Source of the DNA: Candidatus Omnitrophota bacterium
GTDB taxonomy: Bacteria > Omnitrophota > Gorgyraeia > Gygaellales > Profunditerraquicolaceae
Length of the DNA: 41,232 bases
Reading direction: 5' to 3'
NCBI GenBank assembly: GCA_016867095.1
Contig: VGKK01000001.1
Span: 1-41,232, forward strand
Part shown: piece after piece, positions 1 through 41,232 of the stretch
Numbering within the stretch: the first letter of the stretch is position 1
How the letters are laid out: the number at the start of each line of letters is the position of its first letter
The notes under the pieces: model-generated
What the model saw: only the letters and a program-made list of their open reading frames with translations
Database searches by the model: none
What the model was told of the DNA's origin: nothing
Translations under genes and position numbers: made by a program

Positions 1-274
1 TGTGACGTATGCTAATAAGTACTATGTTCTCAAAGATATTTGGATTCTTAAGAATAATATCAGCGGCAATAAATCCTCCCATTGACCAACCAAGTATGCT
101 TATACCCGCTTTGCGTAGTTCACTGGGTATATGATTAATAACCTTTTTCGCCTCACTTGGCGATACTCTTTCCAGTAGAAGATAATTAAAGGGGACATCG
201 AGCCTTGCGAATATTCTCCAGTCTGTCGCCCATCCTGGAATTAACAATATATTTTTCTTAAATCCTCTGTCCAC
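1..274 (-). CDS. alpha/beta-fold hydrolase, BioH-like candidate; partial (continues past window start)
   Basis: Absent from the ORF track because it is open at the window edge. My translation of the minus strand from GTG at 274 reads VDRGFKKNILLIPGWATDWRIFARLDVPFNYLLLERVSPSEAKKVINHIPSELRKAGISILGWSMGGFIAADIILKNPNIFENIVLISIRH. GWSMGG is a Gly-x-Ser-x-Gly nucleophile elbow. The ORF begins 4 nt after the bioF stop on the same strand. Start codon uncertain. Confidence 0.55.
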   Translation of the reverse strand, partial: MDRGFKKNILLIPGWATDWRIFARLDVPFNYLLLERVSPSEAKKVINHIPSELRKAGISILGWSMGGFIAADIILKNPNIFENIVLISIRH

Positions 275-278
275 AAAC

Positions 279-1430
279 TTAAAATGAAGCATTTGCTATG
301 TCCTCAAGCAGTCTTGCAAGGATGGTCGTATCGTGGTCAAACGTCACGGAAAACCTCAAACGGCTTTCTCCTTCTGGAACAGTCGGCGGCCTTATGGGCA
401 TAACCCAATATCCCTTATCTTTTAGAAAATTAGCAAGCGTAACTGTTTTTCCGATATCGCCTGTTACCAAAGGGATTATCTGCGAACATCCACGAACATC
501 AAATCCTTTTGCCTTAAGATTCCCCCGTAAGAATTTTGCCGATTCTAAAAGCTTCCTTCTGCGGCATGGCTCCTCGCTGAGTAGTTTTATAGCAGCCAGA
601 TTAGCAGCTATTACCGCCGGAGGCAGAGCGGTTGAGTATATGAAGCTTCTGCATTTATTCATAAGGTAATCGGTATCCAGTTTTGAAGCCGCCAGATACG
701 CCCCAAAGCTTCCAAGTGCCTTGCCAAATGTCCCCATTATGTAGTCAACCTCTTTTGACAGACTCTCTTCCTCAACAACACCTGAACCGGATGCACCATA
801 TATGCCCGTAGCGTGAGCCTCATCAACTAAAAGACCGCAATTGTATCTTGTCTTTATTTCGACGAGTTTCTTTAAATCAGGCCTGTCGCCATCCATGCTA
901 AATATCGTCTCGGTAACAACGAGGGCATTTTTAAATTTTTGCCTCTCTTTCTTTAAATTTTCCTCTAAATGTTCGCTGTCACAATGTCTGAATCTGAATA
1001 GCCTTGCTCCTGATAAGAGAATTCCATCTATTATGCTCGCATGGCAGAGGCGGTCGCAGAAAATCGCATCGCCCTTAGCACAAAGAGAACTTATAATGCC
1101 AACATTTGCCTGATAGCCGGAATTAAAAATAAGAGCGCTCTCTTTTTTCTTTAAACGTGCTAGCGCATCTTCAAGTTCATGATGTATATTGAGATCACCG
1201 CTTAAAAGCCTTGAGGCGGATGAACCTGCGCCGTATTTAGTAAGGGCGGCTTTCGCCGCTTCGATAAGTTTTGAGTGATTAGAAAGGCCGAGGTAATCAT
1301 TTGAAGAGAAATCAATATATTCTCTATCGCCAATGCATATCTTGCCGCCCAAACGATAGGACGCCGGACGTAAAACGCGTAGTAGTCCTTCTTTATTCCT
1401 CCTGATAAGAAATTCCTCTATGCCTTCCAT
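279..1430 (-). CDS. bioF: 8-amino-7-oxononanoate synthase
   Basis: 383 aa. Motifs FSSNDYLGLS, LVDEAHATG and the PLP-lysine context GTFGKALGSFG are typical of KAPA synthase. Its start overlaps the bioB stop by 13 nt. Confidence 0.9.
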   Translation of the reverse strand: MEGIEEFLIRRNKEGLLRVLRPASYRLGGKICIGDREYIDFSSNDYLGLSNHSKLIEAAKAALTKYGAGSSASRLLSGDLNIHHELEDALARLKKKESALIFNSGYQANVGIISSLCAKGDAIFCDRLCHASIIDGILLSGARLFRFRHCDSEHLEENLKKERQKFKNALVVTETIFSMDGDRPDLKKLVEIKTRYNCGLLVDEAHATGIYGASGSGVVEEESLSKEVDYIMGTFGKALGSFGAYLAASKLDTDYLMNKCRSFIYSTALPPAVIAANLAAIKLLSEEPCRRRKLLESAKFLRGNLKAKGFDVRGCSQIIPLVTGDIGKTVTLANFLKDKGYWVMPIRPPTVPEGESRLRFSVTFDHDTTILARLLEDIANASF

Positions 1431-2335
1431 GCTTGCTCTATCTCTTTAATAAACAATCGGTCCTCATCCACAGAGCGGCCCTTTATAGTAAGATAACCGC
1501 CTATTAACATTCCGTTTGCGCCAGCCATAAAGGCCATTGCTTGAAAGTCTTTCAAGATTGATTCTCTGCCGGCAGCCACCTTTATTATTTTATCCTGCAG
1601 TATTATCCTAAAAAGCGCTATTGTTTTAATCGCATCTGTAGCCGCAAGATGGGATTTTACAGCTAAAGGCGTTCCTTTTATCGGAACAAAGATATTGATT
1701 GGCACTGACGTAACATCCAAATCTCTTAGCGTAAAAGCCATCTCTATTCTATCATCCCAGGATTCGCCAAGTCCGATAATTCCGCCGCTACAAACCTCAA
1801 GGCCAACTGTTTTTGCTGCTCTTATAGTAGAAAGCCGATCCCTAAAAGTGTGGGTAGTGGTTATTGCCGAAAAATATCTTGGTGAAGTCTCAATATTGTG
1901 ATGATAACGCCTAAGGCCGGCATTCTTAAGAAGAAGTAAATCTTTTTCGCTTAGTTTACCTAATGAGGCGCAAATTTTAATACGCACGCGGTCTCTTATT
2001 AGATATACGGCATCTGCTATCCTTTTTAATTCATCGGCTGATAGCGTATTTCCGCTTGTCACTATGTCAAATCTTTCTGCTCCTATTTCCTTTGCATTGA
2101 AAGCCGCCGCAAGCATCTCGTCAGCGCTCTTTAGAGGGTACATGGTTATGCCTGTATTGTAATGGCAAGATTGCGCACAAAATCTACAATCTTCTGCACA
2201 GAGACCCGATTTTGCGTTCATTATGTTACAGAGCTCTATTTTGCTCCCAGCGCATTCTCTGCGAGTTTTGTCAGCCAAAGCTATTAGTTCAGATAAAGGT
2301 TTATCTAAAAGCGCACGGGCGTTTTCCTTATTCAT
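1418..2335 (-). CDS. bioB: biotin synthase (radical SAM)
   Basis: 305 aa. Has the radical-SAM triad CAEDCRFCAQ (CxxxCxxC), plus HNIETS and GGIIGLGES blocks typical of BioB. Lies upstream of bioF in the same operon. Confidence 0.93.
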   Translation of the reverse strand: MNKENARALLDKPLSELIALADKTRRECAGSKIELCNIMNAKSGLCAEDCRFCAQSCHYNTGITMYPLKSADEMLAAAFNAKEIGAERFDIVTSGNTLSADELKRIADAVYLIRDRVRIKICASLGKLSEKDLLLLKNAGLRRYHHNIETSPRYFSAITTTHTFRDRLSTIRAAKTVGLEVCSGGIIGLGESWDDRIEMAFTLRDLDVTSVPINIFVPIKGTPLAVKSHLAATDAIKTIALFRIILQDKIIKVAAGRESILKDFQAMAFMAGANGMLIGGYLTIKGRSVDEDRLFIKEIEQAWKA

Positions 2336-2347
2336 CCGATCTCCATT

Positions 2348-2383
2348 TGTAAACTATATTATAATAAGAAGTTGACATTTACA
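2348..2383. promoter_or_regulatory. BirA-operator-like inverted repeat overlapping a TATAAT upstream of bioB
   Basis: TGTAAAC (2348-2354) and ATTTACA (2377-2383) form a 6/7 inverted repeat, resembling the TGTAAAC/GTTTACA half-sites of bio operators. On the minus strand a TATAAT (reverse complement of 2358-2363) lies between them. The 22-nt spacing is longer than in the E. coli site. Confidence 0.35.
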
Positions 2384-2477
2384 ATATAATAATACAGTAA
2401 TACAGCTAAAAATTAAATTTTTCACCTTTGGTATTAGAATGATTGGCGGTAGAACTTACTTAAGATGGGAAAACATC

Positions 2478-3479
2478 CTATATTCTTAGGGCAGAAAAGT
2501 CTTCCTCTCTGATTGCCGTGACCGTGATATGGCTTCTATGCTTTTCTGTTATCTTGTAGCACTCAATTTCGAGATAGCCATCAGCGGGGATATCGCTATA
2601 TCGCGCCAATATACGGCTGGCAAGGTTTATATGATCATCTCCAAAATAACCCTTCCCTATCCCTATGGGGCCAGCGACGTCGACAGGGCTAATATGCAGA
2701 TCACCTTCTTCAGCAAGAGCCAGCAATTTCTCGTTCTCTTTCTCGTCCCTTCCCACGATTAACTTATTGCTTGGACTGAGGCGAAAATGCCGCCCTACCT
2801 TCAGGAGCTTGATATCGTGCACTGTGAAATCCGGATTATGCTTCATCAAATCCCGCATCCTGTCAGCGAATCCTTTATCCGTTAATAAACATCCTCCTGC
2901 CGGACAGGGATAATCATGAATACCCAGCTCATTAGCCAGCTGTATTTGTGGTTTCCGAGAACGACCTTGTATGCTCAGTAATTTTTCGCGGTTTATTACA
3001 CCTTCCTTTTCCGGCATAGTAGGCTCCATCAATTTTGCGCATAATGGCCGCACGATAAAACCCTCAAGACCGCTTTCCTTCTCTATTATGCGCATAGCAT
3101 CCATTCGCTGCGACATTGGCCGTTCACCAAGAACTTCGCCGGTAATCAGAAAAGATGCTCTGATTTCTCTCATATATTGGCCGGCCTTTTTAAACATAAA
3201 TATACGGCAATCAAGACAAGGATTTATATTGCGGCCATACCCGTATTTTGGATTTTTGATTATCTGGAAATATTCTTGACTGACTTCAAAGACCTTGAGT
3301 TTTACCCCTAAGTTATCCGCGGCGGATTTGCTTGCCAGGCAAGTTTTTCCTCGCGCAGTACAGGTACAAAAAACAGTCAAAAAATTAACCGCCTCTATTT
3401 CTATTCCCTGCTCTAGAATTAGTTTTACAGCTAATATACTGTCTAAGCCGCCGGATAGTAACGCCACTGCTTTGATCAT
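2478..3479 (-). CDS. PP-loop ATP pyrophosphatase family protein (ThiI/MnmA/TtuA-like sulfurtransferase fold)
   Basis: 333 aa. N-terminal ALLSGGLDS PP-loop, with Cys clusters (NPCLDCRIF, YPCPAGGCLL). Exact substrate not assignable. Confidence 0.6.
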   Translation of the reverse strand: MIKAVALLSGGLDSILAVKLILEQGIEIEAVNFLTVFCTCTARGKTCLASKSAADNLGVKLKVFEVSQEYFQIIKNPKYGYGRNINPCLDCRIFMFKKAGQYMREIRASFLITGEVLGERPMSQRMDAMRIIEKESGLEGFIVRPLCAKLMEPTMPEKEGVINREKLLSIQGRSRKPQIQLANELGIHDYPCPAGGCLLTDKGFADRMRDLMKHNPDFTVHDIKLLKVGRHFRLSPSNKLIVGRDEKENEKLLALAEEGDLHISPVDVAGPIGIGKGYFGDDHINLASRILARYSDIPADGYLEIECYKITEKHRSHITVTAIREEDFSALRI

Positions 3480-3491
3480 TTCACGCCTAAT

Positions 3492-3540
3492 AAAAACGCC
3501 TCTCTTTTTTGCACACTACCCAAAAGAGAGGCGTGTTTTA
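3492..3540 (-). terminator. intrinsic terminator downstream of thi4 (bidirectional hairpin)
   Basis: The stem AACGCCTCTCTTTT (3495-3508) pairs with AAAAGAGAGGCGT (3522-3534). T-runs flank it on both strands. Confidence 0.6.
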
Positions 3541-3562
3541 CCTCAATAAGTTACTATAGTCT

Positions 3563-4381
3563 TTACACAACCATCTCTTCTTTTATGCGAGAAGATTCTT
3601 TCATTGATCCCACTGAAAGCATCTTTATCGCTTCCTGCGCTGCTTTTCTTCCTGAAAACAGCATCCCGCCAAAAGTCGGCCCCATACGCGGTATGCCATA
3701 GGCAGTTGAAACTGCCATGCCGGATACTATTAAACCCGGATGGATTACGCCCGTATTCTCCACCACCAAATCTTCAGAAGAGTTAACATCCATGGGGCCA
3801 AAGTCTGCTAATTTTAGGATGTGTCTTTTTTCCAGGCTTCTGCATACCCAGGCATCATGGCCGGTGGCATCAATCACTGCCTTAGACTCTAAGGAGATCG
3901 GATCAACACAGGTAATCTGCCGAGGTAGCGCTGATACAGGGGTCCAGTTAATCACAACCCCTTCTACCCTCTTGTTTCTATAAACCACATCGTCAAACTT
4001 AGTCATATTAAGAATTCTAACACCCGCATCGCAAGCAGCAGAAATTAGTTTTGAGCAGGCATTCGGTCCGTCAGCAACAAATAAACCTCTCTCTGCCTCC
4101 TTATAGGGTATCTTTAACTCATCCAAAATCTTTTCTGCCGGAGCTCTAAAAGTTAATGTGTTCATTAGATACCCGCCAATCCAGAAGCCTCCGCCGATGT
4201 AGTTGTTGCTTTCCACGATTAGAGTCTTGAAACCGTCTTGCGCCAAGTCCCTTGCTGCGATAAGCCCGCTAGGCCCGCCCCCAACTACAACTACGTCTGA
4301 GATAATATAATCATCGAACCAGCGCATAAATTCACCAACAATCGCTTTGCTGATTTTTGCTTCGCTAACTTTTTGAAACAT
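3563..4381 (-). CDS. thi4: thiazole synthase Thi4 family (sulfide-dependent ADP-thiazole synthase type)
   Basis: 272 aa. Has the FAD/NAD dinucleotide fold VVVVGGGPSGLIAARDLA, then IGGGFWIGGY. VIDATGHDAWV lacks the Cys of the yeast suicide enzyme. Strong SD (AAAGGAGGTGG) and a TPP riboswitch lie upstream. Confidence 0.9.
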   Translation of the reverse strand: MFQKVSEAKISKAIVGEFMRWFDDYIISDVVVVGGGPSGLIAARDLAQDGFKTLIVESNNYIGGGFWIGGYLMNTLTFRAPAEKILDELKIPYKEAERGLFVADGPNACSKLISAACDAGVRILNMTKFDDVVYRNKRVEGVVINWTPVSALPRQITCVDPISLESKAVIDATGHDAWVCRSLEKRHILKLADFGPMDVNSSEDLVVENTGVIHPGLIVSGMAVSTAYGIPRMGPTFGGMLFSGRKAAQEAIKMLSVGSMKESSRIKEEMVV

Positions 4382-4451
4382 GGCTAACCACCTCCTTTTA
4401 TCCTTAGACTACGCTCAGGATAAAACCCTGAGTTTATCGAAGGGTTTTAAA

Positions 4452-4481
4452 ATTAAAAACCCCTATGCCATCATAGGGGTT
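4452..4481 (-). terminator. riboswitch expression-platform terminator
   Basis: The minus strand reads AACCCCTATGA-TGG-CATAGGGGTTTTTAATTTT. This is an 8-bp GC-rich stem (4460-4467/4472-4479) followed by a U-run, lying between the aptamer and the thi4 SD. Confidence 0.65.
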
Positions 4482-4493
4482 AAATACCTTATT

Positions 4494-4676
4494 TTTTCCC
4501 TACGCTGGCATTACCCAGATCATTCTACTTCGCTCAAAGCCTTTCGGCTTTGAGCTTCGAAGAAATGATTTCTGCGAAGCCCCCACCTCCGTCTTATTCC
4601 GAAGGGCGTAGCAGAATCAGGTTCTTAGGGTCTCCCGCTTATGCGGAACTCTCAGGCCGTTCGCGACCTCCCCATT
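4494..4676 (-). promoter_or_regulatory. TPP (THI-box) riboswitch aptamer with a 94-nt internal insertion
   Basis: The minus-strand RNA reads GGGGAGGUCGCGAACGGCCUGAGAGUUCCGCAUAAGCGGGAGACCCUAAGAACCUGAU-[94 nt]-GAUCUGGGUAAUGCCAGCGUAGGGAA. The hallmark blocks CUGAGA, ACCC, ACCUGAU and CUGGGUAAUGCCAGCGUAGGGA are all present. It sits upstream of thi4. Confidence 0.8.
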
Positions 4677-4684
4677 AGTAATTT

Positions 4685-4713
4685 ATGTTAAATCAAAACT
4701 GGATATATGTCAA
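4685..4713 (-). promoter_or_regulatory. sigma70-like promoter for the riboswitch-thi4 transcript
   Basis: On the minus strand: TTGACA (reverse complement of 4708-4713), a 17-nt spacer, then TAACAT (reverse complement of 4685-4690). This places the start site a few nt before the aptamer 5' end. Confidence 0.4.
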
Positions 4714-5170
4714 TAACATTTTTATATTTCCATTGGCTGCCCGAACTGTGAACGCCAGACGAACATCACAACTCCATATAATACATATGGTTGTGAAGAT
4801 TTACACCCGCAGAAGCAAGCGGCAATTAATCCGTTTTGGCGATCCTTTACCCGAAAAGCCTGTCCGGGCTAAGCGTATTATCCAAAATACCATCTATGAA
4901 GGCCTAAAACTCCAAGCCTATATCAACCACGGCCCCGGCCGAATAACCTGGGCAAAAGCCCGTAAAGCGCTAAATATCTCAGAAGCCAAGTTAGCACACC
5001 TGCTAAAAATAGTCAAGACGCTACCCCCTGACTTCGTTAAAAACATGGAATCTTGCAATGATGAAAACATGCTAAAAATCTTCAACGGTAGACGACTTCT
5101 GAGGATATCCCGCCTTAAAACCGACAAAGAACGCCGAAACGAGATCGAACGCCTGTCGCTAAAGGATTGA
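4685..5170 (+). CDS. small hypothetical protein, possible HTH/ParB-like C-terminal half; start uncertain (alternative ATG at 4797)
   Basis: 161-aa ORF. The first ~37 codons overlap the divergent thi4 promoter, so ATG 4797 (MVVKIYTRRSK...) is more plausible. The C-terminal 50 aa are conserved at protein level in a remnant at 10209..10361, which supports this strand over the antisense ORF 4918..5232. Confidence 0.5.
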   Translation: MLNQNWIYVNNIFIFPLAARTVNARRTSQLHIIHMVVKIYTRRSKRQLIRFGDPLPEKPVRAKRIIQNTIYEGLKLQAYINHGPGRITWAKARKALNISEAKLAHLLKIVKTLPPDFVKNMESCNDENMLKIFNGRRLLRISRLKTDKERRNEIERLSLKD

Positions 5171-5252
5171 CTCTTAACCTCTTGATACCCGTTTTTGCTA
5201 TATTTAAAATTTCCAACGGCAGATATCCCCACGAGCTTTGTCTTTTAATAAA

Positions 5253-6467
5253 TTAACACAAATAAATAACGTCTTCCGGGTAGTATAACGAAAGAAATAA
5301 TAACATGTAGTCTCTTAAATGGCGCGTGATCAGGAAGTTATTTTTTATATGTTCCCGCCCATTCTCTCCTAATCTCTTGGCGTAACCCGGGCTGCCTAAA
5401 AGCTGTTTTATGGCAAAGCTTGCGCCTTCAATAGAATGGCAAAGCAGCCCCGAATATTTATGTTTTATTTGCAAAGGAATACCCCCGACATTAGAAGCTA
5501 CAACCGGCCTTGCCTTCCAGAGCGCCTCGGCTACAGTCAAGCCAAATCCTTCCTTGATAGACTTCTGAATGATTACATCCGAAGCCCATTGTAGCGCATT
5601 CACTTCGATATCATTGTGAGGCAGCAGAATTATATGGATATCTTTGTTTGCCTTAGCCTTTTCTTGAACATCCTCAAAAACTTTTACGCCTTCAGGATCG
5701 TCTTCTGCTGTTCCACCAGCCAAAATCAGTTGGCAATTAATGTATTTTCTTACCTGCAGAAACGCCTCAATTACGCCTAAGGGGTCCTTTAGACGGTCGA
5801 AGCGCGATATTTGGGTAACGATTGGCTTGTCTTTTTTGATGTCATACTTTCTTAATACCGCGTCTATCGTTTGCTGCGGCAACTCTTTATTTTTGTCGCT
5901 CAAAGGATCTATCGAAGGAGGGATTAAAAACTGCCCGATAGGCAGCTTGCGCGAAAAAGCAGGAGCAGAGAATACCGCTGCGTCATACTGAACAATAAAA
6001 TCCATAAGAAACCCCCAAACCCTGTCATTAGGGTTAGATACATCAACGTGGCAGCGCCAAAGCCACTTATTAGCGGCTTTCTTCTTTATTAAGGCTATCG
6101 GCTGGGGATCGTGAATAAACACAATGTCTCCATAGGTATTAACATTCTCAATGTTCTGCTGGCTGGTTTCCGTAAATATCTCAAAATCTCTTTTAGTGAT
6201 TTCTTCTGCTCTGCCGTGCAGCGCATTGTGAAACTTCTTTGTCACTTCAAAAAACTGCTCTCCGCCTTTTATTACGTCCCACTTGGTATCTACGCCTAAT
6301 TCCCTTAACATCGGGACCATGCGGTTTAAAATCTCTGCGACCCCGCCGCCTACAGGCGTAGAATTTATATGCTGAATAACTTTACCTTTCAATCTCTCGC
6401 CGAGTAATCTCAAGTCGTCGATACAAGACTGCCCTACAATCGGAATATAATCTTCAACTTTTGCCAT
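5253..6467 (-). CDS. treT: trehalose glycosyltransferring synthase TreT-like GT4 glycosyltransferase
   Basis: 404 aa. The N-terminus DYIPIVGQS...HINSTPVGGGVAEILNRMVPMLRELGVDTKWDVIKGGEQFFEVTKKFHNALHG matches my recollection of archaeal TreT (...NSTSFGGGVAEIL...FFNVTKTFHNALQG). It also has the C-terminal GT-B EGFGLTVAEALWK block. Confidence 0.8.
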   Translation of the reverse strand: MAKVEDYIPIVGQSCIDDLRLLGERLKGKVIQHINSTPVGGGVAEILNRMVPMLRELGVDTKWDVIKGGEQFFEVTKKFHNALHGRAEEITKRDFEIFTETSQQNIENVNTYGDIVFIHDPQPIALIKKKAANKWLWRCHVDVSNPNDRVWGFLMDFIVQYDAAVFSAPAFSRKLPIGQFLIPPSIDPLSDKNKELPQQTIDAVLRKYDIKKDKPIVTQISRFDRLKDPLGVIEAFLQVRKYINCQLILAGGTAEDDPEGVKVFEDVQEKAKANKDIHIILLPHNDIEVNALQWASDVIIQKSIKEGFGLTVAEALWKARPVVASNVGGIPLQIKHKYSGLLCHSIEGASFAIKQLLGSPGYAKRLGENGREHIKNNFLITRHLRDYMLLFLSLYYPEDVIYLC

Positions 6468-7139
6468 TTATACAGATATCCTTCTCTCAACTACCTGAAT
6501 GATTGTATTTCTTAGGTCCTCCAAAGTGCGCGTATAGGGATCGAAACAGCAAAGCTCATCCGCTAACCCTTTATCACCTAAAGATCTTTCTATCCAGAGC
6601 GCAAAGTCATTTGTCGGCTTTTCTAAGCGCAGGCGCGCCTCAAAAATGTGAAAATATATCGAATCTATGGTGACTTTCTTTAGAATTTCGGAAAATTCCT
6701 TTAAATCGTAAGCAATGTATCCTGTCGGCAAGATGAAACTGATTGATTTGATAAAATAAAATTCCTCATCCGAACGCGCAAATTTAACTTTAGCCAAAGG
6801 ATTATTGTTCAAATAATCTTCAATAGTTGAGGCAATTTTATCCCTCAGTTTGCGTATAGTTGAATATTGCACTGTATCAATGCTGGCCAACTTTTCTCCA
6901 AGCTCATCTTCGCCGAGGATATCCGTTACCCAGTACGCGAAATCATTTGGTGGCTCGGGAGAAAGATATTGATGTTGCTGCAAGAACCTGTGCGTATGAT
7001 GATAAATGCATGAACCAGATACTTCTTTAATAAGACTTGCCAGCTGAACCAGGGTGGTAGCTCTTAAACCGGTAAGCTCTGATAAATGCAACCTGGTACA
7101 AAACCTAAATGGCTCTTTAGCTCTTATTAATTCCGACAT
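6468..7139 (-). CDS. conserved hypothetical protein with internal ~100-aa duplication (DUF5752-like, tentative)
   Basis: 223 aa. The two halves share PPNDFAYWVTDILGEDELGEKLASID versus PTNDFALWIERSLGDKGLADELCCFD. The gene abuts treT and otsB without gaps. Confidence 0.6.
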   Translation of the reverse strand: MSELIRAKEPFRFCTRLHLSELTGLRATTLVQLASLIKEVSGSCIYHHTHRFLQQHQYLSPEPPNDFAYWVTDILGEDELGEKLASIDTVQYSTIRKLRDKIASTIEDYLNNNPLAKVKFARSDEEFYFIKSISFILPTGYIAYDLKEFSEILKKVTIDSIYFHIFEARLRLEKPTNDFALWIERSLGDKGLADELCCFDPYTRTLEDLRNTIIQVVERRISV

Positions 7140-7141
7140 AA

Positions 7142-7939
7142 TTAACTGTGGTTTATTTCCAATATTAAATGCAAAAACTTAGTTACTTCCTTTGTATCCT
7201 TTAAATAGTAGTCCGCGCTGGAACTGCGCGATTCCCCCACAAATATTGTCAGCCCTTTCCTTTTTAAAGCCTTAAAGGCATTTTCATCGGTTACATCATC
7301 TCCAATATAAACCGGAAAAACTTCCTTTCCCCCTATAGCAAATTGTTCTCTTGCCATAAGCCACAAAACAACTTTCCCCTTATCCCATTGCACAGGAGAC
7401 TTTACCTCATAAACTTTTTTTCCGGCATCAACATTTATTTCATTGCGTGAAATATAGGGATTGATTATTTCATTAAAAATGCTTAAAAAATCTTGGGTGT
7501 CTTTTTCGGCTACCAAGCGGTAATGAACGCTAATAGTCAATTCTTTATCTTCAACGATAGCGCCCTTGATGCCTGATAATCTTTTCGCAAGGTCCTCAGC
7601 AATATGCCGGATAACACCTTTTAGCTTCGGAGATACTTGGCTTTCAAACTTAATATTCGGACCCTCAATTTCTAAGCCATGGTTGCCAGCGTAAATAACA
7701 TCCTTTATCGCAACGGCTTTCTTTATATCTTCCAGTGATCTCCCACTGATGATGGCCACTTTACAGCAAGAGCTTTCGGATAGTTTCTGCAATAATTCTT
7801 TGGCTTCAGAAGGAATAATTGCTTTTTGGGGAGTTTCCGCAATTGGTGTCAACGTACCGTCGTAATCCAAGAGAAGTAAAACAAATTTATCACAGAGCAA
7901 TTTTTCTATCTCGTTAACTCGAGCAAATAAATAATACAT
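7142..7939 (-). CDS. otsB: trehalose-6-phosphate phosphatase (HAD family)
   Basis: 265 aa. Has HAD motif I LLLDYDGTLTP, then ISGRS and GDDVTDE. Confidence 0.85.
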   Translation of the reverse strand: MYYLFARVNEIEKLLCDKFVLLLLDYDGTLTPIAETPQKAIIPSEAKELLQKLSESSCCKVAIISGRSLEDIKKAVAIKDVIYAGNHGLEIEGPNIKFESQVSPKLKGVIRHIAEDLAKRLSGIKGAIVEDKELTISVHYRLVAEKDTQDFLSIFNEIINPYISRNEINVDAGKKVYEVKSPVQWDKGKVVLWLMAREQFAIGGKEVFPVYIGDDVTDENAFKALKRKGLTIFVGESRSSSADYYLKDTKEVTKFLHLILEINHS

Positions 7940-7943
7940 AGCT

Positions 7944-10181
7944 TCAAGACTTTTTTAACGCTGTTAATTCTGTAATAATATTGCCTGCCCAGCGGTATAC
8001 ATTATTCTCGGTGATGATCCTACGCATATTTTCCATGCGCTTCTTCTTTTCATCTATCGGCATTTCTAAAGTAAGTTTTATGGCCTGCGTAAATTCCTCA
8101 ATTGCATAAGGGTTAAATTGAACCGCATCGGTTAATTCTCTGGCTGCGCCTGTAAACTGGCTTAAGATAAGCGCCCCGGCTAAATCTCTCTTGGATGCTA
8201 CATATTCCTTTGCAACGAGATTCATCCCGTCGTGTAAGGAGCTGACTATGCAAAAATCCGCCATTTTGTAGAAAGGTTTGATCTCTTCTGCGGAGAAATG
8301 CTTTTTAAGGTAAATAATCGGCTTCCATGCTCCATCCATATGCTTCCAGTTTTTCTTCTCCACCAACTCATCAATTTCTGACATAAGGTCATGGTAGCGT
8401 TTTATATGGATACGGCTAGGAGCGGCGAGCTGCATAAATACTACTTTTTTCTTATATTCTGGATATTTCTCAAAAAATCTGTCAATCGCAAGCACCCTTT
8501 CGATGATACCCTTGGTATAATCAATCCTGTCTACTCCGATGCCGATAATCTTATCCTCTAAGTCAAGCTCGCTCTTAATCGCCTCTATCTGTTTTGTTAA
8601 ATCCTTTTCCATAATATTGCCAGTCATATACCCGTTGACGCTGATCGGAAAAGCTCTTATAAAAGTTTCTTTATCAAGGCGTACGACACTGAATTTCTCA
8701 GTGTCCACTCTTGACTCAAGAAGCCTATTCGCCGTATCCAAGAAATTATTGCAATGGCTTTGCACATGAAAACCTATCAAATCGCAGCCAAGCATACCAT
8801 CTAAGATCTCTTTTCGATAAGGACATATTAAGAACGATTCAGGCGTAGGCCAGGGGATATGCCAGAATAAAGCGATGGTAGCGTCAGGCCGTTTTTCCTT
8901 AATTATTCTGCCTAATAATGTAAAATGATAATCCTGAATAAATACAAAAGGATTCTTTGCAGGCAACTCCGCTAACACGCCATCAGCAAATTTCTGGTTT
9001 ACCTTTTTATAGATTTCCCAATCCGCTTCTCTAAAAATAGGCCGGGTGTGCGTATTGTGGCAAAGTGGCCACAAGCCCTCATTAGCAAAGCCATAATAAT
9101 AGCCGTCCTCCTCTTCTTTGCTAAGCCATATTCTTTTAAGGATATAGCGGTTGTCTTCCGGAGGGACTCCGAGCTTATCCTTTGAGTTAACAAATTTTCT
9201 ATCGGCATTGCCTGCGCCATGAGCAATCCACGTTCCTCCGCAGGCGCATAGAATGGGGTGCAGGGCTGTAACAACTCCACTTGCCGGTGTTATGCATCTA
9301 GCGGCGCCTGTCGTCTCGTCTATAACATGCATATATGGCTCTCTATTTGAGACCACAAATAACGCATTTTCGCCAAGCTTGGCATGGACTACATCCCTTA
9401 GCTTAATCTCTGTCCAGGTTTCTTCTTTTTCTAAACGCACTTGAGCTTCATCGGAAATCGTCCTTCGCTTAACCCTAAGGCTCAATGCCACCTGCTCAAC
9501 CTCGCTGGCAAGCTTGCCTAATTCGCCTTTTTCTTTAACAGGGTGTGCCTCATCAGTCTCGCCTTTTTGGAAATGCTGAAACCATTCTGTCAGTCGCTGG
9601 ACAGGAAGAGCGAAAATCTGCTTGTGGAGAAAAACTGCTATAATAAAAATTATTATTACCAGAATTATAAGCGTCGCGCTAATTCTCTTCCATATCTCCG
9701 TTAACCGGGTTAACACATAAGAAGTATCGTAAATAACTTCAACTAGGCCCAACACTTGCCCTTCGTCATCTGTAACCGGAAGAATGTAGCTATAAACCGT
9801 ATGGTCTTTAAATTTCTCCAGTTCGCCTCTGGGATTTTTGCTTGATAAAATGTCGTTTAAATATGGCTTGTCTTTTTCTTTCCAATCATTAAAGCGCTTG
9901 GTAATAGCGATAATATTTCCATCCTTGTCATATAAAACGCACCCCTGCAGTCTTTCCCGCGCCTCAAATTTTTCGACAAGGTAATTGGCGTTCCGCATGT
10001 CTTTCGAGACAAAAACTCCCCTGGTAGATAATTCCATAGCCTCTGCGACATGTTTAGATTTACGTTTTAAATCATCAATGAGCTTATCTTCTTCGAAGCG
10101 GACTTGAAAATAACCAAAAAGGGTAAAAGCTCCCGCAACGACTATCAAAATTGGTAAAATAAATAGAAAAATTCTTCTCAT
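7944..10181 (-). CDS. otsA: membrane sensor-HAMP domain fused to trehalose-6-phosphate synthase (GT20)
   Basis: 745 aa. Residues ~4-25 and ~167-186 are hydrophobic TM segments bracketing a ~140-aa extracytoplasmic domain. A HAMP-like linker follows (LPVQRLTEWFQHF...GELGKLASEVEQVALSL). From ~residue 260 on there are GT20 blocks: VVSNREPY, NEGLWPLCH, FIQDYHF, LFWHIPWP, SSLHDGMNLVAKEY. Confidence 0.85.
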   Translation of the reverse strand: MRRIFLFILPILIVVAGAFTLFGYFQVRFEEDKLIDDLKRKSKHVAEAMELSTRGVFVSKDMRNANYLVEKFEARERLQGCVLYDKDGNIIAITKRFNDWKEKDKPYLNDILSSKNPRGELEKFKDHTVYSYILPVTDDEGQVLGLVEVIYDTSYVLTRLTEIWKRISATLIILVIIIFIIAVFLHKQIFALPVQRLTEWFQHFQKGETDEAHPVKEKGELGKLASEVEQVALSLRVKRRTISDEAQVRLEKEETWTEIKLRDVVHAKLGENALFVVSNREPYMHVIDETTGAARCITPASGVVTALHPILCACGGTWIAHGAGNADRKFVNSKDKLGVPPEDNRYILKRIWLSKEEEDGYYYGFANEGLWPLCHNTHTRPIFREADWEIYKKVNQKFADGVLAELPAKNPFVFIQDYHFTLLGRIIKEKRPDATIALFWHIPWPTPESFLICPYRKEILDGMLGCDLIGFHVQSHCNNFLDTANRLLESRVDTEKFSVVRLDKETFIRAFPISVNGYMTGNIMEKDLTKQIEAIKSELDLEDKIIGIGVDRIDYTKGIIERVLAIDRFFEKYPEYKKKVVFMQLAAPSRIHIKRYHDLMSEIDELVEKKNWKHMDGAWKPIIYLKKHFSAEEIKPFYKMADFCIVSSLHDGMNLVAKEYVASKRDLAGALILSQFTGAARELTDAVQFNPYAIEEFTQAIKLTLEMPIDEKKKRMENMRRIITENNVYRWAGNIITELTALKKS

Positions 10182-10208
10182 TTTTGAGCCTTGCTAAAAA
10201 TAATCAAT

Positions 10209-10361
10209 ATGCTGTCTCCGGGCTTCGTCGAAAACATGAGGATATGCGACGACCAGGAAAAGCTGAAAATCTTCACCGGCCGACGGCTCCTGCAGATTTC
10301 CCGCCTTAGAACCGAGCGAGAACGCCGAAACGAGATCGAACGGCTGTTGCCAAAGACCTAA
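10209..10361 (+). pseudogene. remnant of a paralog of ORF 4685..5170 (C-terminal 50 codons only)
   Basis: My translation is MLSPGFVENMRICDDQEKLKIFTGRRLLQISRLRTERERRNEIERLLPKT*. It aligns with LPPDFVKNMESCNDENMLKIFNGRRLLRISRLKTDKERRNEIERLSLKD*. A 23-nt core is identical (5129-5151 = 10320-10342). Confidence 0.65.
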
Positions 10362-10440
10362 CTTCCGCCCCTTTGGCGCCCCTTAACCCCGATTGTCAAC
10401 CACTTGCCCCAATAGTCAAATAACCTTATGTTCATACTAC

Positions 10441-10610
10441 GCGAACGATTAGTTCACGATTTATGAACGCCTAATCGCCAACCAATCGCCACAATCGCCA
10501 AGTAACGACGCGTTTGGCGCGTTTATGGCGCCTTTGTGTCCGAAATGTCCGATATATGTCCGTTATAGCAAATCCCGCATTAATCGCGCAAATCACGCAC
10601 TAACCGGACA
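10441..10610. repeat. ladder of short words, each repeated 2-3 times at 9-11-bp phasing
   Basis: AATCGCCA occurs at 10473, 10484 and 10493. TGGCGC occurs at 10515 and 10526. TGTCCG occurs at 10537, 10546 and 10557. AATCNCGCA occurs at 10571, 10582 and 10591. CGGACA (reverse complement of TGTCCG) is at 10605. Confidence 0.7.
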
Positions 10611-11960
10611 CTTCCCAATGCCCGCCCTTATCAGGACCAATGCGTTTAATGACGTCTTTATTTTTTAACGCATCTAAATGCTTACGGACAGCTGACTCAT
10701 TTATTTTTAATCGATCTGCAAGCTCCTTCCTAGATATCGATGGATTCTGTCTAATTAAATCCAAGACGACTGCTTGCCTGGCAGTGATTTTCTGGCCACC
10801 TTTTCTGGCCACCTTTTCTGGCCACCTTCCTCTAATCCTTTTCCTTCTTCCCATCTTGGCCGATAAAAAACCACTTCAAAACCAGTTTTGAGCCGTTTGA
10901 ACTCAACTTTAACTCCGGCAGCAACACATTCATCGTGAATACGCTTGATGCCGCTGCCCCAGCGTTCGATGTCTTTGGATTTATACATTGTTTCAGCAAT
11001 TAAAGAATTGCGTAAAATTGATTTCTCGTGTCCGGTAAAGAAATCCTCCGGATTAACTTCCTTAGGAAAAAGTCCGGGATTGTAGATTTCGATACGATCT
11101 TTAAAGATAGCCACTTCGTTACCTTTGGGGTTCTCGAAATCCCGATGGCAGAGTGAATTTCCGATTGCTTCCGAAATCGCCCGCACAGGGATTTATGGAA
11201 TTTCTTTTCGGCGGCTTTCGCTTAAATCTGCGCGCCATCTTATATTTCCATTAACATAGACCTCTGTCTGCTGGCGCAAGCTAAAGAGATTTCCCTTAAA
11301 CGATTTGATATCCAGAAACGTCAGTTTGTCTGTCCCGGCAAATATCGCAGCCTGAACTTCCAGGGGATTGTCATCGCAAAACAAAACTTCTGCTGCGCGT
11401 AATAGATGATTGCCTTCCAAAAGGTGCAGTTTATGCAATGTCGTCTTTACGTCAATAAACTCAAAATCCACGCGTTTGGTCGTCTTTGCCTTACGCATAA
11501 ATTCCTTAACCGCTTCTTCGTTGACATCGGCAAGGGTCTTTTCGGATACTCCTTTATCCCAGAGGAACTTCCCCTTCTCCAATATCCGCTCTTCAAGCTT
11601 CTGCGGACTCATAGCTTTATCCGATTCTCCGACGCGTATATACGCCCGGCCATAGGCAAAGTAAGGGCCGTTATTTCCCTTGGCCTCTACAACAATACAA
11701 TCTTTCCCATCAATTTTACGCGCCTCTACTTTCGGATAAATCTTTGGCTCCGTATTATCCACCACCGCCTGGGTCACATCCTTTATCGTCATTCGCCCGA
11801 TAGTCACCCCCAAAACCTTGCCACTACGGTCATCAATGCCAAAATATACCTCTCCATGACCATGCTTATTAAGCATGGCGGCAATGGAGATCACCGCTTC
11901 TTTAAGCTCTGCGGTAGATTTCTTAAACTCAACAGTTTCGGATTCTTTATGAACCATCAA
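10600..11960 (-). pseudogene. AlbA_2 (Schlafen-like) / HATPase_c_4 / winged-HTH regulator, disrupted by an in-frame TAA and a repeat-induced frameshift
   Basis: Three consecutive ORF pieces cover it. 11193..11960 is the AlbA_2-like part (ESETVEFKKS...). 10755..11186 is the ATPase-like part (AISEAIGNSLCHRDF...), in the same frame and separated from the first piece only by TAA at 11193-11195. 10600..10854 is the wHTH part (LDLIRQNPSISRKELADRLKINESAVRKHLDALKNKDVIKRIG), in a different frame. The frame switch occurs inside the 13-bp x3 repeat. Confidence 0.7.
10788..10826. repeat. perfect tandem repeat, 13 bp x 3 (TTTTCTGGCCACC)
   Basis: Read directly: three identical units at 10788-10800, 10801-10813 and 10814-10826. 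Translated on the minus strand they give GGQKRWPEKVARK, the same 13-mer in all three phases. Confidence 0.95.
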
Positions 11961-12024
11961 ATCTCCTATTATTGTTTATTTCCGTCACTTTCAGCTAACC
12001 TGTATTGCTTTCTCGAGTCAATGC

Positions 12025-13135
12025 AAATTTTAGTTGAGATTGAGAATTCCCTCCGCATTAGCTCACCCGCAATTTTCAGGGGTAGTAATATGTATACCCG
12101 CCCCGAGATCGTTGCTTGTAGTGCTTCCTAATGCCTGAATTTTCTGGCGTTTTGTTATTTCCTGCTGAAGTTGCGCACGTAGAAGTTTTAGATATCTATA
12201 TCCCCGCATTTTCTGTAAGCGCGGCTCAAGCGCCAAGAGTCCGCTAGCAGCCCAACGCTGAATGTGTGAGCCGCCTCGCCATCTATCCACCTTGTCGGTG
12301 TATTGGCCTAACTGCGCCATCACTGATTCAATACAATTTGTAGTAGATAGGCCCTTGCCTAATTCGGCATATACCCCAAGCCTATGAAGAGATAGTGTTT
12401 CTTCCAGGCCTTCTTTAAGGCTTGCCTCTGCAGAGGGATTGATATTATGCAATTCGGCAGAGAGCTTTTCAAGCGCCCGCAGCGCTGCTTCGTATTTGGC
12501 CTGCCGCAAGGCAGCGCGCAACTTTGCGCGCCAGACCATCTGTAGCCCTTTAGGCAGGTAGCTGACTACATTCTCGATCTTGTGATAATGGCAGCGGTGA
12601 ATGAATCCGCAGAGAGGAAAAACTTCTTCTGACTCCCGGTATTTGTGGGTGCTTAAGCCGTTGAGTAATTTCTTAAAGACCTGCTCATCGCTTTGATAGG
12701 GCTCCTGGAACCTCTGGTAATGCTCCAGCGGAACCTCAATGTTACGCAATTTATTCCTGACCCGCGGCACCATTATGGGGACTTTTTGATCCTTCAGGTA
12801 CACCGAACCGCCTTGTGAACCCCAACGCACATTTTCTTTACCGTGCTGGCGTTTTTCTCCTGCAAGCGCAAGGACCTCTGCCTGTAATTTTTCGTTTACC
12901 GCCTTGAGCCCTTCGGGTATAAGCGCTTGAATTAACGCAACCCTTACGTCAATATCTTGAATCTCTCCTAGCTCCAGCATCTGCTTTAACGCTTGCCTGC
13001 GTTCCCTAACTTTTACCTTCCATTTCCGCCGCTTTCTTGGTATACTCTCCATAGGCCCTCCTTCCTTTAGTAAAATGGTTCTTCCAATATACCCATTTTA
13101 CGGAGGGCCTCCTTAAATCTCAACTAATTTTAGCA
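12025..13135 (-). mobile_element. degenerate IS256-like (Mutator-type) insertion sequence with imperfect terminal inverted repeats
   Basis: The left end is AAATTTTAGTTGAGATTGAGAATTCCCTCCGC (12025-12056). The reverse complement of the right end (13101-13135) is GCTAAAATTAGTTGAGATTTAAGGAGGCCCTCCG. They share TAGTTGAGATT and CCCTCCG blocks. The ends enclose the transposase-like ORF. Confidence 0.6.
12063..13052 (-). pseudogene. IS256-family transposase, internally deleted (catalytic core apparently missing)
   Basis: 329 aa. The C-terminal half has the IS256 signature: RCHYHKIENVVSYLPK ... NPSAEASLKEGLEETLSLHRLG ... LSTTNCIESVMAQL ... VDRWRG. The segment between the N-terminal region (LNGLSTHKYRE) and RCHYHK, which in full-length relatives carries the first catalytic Asp residues, is only ~15 aa. 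Confidence 0.6.
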
Positions 13136-13164
13136 TAGCTTCGGAAATATCATTTTTCAGAAGT

Positions 13165-14883
13165 TTAAAGTATTGAATTAAGCAATATCCCAACCCCTAA
13201 TGCGACTACTAACATAATGATGGTGCTTCTAAGCGTATCCTTTATCCCGATTTCTCTTATTAAAACCATATAAGTAGCAATGCAGGGAAAATAAAGCGAT
13301 AATATTGTAGAGCCGATTACGAGTTGTTTTGTAGTTAGATTAAGGGGCCCGAGCATACCCACAGCAACATCCTTTCTTAAAAAACCGACTATCAAAGCAG
13401 AAATGGCTTCTTTAGGAAGCCCCCAAAGGTTAGTTAAAACCGGAGCGAAGATATAAGCAAAAAAATCTATAATCTTTAAAGTATAAAGTATATTCACAAA
13501 AAGCACACCCAAAAGCACTAAAGGTAAGGCCTCCTTTAAAAAACCCGATAAACGCATCCAGAGTTTTTTCGTTACAGCAGTAACCTGCGGGATCCTATAG
13601 GGAGGAATTTCCACTAAAATCTCCGGGCTTGTGCCTTTTAAAAATCTGTTTAAAACTAAACCCTTAATTATTAAAAGGAGAAAAAGAATCAAAAATATGA
13701 GTACTACATATTTTCCGCCCCTTTGCCCTACCAAGCCTACAATCATCGCGATTTGCGCCATGCAGGGGACGCCTATTGCCAACAAAGTAGCCGCAATAAA
13801 TTTCTCGCGCCGTTCTTCTAAAATGCGGGTAGCTAAGACACCTGGAACCTTACAGCCTAATCCCAAAATAAAAGGAATTATCGCGTAACCATGAAGGCCC
13901 AGGTGATGCATAAAATTATCCATTAGCACTGCCAAGCGCGGCAAATACCCAAAATCCTCTAAAAGCCCTAATATTAAATAAAAACTAAGTATGTAAGGCA
14001 GCACCATAGCAATAGGAACATAAAGCCCAGTGGTTAAAAGCCCAAACGACTGGCTAAAATCTATTTTACCTTCTATAAGATTGCCGATGAGGATATGGTG
14101 CAAAAAACTCCCCTCGCCTAAAAGCGTGCTTAGCTTCATTAACAAAGGCAGCCATAATTTTGTAAACAGAGGCTCAAATATATGGCCTATTAGACCCTCG
14201 CCAATAAAACGAACTACCCAAAAAGCACAGTAGATAATTCCAAGAGCAATAGGCAGCCCTGTAAGCGGCTTAATACTTAAATCTTCCAATATTTCTAATA
14301 GCGTATGGTGGCGGTGAGTTAATTTTTGGACTTCTTCTACAATCTTGCCTATTTTTTCCCATTTTTGGGCATCGGAAGATACAGGCAAACTCCTCGCCTT
14401 TGCTTGCGGTAAACGCTCAATCAATTCCTTAATCCCCTCTCCGCTTAGACCGCAAGTAGGGACTACCGGCACTCCTAATTGCTCCTCTAATTTCTTAACG
14501 TCGATAGAGATTCCTCGGTGTTTGGTATCATCCCACATATTCAAAGCCACGATCACCGGGATATCGTCTTCCAGCAATTGCAGGGTAAGATGCAGGTTCC
14601 TCTCTAAATTTGTGGCATCAACAATATTAATTGCGACGCCGCCCTCTTTTACCATCCGACAAGCTACGTCTTCAGCTTTACATGTCGGCTCTAAAGTATA
14701 GGTTCCCGGCACGTCTACGATCAGCGCTGTCTCCTCACCAAGTTTCAGCTTGCCTTGCGTAAACTCTACAGTTGTTCCGGGATAATTAGAGATTATGACC
14801 TTTGCTCCGGTAAGCCTCGAGAATATTGCGCTTTTGCCGACATTGGGGTTCCCCACTAATAAAATCTTTTCTATATTATTCAT
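13165..14883 (-). CDS. feoB: ferrous iron transporter B
   Basis: 572 aa. N-terminal GTPase with G1 GNPNVGKS and DVPGTYTL, followed by a polytopic membrane domain. Start overlaps the feoA stop. Confidence 0.9.
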   Translation of the reverse strand: MNNIEKILLVGNPNVGKSAIFSRLTGAKVIISNYPGTTVEFTQGKLKLGEETALIVDVPGTYTLEPTCKAEDVACRMVKEGGVAINIVDATNLERNLHLTLQLLEDDIPVIVALNMWDDTKHRGISIDVKKLEEQLGVPVVPTCGLSGEGIKELIERLPQAKARSLPVSSDAQKWEKIGKIVEEVQKLTHRHHTLLEILEDLSIKPLTGLPIALGIIYCAFWVVRFIGEGLIGHIFEPLFTKLWLPLLMKLSTLLGEGSFLHHILIGNLIEGKIDFSQSFGLLTTGLYVPIAMVLPYILSFYLILGLLEDFGYLPRLAVLMDNFMHHLGLHGYAIIPFILGLGCKVPGVLATRILEERREKFIAATLLAIGVPCMAQIAMIVGLVGQRGGKYVVLIFLILFLLLIIKGLVLNRFLKGTSPEILVEIPPYRIPQVTAVTKKLWMRLSGFLKEALPLVLLGVLFVNILYTLKIIDFFAYIFAPVLTNLWGLPKEAISALIVGFLRKDVAVGMLGPLNLTTKQLVIGSTILSLYFPCIATYMVLIREIGIKDTLRSTIIMLVVALGVGILLNSIL

Positions 14884-15113
14884 CTTGCCACTTCCACTAA
14901 GATTCTTTTAGCCATGCCAAAACCGACAGCAATCTGTATATTATCCACTTCTATTGTCTGCGGACCGCGCCGGAAATGCGAGCTTACTTTAGTTATCTTC
15001 TTTTCCGGCCTCACTCCCATACTTTGTAATTTTCTTACAAAGCCCTGGCCGCCCTGAATCTCTCTTACTATTCCGGCTTCTCCCGGCTGCATTTGAGTTA
15101 AATTTATAATCAT
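14880..15113 (-). CDS. feoA: FeoA family protein
   Basis: 77 aa, SH3-like FeoA pattern (LTQMQPGEAGIVREI...LQSMGVRPE). Immediately upstream of feoB. Confidence 0.85.
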   Translation of the reverse strand: MIINLTQMQPGEAGIVREIQGGQGFVRKLQSMGVRPEKKITKVSSHFRRGPQTIEVDNIQIAVGFGMAKRILVEVAR

Positions 15114-15129
15114 GTCTAACCCTCTATCC

Positions 15130-15873
15130 TTAATGAGGCTGAGCTATTTTTAGCCAAAGCATAAGTCCTACACCTAATAAAAAGATTAAGAACGATACGC
15201 TCGCCTTTCTTAAATCCGGCTGTTTATGCAACTCTGGTATTAAGTCGCAGGCAGCAATATAAATAAAGCCTCCCGCTGCTATAGGAAGGAGCGCGCTTGA
15301 AAAACCGCCTACTCGATGAGCAAAATAATAGCCCACAATGGTTCCTAAGATTGCGGTAGCCGCAGAGAGGAAATTAAAAAATAATGCCGTTGATCTGCTA
15401 AACCCGCCGTAGAGCAATACGCCAAAATCTCCTAATTCCTGGGGTATCTCGTGCATAATAATTGCGAAGGTAGTTACAATACCAATGTTAATATCCACCA
15501 CAAAACTAGTGCCTATAATTAGGCCATCGATAAAATTATGTATACCGTCTCCTATAAGATTTAAATAAGTAAAGGCGTGGATTTCACACTTCCCTTCATG
15601 GCAATGCCGCCAGTAAAGGTATTTCTCAAGAATAAAGAAGATGATAAACCCCAAAAGCACCAAGATAAACGGTTTCAAGTAATCATGAGAGTATTCCAAA
15701 GATTCGGGTAAAAGATGCAAGAATGCCCCTCCTAGTAGTCCGCCAGCACTAAAGCCAATAAGCAAAATGAGGATCCGGCTTAACAACTTTTCTTTTAAGA
15801 GAAGGCTAAATATGCCTATTAAAGAAATTAAGCTTACAGCTAAACTTGCGCCAAGCGCCCATAAGAAATTCAT
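15130..15873 (-). CDS. ZIP family divalent metal transporter (ZupT/GufA-like)
   Basis: 247 aa, about 8 hydrophobic segments, HNFIDG and HEIPQELGDF motifs. Confidence 0.85.
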   Translation of the reverse strand: MNFLWALGASLAVSLISLIGIFSLLLKEKLLSRILILLIGFSAGGLLGGAFLHLLPESLEYSHDYLKPFILVLLGFIIFFILEKYLYWRHCHEGKCEIHAFTYLNLIGDGIHNFIDGLIIGTSFVVDINIGIVTTFAIIMHEIPQELGDFGVLLYGGFSRSTALFFNFLSAATAILGTIVGYYFAHRVGGFSSALLPIAAGGFIYIAACDLIPELHKQPDLRKASVSFLIFLLGVGLMLWLKIAQPH

Positions 15874-16496
15874 TTTTGGAAAATCCTCCCTGCGTTTTGA
15901 CAGGCAACTAACACATCTTGATATTTACTTTTTGATCTCTCTGCTTTAAATCCTTTTTGGATGAGATATTTCTCGACATCAAATAAGGTAGTATTATTTA
16001 CTTCATGTTTATTTCCTTCAGCAGCATGGATTTTATCCATAATCAGCAAGCCTTCTTTAGTAAAATCGCTTAAAACAAGTTTTCCTTGGGCGGAAAGTAT
16101 CCGGATAAATTCATCTACCACTTTATAGGGATTTGCAAGATGATGCAGGGTGTTTACCGAGAAAATAATGTCAAAGCTCTTATCTTTAAAACTTAAATGT
16201 TCCCCATTCTCAATACGAAAATCAACAAGGTGGTCTAAACCAAAATACTTTAAGTTTAGCTTAGCAAATCCCTGCTCTTCTTCGGAAATATCAAAGGTAG
16301 TGAATTTGCATCCTTCTTTAGCCAAGGCAAGCGCAAAATGGCCTTTCCCAGTTCCGGCTTCTAATATCTCTCCATAAAGGGGCTGCGCTTGCTCAACAAT
16401 AAAGGATCGCTCTTTATCAACATCATAGCCAAAATTTTTATAGAGAGCTTTTCTTTCTAGATACCTTTTATGGTTCTCGGCAACCGTTTTTTCCAT
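15870..16496 (-). CDS. class I SAM-dependent methyltransferase
   Basis: 208 aa. Motif I ILEAGTGKGHFALALA, acidic loop TTFDIS, and FDIIFSVNTLHHL. Shows 4-nt start/stop overlap with the ZIP gene. Confidence 0.75.
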   Translation of the reverse strand: MEKTVAENHKRYLERKALYKNFGYDVDKERSFIVEQAQPLYGEILEAGTGKGHFALALAKEGCKFTTFDISEEEQGFAKLNLKYFGLDHLVDFRIENGEHLSFKDKSFDIIFSVNTLHHLANPYKVVDEFIRILSAQGKLVLSDFTKEGLLIMDKIHAAEGNKHEVNNTTLFDVEKYLIQKGFKAERSKSKYQDVLVACQNAGRIFQK

Positions 16497-16499
16497 TTC

Positions 16500-16865
16500 T
16501 CAATGACAGTCGTGACTAATGCAGGAATTTTCAACGGTAATTTCTTCCAACTCGCCTTGTTTGTATTTTTTAATTATCTCGAAAACCGTACCAGCAACGG
16601 CTCTGTAAGTTTTTATTCCGCCTTCGTTCAATTTCTGCACAGCCCTCGCCCCCATACCGCCGCATACGACAGCATCAATTTTCCTATTATCTAATGCTCC
16701 CATAGGATGACACATCCCATGTGCATGGTGCTGGTTAGCGTTATCAATCACTTCAAAGCTGTCTTTTTTGCTATCGTAAATGGTAAAGTATGGCGCACTC
16801 CCAAAATGACCGTACACTTTTGCCGCTTTTGCTTCATCTGTTTCTGTGGGTATACAAATTCTCAT
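16500..16865 (-). CDS. NifB/NifX-family (dinitrogenase FeMo-cofactor biosynthesis domain) protein
   Basis: 121 aa. MRICIPT...HFGSAPYFTIYD...DAVVCGGMGARAVQKLNEGGIKTY is the typical small NifX/NifB-C-like fold pattern. Confidence 0.75.
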   Translation of the reverse strand: MRICIPTETDEAKAAKVYGHFGSAPYFTIYDSKKDSFEVIDNANQHHAHGMCHPMGALDNRKIDAVVCGGMGARAVQKLNEGGIKTYRAVAGTVFEIIKKYKQGELEEITVENSCISHDCH

Positions 16866-16886
16866 TTTTCCCTCCCTTAGATTTTG

Positions 16887-17465
16887 TCAAAAATTCTCGG
16901 CTAACACCTCATAAAATGCCCGCGGGTGTTTACACGCCGGGCATTCTTTAGGAGCTTCTTCTCCTTCAAAAACATATCCGCAGTTTATGCAGTACCATTT
17001 TACCGGCGCCTTTTTCTTAAATACTTCATTATTGATAATGTTATTAATCAGTTTCCTATATCTTGATTCGTGGAATCTCTCAACTTTTGAAATCTGTTCA
17101 AATGACCGCGCTATCTCTTCAAAACCTTCGTCTTTGGCTGTCTTGGCAAAATCTGCATATAAAGTTGTCCATTCAAGATTTTCTCCAGCGGCTGCTTCCT
17201 CAAGATTAGTTTTTGTATCTTTTATCATGCCCGCAGGATATGAAGCAATAACTTCAACATCTCCTCCCTCAAGATATTTAAAAAACACTTTGGCGTGCTC
17301 TTTTTCATTTTCTGCTGTTTCAATAAAGATATTGGCAATCTGTTCAAAGCCTTCTTTTCTTGCCGCGCTAGCAAAATAGGTGTATCTGTTCCTTGCCTGG
17401 GATTCTCCGGCAAAAGATGCTAAAAGATTTTTCTCTGTCCTTGTTCCCTTGATTGATTTAGCCAT
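16887..17465 (-). CDS. rbr: rubrerythrin
   Basis: 192 aa. Has an N-terminal ferritin-like di-iron domain (TEKNLLASFAGESQARNRYTYFA, ENEKEHAK, ERFHESRY) and a C-terminal rubredoxin motif CINCGY...CPACKHP. Confidence 0.9.
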   Translation of the reverse strand: MAKSIKGTRTEKNLLASFAGESQARNRYTYFASAARKEGFEQIANIFIETAENEKEHAKVFFKYLEGGDVEVIASYPAGMIKDTKTNLEEAAAGENLEWTTLYADFAKTAKDEGFEEIARSFEQISKVERFHESRYRKLINNIINNEVFKKKAPVKWYCINCGYVFEGEEAPKECPACKHPRAFYEVLAENF

Positions 17466-17486
17466 TTTAATTGTCGCCTCCTTTAT

Positions 17487-17672
17487 TTATGAACGCCTGC
17501 AACCATGTCCAAAACCGCCACCCCTGCCTGAGCGCGCGTAACCCCTATCTTGTTCAGCCCTGTGTATATTCATACTCTTACATTGCGGACATTCATTGGG
17601 TCTGCCAACTCCATAAGCAATTTCCCATTCATGGTTACAGTCGTAACACTTAAATTTTCTCATGCTATCCAT
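17487..17672 (-). CDS. small zinc-ribbon protein with Gly/Arg-rich tail
   Basis: 61 aa. Has CYDC...CPQC and the tail RSGRGGGFGHGCRRS. A strong SD (AAGGAGGGG) lies 8 nt upstream. Sits between the regulator and rubrerythrin genes. Confidence 0.55.
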   Translation of the reverse strand: MDSMRKFKCYDCNHEWEIAYGVGRPNECPQCKSMNIHRAEQDRGYARSGRGGGFGHGCRRS

Positions 17673-17697
17673 CGTATCAACCCCTCCTTATTATTAT

Positions 17698-17712
17698 TGG
17701 AAATTATTTTCA
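17698..17712. promoter_or_regulatory. Fur/PerR-type 7-1-7 operator box upstream of the Zn-ribbon/rubrerythrin genes
   Basis: The sequence is TGGAAATTATTTTCA. Its reverse complement TGAAAATAATTTCCA differs from the box at 18224-18238 only at the central base. It resembles the 7-1-7 consensus TGATAATNATTATCA. Confidence 0.55.
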
Positions 17713-17736
17713 TTATTAATTAAAAAAATATAGCGG

Positions 17737-18210
17737 TTATTTTTTAGTACTGCATTTACCACATAAACCGTAAAATTGAATAACGTGATCTGTAATCTTA
17801 AAATTGTATTTTGCACCTAATCCTTTTTCTGTTTGCCTCAAAAGCTCTATTTCTTCATTTATAAAGTCCGCGTAATCAACCACCCTGTTGCAATCAGTAC
17901 AGACCAAATGGTGGTGATGATGCGCCCCCTTAGGCCCTTCAGCGAATTCGTAGCGCGCCCTCCCATCTCCGAAATCGAGCTTATAAACCATTCCAAGATT
18001 AGATAATACATCTAACGTCCTGTAAATCGTAGTAAGTCCGATATTAGGATATTTAGGATGAACTTTCATATAGATATCCTCAGCGCTCAAATGGCCTTGG
18101 GATTTAGAAAGGATATCAAGGATGACTTCTCTGCCAGCGGTAAGCCTATATCCGCATCCCCTGAACTTACCGTGCCACCATCCTTGTCCTTGGCAATTTC
18201 TTTTTGGCAT
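17737..18210 (-). CDS. Fur family transcriptional regulator (PerR-like by context)
   Basis: 157 aa. Has a DNA-binding helix region (TTIYRTLDVLSNLGMV), HHHHHLVCTDCNRV and a C-terminal CGKC structural Zn site. The ~25-aa N-terminal extension is rich in G/W/R/C. Confidence 0.85.
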   Translation of the reverse strand: MPKRNCQGQGWWHGKFRGCGYRLTAGREVILDILSKSQGHLSAEDIYMKVHPKYPNIGLTTIYRTLDVLSNLGMVYKLDFGDGRARYEFAEGPKGAHHHHHLVCTDCNRVVDYADFINEEIELLRQTEKGLGAKYNFKITDHVIQFYGLCGKCSTKK

Positions 18211-18223
18211 TGCAACTCCTTAA

Positions 18224-18273
18224 TGAAAATGATTTCCATTTCTAAATATATAACAAAGGAATATTCTTGTCAA
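18224..18273 (-). promoter_or_regulatory. promoter of the Fur-family gene with an overlapping operator box
   Basis: On the minus strand: TTGACA (reverse complement of 18268-18273), a 17-nt spacer, then TATATT (reverse complement of 18245-18250). The box TGAAAATGATTTCCA (18224-18238) follows immediately downstream, a classic autoregulation layout. Confidence 0.55.
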
Positions 18274-18285
18274 GCTTTTTGTAAA

Positions 18286-18325
18286 AGAAAGCCTTGCTTT
18301 CGATAAATTCAAAAGCAAGGCTTCT
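18286..18325 (-). terminator. hairpin terminator after the 104-aa membrane protein gene
   Basis: AGAAAGCCTTGCTTT (18286-18300) pairs with AAAGCAAGGCTTCT (18312-18325), with one bulge. U-rich tail on the minus strand. Confidence 0.45.
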
Positions 18326-18348
18326 CCTTGCGATCTCGCCGTTATTTC

Positions 18349-18663
18349 TTATAATGCGTTTGCAAACTTTGCCTTTTTATCAAGTGTTGTAGCTACTGCT
18401 ACCATTACTCCCCATATAAGGAAAATACAGAGAGTCATTGGAACGCCAACCTTGATCATCTCCGGAAAAACTTCGTGTAAACCAGCGGTCAAAAAAGGTG
18501 GATAAAGAACAATTTCTCCGTGTGCGATATGTTCGACTGCTAACATTGCCACGCCACCCCAGAACATTGAATTTAAGCAATTTAAATGGTATTTCTCGGG
18601 AACTTTTTTGCCTACGGCAGTCGTTACTATTGCCGCACTCATAGGAACAACGAAACAAGCCAT
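18349..18663 (-). CDS. small integral membrane protein, function unknown
   Basis: 104 aa with three hydrophobic segments. No recognisable motif. Confidence 0.5.
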   Translation of the reverse strand: MACFVVPMSAAIVTTAVGKKVPEKYHLNCLNSMFWGGVAMLAVEHIAHGEIVLYPPFLTAGLHEVFPEMIKVGVPMTLCIFLIWGVMVAVATTLDKKAKFANAL

Positions 18664-18694
18664 AGCTTACCGCACTCAGCTATCCTTCAAGGCT

Positions 18695-19039
18695 TCAATA
18701 ACTTATGAGCCCAGAAAGCATTTTACAAATATCTTCCAATTCGCTCTTAAGCATCGTGCCTTTATCAGCATTAATAAGTCCCTTGCGGCTGTAAATCTCT
18801 AAGATCGGCACACACTCAAACGCAGAACCACGTGCTATCCTGAAAAAATTTATCCTATCTGCCTTATGGTATCTTCCATTTCCTTCGGCGATATTGGTCG
18901 AAATAGATAAAGCCGCTCGATTAAGCTGATCTGCAAGGTAATAATTACCTTTTGCAAAATCTTTCGTTAATTCGCATATCTTATCTGCGAAATTAACGGC
19001 TTTTCGATAAACATCGAGTTTTTCAAATATAAATGCCAT
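18695..19039 (-). CDS. four-helix-bundle protein (23S rRNA intervening-sequence protein family, TIGR02436-like)
   Basis: 114 aa. FEKLDVYRKAVNFADKI...QLNRAALSISTNIAEGNGRYHKADRINFFRIARGSAFE is the family signature. Confidence 0.85.
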   Translation of the reverse strand: MAFIFEKLDVYRKAVNFADKICELTKDFAKGNYYLADQLNRAALSISTNIAEGNGRYHKADRINFFRIARGSAFECVPILEIYSRKGLINADKGTMLKSELEDICKMLSGLISY

Positions 19040-19044
19040 ATTTT

Positions 19045-19119
19045 GAAAATAGAAAATCGAAATTCGACCGAATCGAAAATCTGTCCTCTAATCAAATCTC
19101 AACTCTCGATTTTCGATTC
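19045..19119. repeat. heptamer-built hairpin (word GAAAATC) upstream of the four-helix-bundle gene
   Basis: The left arm reads GAAAATA GAAAATC GAAATTC GACCGAA TCGAAAATC. A perfect 12-bp stem forms between GAATCGAAAATC (19070-19081) and GATTTTCGATTC (19108-19119). Confidence 0.85.
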
Positions 19120-19120
19120 T

Positions 19121-19170
19121 CTGAAAATTTCGGGCTTGTGGTTTGACTCCAAGCCCGAAATTTTCTGCCC
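19121..19170. repeat. tRNA-minihelix-like hairpin, copy 1 (also a likely bidirectional terminator)
   Basis: GAAAATTTCGGGCTTG-TGGTTTGACTC-CAAGCCCGAAATTTTC is a perfect 16-bp stem with a T-loop-like loop. It is ~85% identical to 21033-21079, including the 19-nt exact block AGCCCGAAATTTTCTGCCC. Confidence 0.85.
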
Positions 19171-19275
19171 GAACTGGTTAATAGACAGAACCTTTAAGAT
19201 TGTATGTCACCTGCCGGAGAAAGGCAAGCGAAACTCTATTGCCCAGCTAAGGCGCGAGAATTTGTTCCTTAAAAC

Positions 19276-19563
19276 TCAATAATCCATCAAATCAAATTCG
19301 TGCAAAAGGATGCGGGCTTTCTCTAGGCATTGTCCGTTAGACCTGATATCATTAACGTCTATACCAAAACAGTAATCGCTGTAGGCAAACTCAAGACTCT
19401 TAAGCCCGGCTTTCTTGGCGATTTTGTTGTATTTTTTCTCTATCTGCATCTCCTTCTTATAAGCGATATCGTAGGCTTTCTCCCTTTCCTGCCACATCTT
19501 CTTAATAAAAGGGTATTTCTGCAGGAACTTTTTGATTAACTTTTTATCTTTAGCAAGTCTCAT
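19276..19563 (-). CDS. hypothetical 95-aa protein, translationally coupled to the AAA ATPase gene
   Basis: Lys-rich ORF with no motif recognised. Its ATG lies 3 nt after the ATPase stop. Confidence 0.5.
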   Translation of the reverse strand: MRLAKDKKLIKKFLQKYPFIKKMWQEREKAYDIAYKKEMQIEKKYNKIAKKAGLKSLEFAYSDYCFGIDVNDIRSNGQCLEKARILLHEFDLMDY

Positions 19564-19566
19564 AAC

Positions 19567-20838
19567 TCACTCCTCCAGGAGCCACCTGTAGATTGGCTTC
19601 ACTAAGACGGCTCTCCCCTTTAATTTTATTTCTTCCTCAGTATCTTCAGTCAGGATAAGAGCGGTTTTTAATTTTAGCTCATCCATGGCTTTTATAAGAG
19701 AATTAAGCTCGCGTTGCCTTGTTTTCTCATTGTCTAAGTTATCCGTTGCCTGAATAAGCCCTAAATCCTTTTTGCCTTTTTTTACCAGGAAATTAACCTC
19801 CAGATTATTTGAGGTTTTATAATAATAGATTTCGGGATATTTCTGTTTCAACTCAAGGAATACGAGATTTTCCAGAAACTTGCCCTTGTTCTTGGAAAAC
19901 TGAAATGCTACTGATTCTGCTAAGCCGTTATCTATGCAGTAGATTTTCTTCAATGCCAAGAATTGCTGCTTCAAGGAATAAGAAAATTTGCTTATCAAAA
20001 ATATCAGGAAGCTGTTTTGCAGGAAGTCGGCATAGCTTTTTATGGTATTCATACTTCCTAAGCCTAATATATTTTTGAGATTGTTATAGGAGAATGTTGC
20101 GCCTATGTTACTGAGGAGATACAGCCCTAACTCTCGCAGAGCCTTGACCTGTTTTATATCGTATCTGGCTACGATATCCCGATACAGGATATCTTCGTAG
20201 GCACGTTTTAATAAGGCCGTATCCTTATATTTTAAGTATTCGGGCATGCCACCATGCTTTAAGTATTCGGCAAAGTGCTTCTTTATATTTGCCCTTTCAG
20301 CTGTGTAAGAAAGACCGTTCTTAGGAAGCTTGACGCCTTTAAAAGACAAAAACTCTGTAAATGAGAATGGATACAGTTCTGTACTTATGTTTCTGCCGGT
20401 TAGCTTTGTGCCCAATTCCTTGCTTAAAAGAGATGCATTTGAGCCGGTTATGAAAAATTTATTGCCCTTATCCTGCATCCGGCGCACAAAGACTTCCCAT
20501 TTAGGCACGTTTTGTATCTCATCAAAGAAAAAGACTTTTCTTTCACCGTAGATTTCTAAGAATGCTTCGTAGAGATTATTAAAATCCTCCACCCCAAAAT
20601 CTACAAGACGCTCATCTTCAAAATTCAAGTAATAGATACCTTTTTTATAGAAATTCTCCGCTATCTGGTTAAGTAGGGTAGATTTGCCGCAACGGCGAAT
20701 TCCTGAGATTACCACAGCATGAGGTAAGGCTGTATGCCTCGAAACGATACCCAAAGCAACTCTTGGGATTCCTGTCTCAATAGCCTTTCGGCCTTGCTCC
20801 TGTTCCAAGACTATTTCTTTTAATAAAGTTTTCTGCAT
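19567..20838 (-). CDS. AAA+ ATPase of the AAA_14/DUF4143 family (COG1373-like)
   Basis: 423 aa. Has Walker A ISGIRRCGKSTLL, Walker B VFFFDEIQ, and the DUF4143-type C-terminal region ...LENLVFLELKQ...LEVNFLVKKGKKDLGLIQAT. Confidence 0.85.
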   Translation of the reverse strand: MQKTLLKEIVLEQEQGRKAIETGIPRVALGIVSRHTALPHAVVISGIRRCGKSTLLNQIAENFYKKGIYYLNFEDERLVDFGVEDFNNLYEAFLEIYGERKVFFFDEIQNVPKWEVFVRRMQDKGNKFFITGSNASLLSKELGTKLTGRNISTELYPFSFTEFLSFKGVKLPKNGLSYTAERANIKKHFAEYLKHGGMPEYLKYKDTALLKRAYEDILYRDIVARYDIKQVKALRELGLYLLSNIGATFSYNNLKNILGLGSMNTIKSYADFLQNSFLIFLISKFSYSLKQQFLALKKIYCIDNGLAESVAFQFSKNKGKFLENLVFLELKQKYPEIYYYKTSNNLEVNFLVKKGKKDLGLIQATDNLDNEKTRQRELNSLIKAMDELKLKTALILTEDTEEEIKLKGRAVLVKPIYRWLLEE

Positions 20839-20874
20839 TTTGGCTCCCTATTCCTATATCTCATCTACAGTGAG

Positions 20875-20913
20875 AATATACCATAGATAATTCTCATTGT
20901 CAATGAGAATTAT
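20875..20913 (-). promoter_or_regulatory. promoter with a perfect 12-3-12 palindromic operator upstream of the AAA ATPase gene
   Basis: ATAATTCTCATT-GTC-AATGAGAATTAT (20887-20913) is a perfect inverted repeat. On the minus strand its centre contains TTGACA (reverse complement of 20898-20903), then a 17-nt spacer, then TATATT (reverse complement of 20875-20880). Confidence 0.55.
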
Positions 20914-21032
20914 TAAAAAATACTTGTATGGGTTTTGCTAAGAGGATTGGGGTCTTAAAAAAATCGGAGGGAAGTTCTAAGCCAGAAATAGATTTTCCAG
21001 AATATCTCTTATTTGTTCAATTTTCGGTTAGT

Positions 21033-21079
21033 CTGTAACTTCGAGCTGTGGTTCGAGTCCAGCCCGAAATTTTCTGCCC
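21033..21079. repeat. tRNA-minihelix-like hairpin, copy 2, abutting the 3' end of tRNA-Gln
   Basis: The sequence is CTGTAACTTCGAGCTGTGGTTCGAGTCCAGCCCGAAATTTTCTGCCC. It aligns with 19121-19170. The last 6 nt overlap the tRNA-Gln 3' end on the opposite strand. Confidence 0.8.
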
Positions 21080-21144
21080 CCCATGGATTCGAACCATGAT
21101 ACCCAGGTCCAGAGCCTGGTGGCCTACCGTTAGCCGAGAGGGCA
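21074..21144 (-). tRNA. tRNA-Gln (anticodon CUG)
   Basis: Hand-folded 71 nt: UGCCCUC-UC-GGCU-AACGGUA-GGCC-A-CCAGG-CUCUGGA-CCUGG-GUAU-CAUGG-UUCGAAU-CCAUG-GGGGGCA-G. It has a 7-bp acceptor stem with U1:A72 and G73 (bacterial Gln identity features), U33, anticodon CUG and a GGUUCGAAUCC T-arm. No CCA is encoded. Confidence 0.85.
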
Positions 21145-21152
21145 AATAGCTA

Positions 21153-21392
21153 TTACCAAAGATTATCTTTTATCCAATTATCCGTGGCCAGGATAAATTT
21201 CCAAAAATTATAGGAATCCTCGCCCGCGCCCTCAACAGCGCCTACCACTGTTGAGCCCATTCCGTAGCCGACACAGGCCACGCCTTCCGCGCTTTTGCCG
21301 ACGCCTTTGCCAAAACCCTTGGTGGTCTCGCAACCAGCGGCAAACACCAACAAAATAAAGAAAACCACTATTCCTATCGCTTTATTTTTCAT
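21153..21392 (-). CDS. small lipoprotein
   Basis: 79 aa. Signal peptide with lipobox LLVFAAGC, Gly-rich mature part. Start overlaps the gltX stop. Confidence 0.6.
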   Translation of the reverse strand: MKNKAIGIVVFFILLVFAAGCETTKGFGKGVGKSAEGVACVGYGMGSTVVGAVEGAGEDSYNFWKFILATDNWIKDNLW

Positions 21393-22693
21393 ACGTTCCC
21401 CCTTTTTACCCAGGCCAGCAATCTTTCTTTTGTCCTTTCCTTTCCTAGATAATATATCACCTCAAACAGCCCCGGCCCAACAGTTTTACCGGTCAAGGCT
21501 GCCCGCACCGGATGGATAAGAACTTTTGCCTCTATATTCAGTTCCCCTACCAGCTGGCGAAAACTAGCCTCAATGCTGGCGATATCAAATTGTTCTAACG
21601 CCTCTAATCTTTCGCTAAAAAGCTTAAATTCCCTGGATAAATCCCGGCTTAAGAATTTTTCCCTGGCTTGAGGGTCTATCTGAATATCTTTCAGAAAAAA
21701 GAAATCCGCCCAATCCGCGAAATCCCTTAGGGTGGACAACCTGCCCTGGAATAATTTTACCAAAGAAATAATATAACCCCTGTCAAAATTACCCTCCTGG
21801 ATGTATTTTTTTTCCGTAAGCAGCGGCAAAATCAGCTCGGTAAGCCTGGCGGGGTCGGCGCCTTTTAGATATTGATTATTCATCCAGTCCAATTTCTTCA
21901 TATCAAAGGTAGCCGCGGTTTTGTTGACGTCCTTAATGTCAAAAATCTTTATCGCCTCGTTAATTTCAATCACCTCGCGGTTTTCTCCGGGCGACCAGCT
22001 TAATAATAGCAGGTAATTAACCAGGGCCTCGGCCAAATACCCCAGGGAGCGGTAATCGCTGATGGCCGTGGCGCCGGTGCGTTTGGAGAGCCGGCCGCCT
22101 TCCATACCCATGATTAAAGGCAGGTGCGCGAAATAAGGCGCCGGCAGCTTTAAGGCCTGATAGAGGAGAGCCTGCTTGGGCGTATTAGAAATATGGTCAT
22201 CGCCCCTGATCACATGCGTAATATTCATCGTGTAATCGTCAACTACGCAGGCAAAATTATAGGTCGGGGTCCCGTCGGATTTAATCAATACCTGGTCTTT
22301 AATGTTGGCGGTGTCAAACTGAATCCTGCCGCGGATTAAATCATCTATAATTACGTTTTGCGGCGTAACTTTATAGATAATCGCCTCGCCCCGGCCCTCT
22401 GTTTTTTCCACATAAGCCAGTTTTTCCTTTAATAAACGCTCGGCGTATTCCCTGTAGATACCCGACCTCTGGCTCTGGTAATAAATCTCATCCCAACAAA
22501 ATCCGAGCCACTTCAGGCTGCCTAATATCTCCTCCACATATTCGGGTTTTGAGCGCAGCTTGTCCGTATCTTCTATGCGCAGGATAAACTTGCCGTCTTT
22601 TGCGCGGGCATAAAGCCAATTAAAAAGCGCGGTGCGGCTGCCGCCGATATGCAAGTTTCCCGTTGGTGAAGGAGCAAAGCGCACCCTAATCAT
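21389..22693 (-). CDS. gltX: glutamate--tRNA ligase
   Basis: 434 aa. FAPSPTGNLHIGGSRTALFNW (HIGH motif) and RLSKR (KMSKS motif). The class I GluRS pattern holds throughout. Confidence 0.9.
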   Translation of the reverse strand: MIRVRFAPSPTGNLHIGGSRTALFNWLYARAKDGKFILRIEDTDKLRSKPEYVEEILGSLKWLGFCWDEIYYQSQRSGIYREYAERLLKEKLAYVEKTEGRGEAIIYKVTPQNVIIDDLIRGRIQFDTANIKDQVLIKSDGTPTYNFACVVDDYTMNITHVIRGDDHISNTPKQALLYQALKLPAPYFAHLPLIMGMEGGRLSKRTGATAISDYRSLGYLAEALVNYLLLLSWSPGENREVIEINEAIKIFDIKDVNKTAATFDMKKLDWMNNQYLKGADPARLTELILPLLTEKKYIQEGNFDRGYIISLVKLFQGRLSTLRDFADWADFFFLKDIQIDPQAREKFLSRDLSREFKLFSERLEALEQFDIASIEASFRQLVGELNIEAKVLIHPVRAALTGKTVGPGLFEVIYYLGKERTKERLLAWVKRGNV

Positions 22694-23220
22694 CTTAACC
22701 TCAACCCCTCTTTCAACGCCTTCTGGTTAATCTCAACCAGGCCCTTTTTATCCGCGGGCGCCATCTCGAAAATAACCTTAAGCACAGTTTTTTCTTCCAC
22801 GATATTCTTTCGGGCGAAGTAACACCCCAGGGCGAGCATATTGGCTACCTTGATATTGCCTAATTTGATTGCCAGGTCAGTAAAGGGGTGGCTTAAAGTC
22901 TCCGTGTTTTTAGGCGGGAGTTTATCCACTAGAGAGCTATTGATAATTAAGAGGGTTTTATTCTTTACCCGCTCTTTAAATTTCTTCAGGGAGGGATTAT
23001 TCATGATGATCAAGCTGTCCGGCTGATTAATACGCGGCGAACCAATGCGGCGATCGGATATTATTACCATGCAATGCGCGGTTCCGCCGCGCACCTCTGC
23101 GCCATAAGCAGGCAGCCAGGTGACAAATTTACCTTCCTGCATCGCTGCTTCTGCGAGAACCTTGCCTAAAAGCATAATGCCCTGGCCGCCGGCTCCTGCT
23201 ATAATAATTTTTTCAATCAT
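22690..23220 (-). CDS. 2-oxoacid:ferredoxin oxidoreductase, gamma subunit
   Basis: 176 aa. IIAGAGGQGIMLLGKVLAEAA is typical of POR/VOR/KOR gamma subunits. Confidence 0.85.
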   Translation of the reverse strand: MIEKIIIAGAGGQGIMLLGKVLAEAAMQEGKFVTWLPAYGAEVRGGTAHCMVIISDRRIGSPRINQPDSLIIMNNPSLKKFKERVKNKTLLIINSSLVDKLPPKNTETLSHPFTDLAIKLGNIKVANMLALGCYFARKNIVEEKTVLKVIFEMAPADKKGLVEINQKALKEGLRLR

Positions 23221-23306
23221 ACAATTCTGTGTAATGTTAAATGTGTAATGTGTAACGCTGGTGTAACGGTTGCCACATTACACGTTACGCTTTAAACGTT
23301 ACACAA
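23221..23306. repeat. word-built imperfect hairpin (word GTGTAAYG) filling the beta-gamma spacer
   Basis: The left arm is GTGTAATGTTAAATGTGTAATGTGTAACGCTGGTGTAACGG. The right arm is CCACATTACACGTTACGCTTTAAACGTTACACAATT. One exact pair is GTGTAACG (23250-23257) with CGTTACAC (23297-23304). Confidence 0.8.
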
Positions 23307-24038
23307 TTATTTAATTCTGCCTAATGGGAACTCTTTGGCCATCACGTTATTAATCCAATCCAGCGCCTGCCTGGGAGGCATCGCCCAATAAGTCGGGCAA
23401 GGCGATAATATCTCCACCAAAGAGAACCCTACATGATCAATTTGATTCTGGAAGGCCTGCCTTATCGCCTTTTTGGTTTTCATCACTTCTTGGGGCGAAG
23501 ACAGCGCCGTCCTTTCAATATATTTTACGCCGGCAAGTAATGCCAGCATCTCGGAAATCTTTAAAGGATAGCCCTCTTCGGGCTTTCTTCCCTGCGGGGT
23601 GGTGGCGGTCTTTTGCCCCAGTAAAGTAGTAGGGGCCATCTGGCCGCCGGTCATACCGTAAACCGCGTTATTAATAAAAATGACGGTCAGGTTTTCGCCG
23701 CGGTTAGCGGCATGTATGGTCTCGTTGGTCCCGATAGCCGCTAAATCCCCGTCCCCCTGATAGGTAAAGACGATATTTTGCGGCCTGACTCTTTTTATCG
23801 CCGTAGCCACAGCCAGGGCCCGGCCGTGCGCCGCCTCAGAACAGTCAAAATCCCAATAATCATAGGCGATTACCGCGCAACCCACCGGAGCAACGGCAAT
23901 AACCTGCTCTCTGATATTTAATTCATCCACCACTTCCGCGATCAGCCTGTGGGCTATGCCGTGCCCGCAGCCCGCGCAGTAGTGCGTGGATATGTTACGT
24001 AGGGATTTAGAATGACTGAATACTTTACCCATAATCAA
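23307..24038 (-). CDS. 2-oxoacid:ferredoxin oxidoreductase, beta (TPP-binding) subunit
   Basis: 243 aa. Has CAGCGHG and the TPP motif GDGDLAAIGTNETIHAANRGENLTVIFINNAVYGMTGGQ. The likely true start is ATG at 24032. Confidence 0.9.
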   Translation of the reverse strand: MIMGKVFSHSKSLRNISTHYCAGCGHGIAHRLIAEVVDELNIREQVIAVAPVGCAVIAYDYWDFDCSEAAHGRALAVATAIKRVRPQNIVFTYQGDGDLAAIGTNETIHAANRGENLTVIFINNAVYGMTGGQMAPTTLLGQKTATTPQGRKPEEGYPLKISEMLALLAGVKYIERTALSSPQEVMKTKKAIRQAFQNQIDHVGFSLVEILSPCPTYWAMPPRQALDWINNVMAKEFPLGRIK

Positions 24039-24043
24039 TTTCC

Positions 24044-24180
24044 TAAATTACAATAAACAAATTACAAATCACAAACAATATACAATACCAAAATCACAAT
24101 GACCAAATGGTTCCATATGTAATTTTGGTCATTTGATATTTGGATTTGTTTGTAATTTGGAATTTGTGATTTGGGATTTA
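24044..24180. repeat. ACAA/TTGT heptamer-built long hairpin, empty copy (family core CAAAATCACAATGACCAAA)
   Basis: The left arm (24044-24107) is TAAATTACAATAAACAAATTACAAATCACAAACAATATACAATACCAAAATCACAATGACCAAA. The right arm (24124-24180) is TTTGGTCATTTGATATTTGGATTTGTTTGTAATTTGGAATTTGTGATTTGGGATTTA. On the minus strand a 12-codon mini-ORF (MTKITYGTIWSL*, 24094-24132) starts at the arm ATG. Confidence 0.85.
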
Positions 24181-24183
24181 ACA

Positions 24184-25242
24184 TTATAGTTTTTTTATCT
24201 TGCTTATTATTTCTTCCTCTGAGGGAATTCCGCCGCCGGAGCGGCCTAAAAATCCGACTTCTGCCTGGCCGTCAAGCGTTAACCTAACATCCTCCAGCAT
24301 CTGGCCATAAGACATCTCCGCCACTAAAAACTTTACGCGCCTGCGCGCTCGCGAATTGACGAGCCGAAAGGCATTTTCCGGAAACGGCCAGAGAGATATA
24401 GGACGAATTAACCCGACTTTCTTTGCCTTTTCTCTTAACCTTTCCACTGCTGCCCGGCAGATTCTCGCCATTGTCCCGTAAGCTACAATGATTACTTTGG
24501 CGTCGTCTAAAAACAGGCCCTCATAACGCTGCTCTCTTATTTTTATAGTTTTATATTTCTTTTGTAACAAAAGGTTGACCTTCTCTAAGTCGCCCTCTTT
24601 CATATAAAAAGATTTTACGATATTGGGCGTCCTACCTTTACAGCCGGTCAACGCCCACTTTTTATTCTGACGGGTGACGTGGTGACGTGGTGACGTGGTG
24701 ACGTGTAAAGGTTCCATCGTCTGCCCCAGCATCCCGTCGCCCAAAATAATTACGGGATTACGGTACTTATCCGCTAAATCAAAGGCCGCAGGCATAAAAT
24801 CATACGCCTCCTGCACAAAAGAAGGCGCCAAGACGATGCAATGATAATCTCCGTGGCCGCCGCTGCGCGTAGCCTGGAAATAATCGGATTGCGCCGGCCA
24901 GATATTGCCCAGGCCCGGCCCGCCCCGCATCACATCAACAATCACCGCCGGTAATTCCGCGCCTGCCATATAAGAGATGCCTTCCTGCTTCAGGCTGATA
25001 CCCGGGCTTGAAGACGAGGTCATCGCCCTTGCCCCGCAGGCCGCGGCGCCAAAGACCATGTTGATGGCGGCCAGCTCTGATTCTGCCTGGATAAACACCC
25101 CGCCTGCCTGCGGCATATGTCCGGCCATATAGGCGGGGATTTCATTCTGGGGAGTAATAGGGTAGCCGGCATAGAAACGGCAGCCTGCCTGGATCGCTCC
25201 CTCAGCCATTGCCTCGTTACCTGTCATTAATATACGTTTCAT
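24184..25242 (-). CDS. 2-oxoacid:ferredoxin oxidoreductase, alpha subunit
   Basis: 352 aa. MTGNEAMAEGAIQAGCRFYAGYPITPQNEI... is typical of KorA/VorB/PorA N-termini. Substrate not assignable. Confidence 0.9.
   Translation of the reverse strand: MKRILMTGNEAMAEGAIQAGCRFYAGYPITPQNEIPAYMAGHMPQAGGVFIQAESELAAINMVFGAAACGARAMTSSSSPGISLKQEGISYMAGAELPAVIVDVMRGGPGLGNIWPAQSDYFQATRSGGHGDYHCIVLAPSFVQEAYDFMPAAFDLADKYRNPVIILGDGMLGQTMEPLHVTTSPRHHVTRQNKKWALTGCKGRTPNIVKSFYMKEGDLEKVNLLLQKKYKTIKIREQRYEGLFLDDAKVIIVAYGTMARICRAAVERLREKAKKVGLIRPISLWPFPENAFRLVNSRARRRVKFLVAEMSYGQMLEDVRLTLDGQAEVGFLGRSGGGIPSEEEIISKIKKL
24673..24704. repeat. perfect tandem octamer array (GGTGACGT)x4 inside the alpha-subunit CDS
   Basis: Read directly. 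It encodes part of PLHVTTSPRHHVTRQ on the minus strand. Confidence 0.97.
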
Positions 25243-25248
25243 AACGTT

Positions 25249-25330
25249 GTCACCAAGTCACCATGTCACAAGGTCACCCGTTGTTCAATTTTCTGCATTG
25301 CTTTTAGGGGTGACGTAGTGACTTTGTGGC
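25249..25330. repeat. octamer-built hairpin (word GGTGAC) in the delta-alpha spacer; contains the alpha-subunit SD
   Basis: The left arm is GTCACCAA GTCACCAT GTCACAAG GTCACCCG (25249-25280). The right arm is GGGGTGAC GTAGTGAC TTTGTGGC (25307-25330). On the mRNA the last GGUGAC lies 6 nt before the alpha-subunit AUG (25242). Confidence 0.85.
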
Positions 25331-25340
25331 CTGATGCCCC

Positions 25341-25544
25341 TTATTTATACACTTCTACACAGCAATCCGGGCAGATAACCGCGCATAATGTGCAGCCCAA
25401 GCATTCGCCCGTATCTTTGAATTCTACGGCAGCCACTCCCCGTTTATTTAAACCTTTAGCCGCCTTGATGAGCCCTTTGGGGCAAAAGCTCACGCAAAGT
25501 AAGCAACCCTTGCATTTATCTTTATCTATGGTTATTTTAGCCAT
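25341..25544 (-). CDS. 2x[4Fe-4S] ferredoxin-type delta subunit of the oxidoreductase
   Basis: 67 aa. Has CKGCLLCVSFCP and CLGCTLCAVICP. Confidence 0.85.
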   Translation of the reverse strand: MAKITIDKDKCKGCLLCVSFCPKGLIKAAKGLNKRGVAAVEFKDTGECLGCTLCAVICPDCCVEVYK

Positions 25545-25548
25545 ATTA

Positions 25549-27405
25549 TTACCTCGTCAGCAACTTAATCTTATGCGCTATTGCCGCAGCCGTCAACCCA
25601 TATTTTTCCAGGAGGGCCTCTCTTTTTCCGTGCGCGATAAATTCGTCGGGCAGGCCTAATTTGATTGTCGGCCTGCCTATCGCCTCGCTCAGCGCGCTGC
25701 CAAATCCGCCTTCCACAATGCCCTCTTCCGCGGTAAAAATAACTTTTGTTTTTTCGGCCAAGCCCAAAAATAAATCTTTATCCAACGGCTTTACAAAACG
25801 CGCGTTAATCAAGGCGCCTCTTAGGCCTTCCTTAGCTAATAATTCTATCGCTTCTTGAGCCGGCCTTACCATAGAACCTATCGCGGCTATCGCAAAATCC
25901 TTCCCCTCGTTCAAAACTTCCGCCTTCCCAAGCTCAATTTTTGGTGACTTGGTGACTTGGTGACTTGGTGACTTATCTTTAGGATACCTGATAGCCACCG
26001 GCTTATCCAAACCTATGGCAAATTCTAACATCGCCTCCAATTCCTCCCCATCTTTAGGCGCCATAATCACTAAATTGGGGATGCTTCTTAAAAAAGCCAG
26101 GTCAAAAATTCCCTGATGCGTTACGCCATCCTCTCCGACTATGCCTGCCCGGTCAAGGCAAAAAATCACCGGCAGGCCCTGCAGGGCCGCCTCTTCCATA
26201 ATCTGGTCGTAAGCCCTCTGCAAAAAGGTGGAATATACCGCCACTACCGGCTTAAGGCCTATTTTTGCCAGGCCCGCGGCAAAGCATACCGCATGTTGTT
26301 CGGCAATGCCCACATCAAAAAATCTTTCCGGATAGGCATCGCGGAATTTATCCAGGCCTGTGCCTTCGGGCATGGCCGCGGTAACGGCAACAATCTTTTT
26401 ATCCTCCCGGGCCAAATCCACTAATTTCCGGCTAAAGACTTCGGTATAAGTGGGACTTTGTATCCCCTCTTTAGGCAAGGCCTGCCCGCTCTTTATATCA
26501 AAGCGTCCGGCGCCATGGAACCTGACCGGGTCGCTTTCCGCCGGAAGATAACCTTTGCCTTTCTTGGTGACCACATGCAGCAACCTCGGCCCTTTAATAT
26601 ACAAGATATTCTTTAGCGTCGGCACTAAAACATTTAAGTCATGGCCGTCAATAGGCCCGAAATAACGGAATCCCAATTCCTCAAAAAACATTCCCGGGAC
26701 AAACAATCCTTTTAAGCCCTCTTCAAATTTATTGGCGATTTTTATCAGGCGGCTCCCTTTAGGCAGGCGCGACTTGGCAAAACCCTCCAAAGACCCCTTA
26801 AAACGATTGTATATCGGTAAAGAGATGAGTTTATTCAGGTATGTGCTTAAAGCGCCGACATTGGGGGCGATACTCAATTCATTGGTATTTAAAATAACTA
26901 AAATATCTTTCTTGAGGTGGCCGGTATTATTCAGCCCCTCAAAACACAAACCCCCGCTTAAAGAGCCGTCGCCGATTACCGCCACTACTTTAAAATGCTG
27001 CCCCGCCCCCAGGCTGTCCCTGGCGCAGGCCAAACCCAAGGCCAAAGATACCGCAGTTGAGCTATGGCCAGTAGTAAAAGTATCGTAAGCCGACTCTGCG
27101 TAAGACGGGAATCCGCTCACGCCCTGATATTGACGAAGGCTGGAAAAATCCTTGTTTCGTCCGGTTAAAATTTTATGCGCGTAGGCCTGGTGGCCGACGT
27201 CAAAGATTATTTTATCTTCGGGGCAATTTAAACAATAATGCAGCGCCACAATCAGCTCCACCGCGCCCAGGCTTGAGGCGAGGTGCCCCCCCGAAGAAGA
27301 AACTACCTCAATCATCCGCTCTCTAATTTCAGCGGCTAATTGCGGCAGCTTTTCCAAGGAAAGTTTTTTTAAATCCTGGGGTGAATTAATCTGGTCTAAT
27401 ATCAT
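25549..27405 (-). CDS. dxs: 1-deoxy-D-xylulose-5-phosphate synthase
   Basis: 618 aa. Has GGHLASSLGAVELIVALH, DVGHQAYAHKILTGR, the TPP motif GDGSLSGGLCFEGLNN, and DVGIAEQHAV. Confidence 0.93.
   Translation of the reverse strand: MILDQINSPQDLKKLSLEKLPQLAAEIRERMIEVVSSSGGHLASSLGAVELIVALHYCLNCPEDKIIFDVGHQAYAHKILTGRNKDFSSLRQYQGVSGFPSYAESAYDTFTTGHSSTAVSLALGLACARDSLGAGQHFKVVAVIGDGSLSGGLCFEGLNNTGHLKKDILVILNTNELSIAPNVGALSTYLNKLISLPIYNRFKGSLEGFAKSRLPKGSRLIKIANKFEEGLKGLFVPGMFFEELGFRYFGPIDGHDLNVLVPTLKNILYIKGPRLLHVVTKKGKGYLPAESDPVRFHGAGRFDIKSGQALPKEGIQSPTYTEVFSRKLVDLAREDKKIVAVTAAMPEGTGLDKFRDAYPERFFDVGIAEQHAVCFAAGLAKIGLKPVVAVYSTFLQRAYDQIMEEAALQGLPVIFCLDRAGIVGEDGVTHQGIFDLAFLRSIPNLVIMAPKDGEELEAMLEFAIGLDKPVAIRYPKDKSPSHQVTKSPKIELGKAEVLNEGKDFAIAAIGSMVRPAQEAIELLAKEGLRGALINARFVKPLDKDLFLGLAEKTKVIFTAEEGIVEGGFGSALSEAIGRPTIKLGLPDEFIAHGKREALLEKYGLTAAAIAHKIKLLTR
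25943..25974. repeat. perfect tandem octamer array (GGTGACTT)x4 inside the dxs CDS
   Basis: Read directly. It encodes part of YPKDKSPSHQVTKSPKIELGK on the minus strand. Confidence 0.97.
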
Positions 27406-27656
27406 TAACTTTCGCCTTCGGCAGGCTCATCCTCAAACTTTTCTAAAGAAAATTTGGCGTCCTTCTTGGCCAACAATTCAACCTTACGCTGGGCCTCATT
27501 GAGGGCATGGGAACAGCCCTGGGCAAGCTTTATTCCTTCTTCGTATTTTTTCAGCGAATCCCCCAGGCTCAGCTTTCCGCCGGATAATTCTTCCACGATT
27601 TTTTGTAAGCGCCTGATATCCTCTTCAAAGGACTGTTTATCTTTTGTCATCTTCAA
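27405..27656 (-). CDS. xseB: exodeoxyribonuclease VII small subunit
   Basis: 83 aa. FEEDIRRLQKIVEELSGGKLSLGDSLKKYEEGIKLAQGC is the typical XseB pattern. Confidence 0.85.
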   Translation of the reverse strand: MKMTKDKQSFEEDIRRLQKIVEELSGGKLSLGDSLKKYEEGIKLAQGCSHALNEAQRKVELLAKKDAKFSLEKFEDEPAEGES

Positions 27657-28848
27657 TTACCTCCTGTACCGTGCCTAAGAAAGAACCTTTCTTTAGCATA
27701 GTCTTGACTAAATCGCCGGCCTTAAGCTCGGCGGCATCTTTAACCACCGCGCCATTACTGACAAGCGTGCTCAAACTATAACCCCGCGACAAAACTGCCA
27801 GGGGGCTCAGCGCCTCTAATCTCTTTATCAGAGAAAGGGCCCTTTCATTCGCGATACTCAAGCAATGCCTGATATGGCTAAGTAATGCTGTGCTTAATTC
27901 ATCAAGCAGCTGCTGTTTCTCCAACAGCCTGTCCAGGGGGCTTTTTAACATATGCCTTAAGGCAATCAAGTTATTTTTCAAGCCCTGGATGACAGCCGTT
28001 ACTGAAGAAATAAGCTCGTATTTATAGCTTTCTAATTCCGACAAGAGTTTATTTTTTTTATCTACAATAATCTTTGCCGCTGCCGAGGGCGTTTCCACAA
28101 AAACATCCGCCACTAAATCTGATAGCGTGGTGTTAATCTGATGGCCTACGGCGGAAATCGTGGGGATTGTGGAATTATAAATCGCGCGCGCGATGACCTC
28201 TTCGTTAAAAGCCCAAAGGTCCTCGGTACTTCCTCCTCCGCGGCTGATAATGATTACATCTACTTCTTTAAACCGGTTAAAATCTTCCACCCCTTCGGCT
28301 ATCTCTAGCGCCGCGCCTTCCCCTTGCACGCGCGCTGAACGGATAATGACGTCAACGCAGGGAGCCCCTTTTTTTAAAATCTGCAGGATATCCCGCACTG
28401 CCGCGCCGGCGCTGGAAGTAACAATCCCGGCCCGAAACGGCATAAGCGGCAGAGGCTTCTTATGTGCCGGATCAAATAACCCCTCTTTTAACAGCCTGTT
28501 TTTTAACTGCTCAAAGGCCAGCTGCTGCGCGCCTACGCCTTTAGGTTCAATGCTCTCCACGATTAACTGGTATTGCCCGCGGGGCGGATAAATATCTACT
28601 TTACCAAAGCAGATTACCTTCAGGCCGTCTTCTATTTTAAACTTGAGCTGGCGGTTCGCCCGCACAAACATCGCCGCGGATAAAACCGCGTCCTTATCTT
28701 TTAAGGTAAAATAAAAATGCCCGGAAGTAGCTGCCCGGAAATTAGAAATCTCGCCCTCTACCCAAACCTCGCCAAAGGTATTCTCCAGGATAATCTTTAT
28801 GTCCTGGGTAATTTCGGAGACAGTATAGATATGCCGGGATTTTTCCAT
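27637..28848 (-). CDS. xseA: exodeoxyribonuclease VII large subunit
   Basis: 403 aa. Has an N-terminal OB fold (VWVEGEISNFRAATSGHFYFTLKD), a catalytic region (IISRGGGSTEDLWAFNEE) and a coiled-coil tail. Confidence 0.9.
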   Translation of the reverse strand: MEKSRHIYTVSEITQDIKIILENTFGEVWVEGEISNFRAATSGHFYFTLKDKDAVLSAAMFVRANRQLKFKIEDGLKVICFGKVDIYPPRGQYQLIVESIEPKGVGAQQLAFEQLKNRLLKEGLFDPAHKKPLPLMPFRAGIVTSSAGAAVRDILQILKKGAPCVDVIIRSARVQGEGAALEIAEGVEDFNRFKEVDVIIISRGGGSTEDLWAFNEEVIARAIYNSTIPTISAVGHQINTTLSDLVADVFVETPSAAAKIIVDKKNKLLSELESYKYELISSVTAVIQGLKNNLIALRHMLKSPLDRLLEKQQLLDELSTALLSHIRHCLSIANERALSLIKRLEALSPLAVLSRGYSLSTLVSNGAVVKDAAELKAGDLVKTMLKKGSFLGTVQEVIEDDKR

Positions 28849-28853
28849 TTATA

Positions 28854-30749
28854 CTATTCTTTTTTTACTTGCGTGGCAGCTGTAGTATCAGACGTTTTCT
28901 CTGCGGGCTGAGCCGCATCCGTCACTTGGGCTGGGGCCTGCGGCGCAACTGCTTCCGGCTCCCTGGGTTTTGGCTTTAAGATAATCAAATTAACCGAATA
29001 AGGGGCCAGGGTCAATATCTCTTCATATAAATCAGCGGCCGGATGGATTTCTTTTTCTTCTGCGGGAATAAATTTGCAATTACTGCTGCAGGAGGAATCT
29101 ACGAGGTACCTCTGGTAGAGGTAATTCTCCTTAAGGTTCTTAATGCCTAATTTTAAATTACGGCTGGCGGACTTGAATTTTGCCGCCCTATCGCTTAATT
29201 CCTTGGCTTTTTTCAATACGGCCCTTGTTTTACCCGTCAGTGCTAAACGGGAAGGCTCTAATTGGCCCTGCATAATCCTGTCCAGCCTGTCCGTCTTAAT
29301 CAAGTTTAATAACGCCTTTCTCTCCGCGCTCTTTAGGCTGCCGAGGACCCTGGATAAATAACCTATTACGGCCTCCGGGTCAATATAATTATAAATTAAT
29401 AGCGCGACGCTGTCTTTGCCCTGGGTGGCGATGACCCCGCAAAACTCATCCTTAAATTTATCCGAAGACAAAAACAGGTTATCCCCCAAAAGCCCCAGCA
29501 TCCGGAAAGTATTGTAACTGGCCTTGGGCCCGCCCTTGTATTCGGAAGATTCAGAATCAAACCAAAAGATGCCTGTATTTCTGATTACGCCTTCCTTGTT
29601 GTTCTGGAAATCTTCCAGGGAAAAATAAAGCTGGTAACTAAGCCCGGCCTCGCGCATATTCCTTAAGCGGGCGGGAATATAGCTGGCCGCGATAAAAGAC
29701 TCCTCTTTTCTTTCCGGCAAGACATTTATGCCCCGGTCATAATTCCATTCATCAACAATAAGGGGGGTATTCTTGTCAAAACGAAAATAGGTCAGCCAAT
29801 CCCGGACCAGGCTGACCGAAAACTTATTATAAATAGTGGCCTGCTTCTCTGCCTGGGGGTCGCTGGAAAAGCCGTGCCAGCTGATAAAGTCTAACGGCAG
29901 CCGGTTTCTGTGGCAAAATTGAATGAGTTCGTAAATCAGGCTTCTCTCCGGGGTAACAATGGTATTGCCGTCAAAATTCTGGAACCACCAGCTGGTGCTC
30001 GGGCCGCCCAGGGGAATATGTATTTTCGTCTCTGCCTCTAATTCCTTTACTGCCTCGGCGATTGCGCGGTATAAATTAAGGTATTCCTGTTTCCGGCCTA
30101 AAAAGAAATCCTCTAAATCCGGCGCGCTCCAGACTTCATACCAGATATTATACTTTTTGTCGCAGCTTAAATGCCGGATATGGCGCTTGATTAGATCTTT
30201 AAACGCCTTTAAATTCTGGGGCAGGCTTCTTTTATCCAGCACCTTGCCCAAGCCCGCAGGCGTGCCGAATATATCCAGGATGACTGTCCCGCCCGCCTCA
30301 TTAATATTGCTGATTATCTTTTCATAATTGCCTAATAAGCTGTTCTGTAAATTTTTATTTTTGGTGAACTGGCTAATCTCCCAGAAATTATACTGGATAC
30401 GGTAGAGCCCTTTAAAACCGACGGCCTTTTGCCACTCATCAATGGCTGCGCTTGCCGCTATCTGCTGCGGCCAGATGCTGTCGCGATGGAACCCCCGGCC
30501 GCTTAAATCAATATTCGGCCGGAAAATATTCGGCAAGGGGACGGTCGCGGAGGCAATGTCTAAAGTAAATTCTAATTCATCGGATTGCTGGCCGTAAGAA
30601 GGATAAATTCCAATACACAATACACAAATTACAAACAATACCAAAATCACAATACCAAAACTACGTATAAATTCTCCTGTTTTGGTCATTGTAATTTTGA
30701 AATTGGAATTTGTTTGTGATTTGTAATTTGTAATTTGGAAATTAGACAT
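28854..30749 (-). CDS. secreted clan GH-A-like (beta/alpha)8 glycoside-hydrolase-fold protein; start uncertain (30749 or 30689; the ORF track maximum is 30800)
   Basis: Has a hydrophobic signal/anchor FGIVILVLFVICVLCIGIY. NIWYEVWSAPDLEDFF occupies the place of the WE(V/I)WNEP acid/base motif, and PLIVDEWNYD is a nucleophile-like motif. The tail is Pro/Ala/Gln-rich. ATG 30749 overlaps the ymdB stop (TATAATGTCTAA). Confidence 0.55.
   Translation of the reverse strand: MSNFQITNYKSQTNSNFKITMTKTGEFIRSFGIVILVLFVICVLCIGIYPSYGQQSDELEFTLDIASATVPLPNIFRPNIDLSGRGFHRDSIWPQQIAASAAIDEWQKAVGFKGLYRIQYNFWEISQFTKNKNLQNSLLGNYEKIISNINEAGGTVILDIFGTPAGLGKVLDKRSLPQNLKAFKDLIKRHIRHLSCDKKYNIWYEVWSAPDLEDFFLGRKQEYLNLYRAIAEAVKELEAETKIHIPLGGPSTSWWFQNFDGNTIVTPERSLIYELIQFCHRNRLPLDFISWHGFSSDPQAEKQATIYNKFSVSLVRDWLTYFRFDKNTPLIVDEWNYDRGINVLPERKEESFIAASYIPARLRNMREAGLSYQLYFSLEDFQNNKEGVIRNTGIFWFDSESSEYKGGPKASYNTFRMLGLLGDNLFLSSDKFKDEFCGVIATQGKDSVALLIYNYIDPEAVIGYLSRVLGSLKSAERKALLNLIKTDRLDRIMQGQLEPSRLALTGKTRAVLKKAKELSDRAAKFKSASRNLKLGIKNLKENYLYQRYLVDSSCSSNCKFIPAEEKEIHPAADLYEEILTLAPYSVNLIILKPKPREPEAVAPQAPAQVTDAAQPAEKTSDTTAATQVKKE
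30608..30741. repeat. ACAA/TTGT heptamer-built long hairpin, copy overlapping the start of the GH-like gene
   Basis: The plus-strand left arm (30608-30660) is TTCCAATACACAATACACAAATTACAAACAATACCAAAATCACAATACCAAAA. The right arm (30680-30741) is TTTTGGTCATTGTAATTTTGAAATTGGAATTTGTTTGTGATTTGTAATTTGTAATTTGGAAA. The 16-nt block CAAAATTACAATGACC is identical to the copy at 36264-36279. Confidence 0.85.
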
Positions 30750-31527
30750 TATATTTTTTCTGTATTCTAACAATGGCCCTTGCTTTTCCGGTATCCTCAT
30801 TAATATCTAAAACCGCGCCCTGCAGTTGAATATTTTCCGTGGCCACCTCAAAGCGCTTAGGCACTGAGGTCAGGAACCTTTCTAAAACATCCTCTACTTT
30901 CCTGCCGATGACCGAATCCAGCGGACCGGTCATACCCACATCCGTAATGTAGGCGGTGCCTTGCGGCAGAATCCGCTCATCCGCGGTCTGCACGTGGGTA
31001 TGCGTGCCTAAAACCGCGGAGACCAAGCCGTCTAAATACCAGCCCAGGGCCACTTTTTCGGAAGTAGCCTCGGCATGGATATCCACAATGATCACTTTTG
31101 TATCTTTGACTAACGCCTCCTGCGCCTGGCGGGTGCCCCTAAAAGGGCACTCCAGTGCCTCCAGAAAAACCCGGCCTTGCGCGTTCACCACGCCTATTTT
31201 CAGGCCATTGGCCGCCTTAAATAACCCCCATCCCTGCCCTGGCGCGCCTGCGGGAAAATTTACCGGCCTTAAAATCCTATCCTCCTGATTAATAATCTCT
31301 AAGACTTCCCTCTTCTTCCAAATGTGGTCTCCGGAAGTAAGCACATCTAATCCGCCGGCAAATAATTCTTCGGCTACTTGCGGCGTAATCCCTGAGCCGC
31401 CGGCGGCATTCTCGGCGTTGGCAATGCTAAAATCCAGGTTAAACTCTTTTTTTAAACCCGGCAGGAGCTTCTTTATCGCCTCCCTGCCCGGAGAACCCAC
31501 TATGTCACCAATAAATAAAATATTCAT
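30742..31527 (-). CDS. ymdB: YmdB-like metallophosphoesterase (TIGR00282 family)
   Basis: 261 aa. Has MNILFIGDIVGSPGR, NAENAAGGSGIT and GTHTHVQTADE. Lies directly downstream of rny, as in Firmicutes. Confidence 0.85.
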   Translation of the reverse strand: MNILFIGDIVGSPGREAIKKLLPGLKKEFNLDFSIANAENAAGGSGITPQVAEELFAGGLDVLTSGDHIWKKREVLEIINQEDRILRPVNFPAGAPGQGWGLFKAANGLKIGVVNAQGRVFLEALECPFRGTRQAQEALVKDTKVIIVDIHAEATSEKVALGWYLDGLVSAVLGTHTHVQTADERILPQGTAYITDVGMTGPLDSVIGRKVEDVLERFLTSVPKRFEVATENIQLQGAVLDINEDTGKARAIVRIQKKYNV

Positions 31528-31537
31528 TGCATACCCT

Positions 31538-31706
31538 GGTTACGCTATTCGGCTACGGTTACGATGCCCGTTTCGTTAAGAGGTTAGGTATAGCGTTTGA
31601 AATGTTGGCCGGTGAACGAGTGAGCCGGTGAACCGGTTAACTGGCAAACCGGTTAACCCGCTAACCTTTTTACGATACGGGCTTCGTTGCCTTAACCGTT
31701 ACCTAA
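31538..31706. repeat. word-built structured spacer (words GGTTACG / CCGGTGAAC / AACCGGTTAAC) between rny and ymdB
   Basis: The inverted pair TTACGATGCCCGTTTCGTTAA (31559-31579) and TTACGATACGGGCTTCGTT (31670-31688) is 14/16 complementary in its core. GGTTAGGTA pairs with TACCTAATCC. The centre has two CCGGTGAAC and two AACCGGTTAAC palindromes. Confidence 0.75.
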
Positions 31707-31708
31707 TC

Positions 31709-33265
31709 CTATTTAGCGTATTCTATCGCTCTAGTTTCCCTGATTACTGTCACCTTAATCTGCCCGGGATACTCCATACCTTCTTCTATTTTTTTGCGGA
31801 TATCCCGCGCCATATTAATCGCCTCGCTGTCCGTAATCTTTTCGGGCTGCACAATAACCCGGATCTCGCGGCCGGCCTGGATGACAAAAGATTTTTCTAC
31901 GCCCTTAAAAACATTGGCGATGGACTCCAGTTTCTCCAGCCTCTTAATATAGGTCTCTAATGTTTCGCGCCTTGCCCCGGGCCTGGAGGCGCTGATGCCA
32001 TCCGCGGCCACGGCTAAAACCGCGTAGAGGCTCTGGGGCGCGGCCTCCTCGTGATGGGATTCTATCGCCTGCACCACTTCCTGCGGCTCGTTATATTTTC
32101 TGGCAAGGTCTGCCCCGATTTTAGCGTGCGTGCCTTCTACCTGGTGGTCAACCGCCTTGCCGATATCGTGCAGCAGGCCGACGCGCCGGGCCATACGAAA
32201 GTCCAGCCCTATCTCCGAAGCCAAGGCGCCCAAAATAAAAGAAACTTCCTTGGAATGCTGCAGGGCATTCTGGCCAAAGCTGGTGCGGTATCTCAACCGG
32301 CCAAGGAGCTTAATCAGCTCCGGATGCAAGCCGTTAACCCCGGCCTCAAAGGCGGCATGTTCGCCCTCTTCGCGGATTTTGTCTTCCATCTCCTTTTGGG
32401 TCTTCTCTACTATCTCTTCAATCCTTCCCGGATGGATTCTGCCGTCGGAAATAAGCTTTTCCAAACTGATACGCGCTATTTCCCGGCGCACAGTATCAAA
32501 ACTAGACAAGGTAACCGCCTCCGGCGTATCATCAATAATCACATCCACGCCGGTGGCCATTTCAAAGGCGCGGATATTCCTTCCTTCCCTGCCGATGACC
32601 CTGCCCTTCATCTCGTCGCCGGGCAAATTGACCACGCTCACCGTGGATTCTACCGTATGCTCCACCGCGCACTTCTGGATACTCAGGCTGACTATTTCCC
32701 TGGCCTTTTTCTCCGCCGCGCTGCGCATCTCTTCTTCCTGCCGCCTGATGAGCACCGCCTTTTCCATACTCAACTCCTCATTCAAACGGCTGAGTAAAAT
32801 CTGCTTTGCTTCTTCGGCGGACAAGGAAGCGATCTTCTGCAATCTTTCCTTCTCTTCGGCAATCAGGGCGTGGAGCTGATTATCCTTTGCCTTTATGGCA
32901 TCTTCCTGTTTTTTTACGTTATCCAGCTTTAGGCCGATTTCCTTTTCCTTTGCCTCTAAAAGGCCGAGCCGGCGGTCAATATTCTCTTCCTTCTGCGCCA
33001 GCCTTTTTTCTAAATTGGCAATTTCCTGGCGCCGGTCTTTGGTCTCGCGCTCAAAATCCTGGCGCATGCGGTAGAGCAGGTCTTTTGCCTCCAGCTCTAC
33101 TTCGCGCTTACGGTCCTGCGTCTGTTTTTTGGCCTCTTCTAAGATTTGCCTGGCCTTTTCTTCGGCATCCTGAATCTTTTTTTCCGCTATATATTTCCTT
33201 AATGCATAACCGGCATACACCGAGATTAACGCCACAACTATGGAAAATACAATTGTATTTAACAT
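31709..33265 (-). CDS. rny: ribonuclease Y
   Basis: 518 aa. Has an N-terminal TM helix, a coiled coil, a KH domain (GREGRNIRAFEMATGVDVIIDD) and an HD domain (LLHDIGKAVDHQVEGTHAKIG). Confidence 0.93.
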   Translation of the reverse strand: MLNTIVFSIVVALISVYAGYALRKYIAEKKIQDAEEKARQILEEAKKQTQDRKREVELEAKDLLYRMRQDFERETKDRRQEIANLEKRLAQKEENIDRRLGLLEAKEKEIGLKLDNVKKQEDAIKAKDNQLHALIAEEKERLQKIASLSAEEAKQILLSRLNEELSMEKAVLIRRQEEEMRSAAEKKAREIVSLSIQKCAVEHTVESTVSVVNLPGDEMKGRVIGREGRNIRAFEMATGVDVIIDDTPEAVTLSSFDTVRREIARISLEKLISDGRIHPGRIEEIVEKTQKEMEDKIREEGEHAAFEAGVNGLHPELIKLLGRLRYRTSFGQNALQHSKEVSFILGALASEIGLDFRMARRVGLLHDIGKAVDHQVEGTHAKIGADLARKYNEPQEVVQAIESHHEEAAPQSLYAVLAVAADGISASRPGARRETLETYIKRLEKLESIANVFKGVEKSFVIQAGREIRVIVQPEKITDSEAINMARDIRKKIEEGMEYPGQIKVTVIRETRAIEYAK

Positions 33266-33346
33266 CGCTTAAACGACCTCCTTCGATGAAATTGCTGGCG
33301 GTGAAAATTTGGACCGATAAATTACAGGTTAGGCCCTTATGTTTGA

Positions 33347-33961
33347 CTAGGCAAAGATGACTTTATTGACGCAGATATCTCTTTTGGTGGCGGGGATGCT
33401 CGGTAAGATTTGGAAATCAAATGCCAGGGCAACAGCCGGTATTCTCCGGGGTAACTTACGCAAAAAATAATCGTAGCAGCCTTTACCGCGGCCTAAACGG
33501 TTGCCTTTTTTATCAAAGGCGACTCCTGGCACAATCACAAGGCCTAAGTCCTCTAAATTAATCGTTTCTTTTATCGCGGGTTCGCATACCCCGTAAGGGC
33601 CTTTTTTAAGCCTGGCCCTCTCGGAGAATACGCAGGGCTTGATTGCTCTTTTTTTGCCGCAAACCGGAACCGCGACTATCTTACCTAATTTTAAAGCTTC
33701 CTCTATCATTCTTTTTGTGTTTACCTCGCCATCAAACGAGAGATAAAACATCACTGTCTTTGCCTTTTGAAAAAGTTGCGTCCGAAAAAGCTTATCCTTA
33801 ATTAACCCGCTTTTTCTTTCTCGTTCCTCCTCCTTCTGTGATTTTAACTTAAGTAAGAGTTTACTACGGATTTGCTGCTTTGTCAACCCCGTTACAATTT
33901 TTACCACACGGCTGGCATTCCCAAAATTGGCTATGATGTCAAATTTTGCCTTTGGTTTCAT
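33347..33961 (-). CDS. 5-formyltetrahydrofolate cyclo-ligase (MTHFS) with a ~45-aa N-terminal extension or a later true start
   Basis: 204 aa. Has VMFYLSFDGEVNT and IVPGVAFDKKGNRLGRGKGCYDYFL, the MTHFS signature. Confidence 0.8.
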   Translation of the reverse strand: MKPKAKFDIIANFGNASRVVKIVTGLTKQQIRSKLLLKLKSQKEEERERKSGLIKDKLFRTQLFQKAKTVMFYLSFDGEVNTKRMIEEALKLGKIVAVPVCGKKRAIKPCVFSERARLKKGPYGVCEPAIKETINLEDLGLVIVPGVAFDKKGNRLGRGKGCYDYFLRKLPRRIPAVALAFDFQILPSIPATKRDICVNKVIFA

Positions 33962-34009
33962 TTTAAGGGCTTTCTCAGAAATTGTAACGGGGTCAATGCC
34001 ACATAGATA

Positions 34010-34132
34010 GCACCGTTTGCTAATTCAATCTTGCAGCGTTTACGAATTTAATCTCGTAACTGTACCCTCTGCCTAGGTACACTTACAATCTTAAATTTAA
34101 AAACGTTACCCGATTGGGTTTGCAAACGGTGC
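34010..34132. repeat. structured spacer with nested inverted repeats between iscU and the MTHFS gene
   Basis: The outer pair is perfect and 11 bp long: GCACCGTTTGC (34010-34020) with GCAAACGGTGC (34122-34132). Both members are followed by TAATT. The inner pair is TGTACC (34061-34066) with GGTACA (34076-34081). GTAACG/CGTTAC words recur. Confidence 0.75.
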
Positions 34133-34141
34133 TAATTTAAT

Positions 34142-34630
34142 TTAATGTTCGTGGGCGTCGGCCTTGGGCTCTCCCGTCCCATGTTGATGATTCTCGGGCG
34201 GGATCCCGTCCGCGCCTGAAATATCTGGACGGGAAAAGGCGCTGGGGTCTTTGCCGATTTTCTTGTAGTAATCCGCTAAGGCTGCCCGAAGCGCCTGCTC
34301 GGCCAAAACCGAACAGTGCATTTTTATGGCCGGCAAGCCCCCTAAGGCCTCAGCTACCGCCTTATTGGAAATTTTCAGCGCCTCTTCAATGGTCTTGCCC
34401 TTGACCATTTCGGTAACCATTGAGCTGGTCGCAATAGCCGCGCCACACCCCATAGTTTTAAACTTAGCATCAACAATTATGTTATTCTCAACCTTAATAT
34501 ACATCTTCATAATGTCGCCACAGATAGCATTTCCAACAGTGCCTACGCCATTGGCATCGGGAATTTCTCCGACATTCTTCGGATGCATAAAATTTTCCAT
34601 CACTTTTTCGCTGTAATTTAAATCGCTCAT
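34142..34630 (-). CDS. iscU: Fe-S cluster scaffold, IscU/NifU N-terminal domain family
   Basis: 162 aa. Has the three scaffold Cys contexts NAICGDIMK, GCGAAIATSS and HCSVLA. The C-terminal tail is His/acid-rich. Confidence 0.85.
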   Translation of the reverse strand: MSDLNYSEKVMENFMHPKNVGEIPDANGVGTVGNAICGDIMKMYIKVENNIIVDAKFKTMGCGAAIATSSMVTEMVKGKTIEEALKISNKAVAEALGGLPAIKMHCSVLAEQALRAALADYYKKIGKDPSAFSRPDISGADGIPPENHQHGTGEPKADAHEH

Positions 34631-34650
34631 ATTAATGAGGAATCATTATG

Positions 34651-34848
34651 AAATCACCAATAACCAAGATACAATTACCAAACAAATTCTCCCGACAAAG
34701 TCGGGATCCCGCTAAATTTTAATTTTAGCGCGGGACAATATTCAATAACCAATCACCAAATAAAATCTCTAAGAACGCCGCGTTTGGCTATTGAGATTTG
34801 GTTATTGGTTATTGTTTGGTTATTGGAACTTGGAATTCGGTTATTTCG
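34651..34848. repeat. three-arm word-built element (word AATAACCAA / TTGGTTATT) upstream of iscU
   Basis: Two same-sense arms lie at 34651-34690 and 34736-34770, both ACCAA-rich. One complementary arm lies at 34792-34848 (GAGATTTGGTTATTGGTTATTGTTTGGTTATTGG...). Two small GC hairpins sit between the same-sense arms: CCCGAC-AAA-GTCGGG (34691-34705), and 34708-34734. Confidence 0.8.
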
Positions 34849-34852
34849 TGCT

Positions 34853-35515
34853 TTAGATTTTGTCATCTGTCATTACCATTTTATGTGGTTTTAGGCCTTT
34901 TTTATAGTCCTTCGGGCTTTGTACTTTTTTTAACGTATCCAGTTTTTTACGCTTTTCTAATTCCTGGTAAATTAACACCCAGGCGCAATCTTTGTCCTTA
35001 TCCACCTCGCACTTACCTTTATTCATCCCGCCGCAAGGGCCGTTTAATAATCCCTTGGCGCAAAGCGTAATCGGGCAAATGCCGCCGGTAACATCCAAGA
35101 CACATTCTCCGCAAAGAGAACATTTTTCATAAAAATTACCCTGGGCATCCATTACCGCGCCGAATAAGGTATTGCAGGCGGGTATGGCTACTAAGCCCAG
35201 CCGGTCATTATCCTTGACTGATTGCACTCCCAAGCCGCAGGCCAAAACTAAAATTGCCTCAGCTTCGCGCCAGGCCTTTGTATTCTTGGCTATTTCGGTC
35301 TTGATTTGGCTGGCCACGCAAGGCGCGGAAGGAATACACATCCCCACTACGGTTTTACCCTGCGCCTCTAACAGCGCTTTCATTTCGGCCAATTCCGGCT
35401 CTCCGCCGGTCTTAGCGGTAGCGGCGCACTCGCCGCAGCCGACCAGGAATATCTTAGTATAGCCTTTTAAGCTATCTATAATCTGCTGAATGGGTTTCTG
35501 CTCTGTGATAATCAT
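34853..35515 (-). CDS. MetV-like protein (methylenetetrahydrofolate reductase C-terminal-domain family)
   Basis: 220 aa. CSLCGECVLDVTGGICPITLCAKGLLNGPCGGMNKGKCEVDKDKDCAW is the MTHFR_C/MetV Cys pattern. Confidence 0.7.
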   Translation of the reverse strand: MIITEQKPIQQIIDSLKGYTKIFLVGCGECAATAKTGGEPELAEMKALLEAQGKTVVGMCIPSAPCVASQIKTEIAKNTKAWREAEAILVLACGLGVQSVKDNDRLGLVAIPACNTLFGAVMDAQGNFYEKCSLCGECVLDVTGGICPITLCAKGLLNGPCGGMNKGKCEVDKDKDCAWVLIYQELEKRKKLDTLKKVQSPKDYKKGLKPHKMVMTDDKI

Positions 35516-36080
35516 CTTAGTCTCTTTAAATATTTGAGATCTTCCGAATCCTTAGGCCGACCAGCCGCGCGTTTCATTTTTATAAGATCCTTTAAGGAAG
35601 CAAAGTAAACGAAAGTGCCGCCAAATTTTGCTCTTACTTTATTTTTCCACGCCTCCTCAAAGGTTATGCCTTTTACAAAAGGATGAATATCTGTCTCTAC
35701 CGCATACTGCCGAATGAGTAATTTCTTCTGAAGCAATTCTTCTATTTTAATATCGGCTACTAAATGCCTTTAAAGCTTGCCATGTCTTTTCGGCGTTGGC
35801 TATAGTTGGCCTAATAAAAATATCAATATCTAAAGTTGCGCGGGCATATCCATGAACTGGAAAAGCGGTCGCGCCAATAATTACGAAATCTACCCTATGT
35901 TCTTTTAATGATTTCAGAAGGTTTTCGGCGTCCATTTTTTCTTAATAGACCGGCCATTTCTTTTGATTTTTTAAACATCATCTCAAAGCGTTCTTTAAGC
36001 GAAAGCGATTGCAAAAATCTTAATTCAAACTCAATTTCTTTTGCCTGATTATGCCTGCTTAACTTTAGAATCATCGTCAT
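35512..36080 (-). pseudogene. minimal nucleotidyltransferase-fold (MNT/AbiEii-like) gene split over three reading frames
   Basis: Three ORFs, 35895..36080, 35747..35935 and 35512..35736, follow each other in frames 2, 1 and 0. The middle piece has VDFVIIGATAFPVHGYARATLDIDIFI (NTase G[SA]...DxD). The last piece ends with LKDLIKMKRAAGRPKDSEDLKYL. The first junction lies in an A6 run (plus-strand T6 at 35935-35940). Confidence 0.5.
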
Positions 36081-36215
36081 TTACTCCTACTTCCATTTTA
36101 CATAGATTTTTGGAAGTATCAAGGAAATTTAAGGCGGGATTAAAACAAAGGGGCGCCTCTGTATTTGGCCTTTTTTGGGCTGATAGACCGTGAAAGGCAG
36201 GACGCCCCTTTTATT

Positions 36216-36692
36216 AAATAACAAATTCCAAATCACAAATTACAAACAATATACAAATCCAAAATTACAATGACCGAAACTTCTCTATTGTGCCTTGCAA
36301 ATAATAGCGGTAAATATATTCCTCAACTCTTGCGATTCTTTAATAAACGTAATGATTTCCCCTGTGAAGCCTGATTGGCTTGCTTTAATAGTTCTAACCA
36401 ATAGCTGCTTTCCTTGCATTCCTTTCTTGTAATCTTCATTCTATGTATAAAATCCTTCTTGCTTAATGCCTCATTTGCCTCTCTGTAATTTGCGCCCACG
36501 GAACCGGAGGCATCTATTAGTTGGCCAATTAATCTTAAGTTAATCACGTCTTTTGGCAACTTACCGCATAACCTAATTATCCCTTTGGAAAATTCCAAAG
36601 TCCTTTCTTCTAAATTATATATTTTGCTTTGGTATTCGGTCATTTGGTATTGTAATTTGTTTGTAATTTGTATATTGTGTATTGTGATTTAA
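36216..36692. mobile_element. IVS-like cassette: ACAA/TTGT long inverted repeat with a four-helix-bundle gene as loop cargo
   Basis: The left arm (36216-36279) is ...CCAAATCACAAATTACAAACAATATACAAATCCAAAATTACAATGACCGAAA. The right arm (36635-36692) is TTCGGTCATTTGGTATTGTAATTTGTTTGTAATTTGTATATTGTGTATTGTGATTTAA. The inner ends are ATGACCGAA and TTCGGTCAT. The arms are homologous to the elements at 24044-24180 and 30608-30741. Calling it mobile is an inference. Confidence 0.6.
36323..36643 (-). CDS. four-helix-bundle protein (23S rRNA intervening-sequence protein family)
   Basis: 106 aa. LEERTLEFSKGIIRLCGKLP...QLIDASGSVGANYREANEALSKKDFIHRMKITRKECKESSYWLELL is the family signature. Its start codon ATGACCGAA is the inner end of the repeat arm. 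Confidence 0.85.
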   Translation of the reverse strand: MTEYQSKIYNLEERTLEFSKGIIRLCGKLPKDVINLRLIGQLIDASGSVGANYREANEALSKKDFIHRMKITRKECKESSYWLELLKQANQASQGKSLRLLKNRKS

Positions 36693-36746
36693 CCTCTACC
36701 ACTATAATAGACGTGGTTACCCATCAAATCTAACACCTATTTTTTA

Positions 36747-39700
36747 CTATTTTATCACCGCCGGTTCGCCGGGTAGAACATCTATCTTTTGCAGCGCAGC
36801 CGCAAATTCTGCGCTCGGTTTCTGCTCCAGCATCACCAGGATTTCTTTCAACGATTCATCGCTGCCGGTGCAGCGTTCCTCTTCCATGCGCATAATATCC
36901 GCAATACAGCCGAGCACCTTATCTATTTCCTTATCCGCGCAGCCGCCTGCCACGCAACCCTGCAAATACTCCTTTATCCTCTGCGGTGACGGGGTGATAT
37001 TCGCCGCCAGCATCCGCTCTATCTCCTGCCATTCTTTGGCTAATTCGGGATTGACTTCGCGCTGGAAAGTTAGAGGGCTAGAGGGCTGGATGGTACGCAA
37101 ACCGCCCATCGGCTGAATAGCAATGGGCATATTGCCGCTGAAATCGATACCGCCCTTGCCGGTATCTTTTTGTTCTGTTACTATAAAAGTATCACTTTTG
37201 CTATCTTGCCCTAATGACCCCCGGCTATCGAAATTGTTCGGTTTAATTCGGTTAAGTTCAGGATCTTTCGTGCCAGATCCGAACCTGATTGCTAAATCTC
37301 CAGATACATTAATGTACGCATCATAGCCAAGCTGGCGTAAACCCTCTGCCATTTTATCCGCATATGATGCAAACCGCTGACCCTGCATACGTGCACGGAC
37401 AGCTTTTAATTCCGCCGCAAAAGGGGTGTTTAATACAATGCTGGCGCCGTTCTCCCATAACTCAGTCCCTATGATGTCATACTGCACGTGCTCATCTATA
37501 GTAAACCCCAACTCTACAATTTCCAGCGATTGGCCTGTTTTTCTATAAATTACATATTCATGCCCGCCCACTGTATTATCATTTGTAGATAAAAACAGGT
37601 ATCCGTTTTCTTTTAAATGAACTTTCAACCTCTCTAACGCTAATCTTCTCTGCTCTGGCGGATAGTGCATAAGGACATTGCTAACCCTGATCAAGTCCGC
37701 CTGTTCTGCCAATCTTAAGCCGAACAAATCGCCTTTTACCGGCTCAATACCCGCCTCCGGCGCATAATGCTCTACCGGATGGAAAAATATGTAATTCATG
37801 TCCATATCAAGCCGACCTTCGCCGCCGCCTTTTTGCCACAATTCATCCCTTACCGCGTTTATTCTCCGGATCTGTTGAGGCGTTAAATCATCAAGGCCTT
37901 TCGATGCTTTATCATTGACGACGCCATAGAGGTTCCCATCGCCATCATAAAGCGCATAAAAACCTACGCTGAAATCGTCAAATGAATCATTGTTTATCCA
38001 TACCGCATACTCCGGCATTTGGTTATCTACGCCTATCATGCGGACATCAAGCCCGTTAGCCGCTAGCGTCTGGCGCAACCTGGCCGTAGTAATCCATGGT
38101 TCGTCCGCAGTATTAAAACCGGGTCCGATATCCACAACGGTTAATTTATCCGTCCTGCCTTTAAGTAATTCACCGATTCTGAGATTAGCCTTATCCAACC
38201 TCTCTACTCCAGTAGCTTGACGGGTGATTTTGCCGCCGGTAGGCTCCGCCTCCCCGGTGCCGCCGGCTTGCGGCTGCTGGGCAGCGGGGTTATCTTTATT
38301 GGTCCATCCCCAGCGCGCAAAGGCGCCGGGGTTGCGCCTCGTATAATCCGCATAAGCTGCCAAAACCTCTTCTCCAGTGGTAGCGGTCCCTTCCTTGGCC
38401 AGCTGCTGGGCATACTCGGCTAAACCGGGGCGGTCGCCGTATTTAGACTGTAATATTTTCAGGATTTGGGCGGCGGTTAAAGCTTCTTTTGTTTTAGTAG
38501 CTGCTACCGGTTTCCCGTTTTTATTTATACAATCTTCCACCATAGCCGCATAATCGCTCAAAAGCTGTTGGAAGGCAGGATGGAGCCTAGGATTATCCAT
38601 TTTTGTCTGATATAGCTTGTTTAAATGCGGATAAAGCTGGGGCCAAATCTCAATAGCAGCAGTGTCTTTTCGCCTATCATAATCTCCCCGCCAGATAGCC
38701 TCAAAAGCCGCAACAGGAATGCCAAATTCCTTTGCCTTATCCCTAATATCCCCCTTAAACATCCTGTATATCGCCGCTAAACCTCGGTTTTTGCTTGGGT
38801 CTGAATCTTCTTTTATGTATTCTATCAGCGCCGCGTTTAGCAATTTTATATTCCGAATAAGTTGATAGACTCCCTGGGCAAGTCTTGTTGAGCCATAAAT
38901 AAGCTCTTGATTGTCTAAATGGAAGATTTCACCTGCATCAGCCGGATCGTAATAGGGAAGCAGCAATCCCAGATAATCAGTTCTTTCTTTAGTCTTAGGC
39001 GCTTGCCCGTTTACCGGCTTAACCACGCCGCCGCCTGAGATGAGAACGCTGGATTGTTTGCCCATAAGCGAGATCACATCCCTAGGATACCCTTTTTCAT
39101 AAAATCTGCTGGCAAGCAGGGCAAATTCAATGTATTTGGCTTCCTCCGTAAGATTGCCGGCAAAGGCTAACTGTAGCTCAATTTCATATCTGGCGCGGTC
39201 AAACATGTTTGTTTCGCAAAGATAATAGAATAAATCTGTTTTGACTCTTTCAGAAATGGTGGAAGGAAATAGTATTTCGTGTTCCAAGGCCTCCACGCCT
39301 TTTAATAAGGCCCCTTCTCTACGCCATTCAAGGCCATAAATAGGCGCGGCCAGGTATCTAAGGGCCTGCTCATTTTTATCGGGCTCCTGCGTATTCGGCC
39401 TGCTATAGAGATGCACCTTAAAACCGACAGCGGGGCCAATAGAGGCAGCCTCAAGCGCGCTAATCTCCTTAATCTGTTTTTCTAAAAATCTTTCGTTAAC
39501 CTCTGCGTTCCTTAAGCCGTTTTCTGCTTTAGCCTTAAAAAGTATAAGTGCTACTGCCGCATCTGATATTTGCCTATCCATAGCCTGAGATTGCGCTCTT
39601 ATCCGCAATATCAAGTCTGCATCGGCTCTTAAACCAGGCATTACCATCTCCCAATAGGTTTTAAATTCCTGGTCAGTAAAGAGCTCTTTCACAGCGGGCA

Positions 39701-41231
39701 GGCCGTGTTGGAATAGGCGCCAGGCGTTTGTGCCGCTGGCAATGCCTAAGCGCACCAGATCATCGCCTATCTGGTTTAAAGTAGCTCTGTCAATAATAAG
39801 GGCTTTCACAACAGGCAGGCCGTATCGGAATAGGTCCCAGGCATCTGCCCCGGCAGCCACACCCAGGCGCACCAGGTCATCGCCTATCTGGTTTAAAGTA
39901 GCTCTGTCAATAATAAGGGCTTTCACAGCGGGCAGGCCGTATTGGAATAGGAACCAGGCATTTGTGCCGCTGGCAATGCCTAAGCGCACCAGGTCAGGCC
40001 AATAGGTTTTAAATTCCTGGTCAGTAAAGAGCTTTTTCACAGCGGGCAGGCTTTGTTGGAATAGGAGCCAGGCATCTGCCCCGGCAGCCACATATAATTT
40101 CTTAAAAGGGATATACCCATAAATCGCAATTATGCCGACAAAGTCTCTATTTAGTTTTTGGATATCTATTCTCTGGGTTAAAAATTCTTCAGCCGCATCT
40201 TCTTCTTCAACCGTTCCTTTTAGCGAGCCCGCCTCCCCGGTGCCGCCGGCTTGCGCTTGGCGCTCGCGTTCCATCCTATCCTGGATATCGCGCTCCGGCA
40301 TCCCGCCGCCTTCAATCCAGTAATAACCGTCTTTTTTATAAACCGGCATAACTGCGCCGTTTAAAACTATATGTTCCTCGCCGGAGGTTAAAACCAACCG
40401 CGCGTTATCGTCTATTTCTCCGGCGCTCATCGGCTCTTTAGCATACTCGCCTCGTCTTAGGTCAAGCACGTGACTGATCAGAGCATCCTTTAATTGCTGG
40501 GCAGTATAAGTTGTTTCTGCGGATCCGCCTTTTATCCTATCCTCACCTAACATACCACTGCGACGCGCCGTCGTTTCCTCGTTGCCTTGCCTGCTTAATT
40601 GTGCCCATACATTTAGGAAATCTATCTCTTTATCAATTTCGGCTACCAGAAATGCCTTGATTTCTTCGCGCAGCACAGCGTTCGGATCAGCTTCATTGAG
40701 ATGGAATTGCGCTTTAAAAGCGCTTATTTGCCTGTTTTTTTCCGCCAGCACCGCATCATCGTTAACTTTTTTTAGAGAATTTTCCAGCGATGTGGACAGA
40801 TATGTCGCTATTCCTACTGCTTCTAATATCTGCTGACGCAAAAATTCATCTTCGGTTTTACTGTTACTCTGGAGGGATGCTTTGACCGTCTCTAGGATGC
40901 GTATTAAGTTTTGCGGATTATCTTCGCGTATCTGCCCCTGAGATCTCAATGAGCGTAAAGTGCCTCTTAAAAGACCTAAAAGAATATGTGTTCCGATAAA
41001 CTCACCTTTGAAATAATCGGCCATGCTGATGTTTTGACGCGGGCCTTTGTTGTGATAAAGCGCAAGGTCGGATCTTTCTTTTATGTATTTTTTATTTGCG
41101 GCTACGGTAGCAAAAGTTAAATAGAAATCATCTAGGCGCAGGCCAAAATTATCGGTGGGACAAGCCATAGGGACATCCGCGGTTATCCCTGTAGCGGTAG
41201 TAAAACTGGCGACCTCAGGAGAAGTTCCCAT
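36747..41231 (-). CDS. giant multidomain protein, C-terminal 1494 aa (5' end at or beyond the window edge)
   Basis: The reading frame is open to the window edge. The first in-window codon happens to be ATG, but no upstream context is visible. Modules, N to C: helical regions; four 39-aa tandem repeats; a class I SAM-methyltransferase-like fold (LTVVDIGPG ... MIGVDN ... ADLIRVSNVLMHY ... LKENGYLFLS, about 37590-38150); and a C-terminal ~135-aa module beginning KGGIDFSGNMPIAIQPMGG and ending Cys-rich (LQGCVAGGCADKEIDKVLGCIADIMRMEEERC). Confidence 0.8.
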   Translation of the reverse strand: MGTSPEVASFTTATGITADVPMACPTDNFGLRLDDFYLTFATVAANKKYIKERSDLALYHNKGPRQNISMADYFKGEFIGTHILLGLLRGTLRSLRSQGQIREDNPQNLIRILETVKASLQSNSKTEDEFLRQQILEAVGIATYLSTSLENSLKKVNDDAVLAEKNRQISAFKAQFHLNEADPNAVLREEIKAFLVAEIDKEIDFLNVWAQLSRQGNEETTARRSGMLGEDRIKGGSAETTYTAQQLKDALISHVLDLRRGEYAKEPMSAGEIDDNARLVLTSGEEHIVLNGAVMPVYKKDGYYWIEGGGMPERDIQDRMERERQAQAGGTGEAGSLKGTVEEEDAAEEFLTQRIDIQKLNRDFVGIIAIYGYIPFKKLYVAAGADAWLLFQQSLPAVKKLFTDQEFKTYWPDLVRLGIASGTNAWFLFQYGLPAVKALIIDRATLNQIGDDLVRLGVAAGADAWDLFRYGLPVVKALIIDRATLNQIGDDLVRLGIASGTNAWRLFQHGLPAVKELFTDQEFKTYWEMVMPGLRADADLILRIRAQSQAMDRQISDAAVALILFKAKAENGLRNAEVNERFLEKQIKEISALEAASIGPAVGFKVHLYSRPNTQEPDKNEQALRYLAAPIYGLEWRREGALLKGVEALEHEILFPSTISERVKTDLFYYLCETNMFDRARYEIELQLAFAGNLTEEAKYIEFALLASRFYEKGYPRDVISLMGKQSSVLISGGGVVKPVNGQAPKTKERTDYLGLLLPYYDPADAGEIFHLDNQELIYGSTRLAQGVYQLIRNIKLLNAALIEYIKEDSDPSKNRGLAAIYRMFKGDIRDKAKEFGIPVAAFEAIWRGDYDRRKDTAAIEIWPQLYPHLNKLYQTKMDNPRLHPAFQQLLSDYAAMVEDCINKNGKPVAATKTKEALTAAQILKILQSKYGDRPGLAEYAQQLAKEGTATTGEEVLAAYADYTRRNPGAFARWGWTNKDNPAAQQPQAGGTGEAEPTGGKITRQATGVERLDKANLRIGELLKGRTDKLTVVDIGPGFNTADEPWITTARLRQTLAANGLDVRMIGVDNQMPEYAVWINNDSFDDFSVGFYALYDGDGNLYGVVNDKASKGLDDLTPQQIRRINAVRDELWQKGGGEGRLDMDMNYIFFHPVEHYAPEAGIEPVKGDLFGLRLAEQADLIRVSNVLMHYPPEQRRLALERLKVHLKENGYLFLSTNDNTVGGHEYVIYRKTGQSLEIVELGFTIDEHVQYDIIGTELWENGASIVLNTPFAAELKAVRARMQGQRFASYADKMAEGLRQLGYDAYINVSGDLAIRFGSGTKDPELNRIKPNNFDSRGSLGQDSKSDTFIVTEQKDTGKGGIDFSGNMPIAIQPMGGLRTIQPSSPLTFQREVNPELAKEWQEIERMLAANITPSPQRIKEYLQGCVAGGCADKEIDKVLGCIADIMRMEEERCTGSDESLKEILVMLEQKPSAEFAAALQKIDVLPGEPAVIK
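39634..40095. repeat. intragenic 117-bp (39-aa) tandem repeats with mosaic near-identical modules
   Basis: CCAGGC anchors lie at 39720, 39837, 39954 and 40068 (period 117, 117, 114). Head modules 39720-39757 and 39954-39991 differ at 1 nt. Tail modules 39758-39836 and 39875-39953 differ at ~5 nt. The outer tails 39651-39717 and 39999-40065 differ at 3 nt. Confidence 0.9.
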
Positions 41232-41232
41232 A

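Follow-up and report, generated by a model that had tools for sequence, protein, structure and literature searches.

Tandem-word hairpins and a four-helix-bundle gene between operon genes of a Candidatus Omnitrophota bacterium

Hairpins and tandem words of the window

The window, a 41,232-nt stretch of a Candidatus Omnitrophota contig, contains hairpins in the spacers between protein-coding genes, among them the genes for OFOR subunits, ymdB, rny and iscU, together with two genes of the PF05635 four-helix-bundle family. Its features are listed below, where z is the score of the RNA fold against 200 dinucleotide shuffles.

10441–10610, minus strand: three direct tandem arrays with periods of 9–11, a doubtful member (z −2.4)
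18695–19039, minus strand: second four-helix-bundle protein gene (PF05635, E = 1.2e-30)
19045–19119, minus strand: GAAAATC-word hairpin, statistically weak (TRF period 7, 5 copies; z −2.0)
23221–23306, minus strand: GTGTAAY-word hairpin from the OFOR beta TAA to the gamma ATG (TRF period 7, 4 copies; z −2.8)
24044–24180, minus strand: ORF-less AAWTACA hairpin in the OFOR alpha–beta spacer (inverted repeat of 49–50 nt; z −4.7)
24668–24705, minus strand: in-frame octamer run, CACGTCAC, 4.9 copies, inside the OFOR alpha gene (inverted-repeat search and TRF)
25249–25330, minus strand: hairpin of GTCAC/GGTGAC octamer words in the OFOR delta–alpha spacer (TRF period 8, 3.8 copies; z −4.0)
25941–25974, minus strand: perfect in-frame octamer run, GTCACCAA, 4.2 copies, in the dxs inter-domain linker (inverted-repeat search and TRF)
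30604–30744, minus strand: ORF-less AAWTACA hairpin directly 3' of the ymdB stop codon (z −5.3 for 30608–30741)
31538–31706, minus strand: nested hairpin between rny and ymdB (TRF period 8, 6.2 copies; z −4.8)
34008–34134, minus strand: long hairpin, arms of 59 nt, in the spacer separating iscU from the 5-FTHF cyclo-ligase gene (TRF period 23, 2 copies; z −9.5)
34641–34848, minus strand: hairpin of AATAACC words separating the MTHFR C-terminal-domain gene from iscU (TRF period 7, 4.6 copies; z −6.1)
36214–36692, minus strand: full-length element with a PF05635 gene in its loop (inverted repeat of 50 nt, 76% complementary)
36323–36643, minus strand: four-helix-bundle (23S rRNA intervening-sequence protein family) gene (PF05635, E = 1.6e-15)

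TRF analysis of the whole window revealed 11 merged period-7/8 runs of at least 2.8 copies, compared with 0.17 ± 0.37 expected from 30 shuffles preserving local composition. The shared construction principle described in the original prediction is real. All 11 runs were confined to 19045–36246, and 9 of them lay in non-coding DNA, although this makes up only 13% of the window. As in heptamer simple sequence repeats, the 7-nt units are arranged head to tail and are mainly intergenic. At least six words occur within the 41 kb, AAWTACA being the only one that recurs.

Six of nine spacers folded far better than their shuffles (z −4 to −9.5), whereas three (19045–19119, 23221–23306, and 10441–10610) reached only −2.0 to −2.8; the inverted repeats were recovered independently of RNA folding. 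The original description of ten non-coding heptamer or octamer hairpins was largely borne out, with 36216–36692, 10441–10610, and 34010–34132 misdescribed. The possible two-arm hairpin at 10441–10610, downstream of a winged-helix ORF, was rejected, as only direct tandem arrays were found there. The element at 34010–34132 is a hairpin and the strongest of all, but its arms are built from a twice-repeated 23-nt unit, not from heptamers. At 31538–31706, an outer stem of GGTAACG-type words encloses an inner palindrome (31600–31669) of CCGGTGAA octamers, and the loop of 34641–34848 nests two small hairpins. The 23221–23306 hairpin occupies the entire OFOR beta–gamma spacer, from stop codon to start codon. 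The second four-helix-bundle gene (PF05635, 106.3 bits; TIGR02436, 102.1 bits; PDB 2GSC, E = 1e-10) has no enclosing arms; the weak hairpin at 19045–19119 ends 5 nt upstream of it. A Treponema plasmid locus has a comparable layout, with a hairpin upstream of a four-helix-bundle gene.

A role as ordinary intrinsic terminators or attenuators that separate transcription units is very improbable for the hairpins. They do lie just 3' of stop codons, and a small G+C-rich stem with a T-rich tail after it, inside 34641–34848, gives the only terminator-like match among them. However, the stems are long, A+T-rich, and imperfect, without T-runs, and several hairpins abut the next start codon inside conserved operons; both terminator-like matches (23 vs. 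25 ± 5 expected) and promoter-like matches (36 vs. 29.5 ± 5.3 expected) in 18500–37000 were at chance level. An Rfam covariance-model scan of the window at the gathering score returned tRNA-Gln only and no RNA family over the hairpins.

Octamer runs of the GTCAC word were also found within two coding regions. The run at 24668–24705 is 88% complementary to the arm at 25249–25281, and that at 25941–25974 is 95% complementary to 25249–25269. The dxs linker is hypervariable, and its length with the run equals that in 41 orthologues; the run thus replaces linker sequence at unchanged length, which looks more like local conversion or an in-situ origin than like insertion.

The gene-carrying AAWTACA element and its relatives

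The stretch 36216–36692 had been taken as non-coding, but a PF05635/TIGR02436 gene lies between its arms (ORF 36323–36643; PF05635, 57.6 bits, cut-off 33.8; TIGR02436, 69.2 bits, cut-off 24). The A/C-rich heptamer arm (36643–36692) reaches and includes the ATG (36641–36643), which is also covered by stem pairing further inward, and the G/T-rich arm lies at 36214–36263. The arms pair in both the MFE and centroid folds (496 nt), with the start codon within the stem, so that complementary ends form an ORF-enclosing stem as in 23S intervening sequences. Relatives of the product are approximately 119 aa long and match its residues 1–96 only; because the C-terminal helix is encoded in another frame (36285–36419), this gene copy is probably frameshifted. 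The identical protein sequence was found on independent assemblies, with no more than one copy of the exact protein per assembly searched. PDB 2RLD was a further structural match, beside 2GSC. The four-helix-bundle/23S-intervening-sequence protein family is very widespread, and we know of no function for it outside diversity-generating retroelements, nor of catalytic or recombinase activity for the PF05635 four-helix bundle.

The AAWTACA family, with three copies in the window, had been read as plain spacer hairpins; it is instead the terminal-arm pair of this PF05635-carrying element. Both 24044–24180 and 30604–30744 align with the left arms of ORF-bearing elements, including 'CAAATGACCAAA', which 24044–24180 retains at the inner end of its arm, and they keep the start-codon region of the PF05635 gene. 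Judged by these alignments, the two hairpins are ORF-less copies of the gene-carrying element. Over dozens of loci and species, the family keeps its arm sequence and an inner ATGACC motif. In the closest relative (L010), 30604–30744 is conserved, with arms identical at 58/63 and 52/58 positions and the loop at 9/20; the arms are thus approximately 91% identical, compared with 51% (47/92) of the 4-fold sites in the adjacent ymdB.

Among metagenomic relatives of the window protein (52–88% aa identity), inverted repeats flanked the gene (z ≥ 4) in 45 of 75. A PF05635 gene is likewise enclosed by inverted arms in locus L017, and in L124, L139, L140, and L160 ORF-less and ORF-bearing copies lie near each other. 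The gene was oriented like its upstream neighbour in 48 cases vs. 3 and like its downstream neighbour in 45 vs. 10, and a search for conserved rRNA motifs placed none of the 80 loci of metagenomic relatives in an rRNA gene. At sampled plasmid loci, from Cyanobacteriota, Chloroflexota, Bacillota, Bacteroidota, and Spirochaetota, an inverted repeat spanned the gene (z ≥ 5) in 12 of 15 vs. 1 of 45 neighbouring genes, and period-7 arrays stood on both sides in 11 of 15 vs. 0 of 46 controls, each locus having its own word. The pairing of gene and arrays is reproducible over six phyla, with a different word per gene.

The arrays show microsatellite-like behaviour, and adjacent genes can contain in-frame runs of the same word. 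Perfect arrays reach 41 copies, which fits the role of footprints of a repeat-generating mechanism suggested at the outset. On a Dolichospermum plasmid, 11 AATTACG arrays surround the PF05635 gene; 8 of them lie inside three neighbouring ORFs, and 7 were seen in frame as (ITNYELR)n-type repeats. The window runs in dxs and OFOR alpha parallel these arrays, pointing to words spreading locally into coding DNA.

Orthologous junctions and the origin of the hairpins

We compared the junctions in 80 Omnitrophota species that share this gene order. The spacer was 10 nt or less in 37 of 79 cases for rny–ymdB, 47 of 57 for mthfrC–iscU, and 48 of 61 for iscU–fthf. The longer rny–ymdB spacers mostly held hairpins with species-specific words, and the prediction that words differ while the architecture is kept holds in these orthologous spacers. 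L010, whose RNase Y is 91% identical, lacks three window hairpins by alignment (31538–31706, where rny and ymdB overlap, 34008–34134, and 34641–34848). Period 7 accounted for 71 of 100 runs of period 6–9 in 913 kb of Omnitrophota loci, which had been selected independently of the PF05635 gene.

Element families were common to unrelated junctions and to both orientations. The 23221–23306 hairpin is homologous to the rny–ymdB element of L019, with both arms approximately 90% identical in another species and at another junction, and is therefore real despite its weak z. Elements related to 25249–25330 lie, inverted, in the rny–ymdB spacers of L086 and L056. Two copies occur in L069. No target-site duplications were visible at 31 element ends, and the elements shared no termini beyond a loose TTAAAT...ATTTAA. 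Elements lodge at junctions within co-directional operons; they are gained and lost over the time scale of species, and their families recur at unrelated junctions. Conserved operon features were rejected as a description, given the usually spacerless junctions, the three hairpins lacking in L010, and the same families at unrelated junctions. Because of this recurrence, the hairpins are, on the sequence comparison, insertions and not conserved regulators.

These data bear on a regulatory origin, in which the hairpins would be host RNA structures that are processed by RNase III or RNase Y, stabilise the mRNA, or couple translation. They would be under selection for tuning expression in the polycistronic mRNAs, with the gene as an occasional passenger. 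Such an origin would accord with well-folding hairpins within co-directional operons, with arms at 30604–30744 far more conserved than neutral sites, and with an element (23221–23306) spanning exactly stop to start codon at two unrelated junctions. RNase III is also known to cleave 23S intervening sequences that carry this gene family, and heptamer repeats alter recF and recO expression in Nostoc (bioRxiv 10.1101/2022.06.06.494920). We nevertheless consider it improbable: orthologous junctions are mostly spacerless, L010 lacks three hairpins, one family occurs at unrelated junctions in both orientations, and runs lie inside essential genes too, where slippage by one unit is a frameshift. Moreover, G:U vs. 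A:C stem mismatches numbered 42:53 and 61:56, and without an excess of G:U the stems give no positive sign of RNA-level selection.

Growth in place, without mobility, would have a short palindrome, for instance a terminator or a coupling hairpin, expand by 7–8-nt slippage and be copied to the other arm by template switching, the gene merely tending to sit there. The own word of each element, the lack of shared termini and target duplications, the symmetric G:U and A:C mismatches, and the unchanged length of the dxs linker agree with it, as do the very unequal perfect arrays on the two sides of one gene (approximately 5 vs. 38 copies in Nostoc; few vs. 13 in Euhalothece). It is nonetheless improbable, since AAWTACA arms and the inner ATGACC persist over dozens of loci and species, 23221–23306 and the L019 element have approximately 90% identical arms at non-orthologous junctions, L069 has two copies, and ORF-less copies keep the start-codon region of the gene.

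We consider it fairly probable that the hairpins are palindromic insertion elements, copies within a class whose full-length form carries a four-helix-bundle gene in its loop. Each arm would be an array of a 7–8-nt word, and the opposite arm the same array inverted; in the full-length form, the loop would hold a PF05635/TIGR02436 gene of approximately 120 aa whose start codon falls within the inner end of the 5' arm, and the bare hairpins would be ORF-less derivatives or non-autonomous relatives. For the growth of the arms and the role of the elements as RNA, we propose the following. Replication slippage would grow and turn over the arms. Folding back may make an insertion tolerable in a compact operon by rejoining the upstream stop and the downstream start. 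The transcript would form a long imperfect duplex comparable to the RNase III-excised duplexes of 23S rRNA intervening sequences, and read-through of the host operon would express the gene-bearing form. Given that G:U mismatches are not in excess, the RNA-level part of this explanation lacks positive support. Sequence ties the gene to the AAWTACA family only, the other words being tied by architecture, which counts against the insertion-element explanation. PF05635 genes are also scarce beside word hairpins (one vs. approximately 50 in the 913 kb of rny loci), and neither target duplications nor, in the window, a fitting recombinase was found; among the window's ORFs, the single transposase-like one is a Mutator-family fragment. 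Further points against it are the length-preserving run in dxs, the apparent frameshift and single copy of the window's gene, the lack of a known catalytic activity of its product, and the position of the related loci outside rRNA genes by motif search.

More speculatively, and in our estimate rather unlikely, PF05635 proteins may be the missing partner of heptamer repeats (STRR, Xanthomonas GGGAATC, and the window arrays), binding the arrays of their own gene or helping a polymerase to generate them; arrays would then spread locally, also in frame, and give rise to ORF-less hairpins. This reading is modelled on the homologue Avd, an assistant of a reverse transcriptase.

Comparison with known systems

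Intervening sequences of 23S rRNA (Leptospira, Coxiella) carry an S23p/IVP ORF in a stem loop. The window element resembles them in having the same protein family in the loop of an end-formed stem, in a highly transcribed unit, co-oriented and sporadic, but sits between protein-coding genes and not inside 23S rRNA; to our knowledge, heptamer-built arms have not been described for them. A 23S rRNA intervening sequence (helix 25 or 45) was rejected, as the flanking genes are protein-coding and the sole Rfam match in the window is a tRNA.

MITEs, REP/BIME, ERIC, Correia, and Rickettsia palindromic elements are other small palindromic repeats, those of Rickettsia also entering coding sequences in frame. 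REPINs are likewise small palindromic repeats (PMC3116915). As in MITEs, the bare window hairpins are small, with terminal inverted repeats and no coding capacity, and one family has multiple dispersed copies (window, L019, L086, L056, L010, and L069). All these repeat classes share with our elements short, co-transcribed fold-backs at gene junctions, dispersed families, and ORF-less kin of a gene-bearing form. In contrast, our elements have no transposase or RAYT, no target duplications, and arms of family-specific tandem words; Pfam scans of the window ORFs revealed no RAYT (IS200/IS605-like) gene, and the product of the longer gene-bearing relative is a four-helix bundle, not a transposase. 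In Omnitrophota operons, which are otherwise very compact, the hairpins lengthen the spacers.

Heptamer repeats of bacteria have been on record since 1990, and several phyla show an over-representation of them; we know of no accepted origin, partner, or function. STRR, the short tandemly repeated heptamers of heterocystous cyanobacteria (Calothrix, Nostoc, and Anabaena; cited in PMC4692102), are mostly intergenic and often beside start codons; a small number of words, used genome-wide in direct arrays, have been described for them. The window arrays are likewise tandem heptamers, mostly intergenic and often near starts, but belong to another phylum, use many words, and are paired as hairpins. 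Naming STRR as the nearest precedent was apt: plasmid homologues of the window protein are mostly from Nostocales, with the gene flanked by classic heptamer arrays, one of which is TTTTGAA/AAAATTC, a heptamer family studied in Nostoc 7120 (bioRxiv 10.1101/2022.06.06.494920). In Beggiatoaceae, TAACTGA forms intergenic heptamer arrays near start codons, some within ORFs in the stop-free orientation, almost always as direct arrays with a single inverted repeat reported (PMC4679880). These are also heptamers near starts outside cyanobacteria, but of one word and hardly ever in inverted arrangement.

Avd, the accessory protein of diversity-generating retroelements, is a four-helix bundle forming nucleic-acid-binding pentamers (PMC10053308). 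Its protein family is homologous, whereas ORF profile scans of the window revealed no reverse transcriptase, template, or variable repeats.

Inverted heptamer pairs outside cyanobacteria have a precedent: Xanthomonas has 70–75 convergent GGGAATC array pairs per genome, potentially forming stem-loops or cruciforms (Rehm et al. 2015, PMC4692102), most of them conserved in place between two species. Each genome has a single G-rich word, read as quadruplex-forming, with no associated gene noted (PMC4692102). X. campestris encodes a PF05635 protein (PDB 2GSC). Heptamer arrays and inverted heptamer pairs are thus already published, whereas we found no report in the literature linking heptamer arrays to a PF05635 gene. 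Their pairing merges two puzzles into one testable question, for which Nostoc, Dolichospermum, and Xanthomonas are cultivable carriers. Four-helix-bundle genes with arrays could be mistaken for CRISPR-linked genes, and the arrays place frameshift-prone repeats in essential and defence genes. Xanthomonas is similar to the window in combining non-cyanobacterial inverted heptamer pairs with, in X. campestris, a PF05635 protein and differs in its single G-rich word and in the absence of a noted gene.

Word hairpins in the operon spacers

All genes of the window are encoded on the minus strand, and Pfam analysis named those around the hairpins, which run in the mRNA sense from 35515 to 21389 as mthfrC (methylene-THF reductase C-terminal-domain gene), iscU, fthf (5-FTHF cyclo-ligase gene), rny, ymdB, a GH39-like gene, xseA, xseB, dxs, the OFOR delta, alpha, beta, and gamma subunit genes, and gltX. 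The best 80 relatives of the RNase Y were all from Candidatus Omnitrophota genomes (77–91% amino-acid identity), and other contigs carrying the window's proteins belonged to the same freshwater metagenome series.

The original prediction held that ten non-coding stretches form hairpins with arms of tandem 7–8-nt words. TRF analysis revealed 11 merged runs with a period of 7 or 8 and at least 2.8 copies, compared with 0.17 ± 0.37 in 30 shuffles preserving composition; nine of them lay in the non-coding 13% of the window, and all lay within 19045–36246. RNA folding of nine spacers, each scored against 200 dinucleotide shuffles, gave z-scores of −4.0 to −9.5 for six, with weak values for 19045–19119 (−2.0), 23221–23306 (−2.8), and 10441–10610 (−2.4), and a separate inverted-repeat search recovered the same hairpin arms. 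On these run and fold counts the prediction mostly stood, with four corrections. The stretch 10441–10610 was found to consist of direct tandem arrays with a period of 9–11 instead of a hairpin; 34010–34132 formed the best hairpin of the set, with arms built from a 23-nt repeat unit rather than from heptamers; and 36216–36692 is not non-coding, as its arms enclose a PF05635/TIGR02436 ORF (36323–36643).

As the fourth correction, the GTCAC word was also found within two genes:
24668–24705, octamer run in OFOR alpha, CACGTCAC × 4.9
25941–25974, octamer run in dxs, GTCACCAA × 4.2, perfect
The 3' arm of the intervening GTCAC spacer hairpin was complementary to both the OFOR alpha run (88% over 33 nt) and the dxs run (95% over 21 nt). 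The dxs run lies in a hypervariable linker, the length of which is unchanged relative to 41 orthologues. Promoter and terminator scans of 18500–37000 gave matches at chance level, which makes it unlikely that the hairpins are ordinary terminators, and an Rfam scan of the window returned tRNA only.

Further features of the window were as follows:
21073–21145, minus strand, tRNA-Gln; its 3' end and flank are repeated about 1.9 kb downstream (19124–19176 and 21040–21082, about 40 nt nearly identical), bracketing an AAA_14/DUF4143 ATPase gene (19567–20838) and a 95-aa ORF in a segment with the appearance of a tRNA-integrated island
17737–18210, fur gene between A+T-rich inverted repeats 17691–17715 and 18221–18245 (25 nt, 84% complementary), possibly Fur boxes
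10788–10828, perfect 13-nt tandem repeat GGTGGCCAGAAAA × 3.2 at the overlap of three ORFs (11193–11960, 10755–11186, and 10600–10854) that read as fragments of one AlbA_2/HATPase_c_4/winged-helix protein, the frameshift of which it may cause
12063–13052, ORF with a partial Mutator-family transposase match (profile positions 244–347 of 379), the window containing no recombinase besides this fragment
35512–36080, three short co-directional ORFs (74, 62, and 61 aa) separating mthfrC from the gene-bearing element; the first and second look like the two parts of a single broken gene
about 36150–36210, G+C-rich hairpin after the gene-bearing element
39686–40092, 117-nt tandem repeat (3.5 copies, 77% identity) within a 1494-aa ORF (36747–41231) with zero Pfam matches

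Distribution at operon junctions across Omnitrophota

The order mthfrC-iscU-fthf-rny-ymdB-...-xseA-xseB-dxs was common to the 80 rny loci, in which tight junctions were the norm.

Junctions with a spacer of 10 nt or less
rny-ymdB: 37/79
mthfrC-iscU: 47/57
iscU-fthf: 48/61

The rny-ymdB spacer was at least 50 nt long in 33 species, and the majority of these spacers contained a tandem-word hairpin with a word that varied by species (e.g., GTGTAAT, AGTAACT, CGTTAAT, GCGTTAT, CGTCTTC, GGGTCAT, GTCACC, AGCTCAT, CGATAGT, TTCATAG, and AAAGGTT). The expectation that orthologous spacers would keep the architecture with differing words was borne out here. The idea of a core common to every word, such as GTNAC, was rejected, as several words misfit. 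Unbiased scoring of co-directional spacers placed 48 of 205 above the 99th percentile of shuffles, and of the 100 tandem runs with a period of 6–9 in the 913 kb of these loci, which were not selected for the PF05635 gene, 71 had period 7.

In the closest relative (L010), the genes abut or overlap at the sites of the 31538–31706, 34008–34134, and 34641–34848 hairpins. The hairpin of the OFOR spacer (23221–23306) shared both arms with an rny-ymdB element of another locus (L019), each spanning TAA to ATG; the GTCAC hairpin of the window had oppositely oriented matches in L086 and L056; and one hairpin family occurred twice in L069. The absences in L010 and the recurrence of families at non-orthologous sites thus identify the hairpins as lineage-specific insertions of dispersed families, which insert at operon junctions and are present sporadically among species.

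At least one hairpin is under sequence constraint. L010 does have an orthologue of 30604–30744, with 58/63 and 52/58 identical positions in the arms and 9/20 in the loop, compared with 47/92 at the 4-fold degenerate sites of the ymdB gene beside it. This constraint, together with the stop-to-start fit of another hairpin, would agree with a host-regulatory role, but three things make such a role improbable: the hairpins are patchily distributed, their families recur in either orientation at unrelated junctions, and frameshift-prone runs occur within essential genes.

Three other observations concern these junctions. A different spacer motif, conserved palindromes GGGACTGTCCCC then ACGACAAGATAAG not composed of tandem words, was seen immediately upstream of ymdB in the rny-ymdB spacers of L013, L032, L051, L052, L063, L073, and L083. 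The hairpin family TTAATTCGCGC...ACTTACTCAC...GTTCGTAAGT was common to several species and to different junctions, namely rny-ymdB (L077, L078, and L084) and xseB-dxs (L057, 11711–11845). A 2.8-kb rny-ymdB insertion in L085 (7578–10363), seen in one species, was rejected as an element because it comprises two ordinary glycosyltransferase-type genes (one for a large membrane protein, the other for a fused glycosyltransferase-methyltransferase) without arms or flanking repeats.

A four-helix-bundle gene within the hairpins

The AAWTACA family of the window includes a gene-bearing element:
36643–36692 and 36214–36263, arms
36323–36643, ORF matching PF05635 (23S rRNA intervening-sequence protein) and TIGR02436 (four helix bundle protein)
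The start codon of this ORF falls in the innermost part of the 5' arm, and the fold predicted for all 496 nt of the element has it base-paired. With about 119 aa in relatives of the protein and a final helix readable in a different frame in the window copy, the ORF seems frameshifted near its end. The AAWTACA hairpins 24044–24180 and 30604–30744 align to the left arms of gene-bearing elements and keep 'CAAATGACCAAA' at the would-be ORF start, which identifies them as copies of this family that lack the ORF. Another PF05635 gene (18695–19039) starts 5 nt beyond the hairpin 19045–19119. Exact protein look-up of both four-helix-bundle proteins returned only their own locus, in several assemblies from the same lake. 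We know of no catalytic activity for the PF05635 protein.

Searching metagenomes for relatives of this protein identified 80 loci (52–88% identity). Among the 75 with sufficient flank, 45 had an upstream A/C-rich heptamer arm pairing with a downstream complement (z ≥ 4); a second detector gave a higher count, and ORF-less copies stood beside gene-bearing ones in several loci. Among the rny loci, the sole gene-bearing case (L017) had the same build as the window's element, with relatives too distant upstream of mthfrC for an empty-site comparison. A tblastn search against 72,556 plasmids returned 31 records, 16 from Nostoc and the remainder mostly from other filamentous cyanobacteria, with Bacteroidota, Chloroflexota, Spirochaetota, and Bacillota also represented; 15 loci fetched from these records were compared with neighbouring genes as controls, and each had its own word.

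Flanking repeats of plasmid PF05635 genes and neighbouring control genes
Inverted repeat spanning the gene, z ≥ 5: 12/15 and 1/45
Period-7 arrays on both sides: 11/15 and 0/46

Words at plasmid loci
Dolichospermum: GTAATTC
Nostoc (three loci): CAAGTCG, AAGTCGG, GAAGTCG
Planktothrix: AATCCCC and AATCGTA
Aulosira: AAAATTC
Gloeocapsa: GATTTTA
Euhalothece: ACTGGTC, 13 perfect copies
Chlorohelix: GAAGGAT
Treponema: AGGAAAG × 41 and CTCTCCG
Monoglobus: 14-nt unit

These results demonstrate a class of fold-back elements in which arrays of a 7–8-nt word, inverted relative to each other, make up the two arms; the class has a gene-bearing form, whose loop holds a PF05635 gene, and ORF-less forms alongside. 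Array copy number varies in the manner of microsatellites. Purely in-place growth of the hairpins would accommodate the word diversity, arrays of unequal size, and a dxs linker of unchanged length; we nevertheless regard it as doubtful, given the conserved families and the start-codon motif retained in ORF-less copies.

The plasmid genes were located within operons, for instance between a helicase and a methyltransferase gene of defence systems, between hsdS and hsdR, between an RND adaptor and its permease, and between cas2 and cas1. Metagenomic copies had the same orientation as the upstream neighbour in 48 cases versus 3 and as the downstream neighbour in 45 versus 10. A complete Dolichospermum plasmid contained 11 AATTACG arrays, nine of them perfect, in a 6.4-kb stretch surrounding the gene; the three neighbouring ORFs hold eight of the arrays, and seven of these eight are seen in frame as (ITNYELR)n-type repeats. 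These in-ORF arrays parallel the GTCAC runs in dxs and OFOR alpha of the window, and a word can spread locally into coding DNA.

Two plasmid observations stand apart. The Dolichospermum plasmid locus L185, which has the AATTACG gene-bearing element, also contains an ORF-less hairpin (703–762; ATTTTGG × 4.4 then CCAAAAT × 3) with a word different from that around its PF05635 gene. In Pseudanabaena (L179, 4001–4369) and Anabaena (L180, 3992–4339) plasmids, a four-helix-bundle gene was located in CRISPR-cas operons beside cas1/cas2.

Possible mechanism and relation to known repeats

Sense-strand counts of G:U versus A:C mismatches from unbiased arm alignments (42:53 in spacer hairpins; 61:56 in gene-bearing elements, p = 0.71) gave no RNA signature in a test that is weak because of slippage-driven turnover. 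The own right arm was the best partner of a left arm in 6 of 26 elements, a comparison that says little on concerted evolution because one vocabulary is common to the family. No target-site duplications or conserved termini were found at the element ends except a loose TTAAAT...ATTTAA, and no conserved 16S/23S motifs in the 80 related loci.

The word differs wholly across homologous proteins while the two sides are still complementary, an indication that the element depends on pairing, be it of DNA or of RNA. The arms may turn over by slippage, and strong co-orientation suggests that the PF05635 gene is expressed through read-through from the host operon. Folding back would bring the upstream stop and downstream start together, so that insertion could be tolerable. 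In 23S intervening sequences a long duplex is the RNase III substrate, and on RNA the fold-back would form a long duplex resembling it.

STRR, the tandem heptamers of cyanobacteria, and heptamer over-representation in several bacteria have long been known. Xanthomonas genomes each carry 70–75 convergent GGGAATC array pairs that are potential stem-loops (PMC4692102), and Beggiatoaceae carry TAACTGA arrays (PMC4679880). A Nostoc study ascribed regulatory effects to heptamers and postulated an unidentified binding partner (bioRxiv 10.1101/2022.06.06.494920). The Avd protein of diversity-generating retroelements is homologous to PF05635 (PMC10053308), and a large screen put the family among CRISPR-linked genes (PMC10910872), a listing that could be due to its position between cas genes and its flanking repeats. 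Our literature search, of partial coverage and hence absence of evidence only, found no description of the PF05635/TIGR02436 family paired with heptamer arrays. Neither this type of repeat nor its arrangement as hairpins is new; what appears to be new is, most of all, the link to a gene, along with the phylum, the use of several words in one genome, and the position at operon junctions.

Follow-up and report, generated by a model that had tools for sequence, protein, structure and literature searches.

The stretch of Candidatus Omnitrophota DNA analysed here (the window, 41,232 nucleotides) contains long hairpins at the junctions of its protein genes, one of which has a small gene of its own between the arms. 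The question that this raises is whether these hairpins form one portable family and, if so, whether the family is a leader and start-codon cassette that can accept cargo, as the original prediction proposed, or a different kind of element.

Architecture and homology of the hairpins

Hairpin A (24043..24181, no strand assigned), delimited by its inverted repeat, its fold and its runs of CAA/TTG heptamers, is gene-less; its arms, at about 24043-24108 and 24123-24181 with the apex motifs ATGACCAAA and TTTGGTCAT, lie between the korA stop codon (24184-24186) and the ribosome-binding site and start of korB. Hairpin B (30604..30744, no strand assigned), defined by its fold, its orientation classes and the comparison of ortholog junctions, includes the ymdB stop codon (30742-30744) within the base of its stem. 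Element C (36213..36693, minus strand), identified from its inverted repeat, its arm-on-arm fold and its whole-element homologs, is a complete copy in which two arms of about 60 nt (36213-36279 and 36634-36693) enclose a four-helix-bundle gene. All three appear as long imperfect hairpins in an inverted-repeat listing, their arms being 72-76% complementary. The RNA folds of A and B reach -40 to -45 kcal/mol at z = -4.5 to -6.5 (-4.5 and -6.5 for A, -5.7 and -6.0 for B), with none of 200 shuffles as stable, while in element C arm pairs with arm and closes a 380-nt loop (z = -2.4).

The claim that the three are true homologs is borne out by the alignment of their arms (z about 12). Nor is the likeness one of composition alone, since arm-versus-arm Smith-Waterman scores of 71-75 compare with a maximum of 40 in 100 dinucleotide shuffles, and the best of some 70 other AC-rich arms from PF05635 loci scores 51. 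The 16-mer CAAAATTACAATGACC, which had been singled out as common to B and C, is indeed exact at 30684-30699 (minus) and 36260-36275 (plus), the positions first given for it being 3-4 nt off; it matches 24089-24104 (plus) at 15 of 16 positions, and the further shared blocks CCAAATCACAAATT and CAAATTACAAACAA are found in the printed arm sequences.

The arms follow a common syntax. A CAA recurs every 7 nt, followed by a central CAAACAA, two to three further heptamers and then an ATG, and the 5' arm is A/C-rich whereas the 3' arm is T/G-rich. The CAA/TTG spacing 7,7,7,4,7,6,8 is kept in A, B and C, and its opening, 7,7,7,4, recurs in a fourth hairpin, D (34650..34847, no strand assigned; from inverted repeats and this spacing), which is of another subfamily with the words AATAACC and AAGATAC and has small GC-rich hairpins nested within its loop. 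In the 41 kb, heptamer-spaced runs of CAA or TTG are found at exactly these four hairpins, whereas shuffles yield 0.02 such runs.

Orientation and the arm-borne ATG

At the loop-proximal end of the 5' arm stands ATG ACC RAA, mirrored in the 3' arm as TTYGGTCAT; the ACAATGACCRAA core corresponds to the first codons of the four-helix gene (Met-Thr-Lys/Glu). In other words, ATGACCRAA is simply the PF05635 gene's own first three codons, and a start of MTK or MTE is found in 48 of the 120 closest homologs. Sorted by their imperfections, the arms form two groups, {A+, B-, C+} and {A-, B+, C-}, which places hairpin B in the opposite orientation to A and C; by the same arm homology the gene-sense strand of hairpin A is the minus strand. 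The three had been described as sharing one polarity relative to transcription, a statement that is uninformative because any hairpin whose 5' arm is AC-rich and whose 3' arm is GT-rich looks alike on both strands.

This bears on the idea that one arm-borne ATG is put to three uses. Each use exists as described, in that a 12-codon open reading frame runs over 24094-24132 (minus) in hairpin A, the ATG at 30689 shares the frame of the GH39-like gene downstream of hairpin B, and that at 36643 starts the four-helix gene; but the ATG at 30689 is of different homology, its counterpart being the mirror ATG on the strand opposite the four-helix gene and not that gene's start codon.

The four-helix-bundle gene

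The gene of element C (36285..36643, minus strand) belongs to the PF05635/TIGR02436 family of four-helix-bundle, 23S rRNA intervening-sequence proteins (Pfam 1.6e-15, TIGR02436 3e-19), for which 2RLD is a solved structural homolog. Its ATG and first codons lie inside the 5' arm. A 1-nt frameshift near 36372 means that the open frame is now 36323-36643 (106 aa), the C-terminus running on in another frame, and this 106-aa product is identical on four contigs. Four further loci (L004, L005, L007 and L123) align with element C over both arms and gene; the homology ends at TAAAT...ATTTA, beyond which the flanking sequences are unrelated. The element ends showed no target-site duplication when C was compared with these whole-element homologs, and the complete element contains the PF05635 gene and no transposase gene.

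Homologous genes were drawn from Omnitrophota, CPR/Patescibacteria, Nitrospirota, Desulfobacterota, Planctomycetota and other groups. Flanking inverted repeats exceed those of shuffles in 66 of 74 PF05635 genes, 48 of them strongly, such that from the side of the gene the association with a hairpin is near-obligate. The arms at these loci have a median length of 47.5 nt, the 5' arm (56% A, 5% G) ending a median 6.5 nt before the ATG and the 3' arm being 56% T and 4% C; CAA and TTG spacings show a sharp 7-nt peak, with 222 and 223 counts against 5 in an upstream coding control. Arms of the same locus have a median complementarity of 36, against 23.5 for arms of different loci and 15 for distal flanks, the cross-locus scores lying well above the distal-flank background; much of the complementarity is owed to a common vocabulary of words. 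The neighbours are on the same strand as the PF05635 gene upstream in 68 of 76 cases and downstream in 63 of 71, across gaps of about the length of an arm. The elements thus occupy tiny spacers between co-directional operon genes, not rRNA, and from this co-orientation the PF05635 gene is probably transcribed by read-through.

Gene-less copies and insertion polymorphism

The 19-mer core has at least 119 exact matches in metagenomes. Among the 80 of these loci that were fetched, about 55 are heptamer hairpins with variable loops of 13-120 nt and one carries a PF05635 gene, so that gene-less copies far outnumber those with a gene. The view that the hairpins are one portable family, with further copies in other genomes and in different contexts, is upheld. 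The notion of a general cargo-accepting cassette is unsupported, because across 80 protein-selected and 80 DNA-selected loci PF05635 is the sole gene found in a loop. An autonomous element with derivatives that have no gene accounts for this pattern better than would an empty acceptor to which a gene was added later. A and B would then be non-autonomous, MITE-like derivatives that have retained both apex motifs, although the direction of derivation, by gene deletion as opposed to gene capture, is suggested by distribution.

Two relatives that are syntenic over 20 kb, L211 and L212, are without A, C and D, and without a further hairpin at 34008-34134 of the window. At the site of hairpin D, between a MTHFR-C-like gene and nifU, the stop codon and the next start abut or are 1 nt apart in both relatives; the korA-korB junction has no hairpin in L212 and an unrelated short hairpin in place of A in L211. 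On this sequence comparison, A, C and D are insertions specific to their lineage, each placed between a stop and a start codon.

Hairpin B and the GH39-like protein

The gene downstream of hairpin B encodes a predicted exported GH39-like protein (28854..30689, minus strand; Pfam PF01229), whose start codon, at 30689 or possibly at the in-frame 30749, lies inside the hairpin together with the signal peptide. A public-data call (P0121) gives a 611-aa product from 30689. On the minus, transcribed, strand the apex ATG and GT-rich arm share the frame of the gene, the translated part of that arm (30603..30659, minus strand) reading FGIVILVLFVICVLCIGIY, which is the only hydrophobic segment able to serve the protein as a signal peptide or anchor. 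An N-terminal signal peptide ending in ..FAQ ahead of a conserved DLEFTLD motif is present in all 120 GH39-like orthologs. Eight distinct YmdB-GH39 junctions, from the window and seven orthologs, were read at the DNA level: six have a full hairpin whose 3' arm encodes the signal peptide, one has a decayed hairpin, and one has no hairpin and an ordinary signal peptide. At another locus, L147, a hairpin with the same 19-mer shares its reading frame with the gene for an M48 peptidase lipoprotein.

The suggestion that the arm ATG may start this gene is supported: it is very probable, as judged from sequence, that hairpin B has been domesticated to provide the GH39-like protein with its start codon, its N-terminus and a predicted export signal. 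The apex ATG would act as the start codon, the loop as the basic n-region and the GT-rich arm as the hydrophobic core of the signal peptide. In this regard, A/C-rich codons specify Lys, Asn, Gln and Thr, and their complements Phe, Leu, Val, Ile, Gly and Cys, such that a strand-asymmetric hairpin of this kind reads 'polar then hydrophobic' in either orientation.

Nature of the elements and alternative explanations

The overall picture that we consider rather probable is one of palindromic elements of the rRNA intervening-sequence type that reside in mRNA operons, accompanied by gene-less, MITE-like derivatives and by a single copy that has been domesticated. The complete form consists of a PF05635 gene of about 120 codons between inverted arms of about 50-65 nt, which in RNA would pair as an imperfect duplex, some 55-60 bp long, with the ATG hidden inside it. 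By analogy with the intervening sequences of rRNA, RNase III may cleave this duplex and so cut the polycistronic message at that junction, and the four-helix gene would be translated only from nascent RNA, ahead of synthesis of the 3' arm. The sequences do not separate a role in RNA from one in DNA, would-be G:U mismatches numbering 118 in sense and 110 in antisense. Moreover, the covariation that a conserved RNA structure might display was absent, with 0 compensatory pairs among 51 predicted pairs in five orthologous junction hairpins, across which only the conserved CAAA/TTTG blocks pair.

That the hairpins are instead host regulatory structures, kept at operon junctions by need for processing, stabilisation or translational coupling and not as selfish elements, is unlikely. 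Such a role would suit their very stable folds, their placing exactly at cistron junctions with the next gene's ribosome-binding site intact, the persistence of the YmdB-GH39 hairpin in several lineages, and the use of the same junctions by different hairpin families in different genomes (korA-korB in L211, korB-korG in the window and L211). Against it, L212 has the same 20-kb gene order without these hairpins, its genes abutting or overlapping; the pairing shows neither covariation nor a strand bias of wobble pairs; and the same element occurs in unrelated contexts and in one form has its own gene. The cassette, in which an empty form came first and start-less genes were captured into the loop to be expressed from the arm ATG, is quite unlikely. 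Empty copies do keep the ATG while loop content and length vary widely, the ATG is in frame for two different host genes (GH39-like and, in L147, M48 peptidase), and the four-helix proteins have N-terminal tails that vary and are K/N/Q/T-rich, as arm-encoded sequence would be. Yet no gene other than PF05635 occupies a loop in the 160 loci, full-length homologs show gene and arms inherited as a unit, and the host-gene fusions are read-through of a 3' arm into a pre-existing downstream gene, not loop cargo, with the GH39-like gene using the mirror ATG.

A very unlikely explanation is that there is no discrete element, the arms being heptamer microsatellites grown by slippage and made complementary by quasi-palindrome template switching, and A, B and C having converged on favoured words. 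Word-by-word arm variation, cross-locus complementarity well over background, similar word arrays in frame within linkers of KorA and DXS in the window and in its relatives, and differing heptamer copy number among Coxiella strains (PMC4990558) all speak for such a process. It does not account for the conserved spacing syntax, for the much greater likeness of A, B and C than of other arms of the same composition, for an exact 19-mer on at least 119 contigs or for sharp homology boundaries with unrelated flanks; arms already inserted may well be reshaped by slippage, which nevertheless cannot explain the family. Finally, it is barely credible that gene-less hairpins encode small hydrophobic peptides of the type I toxin kind, comprising Met-Thr-Lys, the loop and a membrane helix from the GT arm, with the start codon hidden. 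The ATG is paired within the stem and many copies open a frame of 15-40 codons with an end rich in Phe, Leu, Val, Ile, Cys and Gly. Among 40 related hairpins, however, the mini-ORF to which the original prediction drew attention is not conserved and bears no sign of coding selection, the median open length from the ATG being 19 codons, no greater than the 17 of another frame; many copies stop after 3-7 codons, in hairpin A the two strands offer 7 and 12 codons, and the ATG has no preceding ribosome-binding site.

Relation to known systems

The closest counterparts of the preferred reading are the 23S rRNA intervening sequences with S23p/PF05635 reading frames of Leptospira, Coxiella, Xanthomonas and Brucella, and the CPR rRNA insertions, which contain PF05635 ORFs (PMC11270868). 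In Coxiella a 28-bp stem, which RNase III cleaves, encloses the S23p ORF, and tandem heptamers directly precede its ATG (PMC4990558). Shared with the window elements are the protein family, stem-forming terminal inverted repeats that enclose the ORF, its sense orientation in the host transcript, a weak or absent ribosome-binding site with heptamers immediately upstream of the ATG (PMC4990558), and frequent decay of the ORF, which is frameshifted here and for which reductive evolution is described in Coxiella. The window elements differ in lying between operon protein genes and not in 23S rRNA at helix 25 or 45 (an Rfam search of the window gave no rRNA), in arms of roughly double the length (about 50-65 nt, where the stem above has 28 bp), of which one is strictly A/C-rich and the other G/T-rich and which follow the CAA-heptamer syntax, and in having abundant gene-less copies and one copy translated within a host protein; RNase III excision would apply to them by analogy alone.

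As short, non-coding hairpin repeats of many copies, co-transcribed in operon spacers and occasionally in frame inside genes, the gene-less forms resemble MITE-like and extragenic palindromes such as ERIC/IRU, RU-1/RU-2, Correia and REP/BIME. Unlike these, the full-length element has neither a transposase nor a REP-associated tyrosine transposase (RAYT) and only the four-helix-bundle protein, no target-site duplication was seen at its ends, its arms are made of variable heptamer words and not of one conserved sequence, and its family extends across many phyla. In diversity-generating retroelements the accessory protein is Avd, a pentamer with a four-helix-bundle fold that binds nucleic acid as well as a reverse transcriptase. 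Avd too is of Pfam family PF05635 (PMC10053308), but the window protein matches the IVS-type TIGR02436 model, and the genes examined adjoin housekeeping neighbours, with no reverse transcriptase or template/variable repeat pair. The TAACTGA heptanucleotide direct repeats of marine Beggiatoaceae and some cyanobacteria have a different unit and, in the report describing them, neither a complementary downstream arm nor an associated PF05635 gene (PMC4679880); like the window arms, they are intergenic arrays of a 7-nt unit, set in spacers and ending a few nucleotides from a start codon.

Homologous hairpins in an Omnitrophota operon

The window has a G+C content of ~44% and carries nearly all of its genes on the minus strand, in the order gltX, korG, korB, korA, korD, dxs, xseB, xseA, GH39-like, ymdB, rny (RNase Y), 5-FTHF cyclo-ligase, nifU and MTHFR-C-like; the nearest public relatives of its proteins come from Candidatus Omnitrophota MAGs. 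The three hairpins A (24043-24181), B (30604-30744) and C (36213-36693), the last of which encloses a gene, are true homologs, as the original prediction held. Local alignment of arm with arm scores 71-75 among A+, B- and C+ (the sign being the strand on which an arm is read), as against a maximum of 40 from dinucleotide shuffles and 51 for the best of ~70 other arms of the A/C-rich class, and the similarity therefore goes beyond composition. The shared 16-nt block is exact at 30684-30699 (minus strand) and 36260-36275 (plus strand), and matches at 15 of 16 positions at 24089-24104; two of the coordinates first quoted for it were 3-4 nt off. Since the arms sort into the classes {A+, B-, C+} and {A-, B+, C-} by alignment, B is inverted relative to A and C. 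The common polarity relative to transcription that had been proposed for the three is automatic in any hairpin of such composition.

In structural terms, the arms of A and C are 50 nt long and 72-76% complementary (inverted-repeat finder). Those of C, at 76%, lie 379 nt apart, and its minimum-energy fold pairs arm with arm around a 380-nt loop (z = -2.4). On both strands, A and B fold as RNA at -40 to -45 kcal/mol (z = -4.5 to -6.5), a stability that none of the shuffles attains. The stems are ~60 bp long with only ~25% G:C pairs, and A is followed by AGGAAATTGATTATG on the mRNA strand; as read directly from the sequence, the short G+C-rich stem with a U run that marks an intrinsic terminator is lacking. 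An integron attC cassette was likewise rejected on anatomy, no integrase being seen, and the Rfam scan of the window matched one tRNA only, with no family at the hairpins.

The ATG common to the arms was thought to serve as a start codon in several of the copies. In B an ATG is indeed in frame with the GH39-like gene, but its counterpart in C is the mirror ATG antisense to the four-helix gene rather than the start codon of that gene. A conserved mini-ORF in the gene-less copies is not borne out, as the median open length across 40 distinct hairpins is 19 codons from the ATG versus 17 in frame +2; a small-peptide gene hidden in the hairpin, such as a type I toxin-like ORF, is not supported, given the same absence of frame preference.

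The gene within hairpin C and its relatives

The ORF within C (minus strand, start codon at 36643) matches PF05635, the protein family of 23S rRNA intervening sequences, at 1.6e-15 and NCBIfam TIGR02436, four helix bundle protein, at 3.1e-19, above the cut-off. Its family assignment is unambiguous, and the nearest solved structure is 2RLD. Homologs measure ~119 aa. In the window copy a 1-nt deletion near 36372 shifts the frame, and the homologous C-terminus runs on beyond it in a different frame, ending at a TAG (36285-36287) that lies 5 nt short of the 3' arm. The gene is also present on three shorter contigs (from two JGI metagenomes and one public sequencing run) that are 99.98-100% identical to the window, and four contigs carry the identical truncated product, which argues against an assembly error. 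The core ATGACCRAA forms the start of the gene, an MTK or MTE start being found in 48 of the 120 closest homologs, whose N-terminal tails are short and carry much K, N, P, T and Q, the residues to be expected of A/C-rich arm sequence.

The association of gene and hairpin is a tight one. A protein-based scan of species-representative genomes gave 80 loci, from Omnitrophota, many CPR/Patescibacteria lineages, Nitrospirota, Desulfobacterota, Planctomycetota and others, and of the 74 that have sufficient flanking sequence, 66 show the gene within an inverted repeat that scores above shuffles (a strong repeat in 48). One locus with the gene, L065, belongs to the genome of Candidatus Velamenicoccus archaeovorus LiM, which is available as an enrichment culture. 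The arms have a median length of 47.5 nt, with a median of 6.5 nt from the end of the 5' arm to the ATG, and are of skewed composition (5' arm 56% A and 5% G; 3' arm 56% T and 4% C). The context is that of an operon: neighbours are tightly packed and on the same strand as the gene upstream in 68 of 76 cases and downstream in 63 of 71. None of these protein-selected loci lies in rRNA, their flanks being long ORFs.

C itself sits between a 1494-aa ORF and small ORFs. Four retrieved loci (L004, L005, L007 and L123) align to it through arms and gene, and this homology stops at TAAAT...ATTTA, beyond which the flanks are unrelated; the unit has therefore entered different contexts. No direct repeat shared at the ends of these five copies was seen, although the AT-rich ends could mask a duplication of 2-3 nt. 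The full-length copies contain no transposase, unlike the autonomous partner expected of a MITE, and their sole protein is the four-helix-bundle protein of ~120 aa. A diversity-generating retroelement, of which the protein would be the Avd component, was considered and rejected, as no reverse transcriptase domain was seen in the scanned window neighbours or in the called genes beside the element on the source contig, and the only repeat pair found around C is its own two arms.

Gene-less copies and insertion polymorphism

The family has many further members. A DNA scan of metagenomes with the 19-mer CAAAATYACAATGACCRAA gave at least 119 contigs with an exact match, of which 80 were fetched. 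Among the matches listed, heptamer hairpins account for ~55 of the 80, their loops consisting of 13-120 nt of unrelated sequence; of these 80, L123 alone contains the gene, which lies on the opposite strand, as it does in C. Gene-less copies are thus in large excess, and no remnant of the four-helix gene was found elsewhere in the window or in the empty loops. The family in this regard shares a trait of MITEs, that is, many dispersed copies with terminal inverted repeats that are too short to encode a protein. In one metagenome contig (L086, PVMS01031836.1, 2193-2499), three 19-mer cores lie within 300 nt, and two near-identical units of ~79 nt are inverted around a 166-nt loop (score 104), an array that may be a composite or duplicated element.

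The hairpins are polymorphic in their presence at orthologous sites, a further trait of MITEs, as is evident from two syntenic relatives of 20 kb. L212 keeps the whole gene order in the absence of such hairpins, its genes abutting or overlapping at the window sites of A, of D (34650-34847, a fourth hairpin with CAA heptamers, between the MTHFR-C-like gene and nifU) and of a hairpin at 34008-34134. L211 is also without A, C and D, C too being missing from both relatives, and has other, unrelated hairpins at the korA-korB and korB-korG junctions. It follows that the hairpins can be dispensed with and are insertions specific to particular lineages, each set exactly between the stop codon of one gene and the start codon of the next. 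The hairpin at 34008-34134, in the spacer between nifU and the 5-FTHF cyclo-ligase gene, differs in composition and has 59-nt arms of 76% complementarity, a 9-nt loop and no CAA heptamers; it is absent from both L211 and L212, in which the flanking genes overlap or are 9 nt apart.

Other junction hairpins have features of their own. The one at 23229-23297 (korB/korG) shows reversed asymmetry, with a GT-rich 5' arm and an AC-rich 3' arm on the mRNA strand built from the words GTAACGT and ACGTTAC. At the orthologous junction of L211 (~17460-17575), the words of both arms have changed complementarily, to TTAATGT and ACATTAA, in what looks like a compensatory, word-level concerted change; a copy of the AC-rich arm in L211 also occurs ~2.2 kb upstream, at the dxs-korD junction. 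The loop of D (34686-34811) contains one more GT-rich half-arm and a pair of short GC-rich stem-loops (TCCCGCGCT...AGCGGGA and TCCCGAC...GTCGGGA), which suggests nested insertions, and unrelated GC-rich repeats also occupy the loops of several metagenomic copies (e.g. L100 and L110).

Heptamer syntax of the arms

The arms are more than generic low-complexity sequence. At steps of 7 nt the 5' arm repeats CAA and the 3' arm TTG, with a spacing of 7,7,7,4 (the central CAAACAA),7,6,8 common to A, B and C, of which D has the 7,7,7,4 part; in the window, runs of CAA/TTG heptamers occur only at these four hairpins, shuffles predicting 0.02 runs. In the protein-selected loci the 7-nt spacing is counted 222 and 223 times in the two arms, against 5 in an upstream coding control. 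The arms vary in their individual words, and their median complementarity is 36 for arms of the same locus, 23.5 for arms of different loci and 15 for distal flanks. As same-locus complementarity exceeds that across loci, the arms are in part a shared vocabulary and in part locus-specific palindromes.

Wobble-type mismatches are symmetric (118 sense versus 110 antisense), and the orthologous YmdB-GH39 hairpins show compensatory pairs at 0 of 51 predicted pairs, pairing being confined to conserved CAAA/TTTG blocks; these two measures do not distinguish constraint at the level of RNA from constraint at the level of DNA. A CAA motif that is both periodic and conserved suggests a protein-binding array, for which, speculatively, the candidate binder is the pentamer-forming four-helix protein of the element itself.

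Word-like arrays of other kinds are also present in the window. An imperfect hairpin at 19038-19128 (30-nt arms, 73% complementary) is made of CGAAA/TCGAT-type words, like the CGAAA-word arms of some metagenomic copies, among them L098 and L113. Arrays of GTCACC-type 8-mers lie at 24670-24702 (in korA), 25249-25281 (just upstream of the korA start) and 25943-25972 (in dxs), mutually 88-90% complementary over 546 and 664 nt. Two of them are in frame in variable inter-domain linkers, as HVTTSPRHHVTRQ in KorA and SPSHQVTKSPK in DXS; relatives have other word-like peptides at these linker positions, and SPGHQVTRSP is found in the N-termini of some GH39-like orthologs.

Coding use of hairpin B

The GH39-like gene (28854-30689, minus strand) is conserved in Omnitrophota, as is its neighbourhood rny-ymdB-GH39-xseA-xseB-dxs. 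All 120 orthologs listed have an N-terminal signal peptide that ends in ..FAQ just ahead of a conserved (D/E)LEFTLD. In the window protein, the only hydrophobic segment is FGIVILVLFVICVLCIGIY, for which the GT-rich arm of B codes; before it stands MTKTGEFIRS, from the apex ATG and loop of B. Public gene calls (P0121) begin at this apex ATG, at 30689; translation may instead start at the in-frame 30749, and the GT-rich arm is translated either way.

B is not alone in this regard. N-termini that resemble translated hairpins are found in many orthologs, for example MTKSKIQNKSKIP...LSFGICALYLFCYLCFGICHLSFAQ and KSQIPNSKSQ...WNLEFICNLVLVIW, and extended N-termini, rich in K, S, I, N and Q, occur in 32 to 51 of the 120 orthologs listed, depending on cut-off. 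In five orthologs (L203 and L207-L210) a junction hairpin of -42 to -55 kcal/mol has a 3' arm that codes for the hydrophobic stretch and the cleavage region. In L204/L211, the closest relative, this hairpin is decayed, and L205/L212 lacks one at the junction, with a spacer of 40 nt and a signal peptide of the ordinary kind. Beyond this gene, a hairpin with the same 19-mer is in frame with a lipobox-bearing M48 peptidase (L147).

A/C-rich codons give Lys, Asn, Gln, Thr and Pro, and their complements Phe, Leu, Val, Ile, Gly, Cys and Trp, such that, whichever way the hairpin is turned, the complementary codon classes of its arms yield first a polar n-region and then a hydrophobic core. This explains how a working signal peptide can come from a palindromic repeat, and offers a simple route to new ones.

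Relation to rRNA intervening sequences and proposed origin of the family

The obvious point of comparison is the 23S rRNA intervening sequence (IVS) with its S23p ORF. Like these, C has an ORF of the PF05635/TIGR02436 family enclosed by terminal inverted repeats that pair; unlike them, it is not in a 23S or 16S rRNA gene. In Coxiella, Salmonella and Leptospira, RNase III removes the IVS from the precursor RNA and the ends are not religated; that of Coxiella has its S23p ORF inside a stem of 28 bp that RNase III cleaves, and tandem GACAGAT heptamers lie just 5' of the ATG (PMC4990558). PF05635 ORFs are also found in rRNA insertions of CPR bacteria (PMC11270868). For ~30 years the 23S IVS with its S23p/four-helix ORF has had no accepted function or origin (PMC4990558). 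As the gene-in-hairpin unit is common between ordinary operon genes in many phyla, the IVS can be treated as one habitat of a broader family, and the question of its origin and function becomes testable.

In terms of mechanism, the gene-less copies would be non-autonomous derivatives of the gene-carrying ones. Pairing of the arms in the transcript would hide the ATG, so that the four-helix gene would be translatable mainly on nascent RNA, and, by analogy with the rRNA IVS, the arm duplex may be a substrate of RNase III. A broader reading, offered tentatively and with doubt greater than confidence, is that a very large, as yet undescribed class of heptamer-armed hairpin elements may have its trans-acting factor in the PF05635 four-helix-bundle proteins, which would bind CAA-every-7-nt arrays and drive the spread of the element or the fate of its RNA, with the classic IVS as the rRNA-resident minority and the family as a recurrent source of new signal peptides. 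Were this so, the family would reside chiefly at the junctions of operons, in Omnitrophota, CPR and further uncultured phyla.

Other accounts can be set against the same observations. The part of the original prediction in which the hairpin can take up genes as cargo fails on cargo diversity, since PF05635 is the sole cargo seen. That the hairpins are a regulatory structure of the host is hard to reconcile with syntenic relatives that do without them. Replication slippage and template switching probably do remodel the arms, but can account neither for the abrupt ends of the homology nor for a 19-mer shared exactly by at least 119 contigs. The components of the proposed element class are already known, namely IVS with S23p ORFs, palindromic MITE-like repeats, and repeats that contribute to signal peptides. 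In the literature searched, which covered few subscription journals, no description was found of PF05635 hairpin cassettes outside rRNA, of the gene-in-hairpin unit as a frequent occupant of operon junctions across phyla, nor of its heptamer syntax, its abundant gene-less derivatives or its repeated signal-peptide coding in a conserved gene. There is also a consequence for annotation, in that gene callers start or extend ORFs within these hairpins in Omnitrophota and CPR genomes.

Other features of the window

Directly upstream of C, the 1494-aa ORF (36747-41231, minus strand) has internal repeats and no Pfam match, and is absent from the syntenic relatives. On the other side, the ~700 nt between C and the MTHFR-C-like gene (35516-36212) hold two small called ORFs (59 and 74 aa, in L001) without counterpart in L211 and L212, which have a RarA/MgsA-like gene upstream instead; this stretch may be a separate insertion. 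Within it, at 36140-36210, a T-rich stretch comes after a GGGGCG...CGCCCC inverted repeat. Finally, the 300-nt gap between dxs and korA contains a small 4Fe-4S ferredoxin-like ORF (MAKITIDKDKCKGCLLCVSFCP...; ~25295-25545, minus strand), which was missed by an 80-aa ORF listing and matches a 67-aa Fer4 gene called in L212.

Follow-up and report, generated by a model that had tools for sequence, protein, structure and literature searches.

Heptamer and octamer tandem arrays encode protein linkers of Dxs and VorB in a clade of Candidatus Omnitrophota

Introduction

How can perfect tandem repeats with a unit of eight nucleotides reside inside essential genes? This question is raised by a 41,232-nt stretch of Candidatus Omnitrophota DNA (contig VGKK01000001.1; hereafter the window), in which octamer arrays lie within dxs and within vorB, a gene for a korA-like alpha subunit of a 2-oxoacid:ferredoxin oxidoreductase. 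A previous interpretation made from the DNA letters (the sequence-only reading) proposed that the two arrays and a hairpin in the spacer between the genes reflect long-range RNA pairing around the Shine-Dalgarno (SD) sequence of vorB or a repeat-copying process inside coding DNA. Here, we compared the arrays with orthologous loci (compared loci and contigs bear L-numbers) and weighed these and other explanations.

Results

The features of the locus are listed in Table 1. Both arrays were located within minus-strand ORFs, and the two perfect 32-bp octamer arrays had the coordinates and units given in the sequence-only reading. In the mRNA sense, the dxs array reads (AAGUCACC)x4.2 and encodes the peptide KSPSHQVTKSPK at about residues 477-488 of Dxs, in the linker preceding domain III. 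The vorB array reads (ACGUCACC)x4 followed by a partial fifth unit and encodes HVTTSPRHHVTRQ (residues 180-192), where the linker that joins POR_N domain I to PFOR_II begins; both peptides are those previously proposed. These arrays were the only perfect runs with at least 14 matches at lag 7 or 8 in the 41-kb window, and their runs of 25 and 26 matches far exceeded the maximum of 12 observed in 200 dinucleotide shuffles. The window contained 20 copies of the word GGTGAC, compared with an expectation of 5.7, and 12 of these copies fell within 24673-25974.

Table 1 Features of the dxs-vorB locus and of a 13-nt array in the window.
Feature	Position	Strand	Remarks
13-nt array	10788-10828		In linker, currently out of frame
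vorB/korA-like alpha subunit, 2-oxoacid:ferredoxin oxidoreductase, 352 aa	24184..25242	(-)	Pfam POR_N + PFOR_II; NCBI name VorB; hosts second array
vorB/korA-like octamer array	24668..24705	(-)	TRF: 4.9 copies; (GGTGACGT)x4 = 24673-24704
vorB start codon AUG	25240..25242	(-)	N-terminus MKRILMTGNEA agrees with orthologue N-termini
Hairpin 3' arm (mRNA sense) GGGUGACCUUGUGACAUGGUGACUUGGUGAC	25249..25279	(-)	Four degenerate GGUGAC units
Hairpin loop	25280..25307	(-)	Contains small internal 4-bp stem
Hairpin 5' arm (mRNA sense) CAUCAGGCCACAAAGUCACUACGUCACCC	25308..25336	(-)	Same sense as CDS arrays; 10-38 pairs with 67-95 of the 116-nt RNA
2x[4Fe-4S] ferredoxin (fdx, delta subunit), 67 aa	25341..25544	(-)	Between dxs and vorB
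dxs, 1-deoxy-D-xylulose-5-phosphate synthase, 618 aa	25549..27405	(-)	Hosts first array
dxs octamer array	25941..25974	(-)	TRF: 4.2 copies, 100% matches; (GGTGACTT)x4 = 25943-25974

The JGI gene call places the vorB start at M12 instead. Two contigs from the JGI (L001 and L002), independently assembled from two samples, were 99.94-99.97% identical to the window with zero indels, and neither the arrays nor the spacer hairpin differed from those of the window; the dxs array sequence was the same in L001 and L002, and the vorB array sequence was the same in L002. The agreement in array length between these independent metagenome assemblies rules out an assembly artefact. No copy-number polymorphism of either array was detected across the three assemblies.

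The alignment with E. coli DXS (2o1s) was ungapped across the array-encoded Dxs loop, confirming the statement in the sequence-only reading that the array replaced this loop without lengthening it. In the AF2 model of Dxs, residues 474-494 formed a coil with pLDDT <50 at 482-484. In VorB, homology ends at the array: neither the Pfam POR_N match nor PDB homology extended past residue about 183-185, and residues 181-217 of the AF2 model were coil, with pLDDT dropping from 61 to 34. These results support the conclusion that the arrays occupy native linkers of Dxs and VorB at native length.

The same two linkers were found to be encoded by 7- or 8-nt tandem arrays, with differing words, in many Candidatus Omnitrophota orthologues. 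Among 120 Dxs and 120 VorB orthologues (71-81% identity), repeat-type peptides such as IPNPKSQIPNPK, LPITDYRLPITE, and IKNQKSKIKNYK occurred in the same loops. Perfect arrays included (AGGTCACC)x4 in dxs of L003, (AAATCCC)x4.6 in both genes of L004, (AAGTCAA)x4.3 in L006, (CCGTTTGC)x4.6 and (CCGAACA)x4.7 in L043, (CAGAAGA)x4.9 in L024, and (CGGTCGC)x4 in L203. Lag-7/8 periodicity above the 99th percentile of control windows was a property of the VorB loop in 21 of the 45 Omnitrophota loci and of the Dxs loop in 10 of 37, and it was seen in none of 27 loci of other phyla. Linker arrays were absent from the more distant Omnitrophota and other phyla compared, and the arrayless lineages had ordinary loops at the same sites.

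Alignment of the orthologues showed that native length was kept in the array-bearing Omnitrophota relatives. Units of 7 and 8 bp were interchangeable at the same site, and the arrays measured about 30-37 nt, or about 4-5 units, regardless of the word. Good CDS arrays were concentrated in dxs and vorB among the about 12 genes per locus, and every orthologue and all three assemblies were in frame. In addition, an array of the window's word was present in another essential gene, pyrD, on a metagenome contig of 43% G+C (L084). The arrays thus constitute a class of linker-encoding 7/8-nt arrays of one Candidatus Omnitrophota clade with clade-wide positional conservation, of which the pair in the window are the local members.

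The dxs arrays of the window, (AAGTCACC)x4, and of its closest relative L003 are each perfect, and their units differ at one position, identically in all four units. The 4-fold degenerate sites of these two sequences were 51% identical, compared with 28% for random sequence. Stepwise drift of the word was observed in L022, L024, and L029. Furthermore, a 6-mer was common to the dxs and vorB arrays in 6 of 11 loci, compared with 17 of 110 pairs formed between loci (P~0.002 by permutation). The arrays therefore evolve in concert, and arrays of one genome share words beyond chance; the all-unit substitution and the word sharing support the previous suggestion of a nucleotide-level repeat-copying process inside coding DNA.

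The GTCACC word in vorB persisted to 67% Dxs identity (window, L203, L204, L205, L038, and L036), and the units of the window and L003 differed at 1 of 8 positions against about 4 expected neutrally (rough P~0.04). These values hint that the word itself is under some nucleotide- or peptide-level constraint, something that would not be expected from a purely neutral cycle. Addition of one unit to the 13-nt array in Table 1 fuses HATPase_c_4 and wHTH ORFs, an array that indicates that slippage does occur in the genome of the window. Because the three assemblies are identical, ongoing slippage at the dxs and vorB arrays is something that we infer rather than observe.

The fdx-vorB spacer hairpin had a folding energy of -36.8 kcal/mol (z = -4.35), and none of 200 shuffles folded as well. 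As the sequence-only reading claimed, it is built from the array word: its arms and the vorB array draw on one word family, the 3' arm is complementary to both CDS arrays, and the reverse complement of this arm is identical at 29 of 31 positions to the vorB array of the relative L205. The claim that an SD-like GGUGAC lies in the arm was also verified; it is the last 3'-arm unit (25249-25254), 6 nt upstream of the vorB AUG, and is partly base-paired at the foot of the hairpin. The ferredoxin stop codon is located about 7 nt upstream of the first stem pair, and the hairpin spans nearly the whole spacer, bringing the stop and start codons near each other. Stem-loops with degenerate 7/8-mer arms, including this one, occupy most operon spacers of the window. 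The fdx-vorB hairpin is missing from the closest relatives, L003, L203, and L205 (fdx and vorB abut in L003 and L203), yet dxs and/or vorB of all three still contain arrays. Hence, the hairpin is dispensable. It is probably a lineage-specific derivative of the word family, consisting of direct and inverted copies of a vorB-type array. Locally, it probably only sequesters part of a weak GGUGA Shine-Dalgarno and brings the fdx stop near the vorB start, and ribosomes terminating on fdx would open the hairpin, which suggests a role in translational coupling with vorB.

Discussion

Here, we propose that the arrays are probably clade-wide, self-homogenising linker arrays, kept by slippage and gene conversion, with reading frame, linker length, and hydrophilicity acting as filters. 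Over evolutionary time, arrays would have taken over the DNA of the Dxs linker before domain III and of the VorB linker after domain I. They would be translated straight through, with the 8-nt unit read in all three frames by turns, and the peptide is therefore non-periodic. A point mutation would arise in a single unit, and replication slippage and/or short-tract gene conversion would spread or remove it; this cycle would make the units identical within an array and let the word drift between lineages, namely, concerted evolution. Selection would act only as a filter that keeps the frame and holds the linker near its native length. Because the frame of an essential gene must hold, only net three-unit or compensated changes would survive, and the sense strand must be A/C-rich because all three frames then yield hydrophilic, stop-free residues. 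Nearby arrays of one genome would also exchange sequence. Slippage and conversion thus seem to be the engine, with a selective filter beside it. As points against this explanation, the concentration of arrays in dxs and vorB could reflect an operon-specific function and not mere tolerance. The length of about four units is uniform whatever the word; a preference for about four units in the heptamers of Xanthomonas and Nostoc was credited to function (PMC4692102).

The arrays could instead be footprints of mobile hairpins, that is, stem-loops with tandem-repeat arms that insert into spacers and in-frame linkers, possibly mobilised with a 23S-IVS-protein (PF05635) gene, the single-arm arrays being remnants. 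This seems unlikely, even with several observations in its favour: whole in-frame hairpins occur in the VorB loop of L033, L012, and L023 (peptides such as VHSQEFIVGSKKLRTTNYELRTK), the arrays and fdx contain small nested GC palindromes, and hairpins at orthologous junctions appear and disappear. The window also contains three AT-rich hairpins that are nearly identical, with a PF05635 IVS-protein (IVP) gene in the loop of one of them, and inverted heptamer arrays flank an IVP homologue on an unrelated contig. However, the words differ at almost every site with no conserved element sequence, orthologous arrays alter stepwise in place, the loops have had nothing added to their native length, and the window yielded neither a transposase nor a reverse transcriptase.

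Regulation in cis by RNA, in which the dxs and vorB GUCACC arrays and the local 5' arm are rivals for the SD-bearing GGUGAC arm, so that vorB translation would depend on how the neighbouring coding regions are translated or folded, is improbable as well. The distances previously given (about 690 nt to the dxs array and about 545 nt to the vorB array) and the 16-nt perfect complementarity of the dxs array were correct. The bare duplex energies with the 3' arm were -47.0 kcal/mol for the dxs array, -46.5 kcal/mol for the vorB array, and -33.4 kcal/mol for the local arm, and L038 showed the same order (-38.5 vs -30.7); since the arm-array duplexes beat the local one in the window and L038, a facultative local interaction may exist, and this order also counts against the explanation that we propose. 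The partial pairing of the SD-like GGUGAC, the non-random word sharing within genomes, and a word common to hairpin and array in the window, L038, and L004 are also consistent with such competition. In contrast, a partition-function fold of the 1451-nt mRNA gave 16.0 expected base pairs between the SD arm and its local partner, 0.62 with the dxs array, and 0.02 with the vorB array, so the local hairpin is dominant, and local pairing is the stronger one in L004. Both arrays lie in translated ORFs, where ribosomes would unwind RNA structure. Moreover, the hairpinless relatives keep their arrays, the spacer hairpin of L204 has an unrelated word, and most of the 25 good CDS arrays (50 loci) lack any complementary sequence closer than about 7 kb. 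The idea that GUCACC acts by mimicking the 16S tail does not hold in general either, because unrelated words occupy the same sites in other genomes. Consequently, the arrays are probably not an RNA switch, and the three-way competition for the SD that was put forward as their reason to exist is not supported.

There is a small chance that the arrays form a binding platform, either through reiterated DNA or RNA sites recognised by a repeat-reading protein or through unstructured RNA that is rich in C and poor in G (e.g. for Rho loading), and mark domain boundaries or tune operon expression. The uniform length of about 4-5 units, the concentration of CDS arrays in dxs and vorB, the survival of the GTCACC word beyond the neutral expectation, and the persistence of array character where 4-fold sites are near saturation would fit this explanation. 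Nevertheless, no protein emerged as a candidate, 7- and 8-bp spacings swap at the same site, and a sequence-specific reader is inadequate because the word varies between sites of one genome and between genomes. Finally, selection for particular linker peptides with the nucleotide repeat as a by-product is very improbable: two of the differences between L203 and the GTCACC array leave the peptide VT.SP unaltered (GTC to GTT and TCA to TCG, both synonymous), and VT.SP.H.VT-like peptides recur among VorB relatives, but such selection cannot yield perfect nucleotide identity of units read in three frames, amino-acid-changing substitutions separate every unit of the window from that of L003, and other lineages have unrelated peptides, or, where arrayless, ordinary loops, at the same place.

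The linker arrays can be compared with several known systems. STRR (short tandemly repeated repetitive) heptamers reportedly occur in heterocyst-forming cyanobacteria, including inside the RNase P RNA gene (the work of Mazel in 1990 and Vioque in 1997). The similarities are units of about 7 nt in short tandem arrays, genome-specific word families, frequent inverted pairs and stem-loops in transcribed spacers, and the ability to reside within a functional gene where its structure permits. The present arrays differ in belonging to Omnitrophota and not cyanobacteria, in lying inside the CDSs of essential enzymes and being translated in three frames, and in holding the same linker positions across many lineages. 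To our knowledge, concerted evolution at orthologous sites has not been shown for STRR.

The G-rich heptamers GGGAATC and GGGGA(T/C)T of Xanthomonas and Nostoc (Rehm et al. 2015, PMC4692102) likewise prefer about four units, lie between co-oriented ORFs near start or stop codons, and are transcribed, some as inverted pairs (PMC4692102). Among the Omnitrophota words, AAATCCC is complementary to GGGATTT. In contrast, the arrays studied here lie inside CDSs, and G-quadruplexes cannot explain the class because GGTGAC, AAGTCAA, CCGAACA, and other words have no G-tracts of at least 3. Borg repeats (Schoelmerich et al. 2023, PMC9879509) are also perfect, fast-evolving nucleotide repeats with an A-enriched coding strand; they occur in spacers and ORFs, where they encode disordered or linker-like segments, and slippage was proposed as their mechanism (PMC9879509). 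Unlike the 7/8-nt units with aperiodic peptides in Omnitrophota, all Borg ORF repeat units are divisible by three and give amino-acid repeats, their repeat regions are at least 50 nt, compared with about 32 nt in the window arrays, and they originated independently and are rarely shared, whereas the Omnitrophota arrays are positionally conserved in cellular housekeeping genes (PMC9879509).

In contingency loci, similarly, a non-triplet tandem unit lies in an ORF, where adding or removing a single unit causes a frameshift, and the 13-nt array of the window behaves as such a locus. The hosts of the linker arrays are, however, essential metabolic enzymes and not surface, restriction-modification, or virulence genes, and all are in frame in the Omnitrophota orthologues and the three assemblies; turning dxs or vorB off would have no plausible benefit. 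As for the spacer hairpin, it resembles the SD-occluding intercistronic stem-loops of translational coupling in pairing part of the SD-like GGUGAC and keeping the stop and start codons close, and RNase III sites such as 23S rRNA intervening-sequence stems in that a window hairpin of the same architecture holds a PF05635 gene in its loop. It differs from both in its tandem-unit arms, which are undescribed for those systems, and in its lack of conservation in the closest relatives, and it is known here from its sequence and predicted fold. The linker arrays of this Omnitrophota clade represent a little-described way for repeat DNA to inhabit housekeeping genes.

Results

Octamer arrays in the dxs-vorB operon

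The contig, which the record names assign to a Candidatus Omnitrophota MAG, carries a minus-strand operon of xseA, xseB, dxs, a ferredoxin gene (fdx), a vorB/korA-like alpha subunit, a TPP-binding beta subunit, a gamma subunit and gltX. The sequence-only reading had described perfect four-unit octamer arrays inside dxs and vorB, and the lag-run test upheld this description. The head-to-tail units showed 100% (dxs array) and 96% (vorB array) matches, with 26 and 25 perfect lag-8 matches, respectively, whereas no run in 200 dinucleotide shuffles exceeded 12, and these were the only perfect lag-7/8 runs of at least 14 matches in the window. The GGTGAC hexamer occurred 20 times in the window, compared with 5.7 expected, and 12 of the 20 fell within the 1.3 kb at 24673-25974, the only part of the window where the GTCACC word forms an array or hairpin. 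This excess and the shuffle test ruled out a chance origin of the arrays. Two independently assembled JGI contigs from different samples (3300020222 and 3300020083) were 99.94-99.97% identical to the window with 0 indels; at the assembly level, the arrays and the hairpin between fdx and vorB were unchanged. Because both contigs match without array differences, the arrays are real, and the concordance of three assemblies without indels ruled out an artefact.

Positions and repeat words of the features described in the window, in loci of relatives and in metagenome contigs (L numbers, loci or contigs; P numbers, orthologue protein sequences)
Feature	Position	Strand	Repeat or remark
dxs	25549..27405	minus
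ferredoxin gene, 67 aa	25341..25544	minus
vorB/korA-like alpha subunit	24184..25242	minus
Array in dxs	25943-25974		(GGTGACTT)x4; mRNA sense (AAGUCACC)4; encodes KSPSHQVTKSPK
Array in vorB	24673-24704		(GGTGACGT)x4; mRNA sense (ACGUCACC)4; encodes HVTTSPRHHVTRQ
L003 loops			dxs (AGGTCACC)x4; vorB (ACGCAAT)x4.9
L004 loops			dxs (AAATCCC)x4.6; vorB (AAATCCC)x4.6
L006 loops			dxs imperfect (CCCGATT); vorB (AAGTCAA)x4.3
L043 loops			dxs (CCGTTTGC)x4.6; vorB (CCGAACA)x4.7
L024 loops			dxs not recovered; vorB (CAGAAGA)x4.9 + (TCCGTCA)x5.1 at second vorB site
L203 loops			dxs (CGGTCGC)x4; vorB degenerate GTCACC word
L204 loops			dxs (AGTCCCC)x4, one mismatch; vorB degenerate GTCACC word
Second vorB array site	L022 9985-10018; L024 9938-9973; L029 10048-10081
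Array in pyrD	L084 8017-8046		(AAGTCACC)x4, the dxs-array unit; 43% G+C metagenome contig
High-GC arrays, examples	L188 3610-3828; L171 7290-7372; L139 6744-6856
GC-rich palindromes	L004 about 4640-4760, L005, L043; P0056, P0102, P0163, P0235, L007		ferredoxin gene (L004, L005, L043); Dxs/VorB loops (others)
Spacer stem-loops	19038-19128, 23229-23297, 24044-24180, 30604-30744, 31600-31673, 34008-34134, 34650-34847
AT-rich hairpins	24044-24180; 30604-30744; 36216-36270 + 36644-36700
Hairpin with PF05635 gene	36216-36700
Flanked PF05635 homologue	L119 5300-5850
HATPase_c_4/wHTH ORFs	10755..11186 and 10600..10854	minus
13-nt array	10788-10828		(TTTTCTGGCCACC)x3.2
Short-repeat cluster	10470-10600
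117-nt tandem repeat	39686-40092
1494-aa ORF	36747..41231

Arrays in place of protein linkers

The array loop of Dxs aligned with E. coli DXS (2o1s) without a gap throughout, in agreement with the earlier statement that the loop keeps the E. coli length. In VorB, the match to POR_N in Pfam ended at about residue 183-185, as did homology with solved structures, and both restarted at about 238-248. AlphaFold models, computed from the orthologue alignments and of moderate overall quality, gave coil at VorB 181-217, where the pLDDT fell from 61 to 34, and at Dxs 474-494, where it was below 50 at 482-484 and flanked by blocks of 93. The peptides encoded by the units, which are 7 or 8 nt long, were aperiodic. 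The arrays thus occupy linkers and substitute for them at native length.

Occurrence of linker arrays in Omnitrophota

When 120 orthologues each of Dxs and VorB (71-81% identity) were aligned, the same two loops were repeat-type peptides in most sequences, such as IPNPKSQIPNPK, LPITDYRLPITE, ALSSKLQAPSSK, IKNQKSKIKNYK, EHRTPNTEHR and VTKSPSHHVTSQV. Tandem DNA with units of 7 or 8 nt, translated in all three frames, is the only possible source of such peptides, and the DNA of 50 Omnitrophota loci confirmed that the loops are array-encoded. When a lag-7/8 periodicity score was applied with the 99th percentile of same-gene control windows as the cut-off, the loop exceeded it in 21 of 45 Omnitrophota sequences for VorB and in 10 of 37 for Dxs, compared with 0 of 27 Dxs sequences from outside the phylum. 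An Omnitrophota sub-clade at 69-71% identity and lineages at 55-57% had loops that were ordinary and similar in length. The sequence-only reading had asked whether orthologues share the array-encoded loops; many Omnitrophota do, in both Dxs and VorB, at a length near the native one. Literature on Omnitrophota with tandem repeats, heptamers or stem-loops yielded nothing relevant within the incomplete coverage of the search.

Three related lineages also had a second array site in vorB, at residues ~291-302, with (CGTCATC)/(TCCGTCA)x5. The corresponding site in the window is ordinary sequence with no array.

The fdx-vorB spacer hairpin

The 98-nt spacer between fdx and vorB was predicted to form a stem-loop (MFE -36.8 kcal/mol, z = -4.35) with arms pairing blockwise, GUCAC with GUGAC. 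The placement of the SD-like GGUGAC of vorB within this hairpin was confirmed in a part-paired form: in the predicted fold, GGUG, four nt of the last GGUGAC, is paired at the hairpin base, with the AUG 6 nt downstream. The SDs of the other window genes are of the ordinary GGAGG type. The JGI vorB call begins at Met12 (341 aa), not Met1 (352 aa) (window 25210-25242; 6446 in the JGI contig L002), and the start prediction was probably misled by the hairpin and the weak SD. An intrinsic terminator was ruled out, as the hairpin is followed by AACGUUAUG and no U-run. No known RNA family was found, Rfam giving only two chance-level matches (E 0.6-0.7) in 22500-27500.

Among close relatives, the hairpins of orthologous operon junctions were variable in presence, length and word. 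fdx and vorB abut in L003 and L203, and the 31-nt spacer of L205 lacks the word; the hairpin is absent from these three loci and the arrays are kept in all of them. The spacer hairpin of L204 is built from an unrelated word. On the best-supported account, the spacer hairpin is a local and dispensable derivative, with an effect that is probably limited to vorB initiation and coupling.

Long-range pairing and SD competition

The sequence-only reading had proposed long-range RNA pairing as one possibility, in which the two arrays and the local arm could compete for the 3' arm of the hairpin, which bears the SD-like element (SD arm). The claimed complementarity is real and strong: as bare duplexes, the SD arm gave -47.0 kcal/mol with the dxs array and -46.5 kcal/mol with the vorB array, compared with -33.4 kcal/mol with its local partner, and the same ordering was obtained in L038, a further locus. 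In the in silico partition function of the 1451-nt dxs-fdx-vorB mRNA, the long-range pairing was barely populated, the SD arm having 16.0 expected pairs with its local partner versus 0.62 with the dxs array and 0.02 with the vorB array. A complement search covering 25 CDS arrays in loci of about 14 kb found, for most relatives' arrays, no complementary stretch within about 7 kb. Neither the pairing structure nor its partners were conserved in the orthologous loci, and neither this search nor the fold bore out long-range pairing as a general principle. Because of the ensemble fold, the hairpin-less relatives and the partnerless arrays, long-range pairing is not the reason for the arrays, the comparative data weighing more than the mRNA ensemble; it is at most a facultative local consequence. 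Mimicry of the anti-SD was likewise rejected as a general principle, since other genomes carry unrelated words at the same sites.

Concerted evolution and probable exchange between arrays

The window is most closely related to L003, at 81% amino-acid identity, and 4-fold degenerate sites of the two were 51% identical versus 28% for random sequence. Their dxs arrays are each internally perfect and are separated by a single substitution repeated in all four units, and the word changes stepwise at the same site across L022, L024 and L029. On these comparisons, the arrays are undergoing concerted evolution. Their homogeneity is a DNA-level property, because the substitutions alter amino acids and identical units use different frames. 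The words are A/C-rich on the sense strand and give hydrophilic, stop-free residues from all three frames, an output that would explain the orientation of the arrays in CDSs.

At least one 6-mer was common to the dxs and vorB arrays of the same genome in 6 of 11 loci, versus 17 of 110 pairs formed across loci (permutation P = 0.002, for loci that are phylogenetically non-independent), and the spacer hairpin carries the word of the neighbouring CDS array in the window, L038 and L004. The reverse complement of the window's SD arm matched the vorB array of L205 at 29/31 positions, including the odd unit GTCACAAG, compared with 27/31 and 27/30 for the arrays of the window itself. By a small margin, this suggests that the SD arm was derived from an ancestral vorB-type array; the three values are too close to fix whether copying ran from vorB array to hairpin arm or the reverse, or what its source was.

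Same words outside the operon

A metagenome-wide scan for GTCACCNN x3 matched at least 120 contigs. Among the matches listed (L083-L202), GTCACCNN octamer arrays were frequent in contigs of 58-73% G+C, often as inverted pairs (ACAAGGTG)n ... (CACCTTGT)n forming hairpin arms of up to 12 units, and no dxs or vorB orthologue occurred. ORF calls in these contigs were an unreliable guide to whether the arrays are coding. Some of them lie directly upstream of a Shine-Dalgarno sequence. The arrays are not restricted to the dxs-vorB operon, because pyrD (dihydroorotate dehydrogenase) carries one in the metagenome contig L084, encoding VTKSPSHQVTK directly after the NISCPN active-site motif.

GC-rich palindromes of ~21 nt were also seen in-frame inside arrays and the small ferredoxin. 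Examples are ACPAGR and LPVRQAG at the peptide level and TTCCTGCCCCGAGGGCAGGAA and GGCGGGATCCCGCC at the DNA level, and the palindromes recall mobile palindromic repeats of very small size.

Other repeats and hairpins in the window

Most spacers between co-oriented genes hold a stem-loop with degenerate 7/8-mer arms and a word particular to each (TGTGTAA, CCGGTGAA, TTGGTTA and others); in the one at 34650-34847, the loop encloses a GC-rich palindrome. Three AT-rich hairpins with near-common arms (AAATTACAAA.../...TTTGTAATTT, ending ATGACC/GGTCAT) look like a dispersed family. Two have no loop ORF and appear akin to the third, a hairpin with degenerate heptamer arms whose loop holds a PF05635 gene (23S rRNA IVS protein (IVP), Avd-like four-helix bundle). 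A 41%-identical PF05635 homologue is similarly flanked in an unrelated metagenome contig, which suggests that IVP genes travel in degenerate-heptamer hairpins.

The perfect 13-nt array lies in a linker, exactly where HATPase_c_4 and winged-HTH (wHTH) ORFs overlap in differing frames, and a gain of one unit or a loss of two would restore a canonical single HATPase_c_4-wHTH protein. This is a repeat-caused frameshift, marking a pseudogene or else a regulator subject to phase variation, and its state is direct evidence of whole-unit array change in this genome. A look-up of the 84-aa wHTH ORF for copy-number variants of the 13-mer returned no record. Past the stop codon of this minus-strand ORF, short repeats are densely clustered, namely (AATCGCCAA)x3 and its inverted partner, (TGTCCGAWATA)x3 and GCAAATCNCGCA x2. 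Elsewhere, a 117-nt tandem repeat of 3.5 copies (77% matches) is hosted by a 1494-aa ORF without a Pfam match that extends beyond the end of the window.

Discussion

Cyanobacterial STRR sequences are short arrays of tandem heptanucleotides that form dispersed families in heterocyst-forming hosts. They are the nearest described system. Here, units are 7 nt in the relatives and 8 nt in the window, degenerate 7/8-mer arms occur in many spacers of the 41 kb, and the host is Candidatus Omnitrophota and not a heterocyst-forming cyanobacterium. Next come the G-rich heptamers of Xanthomonas and Nostoc, which lie between genes with a preference for four units and have been attributed to G-quadruplexes (PMC4692102). 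The GGGNATC type is defined by at least four tracts of at least three G, whereas GGTGACKT has only GG and the sister words AAGTCAA, CCGAACA and CAGAAGA have no G3 tract on either strand; as such tracts are missing from GGTGAC and the majority of its sister words, a G-quadruplex explanation was ruled out. Borg repeats are also close, sharing perfect head-to-tail units, but their unit length in ORFs is always divisible by three (PMC9879509). The units here are 7 or 8 nt and give no amino-acid tandem repeats.

The fourth comparison is with contingency loci. The likeness is a non-triplet unit within a CDS, here 8 nt x4 in dxs and vorB. Their hosts are surface, restriction-modification or virulence genes, and Dxs is the entry enzyme of the MEP pathway; Dxs and the 2-oxoacid:ferredoxin oxidoreductase alpha subunit are not dispensable or switch-adaptive. 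Furthermore, no unit-number variants were seen among the window and the JGI contigs L001 and L002, and the recovered orthologues are all in frame. The present arrays miss a defining feature of each of these four systems. REP/MITE-like hairpins differ in that the words here vary from site to site without conserved dispersed copies, while the AT-rich hairpins of the window do resemble a family.

We propose that a lineage-specific propensity forms and homogenises short tandem arrays, with slippage and/or short-tract conversion as the engine of homogenisation. The arrays would thereby have taken over linker-coding DNA, as linkers may constrain only reading frame, length and hydrophilicity. Functional or mobile-element alternatives, taken jointly, have the smaller yet appreciable share of our belief, because four points stand against pure neutrality: the GTCACC word was long retained in vorB, the arrays are concentrated in dxs and vorB, their length is uniform at about four units, and the SD arm complements the arrays better than its local partner. 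Far less probable is a dedicated process, perhaps PF05635-linked, that writes and rewrites arrays by direct or inverted copying between spacer stem-loops and the linker-coding DNA of essential genes, with the resulting pairs acting as programmable RNA-RNA contacts that set operon processing and translation in Omnitrophota and perhaps in other lineages with GTCACCNN hairpins.

Non-triplet repeats in CDSs are usually taken as phase-variation switches or errors. In this uncultivated phylum, non-triplet arrays stably encode linkers of essential enzymes clade-wide, yet are continually homogenised. If the proposed propensity is true, the arrays would allow slippage and gene conversion to be measured against frame selection in a natural setting, and repeat DNA could replace ordinary coding sequence where a protein needs just a hydrophilic spacer. 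It would also be a warning for pipelines of annotation and assembly, in that such arrays are genuine, gene-start calls shift (as for the JGI vorB) and genes can split (as at the 13-nt array). The finding connects to the old question of what purpose is served by cyanobacterial repeats of the STRR type and by hairpins composed of such repeats.

Follow-up and report, generated by a model that had tools for sequence, protein, structure and literature searches.

The locus at 36214-36692 of the window (the whole 41,232-nt stretch of DNA analysed here) is probably one copy, now in decay, of a discrete cassette with hairpin ends and a four-helix-bundle (4HB) gene, and the gene-less hairpins of the same genome are probably the short form of this cassette. 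Our best reading is that the unit looks like a mobile element of the kind represented by the intervening sequences (IVSs) of 23S rRNA, with derivatives that look like MITEs; its mobility we infer. What is new here is the frameshift in the gene, the exact ends of the unit in its relatives, the ~30 gene-less copies, the generality of the bracketing for the PF05635 family, and the failure of our searches to detect RNase III in this genome and 40 relatives.

To our knowledge, the 23S rRNA IVSs and their S23p/four-helix-bundle ORF have stood unexplained since the early 1990s. We found no description of the armed PF05635 design outside rRNA in the literature. The present locus provides a clean genomic case outside rRNA, with exact unit ends, relatives with full-length ORFs in unrelated contexts and, within one small genome, gene-less derivatives. 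The mobility of the unit and the action of the protein on its own repeats thereby become testable questions, and the widespread, unexplained heptamer arrays of bacteria are linked to a gene family. Because the host lineage appears to be without RNase III, the RNase III model derived from rRNA cannot be general.

Inverted heptamer arrays enclose a four-helix-bundle gene

The host genome (Omnitrophota, 1.19 Mb, 166 contigs, 91% complete, 46.6% G+C) was scanned for long-range inverted repeats by k-mers. The cassette and its arms lie as follows:

36214..36692, minus strand: whole cassette, 479 bp, made of the 5' arm, the four-helix-bundle gene and the 3' arm; delimited by blastn to eight metagenome relatives
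36635..36692, minus strand: arm on the 5' side of the gene, ~7 heptamer words built around CAAAT, the last block being the start-codon block ATGACCGAA (36643-36635)
36214..36279, minus strand: 3' arm (in gene sense), with the inner end TTTCGGTCAT, which pairs with the start-codon block

The original prediction held that inverted arms surround a loop of ~355 nt filled by an ORF, and the measurements bear this out. The arms have a 50-nt core with 76% complementarity at a separation of 379 nt, and the 355-nt loop between them is nearly all one ORF. Cassette termini read TAAATYACAA...TTGTRATTTA in the aligned copies. The start codon does lie within the arm, as had been proposed: the first three codons of the ORF, ATGACCGAA, form the inner end of the arm at 36643-36635, and their complement, TTCGGTCAT, is found at 36271-36279. 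The arms also pair better than shuffled controls. They are paired in the minimum free energy (MFE) fold of the RNA (z -2.85, with 1 of 100 shuffles equally good) and in that of the single-stranded DNA (z -4.34, with 0 of 100 shuffles equally good). When the two flanks of each ORF were compared, this gene had an inverted-repeat score of 21, which placed it fourth among 1034 ORFs (genome-wide median 8, 99th percentile 15.3). Arm complementarity, pairing in the MFE folds, the genome-high inverted-repeat score and the matches of the protein to PF05635 and TIGR02436 together confirm the observation.

The cassette is located in an operon spacer, between a 1494-aa ORF and a broken nucleotidyltransferase gene, rather than in 23S rRNA helix 25 or 45, and the neighbours of the PF05635 gene have the same orientation as the gene itself. 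No LSU rRNA is assembled in the host genome. The cassette holds no recognisable transposase, the PF05635 protein being its sole ORF.

The gene has lost its last helix to a frameshift

Two reading frames of the minus strand share the domain:

36323..36643, minus strand: annotated 106-aa ORF of the PF05635/TIGR02436 family, covering profile positions 8-94 of 106 only
36285..36419, minus strand: shifted frame with the missing C-terminal helix (...GEIITFIKESQELRNIFTAIICKAQ*), recognised by local BLOSUM62 scores against homologue C-termini

The 106-aa ORF scored 57.6 bits against PF05635 (cut-off 33.8) and 69.2 bits against TIGR02436 (cut-off 24). Its assignment to the IVS protein family thus stood, with the correction that it is read from the minus strand; the frameshift had escaped the original prediction. 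The PF05635 domain is not complete in one frame, as the profile match ends at position 94 of 106 and the last helix is found in another frame. Compared with the C-termini of four homologues, the shifted frame gave local BLOSUM62 scores of 37-41, versus 15-22 for the annotated frame, and the frameshift was placed at ~36375-36390. An intact reading would stop at 36285-36287, which is 5 nt from the 3' arm; in its ancestral form the ORF thus took up the loop exactly.

JGI 3300020083, JGI 3300020084 and Logan SRR7008010 encode this 106-aa product as well. Identity to the present sequence extends through all of the 1.1 kb compared in both JGI contigs, and through the 678 bp covered by the Logan contig. 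Since the same broken sequence is present in three other assemblies, the frameshift is not a local assembly slip. When filled and empty versions were looked for among these three assemblies of the same population, no insert-free allele was found, all three being identical. We call this copy of the cassette decaying because the frameshift costs it the last helix. Among solved structures, the closest in sequence is 2rld, an uncharacterised protein (E 1.6e-10).

Gene and arms form one unit in metagenome relatives

A scan of metagenome contigs yielded 80 relatives of the 106-aa protein, with protein identities of 55-86%. In the 16 closest relatives, which we inspected, the ORFs were 116-145 aa long and one had an in-frame stop. 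The proteins of the relatives end in ...ESQELRNIFTSIIDKSK*, matching the shifted frame of the present locus. Every inspected relative with at least 70% identity carried ACAAAT-word arms and an ATGACCRAA / TTYGGTCAT core, ATGACCRAA being located at the gene start and TTTCGGTCAT directly 3' of the stop. Of nine relatives checked for the position of the arm, most have its outer end ~48 nt ahead of the ATG, and the flank inverted-repeat score reached at least 15 in 56 of the 76 loci for which both flanks were available.

To delimit the unit, the locus was compared by blastn with eight relatives, all with a full-length ORF and one of them with an in-frame stop. The alignments run from 36690-36695 (36670 in one case) down to 36214-36221 and then end. 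Beyond these points, tblastx found no similarity between the flanks of the present locus and those of the relatives. The flanks of most relatives are also unlike one another, with a few having a neighbouring gene family in common (L117/L118/L130). Because homology with the eight relatives ends at the outer ends of the arms and the flanks are unrelated, the unit is discrete. Conserved inverted termini in unrelated genomic contexts, as are characteristic of a discrete unit of the TIR-transposon type, are both found here. No direct repeat or target-site duplication was seen around the eight aligned copies, which were compared with one another.

At the level of sequence comparison, these data show that gene and arms are co-inherited as one discrete unit with exact boundaries, and the homology pattern at 36214-36692 is the signature that a putatively insertable, discrete unit would leave. 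Part of the spread could be vertical or site-preferring, because some relatives have a neighbouring gene family in common.

Gene-less hairpins of the same family

The window contains two further members of the hairpin family:

24044..24180, no strand assigned: gene-less hairpin (core ACAATGACCAAA, 16-nt loop, TTTGGTCATT) that fills the spacer between two minus-strand genes
30611..30740, no strand assigned: second gene-less hairpin copy in the window

The hairpin at 24044-24180 had been described as an empty version of the cassette hairpin. It proved to be one (fold z -4.40), and it is accompanied by the copy at 30611-30740, the third in the window, and by ~27 complete copies on other contigs. 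Blastn with the arms found ~30 further hairpins genome-wide, nearly all of them gene-less with a loop of 10-50 nt. The blocks common to the family are the outer end TAAATYACAA, the central ACAAACAA and the inner palindromic core ACAATGACCRAA / TTYGGTCATTGT. The arm of the filled copy is 88-92% identical to the arms of other copies, versus 76% complementarity to its own partner. Some hairpins form subfamilies with a common loop sequence (for example C11:15396, C16:4103, C28:328 and C109:3561), showing that hairpins were copied as whole units. The gene-less hairpins occupy spacers to within 0-40 nt of the adjacent ORFs, and we found no bias in their orientation relative to the flanking genes.

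Weaker matches to the hairpin family were present in 15 of 60 related genomes. One relative, G043 (96% complete, 2 contigs), holds one filled and at least six gene-less copies, built from its own words, AAACYCT. In its filled copy (L114, G043:C1:1174100-1174850), arm words themselves supply the first eight codons (MTQTQNPKP) and pair with the sequence immediately 3' of the stop. At two other loci, L128 and L130, the ORF reads through the entire arm. When gene-less loops were searched for remnants of the gene, a single G043 copy gave a 7-nt match (CAAGTAA), and one subfamily in the present genome was weakly similar at TACCAAA. These loop matches are too weak to tell the direction of descent.

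Inverted word arrays bracket PF05635 genes in many genomes

A second gene of the family is located in the window, with a hairpin beside it:

18695..19039, minus strand: second PF05635 gene, 114 aa, apparently intact, PF05635 score 106 bits
19045..19119, minus strand: TCGAAAA-word hairpin, wholly upstream of the second PF05635 gene and not bracketing it, z -2.78

The claim that this gene is preceded by a different word-built hairpin held, and the hairpin lies wholly upstream. We catalogued the PF05635 genes of the host genome. Four of the six are bracketed by inverted word arrays, each with a word of its own (GTCACCN, GTCACAAGT, an ACCGGT-type word and ACAAAT). The remaining two, the paralogues at C1:18695-19039 and on C79, have a TCGAAAA-word hairpin wholly upstream instead. 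The expectation that the family members of this genome are flanked by inverted word repeats is therefore borne out by four genes and contradicted in part by these two paralogues, which are not bracketed. The C79 paralogue (C79:453-767) contains an in-frame TAG; together with the frameshift in the cassette gene, this makes two broken genes among the six.

The broader idea that the gene family rides on word-built hairpins gained support outside the host genome. In nine related genomes, all 15 homologues are tightly bracketed (z 3-14 versus shuffles). We then used an alignment of three proteins as the query and obtained 78 loci spanning Omnitrophota, Planctomycetota, Verrucomicrobiota, Cyanobacteria, Bacteroidota, Desulfobacterota, Gammaproteobacteria, Patescibacteria and others. 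An inverted-repeat score of at least 15 was reached by 44 of these 78 loci from many phyla, versus 1 of 150 shifted controls. Across genomes, a given word stays with a given protein subfamily: ACAAAT with ANYREANE, AAACYCT with ANYIEAEE, AATGACK with ANYCEADD and GARTKAT/AAGTTAT with GANIEEA.

Word arrays are not confined to this family. The host genome contains ~250 of them, and matching inverted arrays loosely bracket an MTAP-like gene (C18:1897-2757), a trmD-like gene (C51:4419-5144) and a pilT-like gene (C108:2309-3382), where they sit in both spacers at 4-65 nt from the ORF ends. Since such genes are sometimes bracketed, arrays can arise beside genes without a cassette. Arms that hug both start and stop were seen only at the 4HB genes and at one GIY-YIG gene.

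RNase III and the pairing of the arms

By analogy with rRNA IVSs, the original prediction proposed that cleavage of the stem might liberate or regulate the mRNA. No RNase III domain was found in the host genome with PF14622 or PF00636, and PF14622 had no match in any of 41 genomes (the host and 40 relatives of the same order, 21 of the 41 being at least 90% complete). With TIGR02191, RNase III was detected in 75 of the 121 phylum genomes, showing that the search works, and in 0 of 8 genomes of the host's taxonomic family. Judged from these profile searches, RNase III appears to have been lost in this lineage. PF05635 genes are present in genomes both with and without RNase III.

We aligned nine cassettes. 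Their paired columns are the invariant word cores (CAAAT/ATTTG), whereas the variable positions are mismatched and uncompensated, so that the stem is a periodic run of 4-6-bp helices at the invariant cores. Double changes occurred in only 4 of 33 pairs, and with covariation this weak we claim no selected RNA structure. Across 83 cassettes, sense-strand G.U pairs were not in excess over A.C mismatches (92 sense-type versus 107 antisense-type), and 432 of 631 mismatches were transversions at degenerate word positions. These results leave IVS-like cleavage of the stem unsupported here: RNase III went undetected, and pairing is confined to the invariant word cores, with no G.U bias.

The genome also contains arrays of an octamer, GTCACNNN, with at least four units each (in the window, for example, at 24674-24702, 25249-25277 and 25944-25972). 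Counted for this one word and with phylogeny ignored, the arrays are multi-copy only where RNase III is undetected (42 in the host genome, G000; 18 in G173, 9 in G070, 4 in G118 and 2 in G122) and number at most one in genomes with RNase III. RNase III loss could be linked with the load of hairpins and arrays, going by the GTCACNNN word with kinship ignored.

How the unit may work, and alternative readings

On the preferred reading of a cassette with gene-less short forms, ~7 tandem 7-nt words per arm, with an invariant CAAAT core, enclose a four-helix-bundle gene of the 23S-IVS/Avd family. The start codon and the first codons belong to one arm, and the stop abuts the other. Gene and arms are inherited, and in evolutionary time would have moved, as a single unit; relatives with full-length ORFs do carry the same arms in contexts unrelated to the present one. 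The ~30 gene-less hairpins would descend from a gene-bearing copy and would be analogous to MITEs beside a full-length transposon; alternatively, the gene may have entered an existing hairpin. Folding of the arms, either in the transcript or in DNA that is single-stranded, can bury the start codon. RNase III is unlikely to excise the unit in this lineage, where no gene for the enzyme was found. Speaking against mobility, no movement, empty site or presence/absence polymorphism was seen, the three same-population assemblies being identical.

How the arms act can be read in other ways. A long double-stranded stem in the operon transcript, cut by a double-strand-specific RNase so as to liberate or regulate the 4HB mRNA, would accord with the pairing of the arms in the predicted RNA fold, with the common orientation of the gene and its neighbours, and with the cutting of the homologous Coxiella IVS stem by RNase III (PMC4990558). 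Yet RNase III was undetected in the host genome (PF14622, PF00636), in the 40 relatives searched with PF14622 and in the 8 family members searched with TIGR02191, the stem consists of short helices with uncompensated mismatches between them, the sense strand has no excess of G.U pairs, and the gene-less copies have no orientation bias; we consider such an RNA-processing cassette distinctly improbable. The conserved feature of the arms is the word rather than the pair, so the arrays are possibly binding sites. It is conceivable, although we would not favour it, that they are candidate sites for the 4HB protein or for a host protein, like the subterminal repeats of some transposons, and that arm complementarity is a by-product. 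The invariance of the word core alone, the predominance of transversions at degenerate positions, and an arm that matches the arms of other copies more closely than it complements its own partner would all fit. So would the retention of its own word by each protein subfamily, but this co-variation of word and protein is equally expected from simple co-inheritance. The binding-site reading is compatible with the cassette reading and does not exclude it.

Two further alternatives would deprive the gene of its role in the unit. The hairpins might be REPIN-like repeats that the one Y1 (RAYT/IS200-like) transposase of this genome mobilises in trans, the 4HB gene being a passenger in one copy. They are indeed palindromic, intergenic and 100-150 nt long, with no visible target duplication, as is the case for REPINs, and the genome does encode one PF01797 protein (160 aa, G000:C66:3006-3488, 64.6 bits), whose gene itself lies between inverted repeats. 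Those repeats (TTAGCACCGTTTGCAAAC...), however, are unrelated to the ACAAAT words and occur only one to three times, the gene is more than an occasional passenger (its arms are retained in relatives of 55-86% identity), and a GTAG-type REP head was not noted. With the RAYT-like gene flanked by repeats other than those of the hairpin, we ruled against a RAYT-driven REPIN, and the passenger reading as a whole appears improbable. That an ordinary small gene happens to sit between two spacers holding the commonest words of the genome is harder still to credit. The ~250 word arrays and the housekeeping genes bracketed by matching arrays make such coincidences conceivable, but chance does not predict that the ends of the arms mark exactly where homology with eight relatives stops, that the arms lie within 0-5 nt of the start and of the intact-frame stop, that the start codon is inside a conserved palindromic core, or that bracketing is enriched as strongly as 44 of 78 versus 1 of 150. 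It is contradicted already by the arms of the relatives, their unrelated flanks and the exact ends of homology.

The cassette reading can be extended to a mechanism, which we offer as a speculative and rather unlikely proposal. The 4HB protein would be the mobility or copying factor of the element; it would bind the arms of its element through their 7-nt words and, helped by replication or repair functions of the host, propagate both filled and gene-less hairpins. Such elements would form a class of prokaryotic mobile element that lacks a canonical transposase, with the 23S rRNA IVSs as its rRNA insertions, and their spread may be favoured by RNase III loss.

Relation to known repeats and gene families

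Palindromic intergenic repeats include REP/REPIN-RAYT, Correia, ERIC and RPE sequences, and MITEs accompany full-length transposons. The present family resembles these in that gene-less copies with inverted-repeat ends (~30) far outnumber the one gene-bearing copy with the same ends, and in that its members are intergenic, tightly packed and copied as whole units in subfamilies. Unlike a MITE and its transposon, the unit encodes no DDE, HUH or serine/tyrosine recombinase, only a four-helix-bundle protein of ~120 aa; a target-site duplication was not seen, and the termini are arrays of 7-nt words.

The likeness to the ORF-bearing IVSs of 23S rRNA in Leptospira and Coxiella is closer in design. 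In both, a long terminal inverted repeat encloses a PF05635 ORF as its loop, tandem heptamers stand directly upstream of the start codon, a good Shine-Dalgarno sequence is absent, and the ORF is often decaying, with a sporadic distribution and a proposed mobility. In Coxiella burnetii, the S23p ORF of the IVS lies in the helix 45 stem and is preceded by three tandem GACAGAT units before the start codon (Warrier et al. 2016, PMC4990558); the IVS is excised by RNase III, its ORF has decayed, and it has been proposed to be a mobile relic (PMC4990558). The present unit differs in being located between protein-coding genes, in its much longer word-array arms, in having ~30 gene-less copies in the genome, and in a lineage apparently without RNase III.

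STRRs and other heptamer repeats, such as GGGNATC, are known from cyanobacteria and Xanthomonas (Rehm et al. 2015, PMC4692102). Like the present arrays, they consist of tandem 7-nt units, are enriched between co-directional genes, are transcribed and vary in copy number (PMC4692102). The reports name no associated gene family, however, and describe no inverted pairs enclosing a gene (PMC4692102). Avd belongs to the same Pfam family; it too is small, basic and folded as a helical bundle, and it works together with nucleic acid (PMC10053308, PMC6182149). In contrast to the setting of Avd, the present genome has no PF00078 match and no template/variable repeat context, and the nearest structure is 2rld, not Avd. 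We therefore ruled out that the gene is the Avd accessory of a diversity-generating retroelement (DGR), the PF00078 reverse transcriptase not having been found in this genome, which is 91% complete.

Other genes beside hairpins

Some further loci of the host genome were recorded in passing. At C14:12585-12902, a 105-aa ORF of GIY-YIG type has an 18-nt inverted repeat (TCCCGACATTTGTCTAAA) within 2 nt on each side; besides the 4HB genes, it represents another type of small gene placed in a hairpin. The top inverted-repeat score of the genome belongs to a 795-aa ORF at C10:3122-5509, whose translation, the sole basis for this reading, resembles that of outer-membrane assembly proteins. On both sides the ORF has one and the same perfect 53-nt sequence (CCCCCACACCAATTG...CAATTGGTGTGGGGG), itself a hairpin.

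Just downstream of the cassette, at 35512-35935 of the window, a nucleotidyltransferase gene of the DUF2204/DUF6036 type is split into ORFs of 62 and 74 aa and is probably a pseudogene. On C79, an intact-looking gene, apparently of the same nucleotidyltransferase kind as judged from its translation only, lies 3' of the 4HB paralogue.
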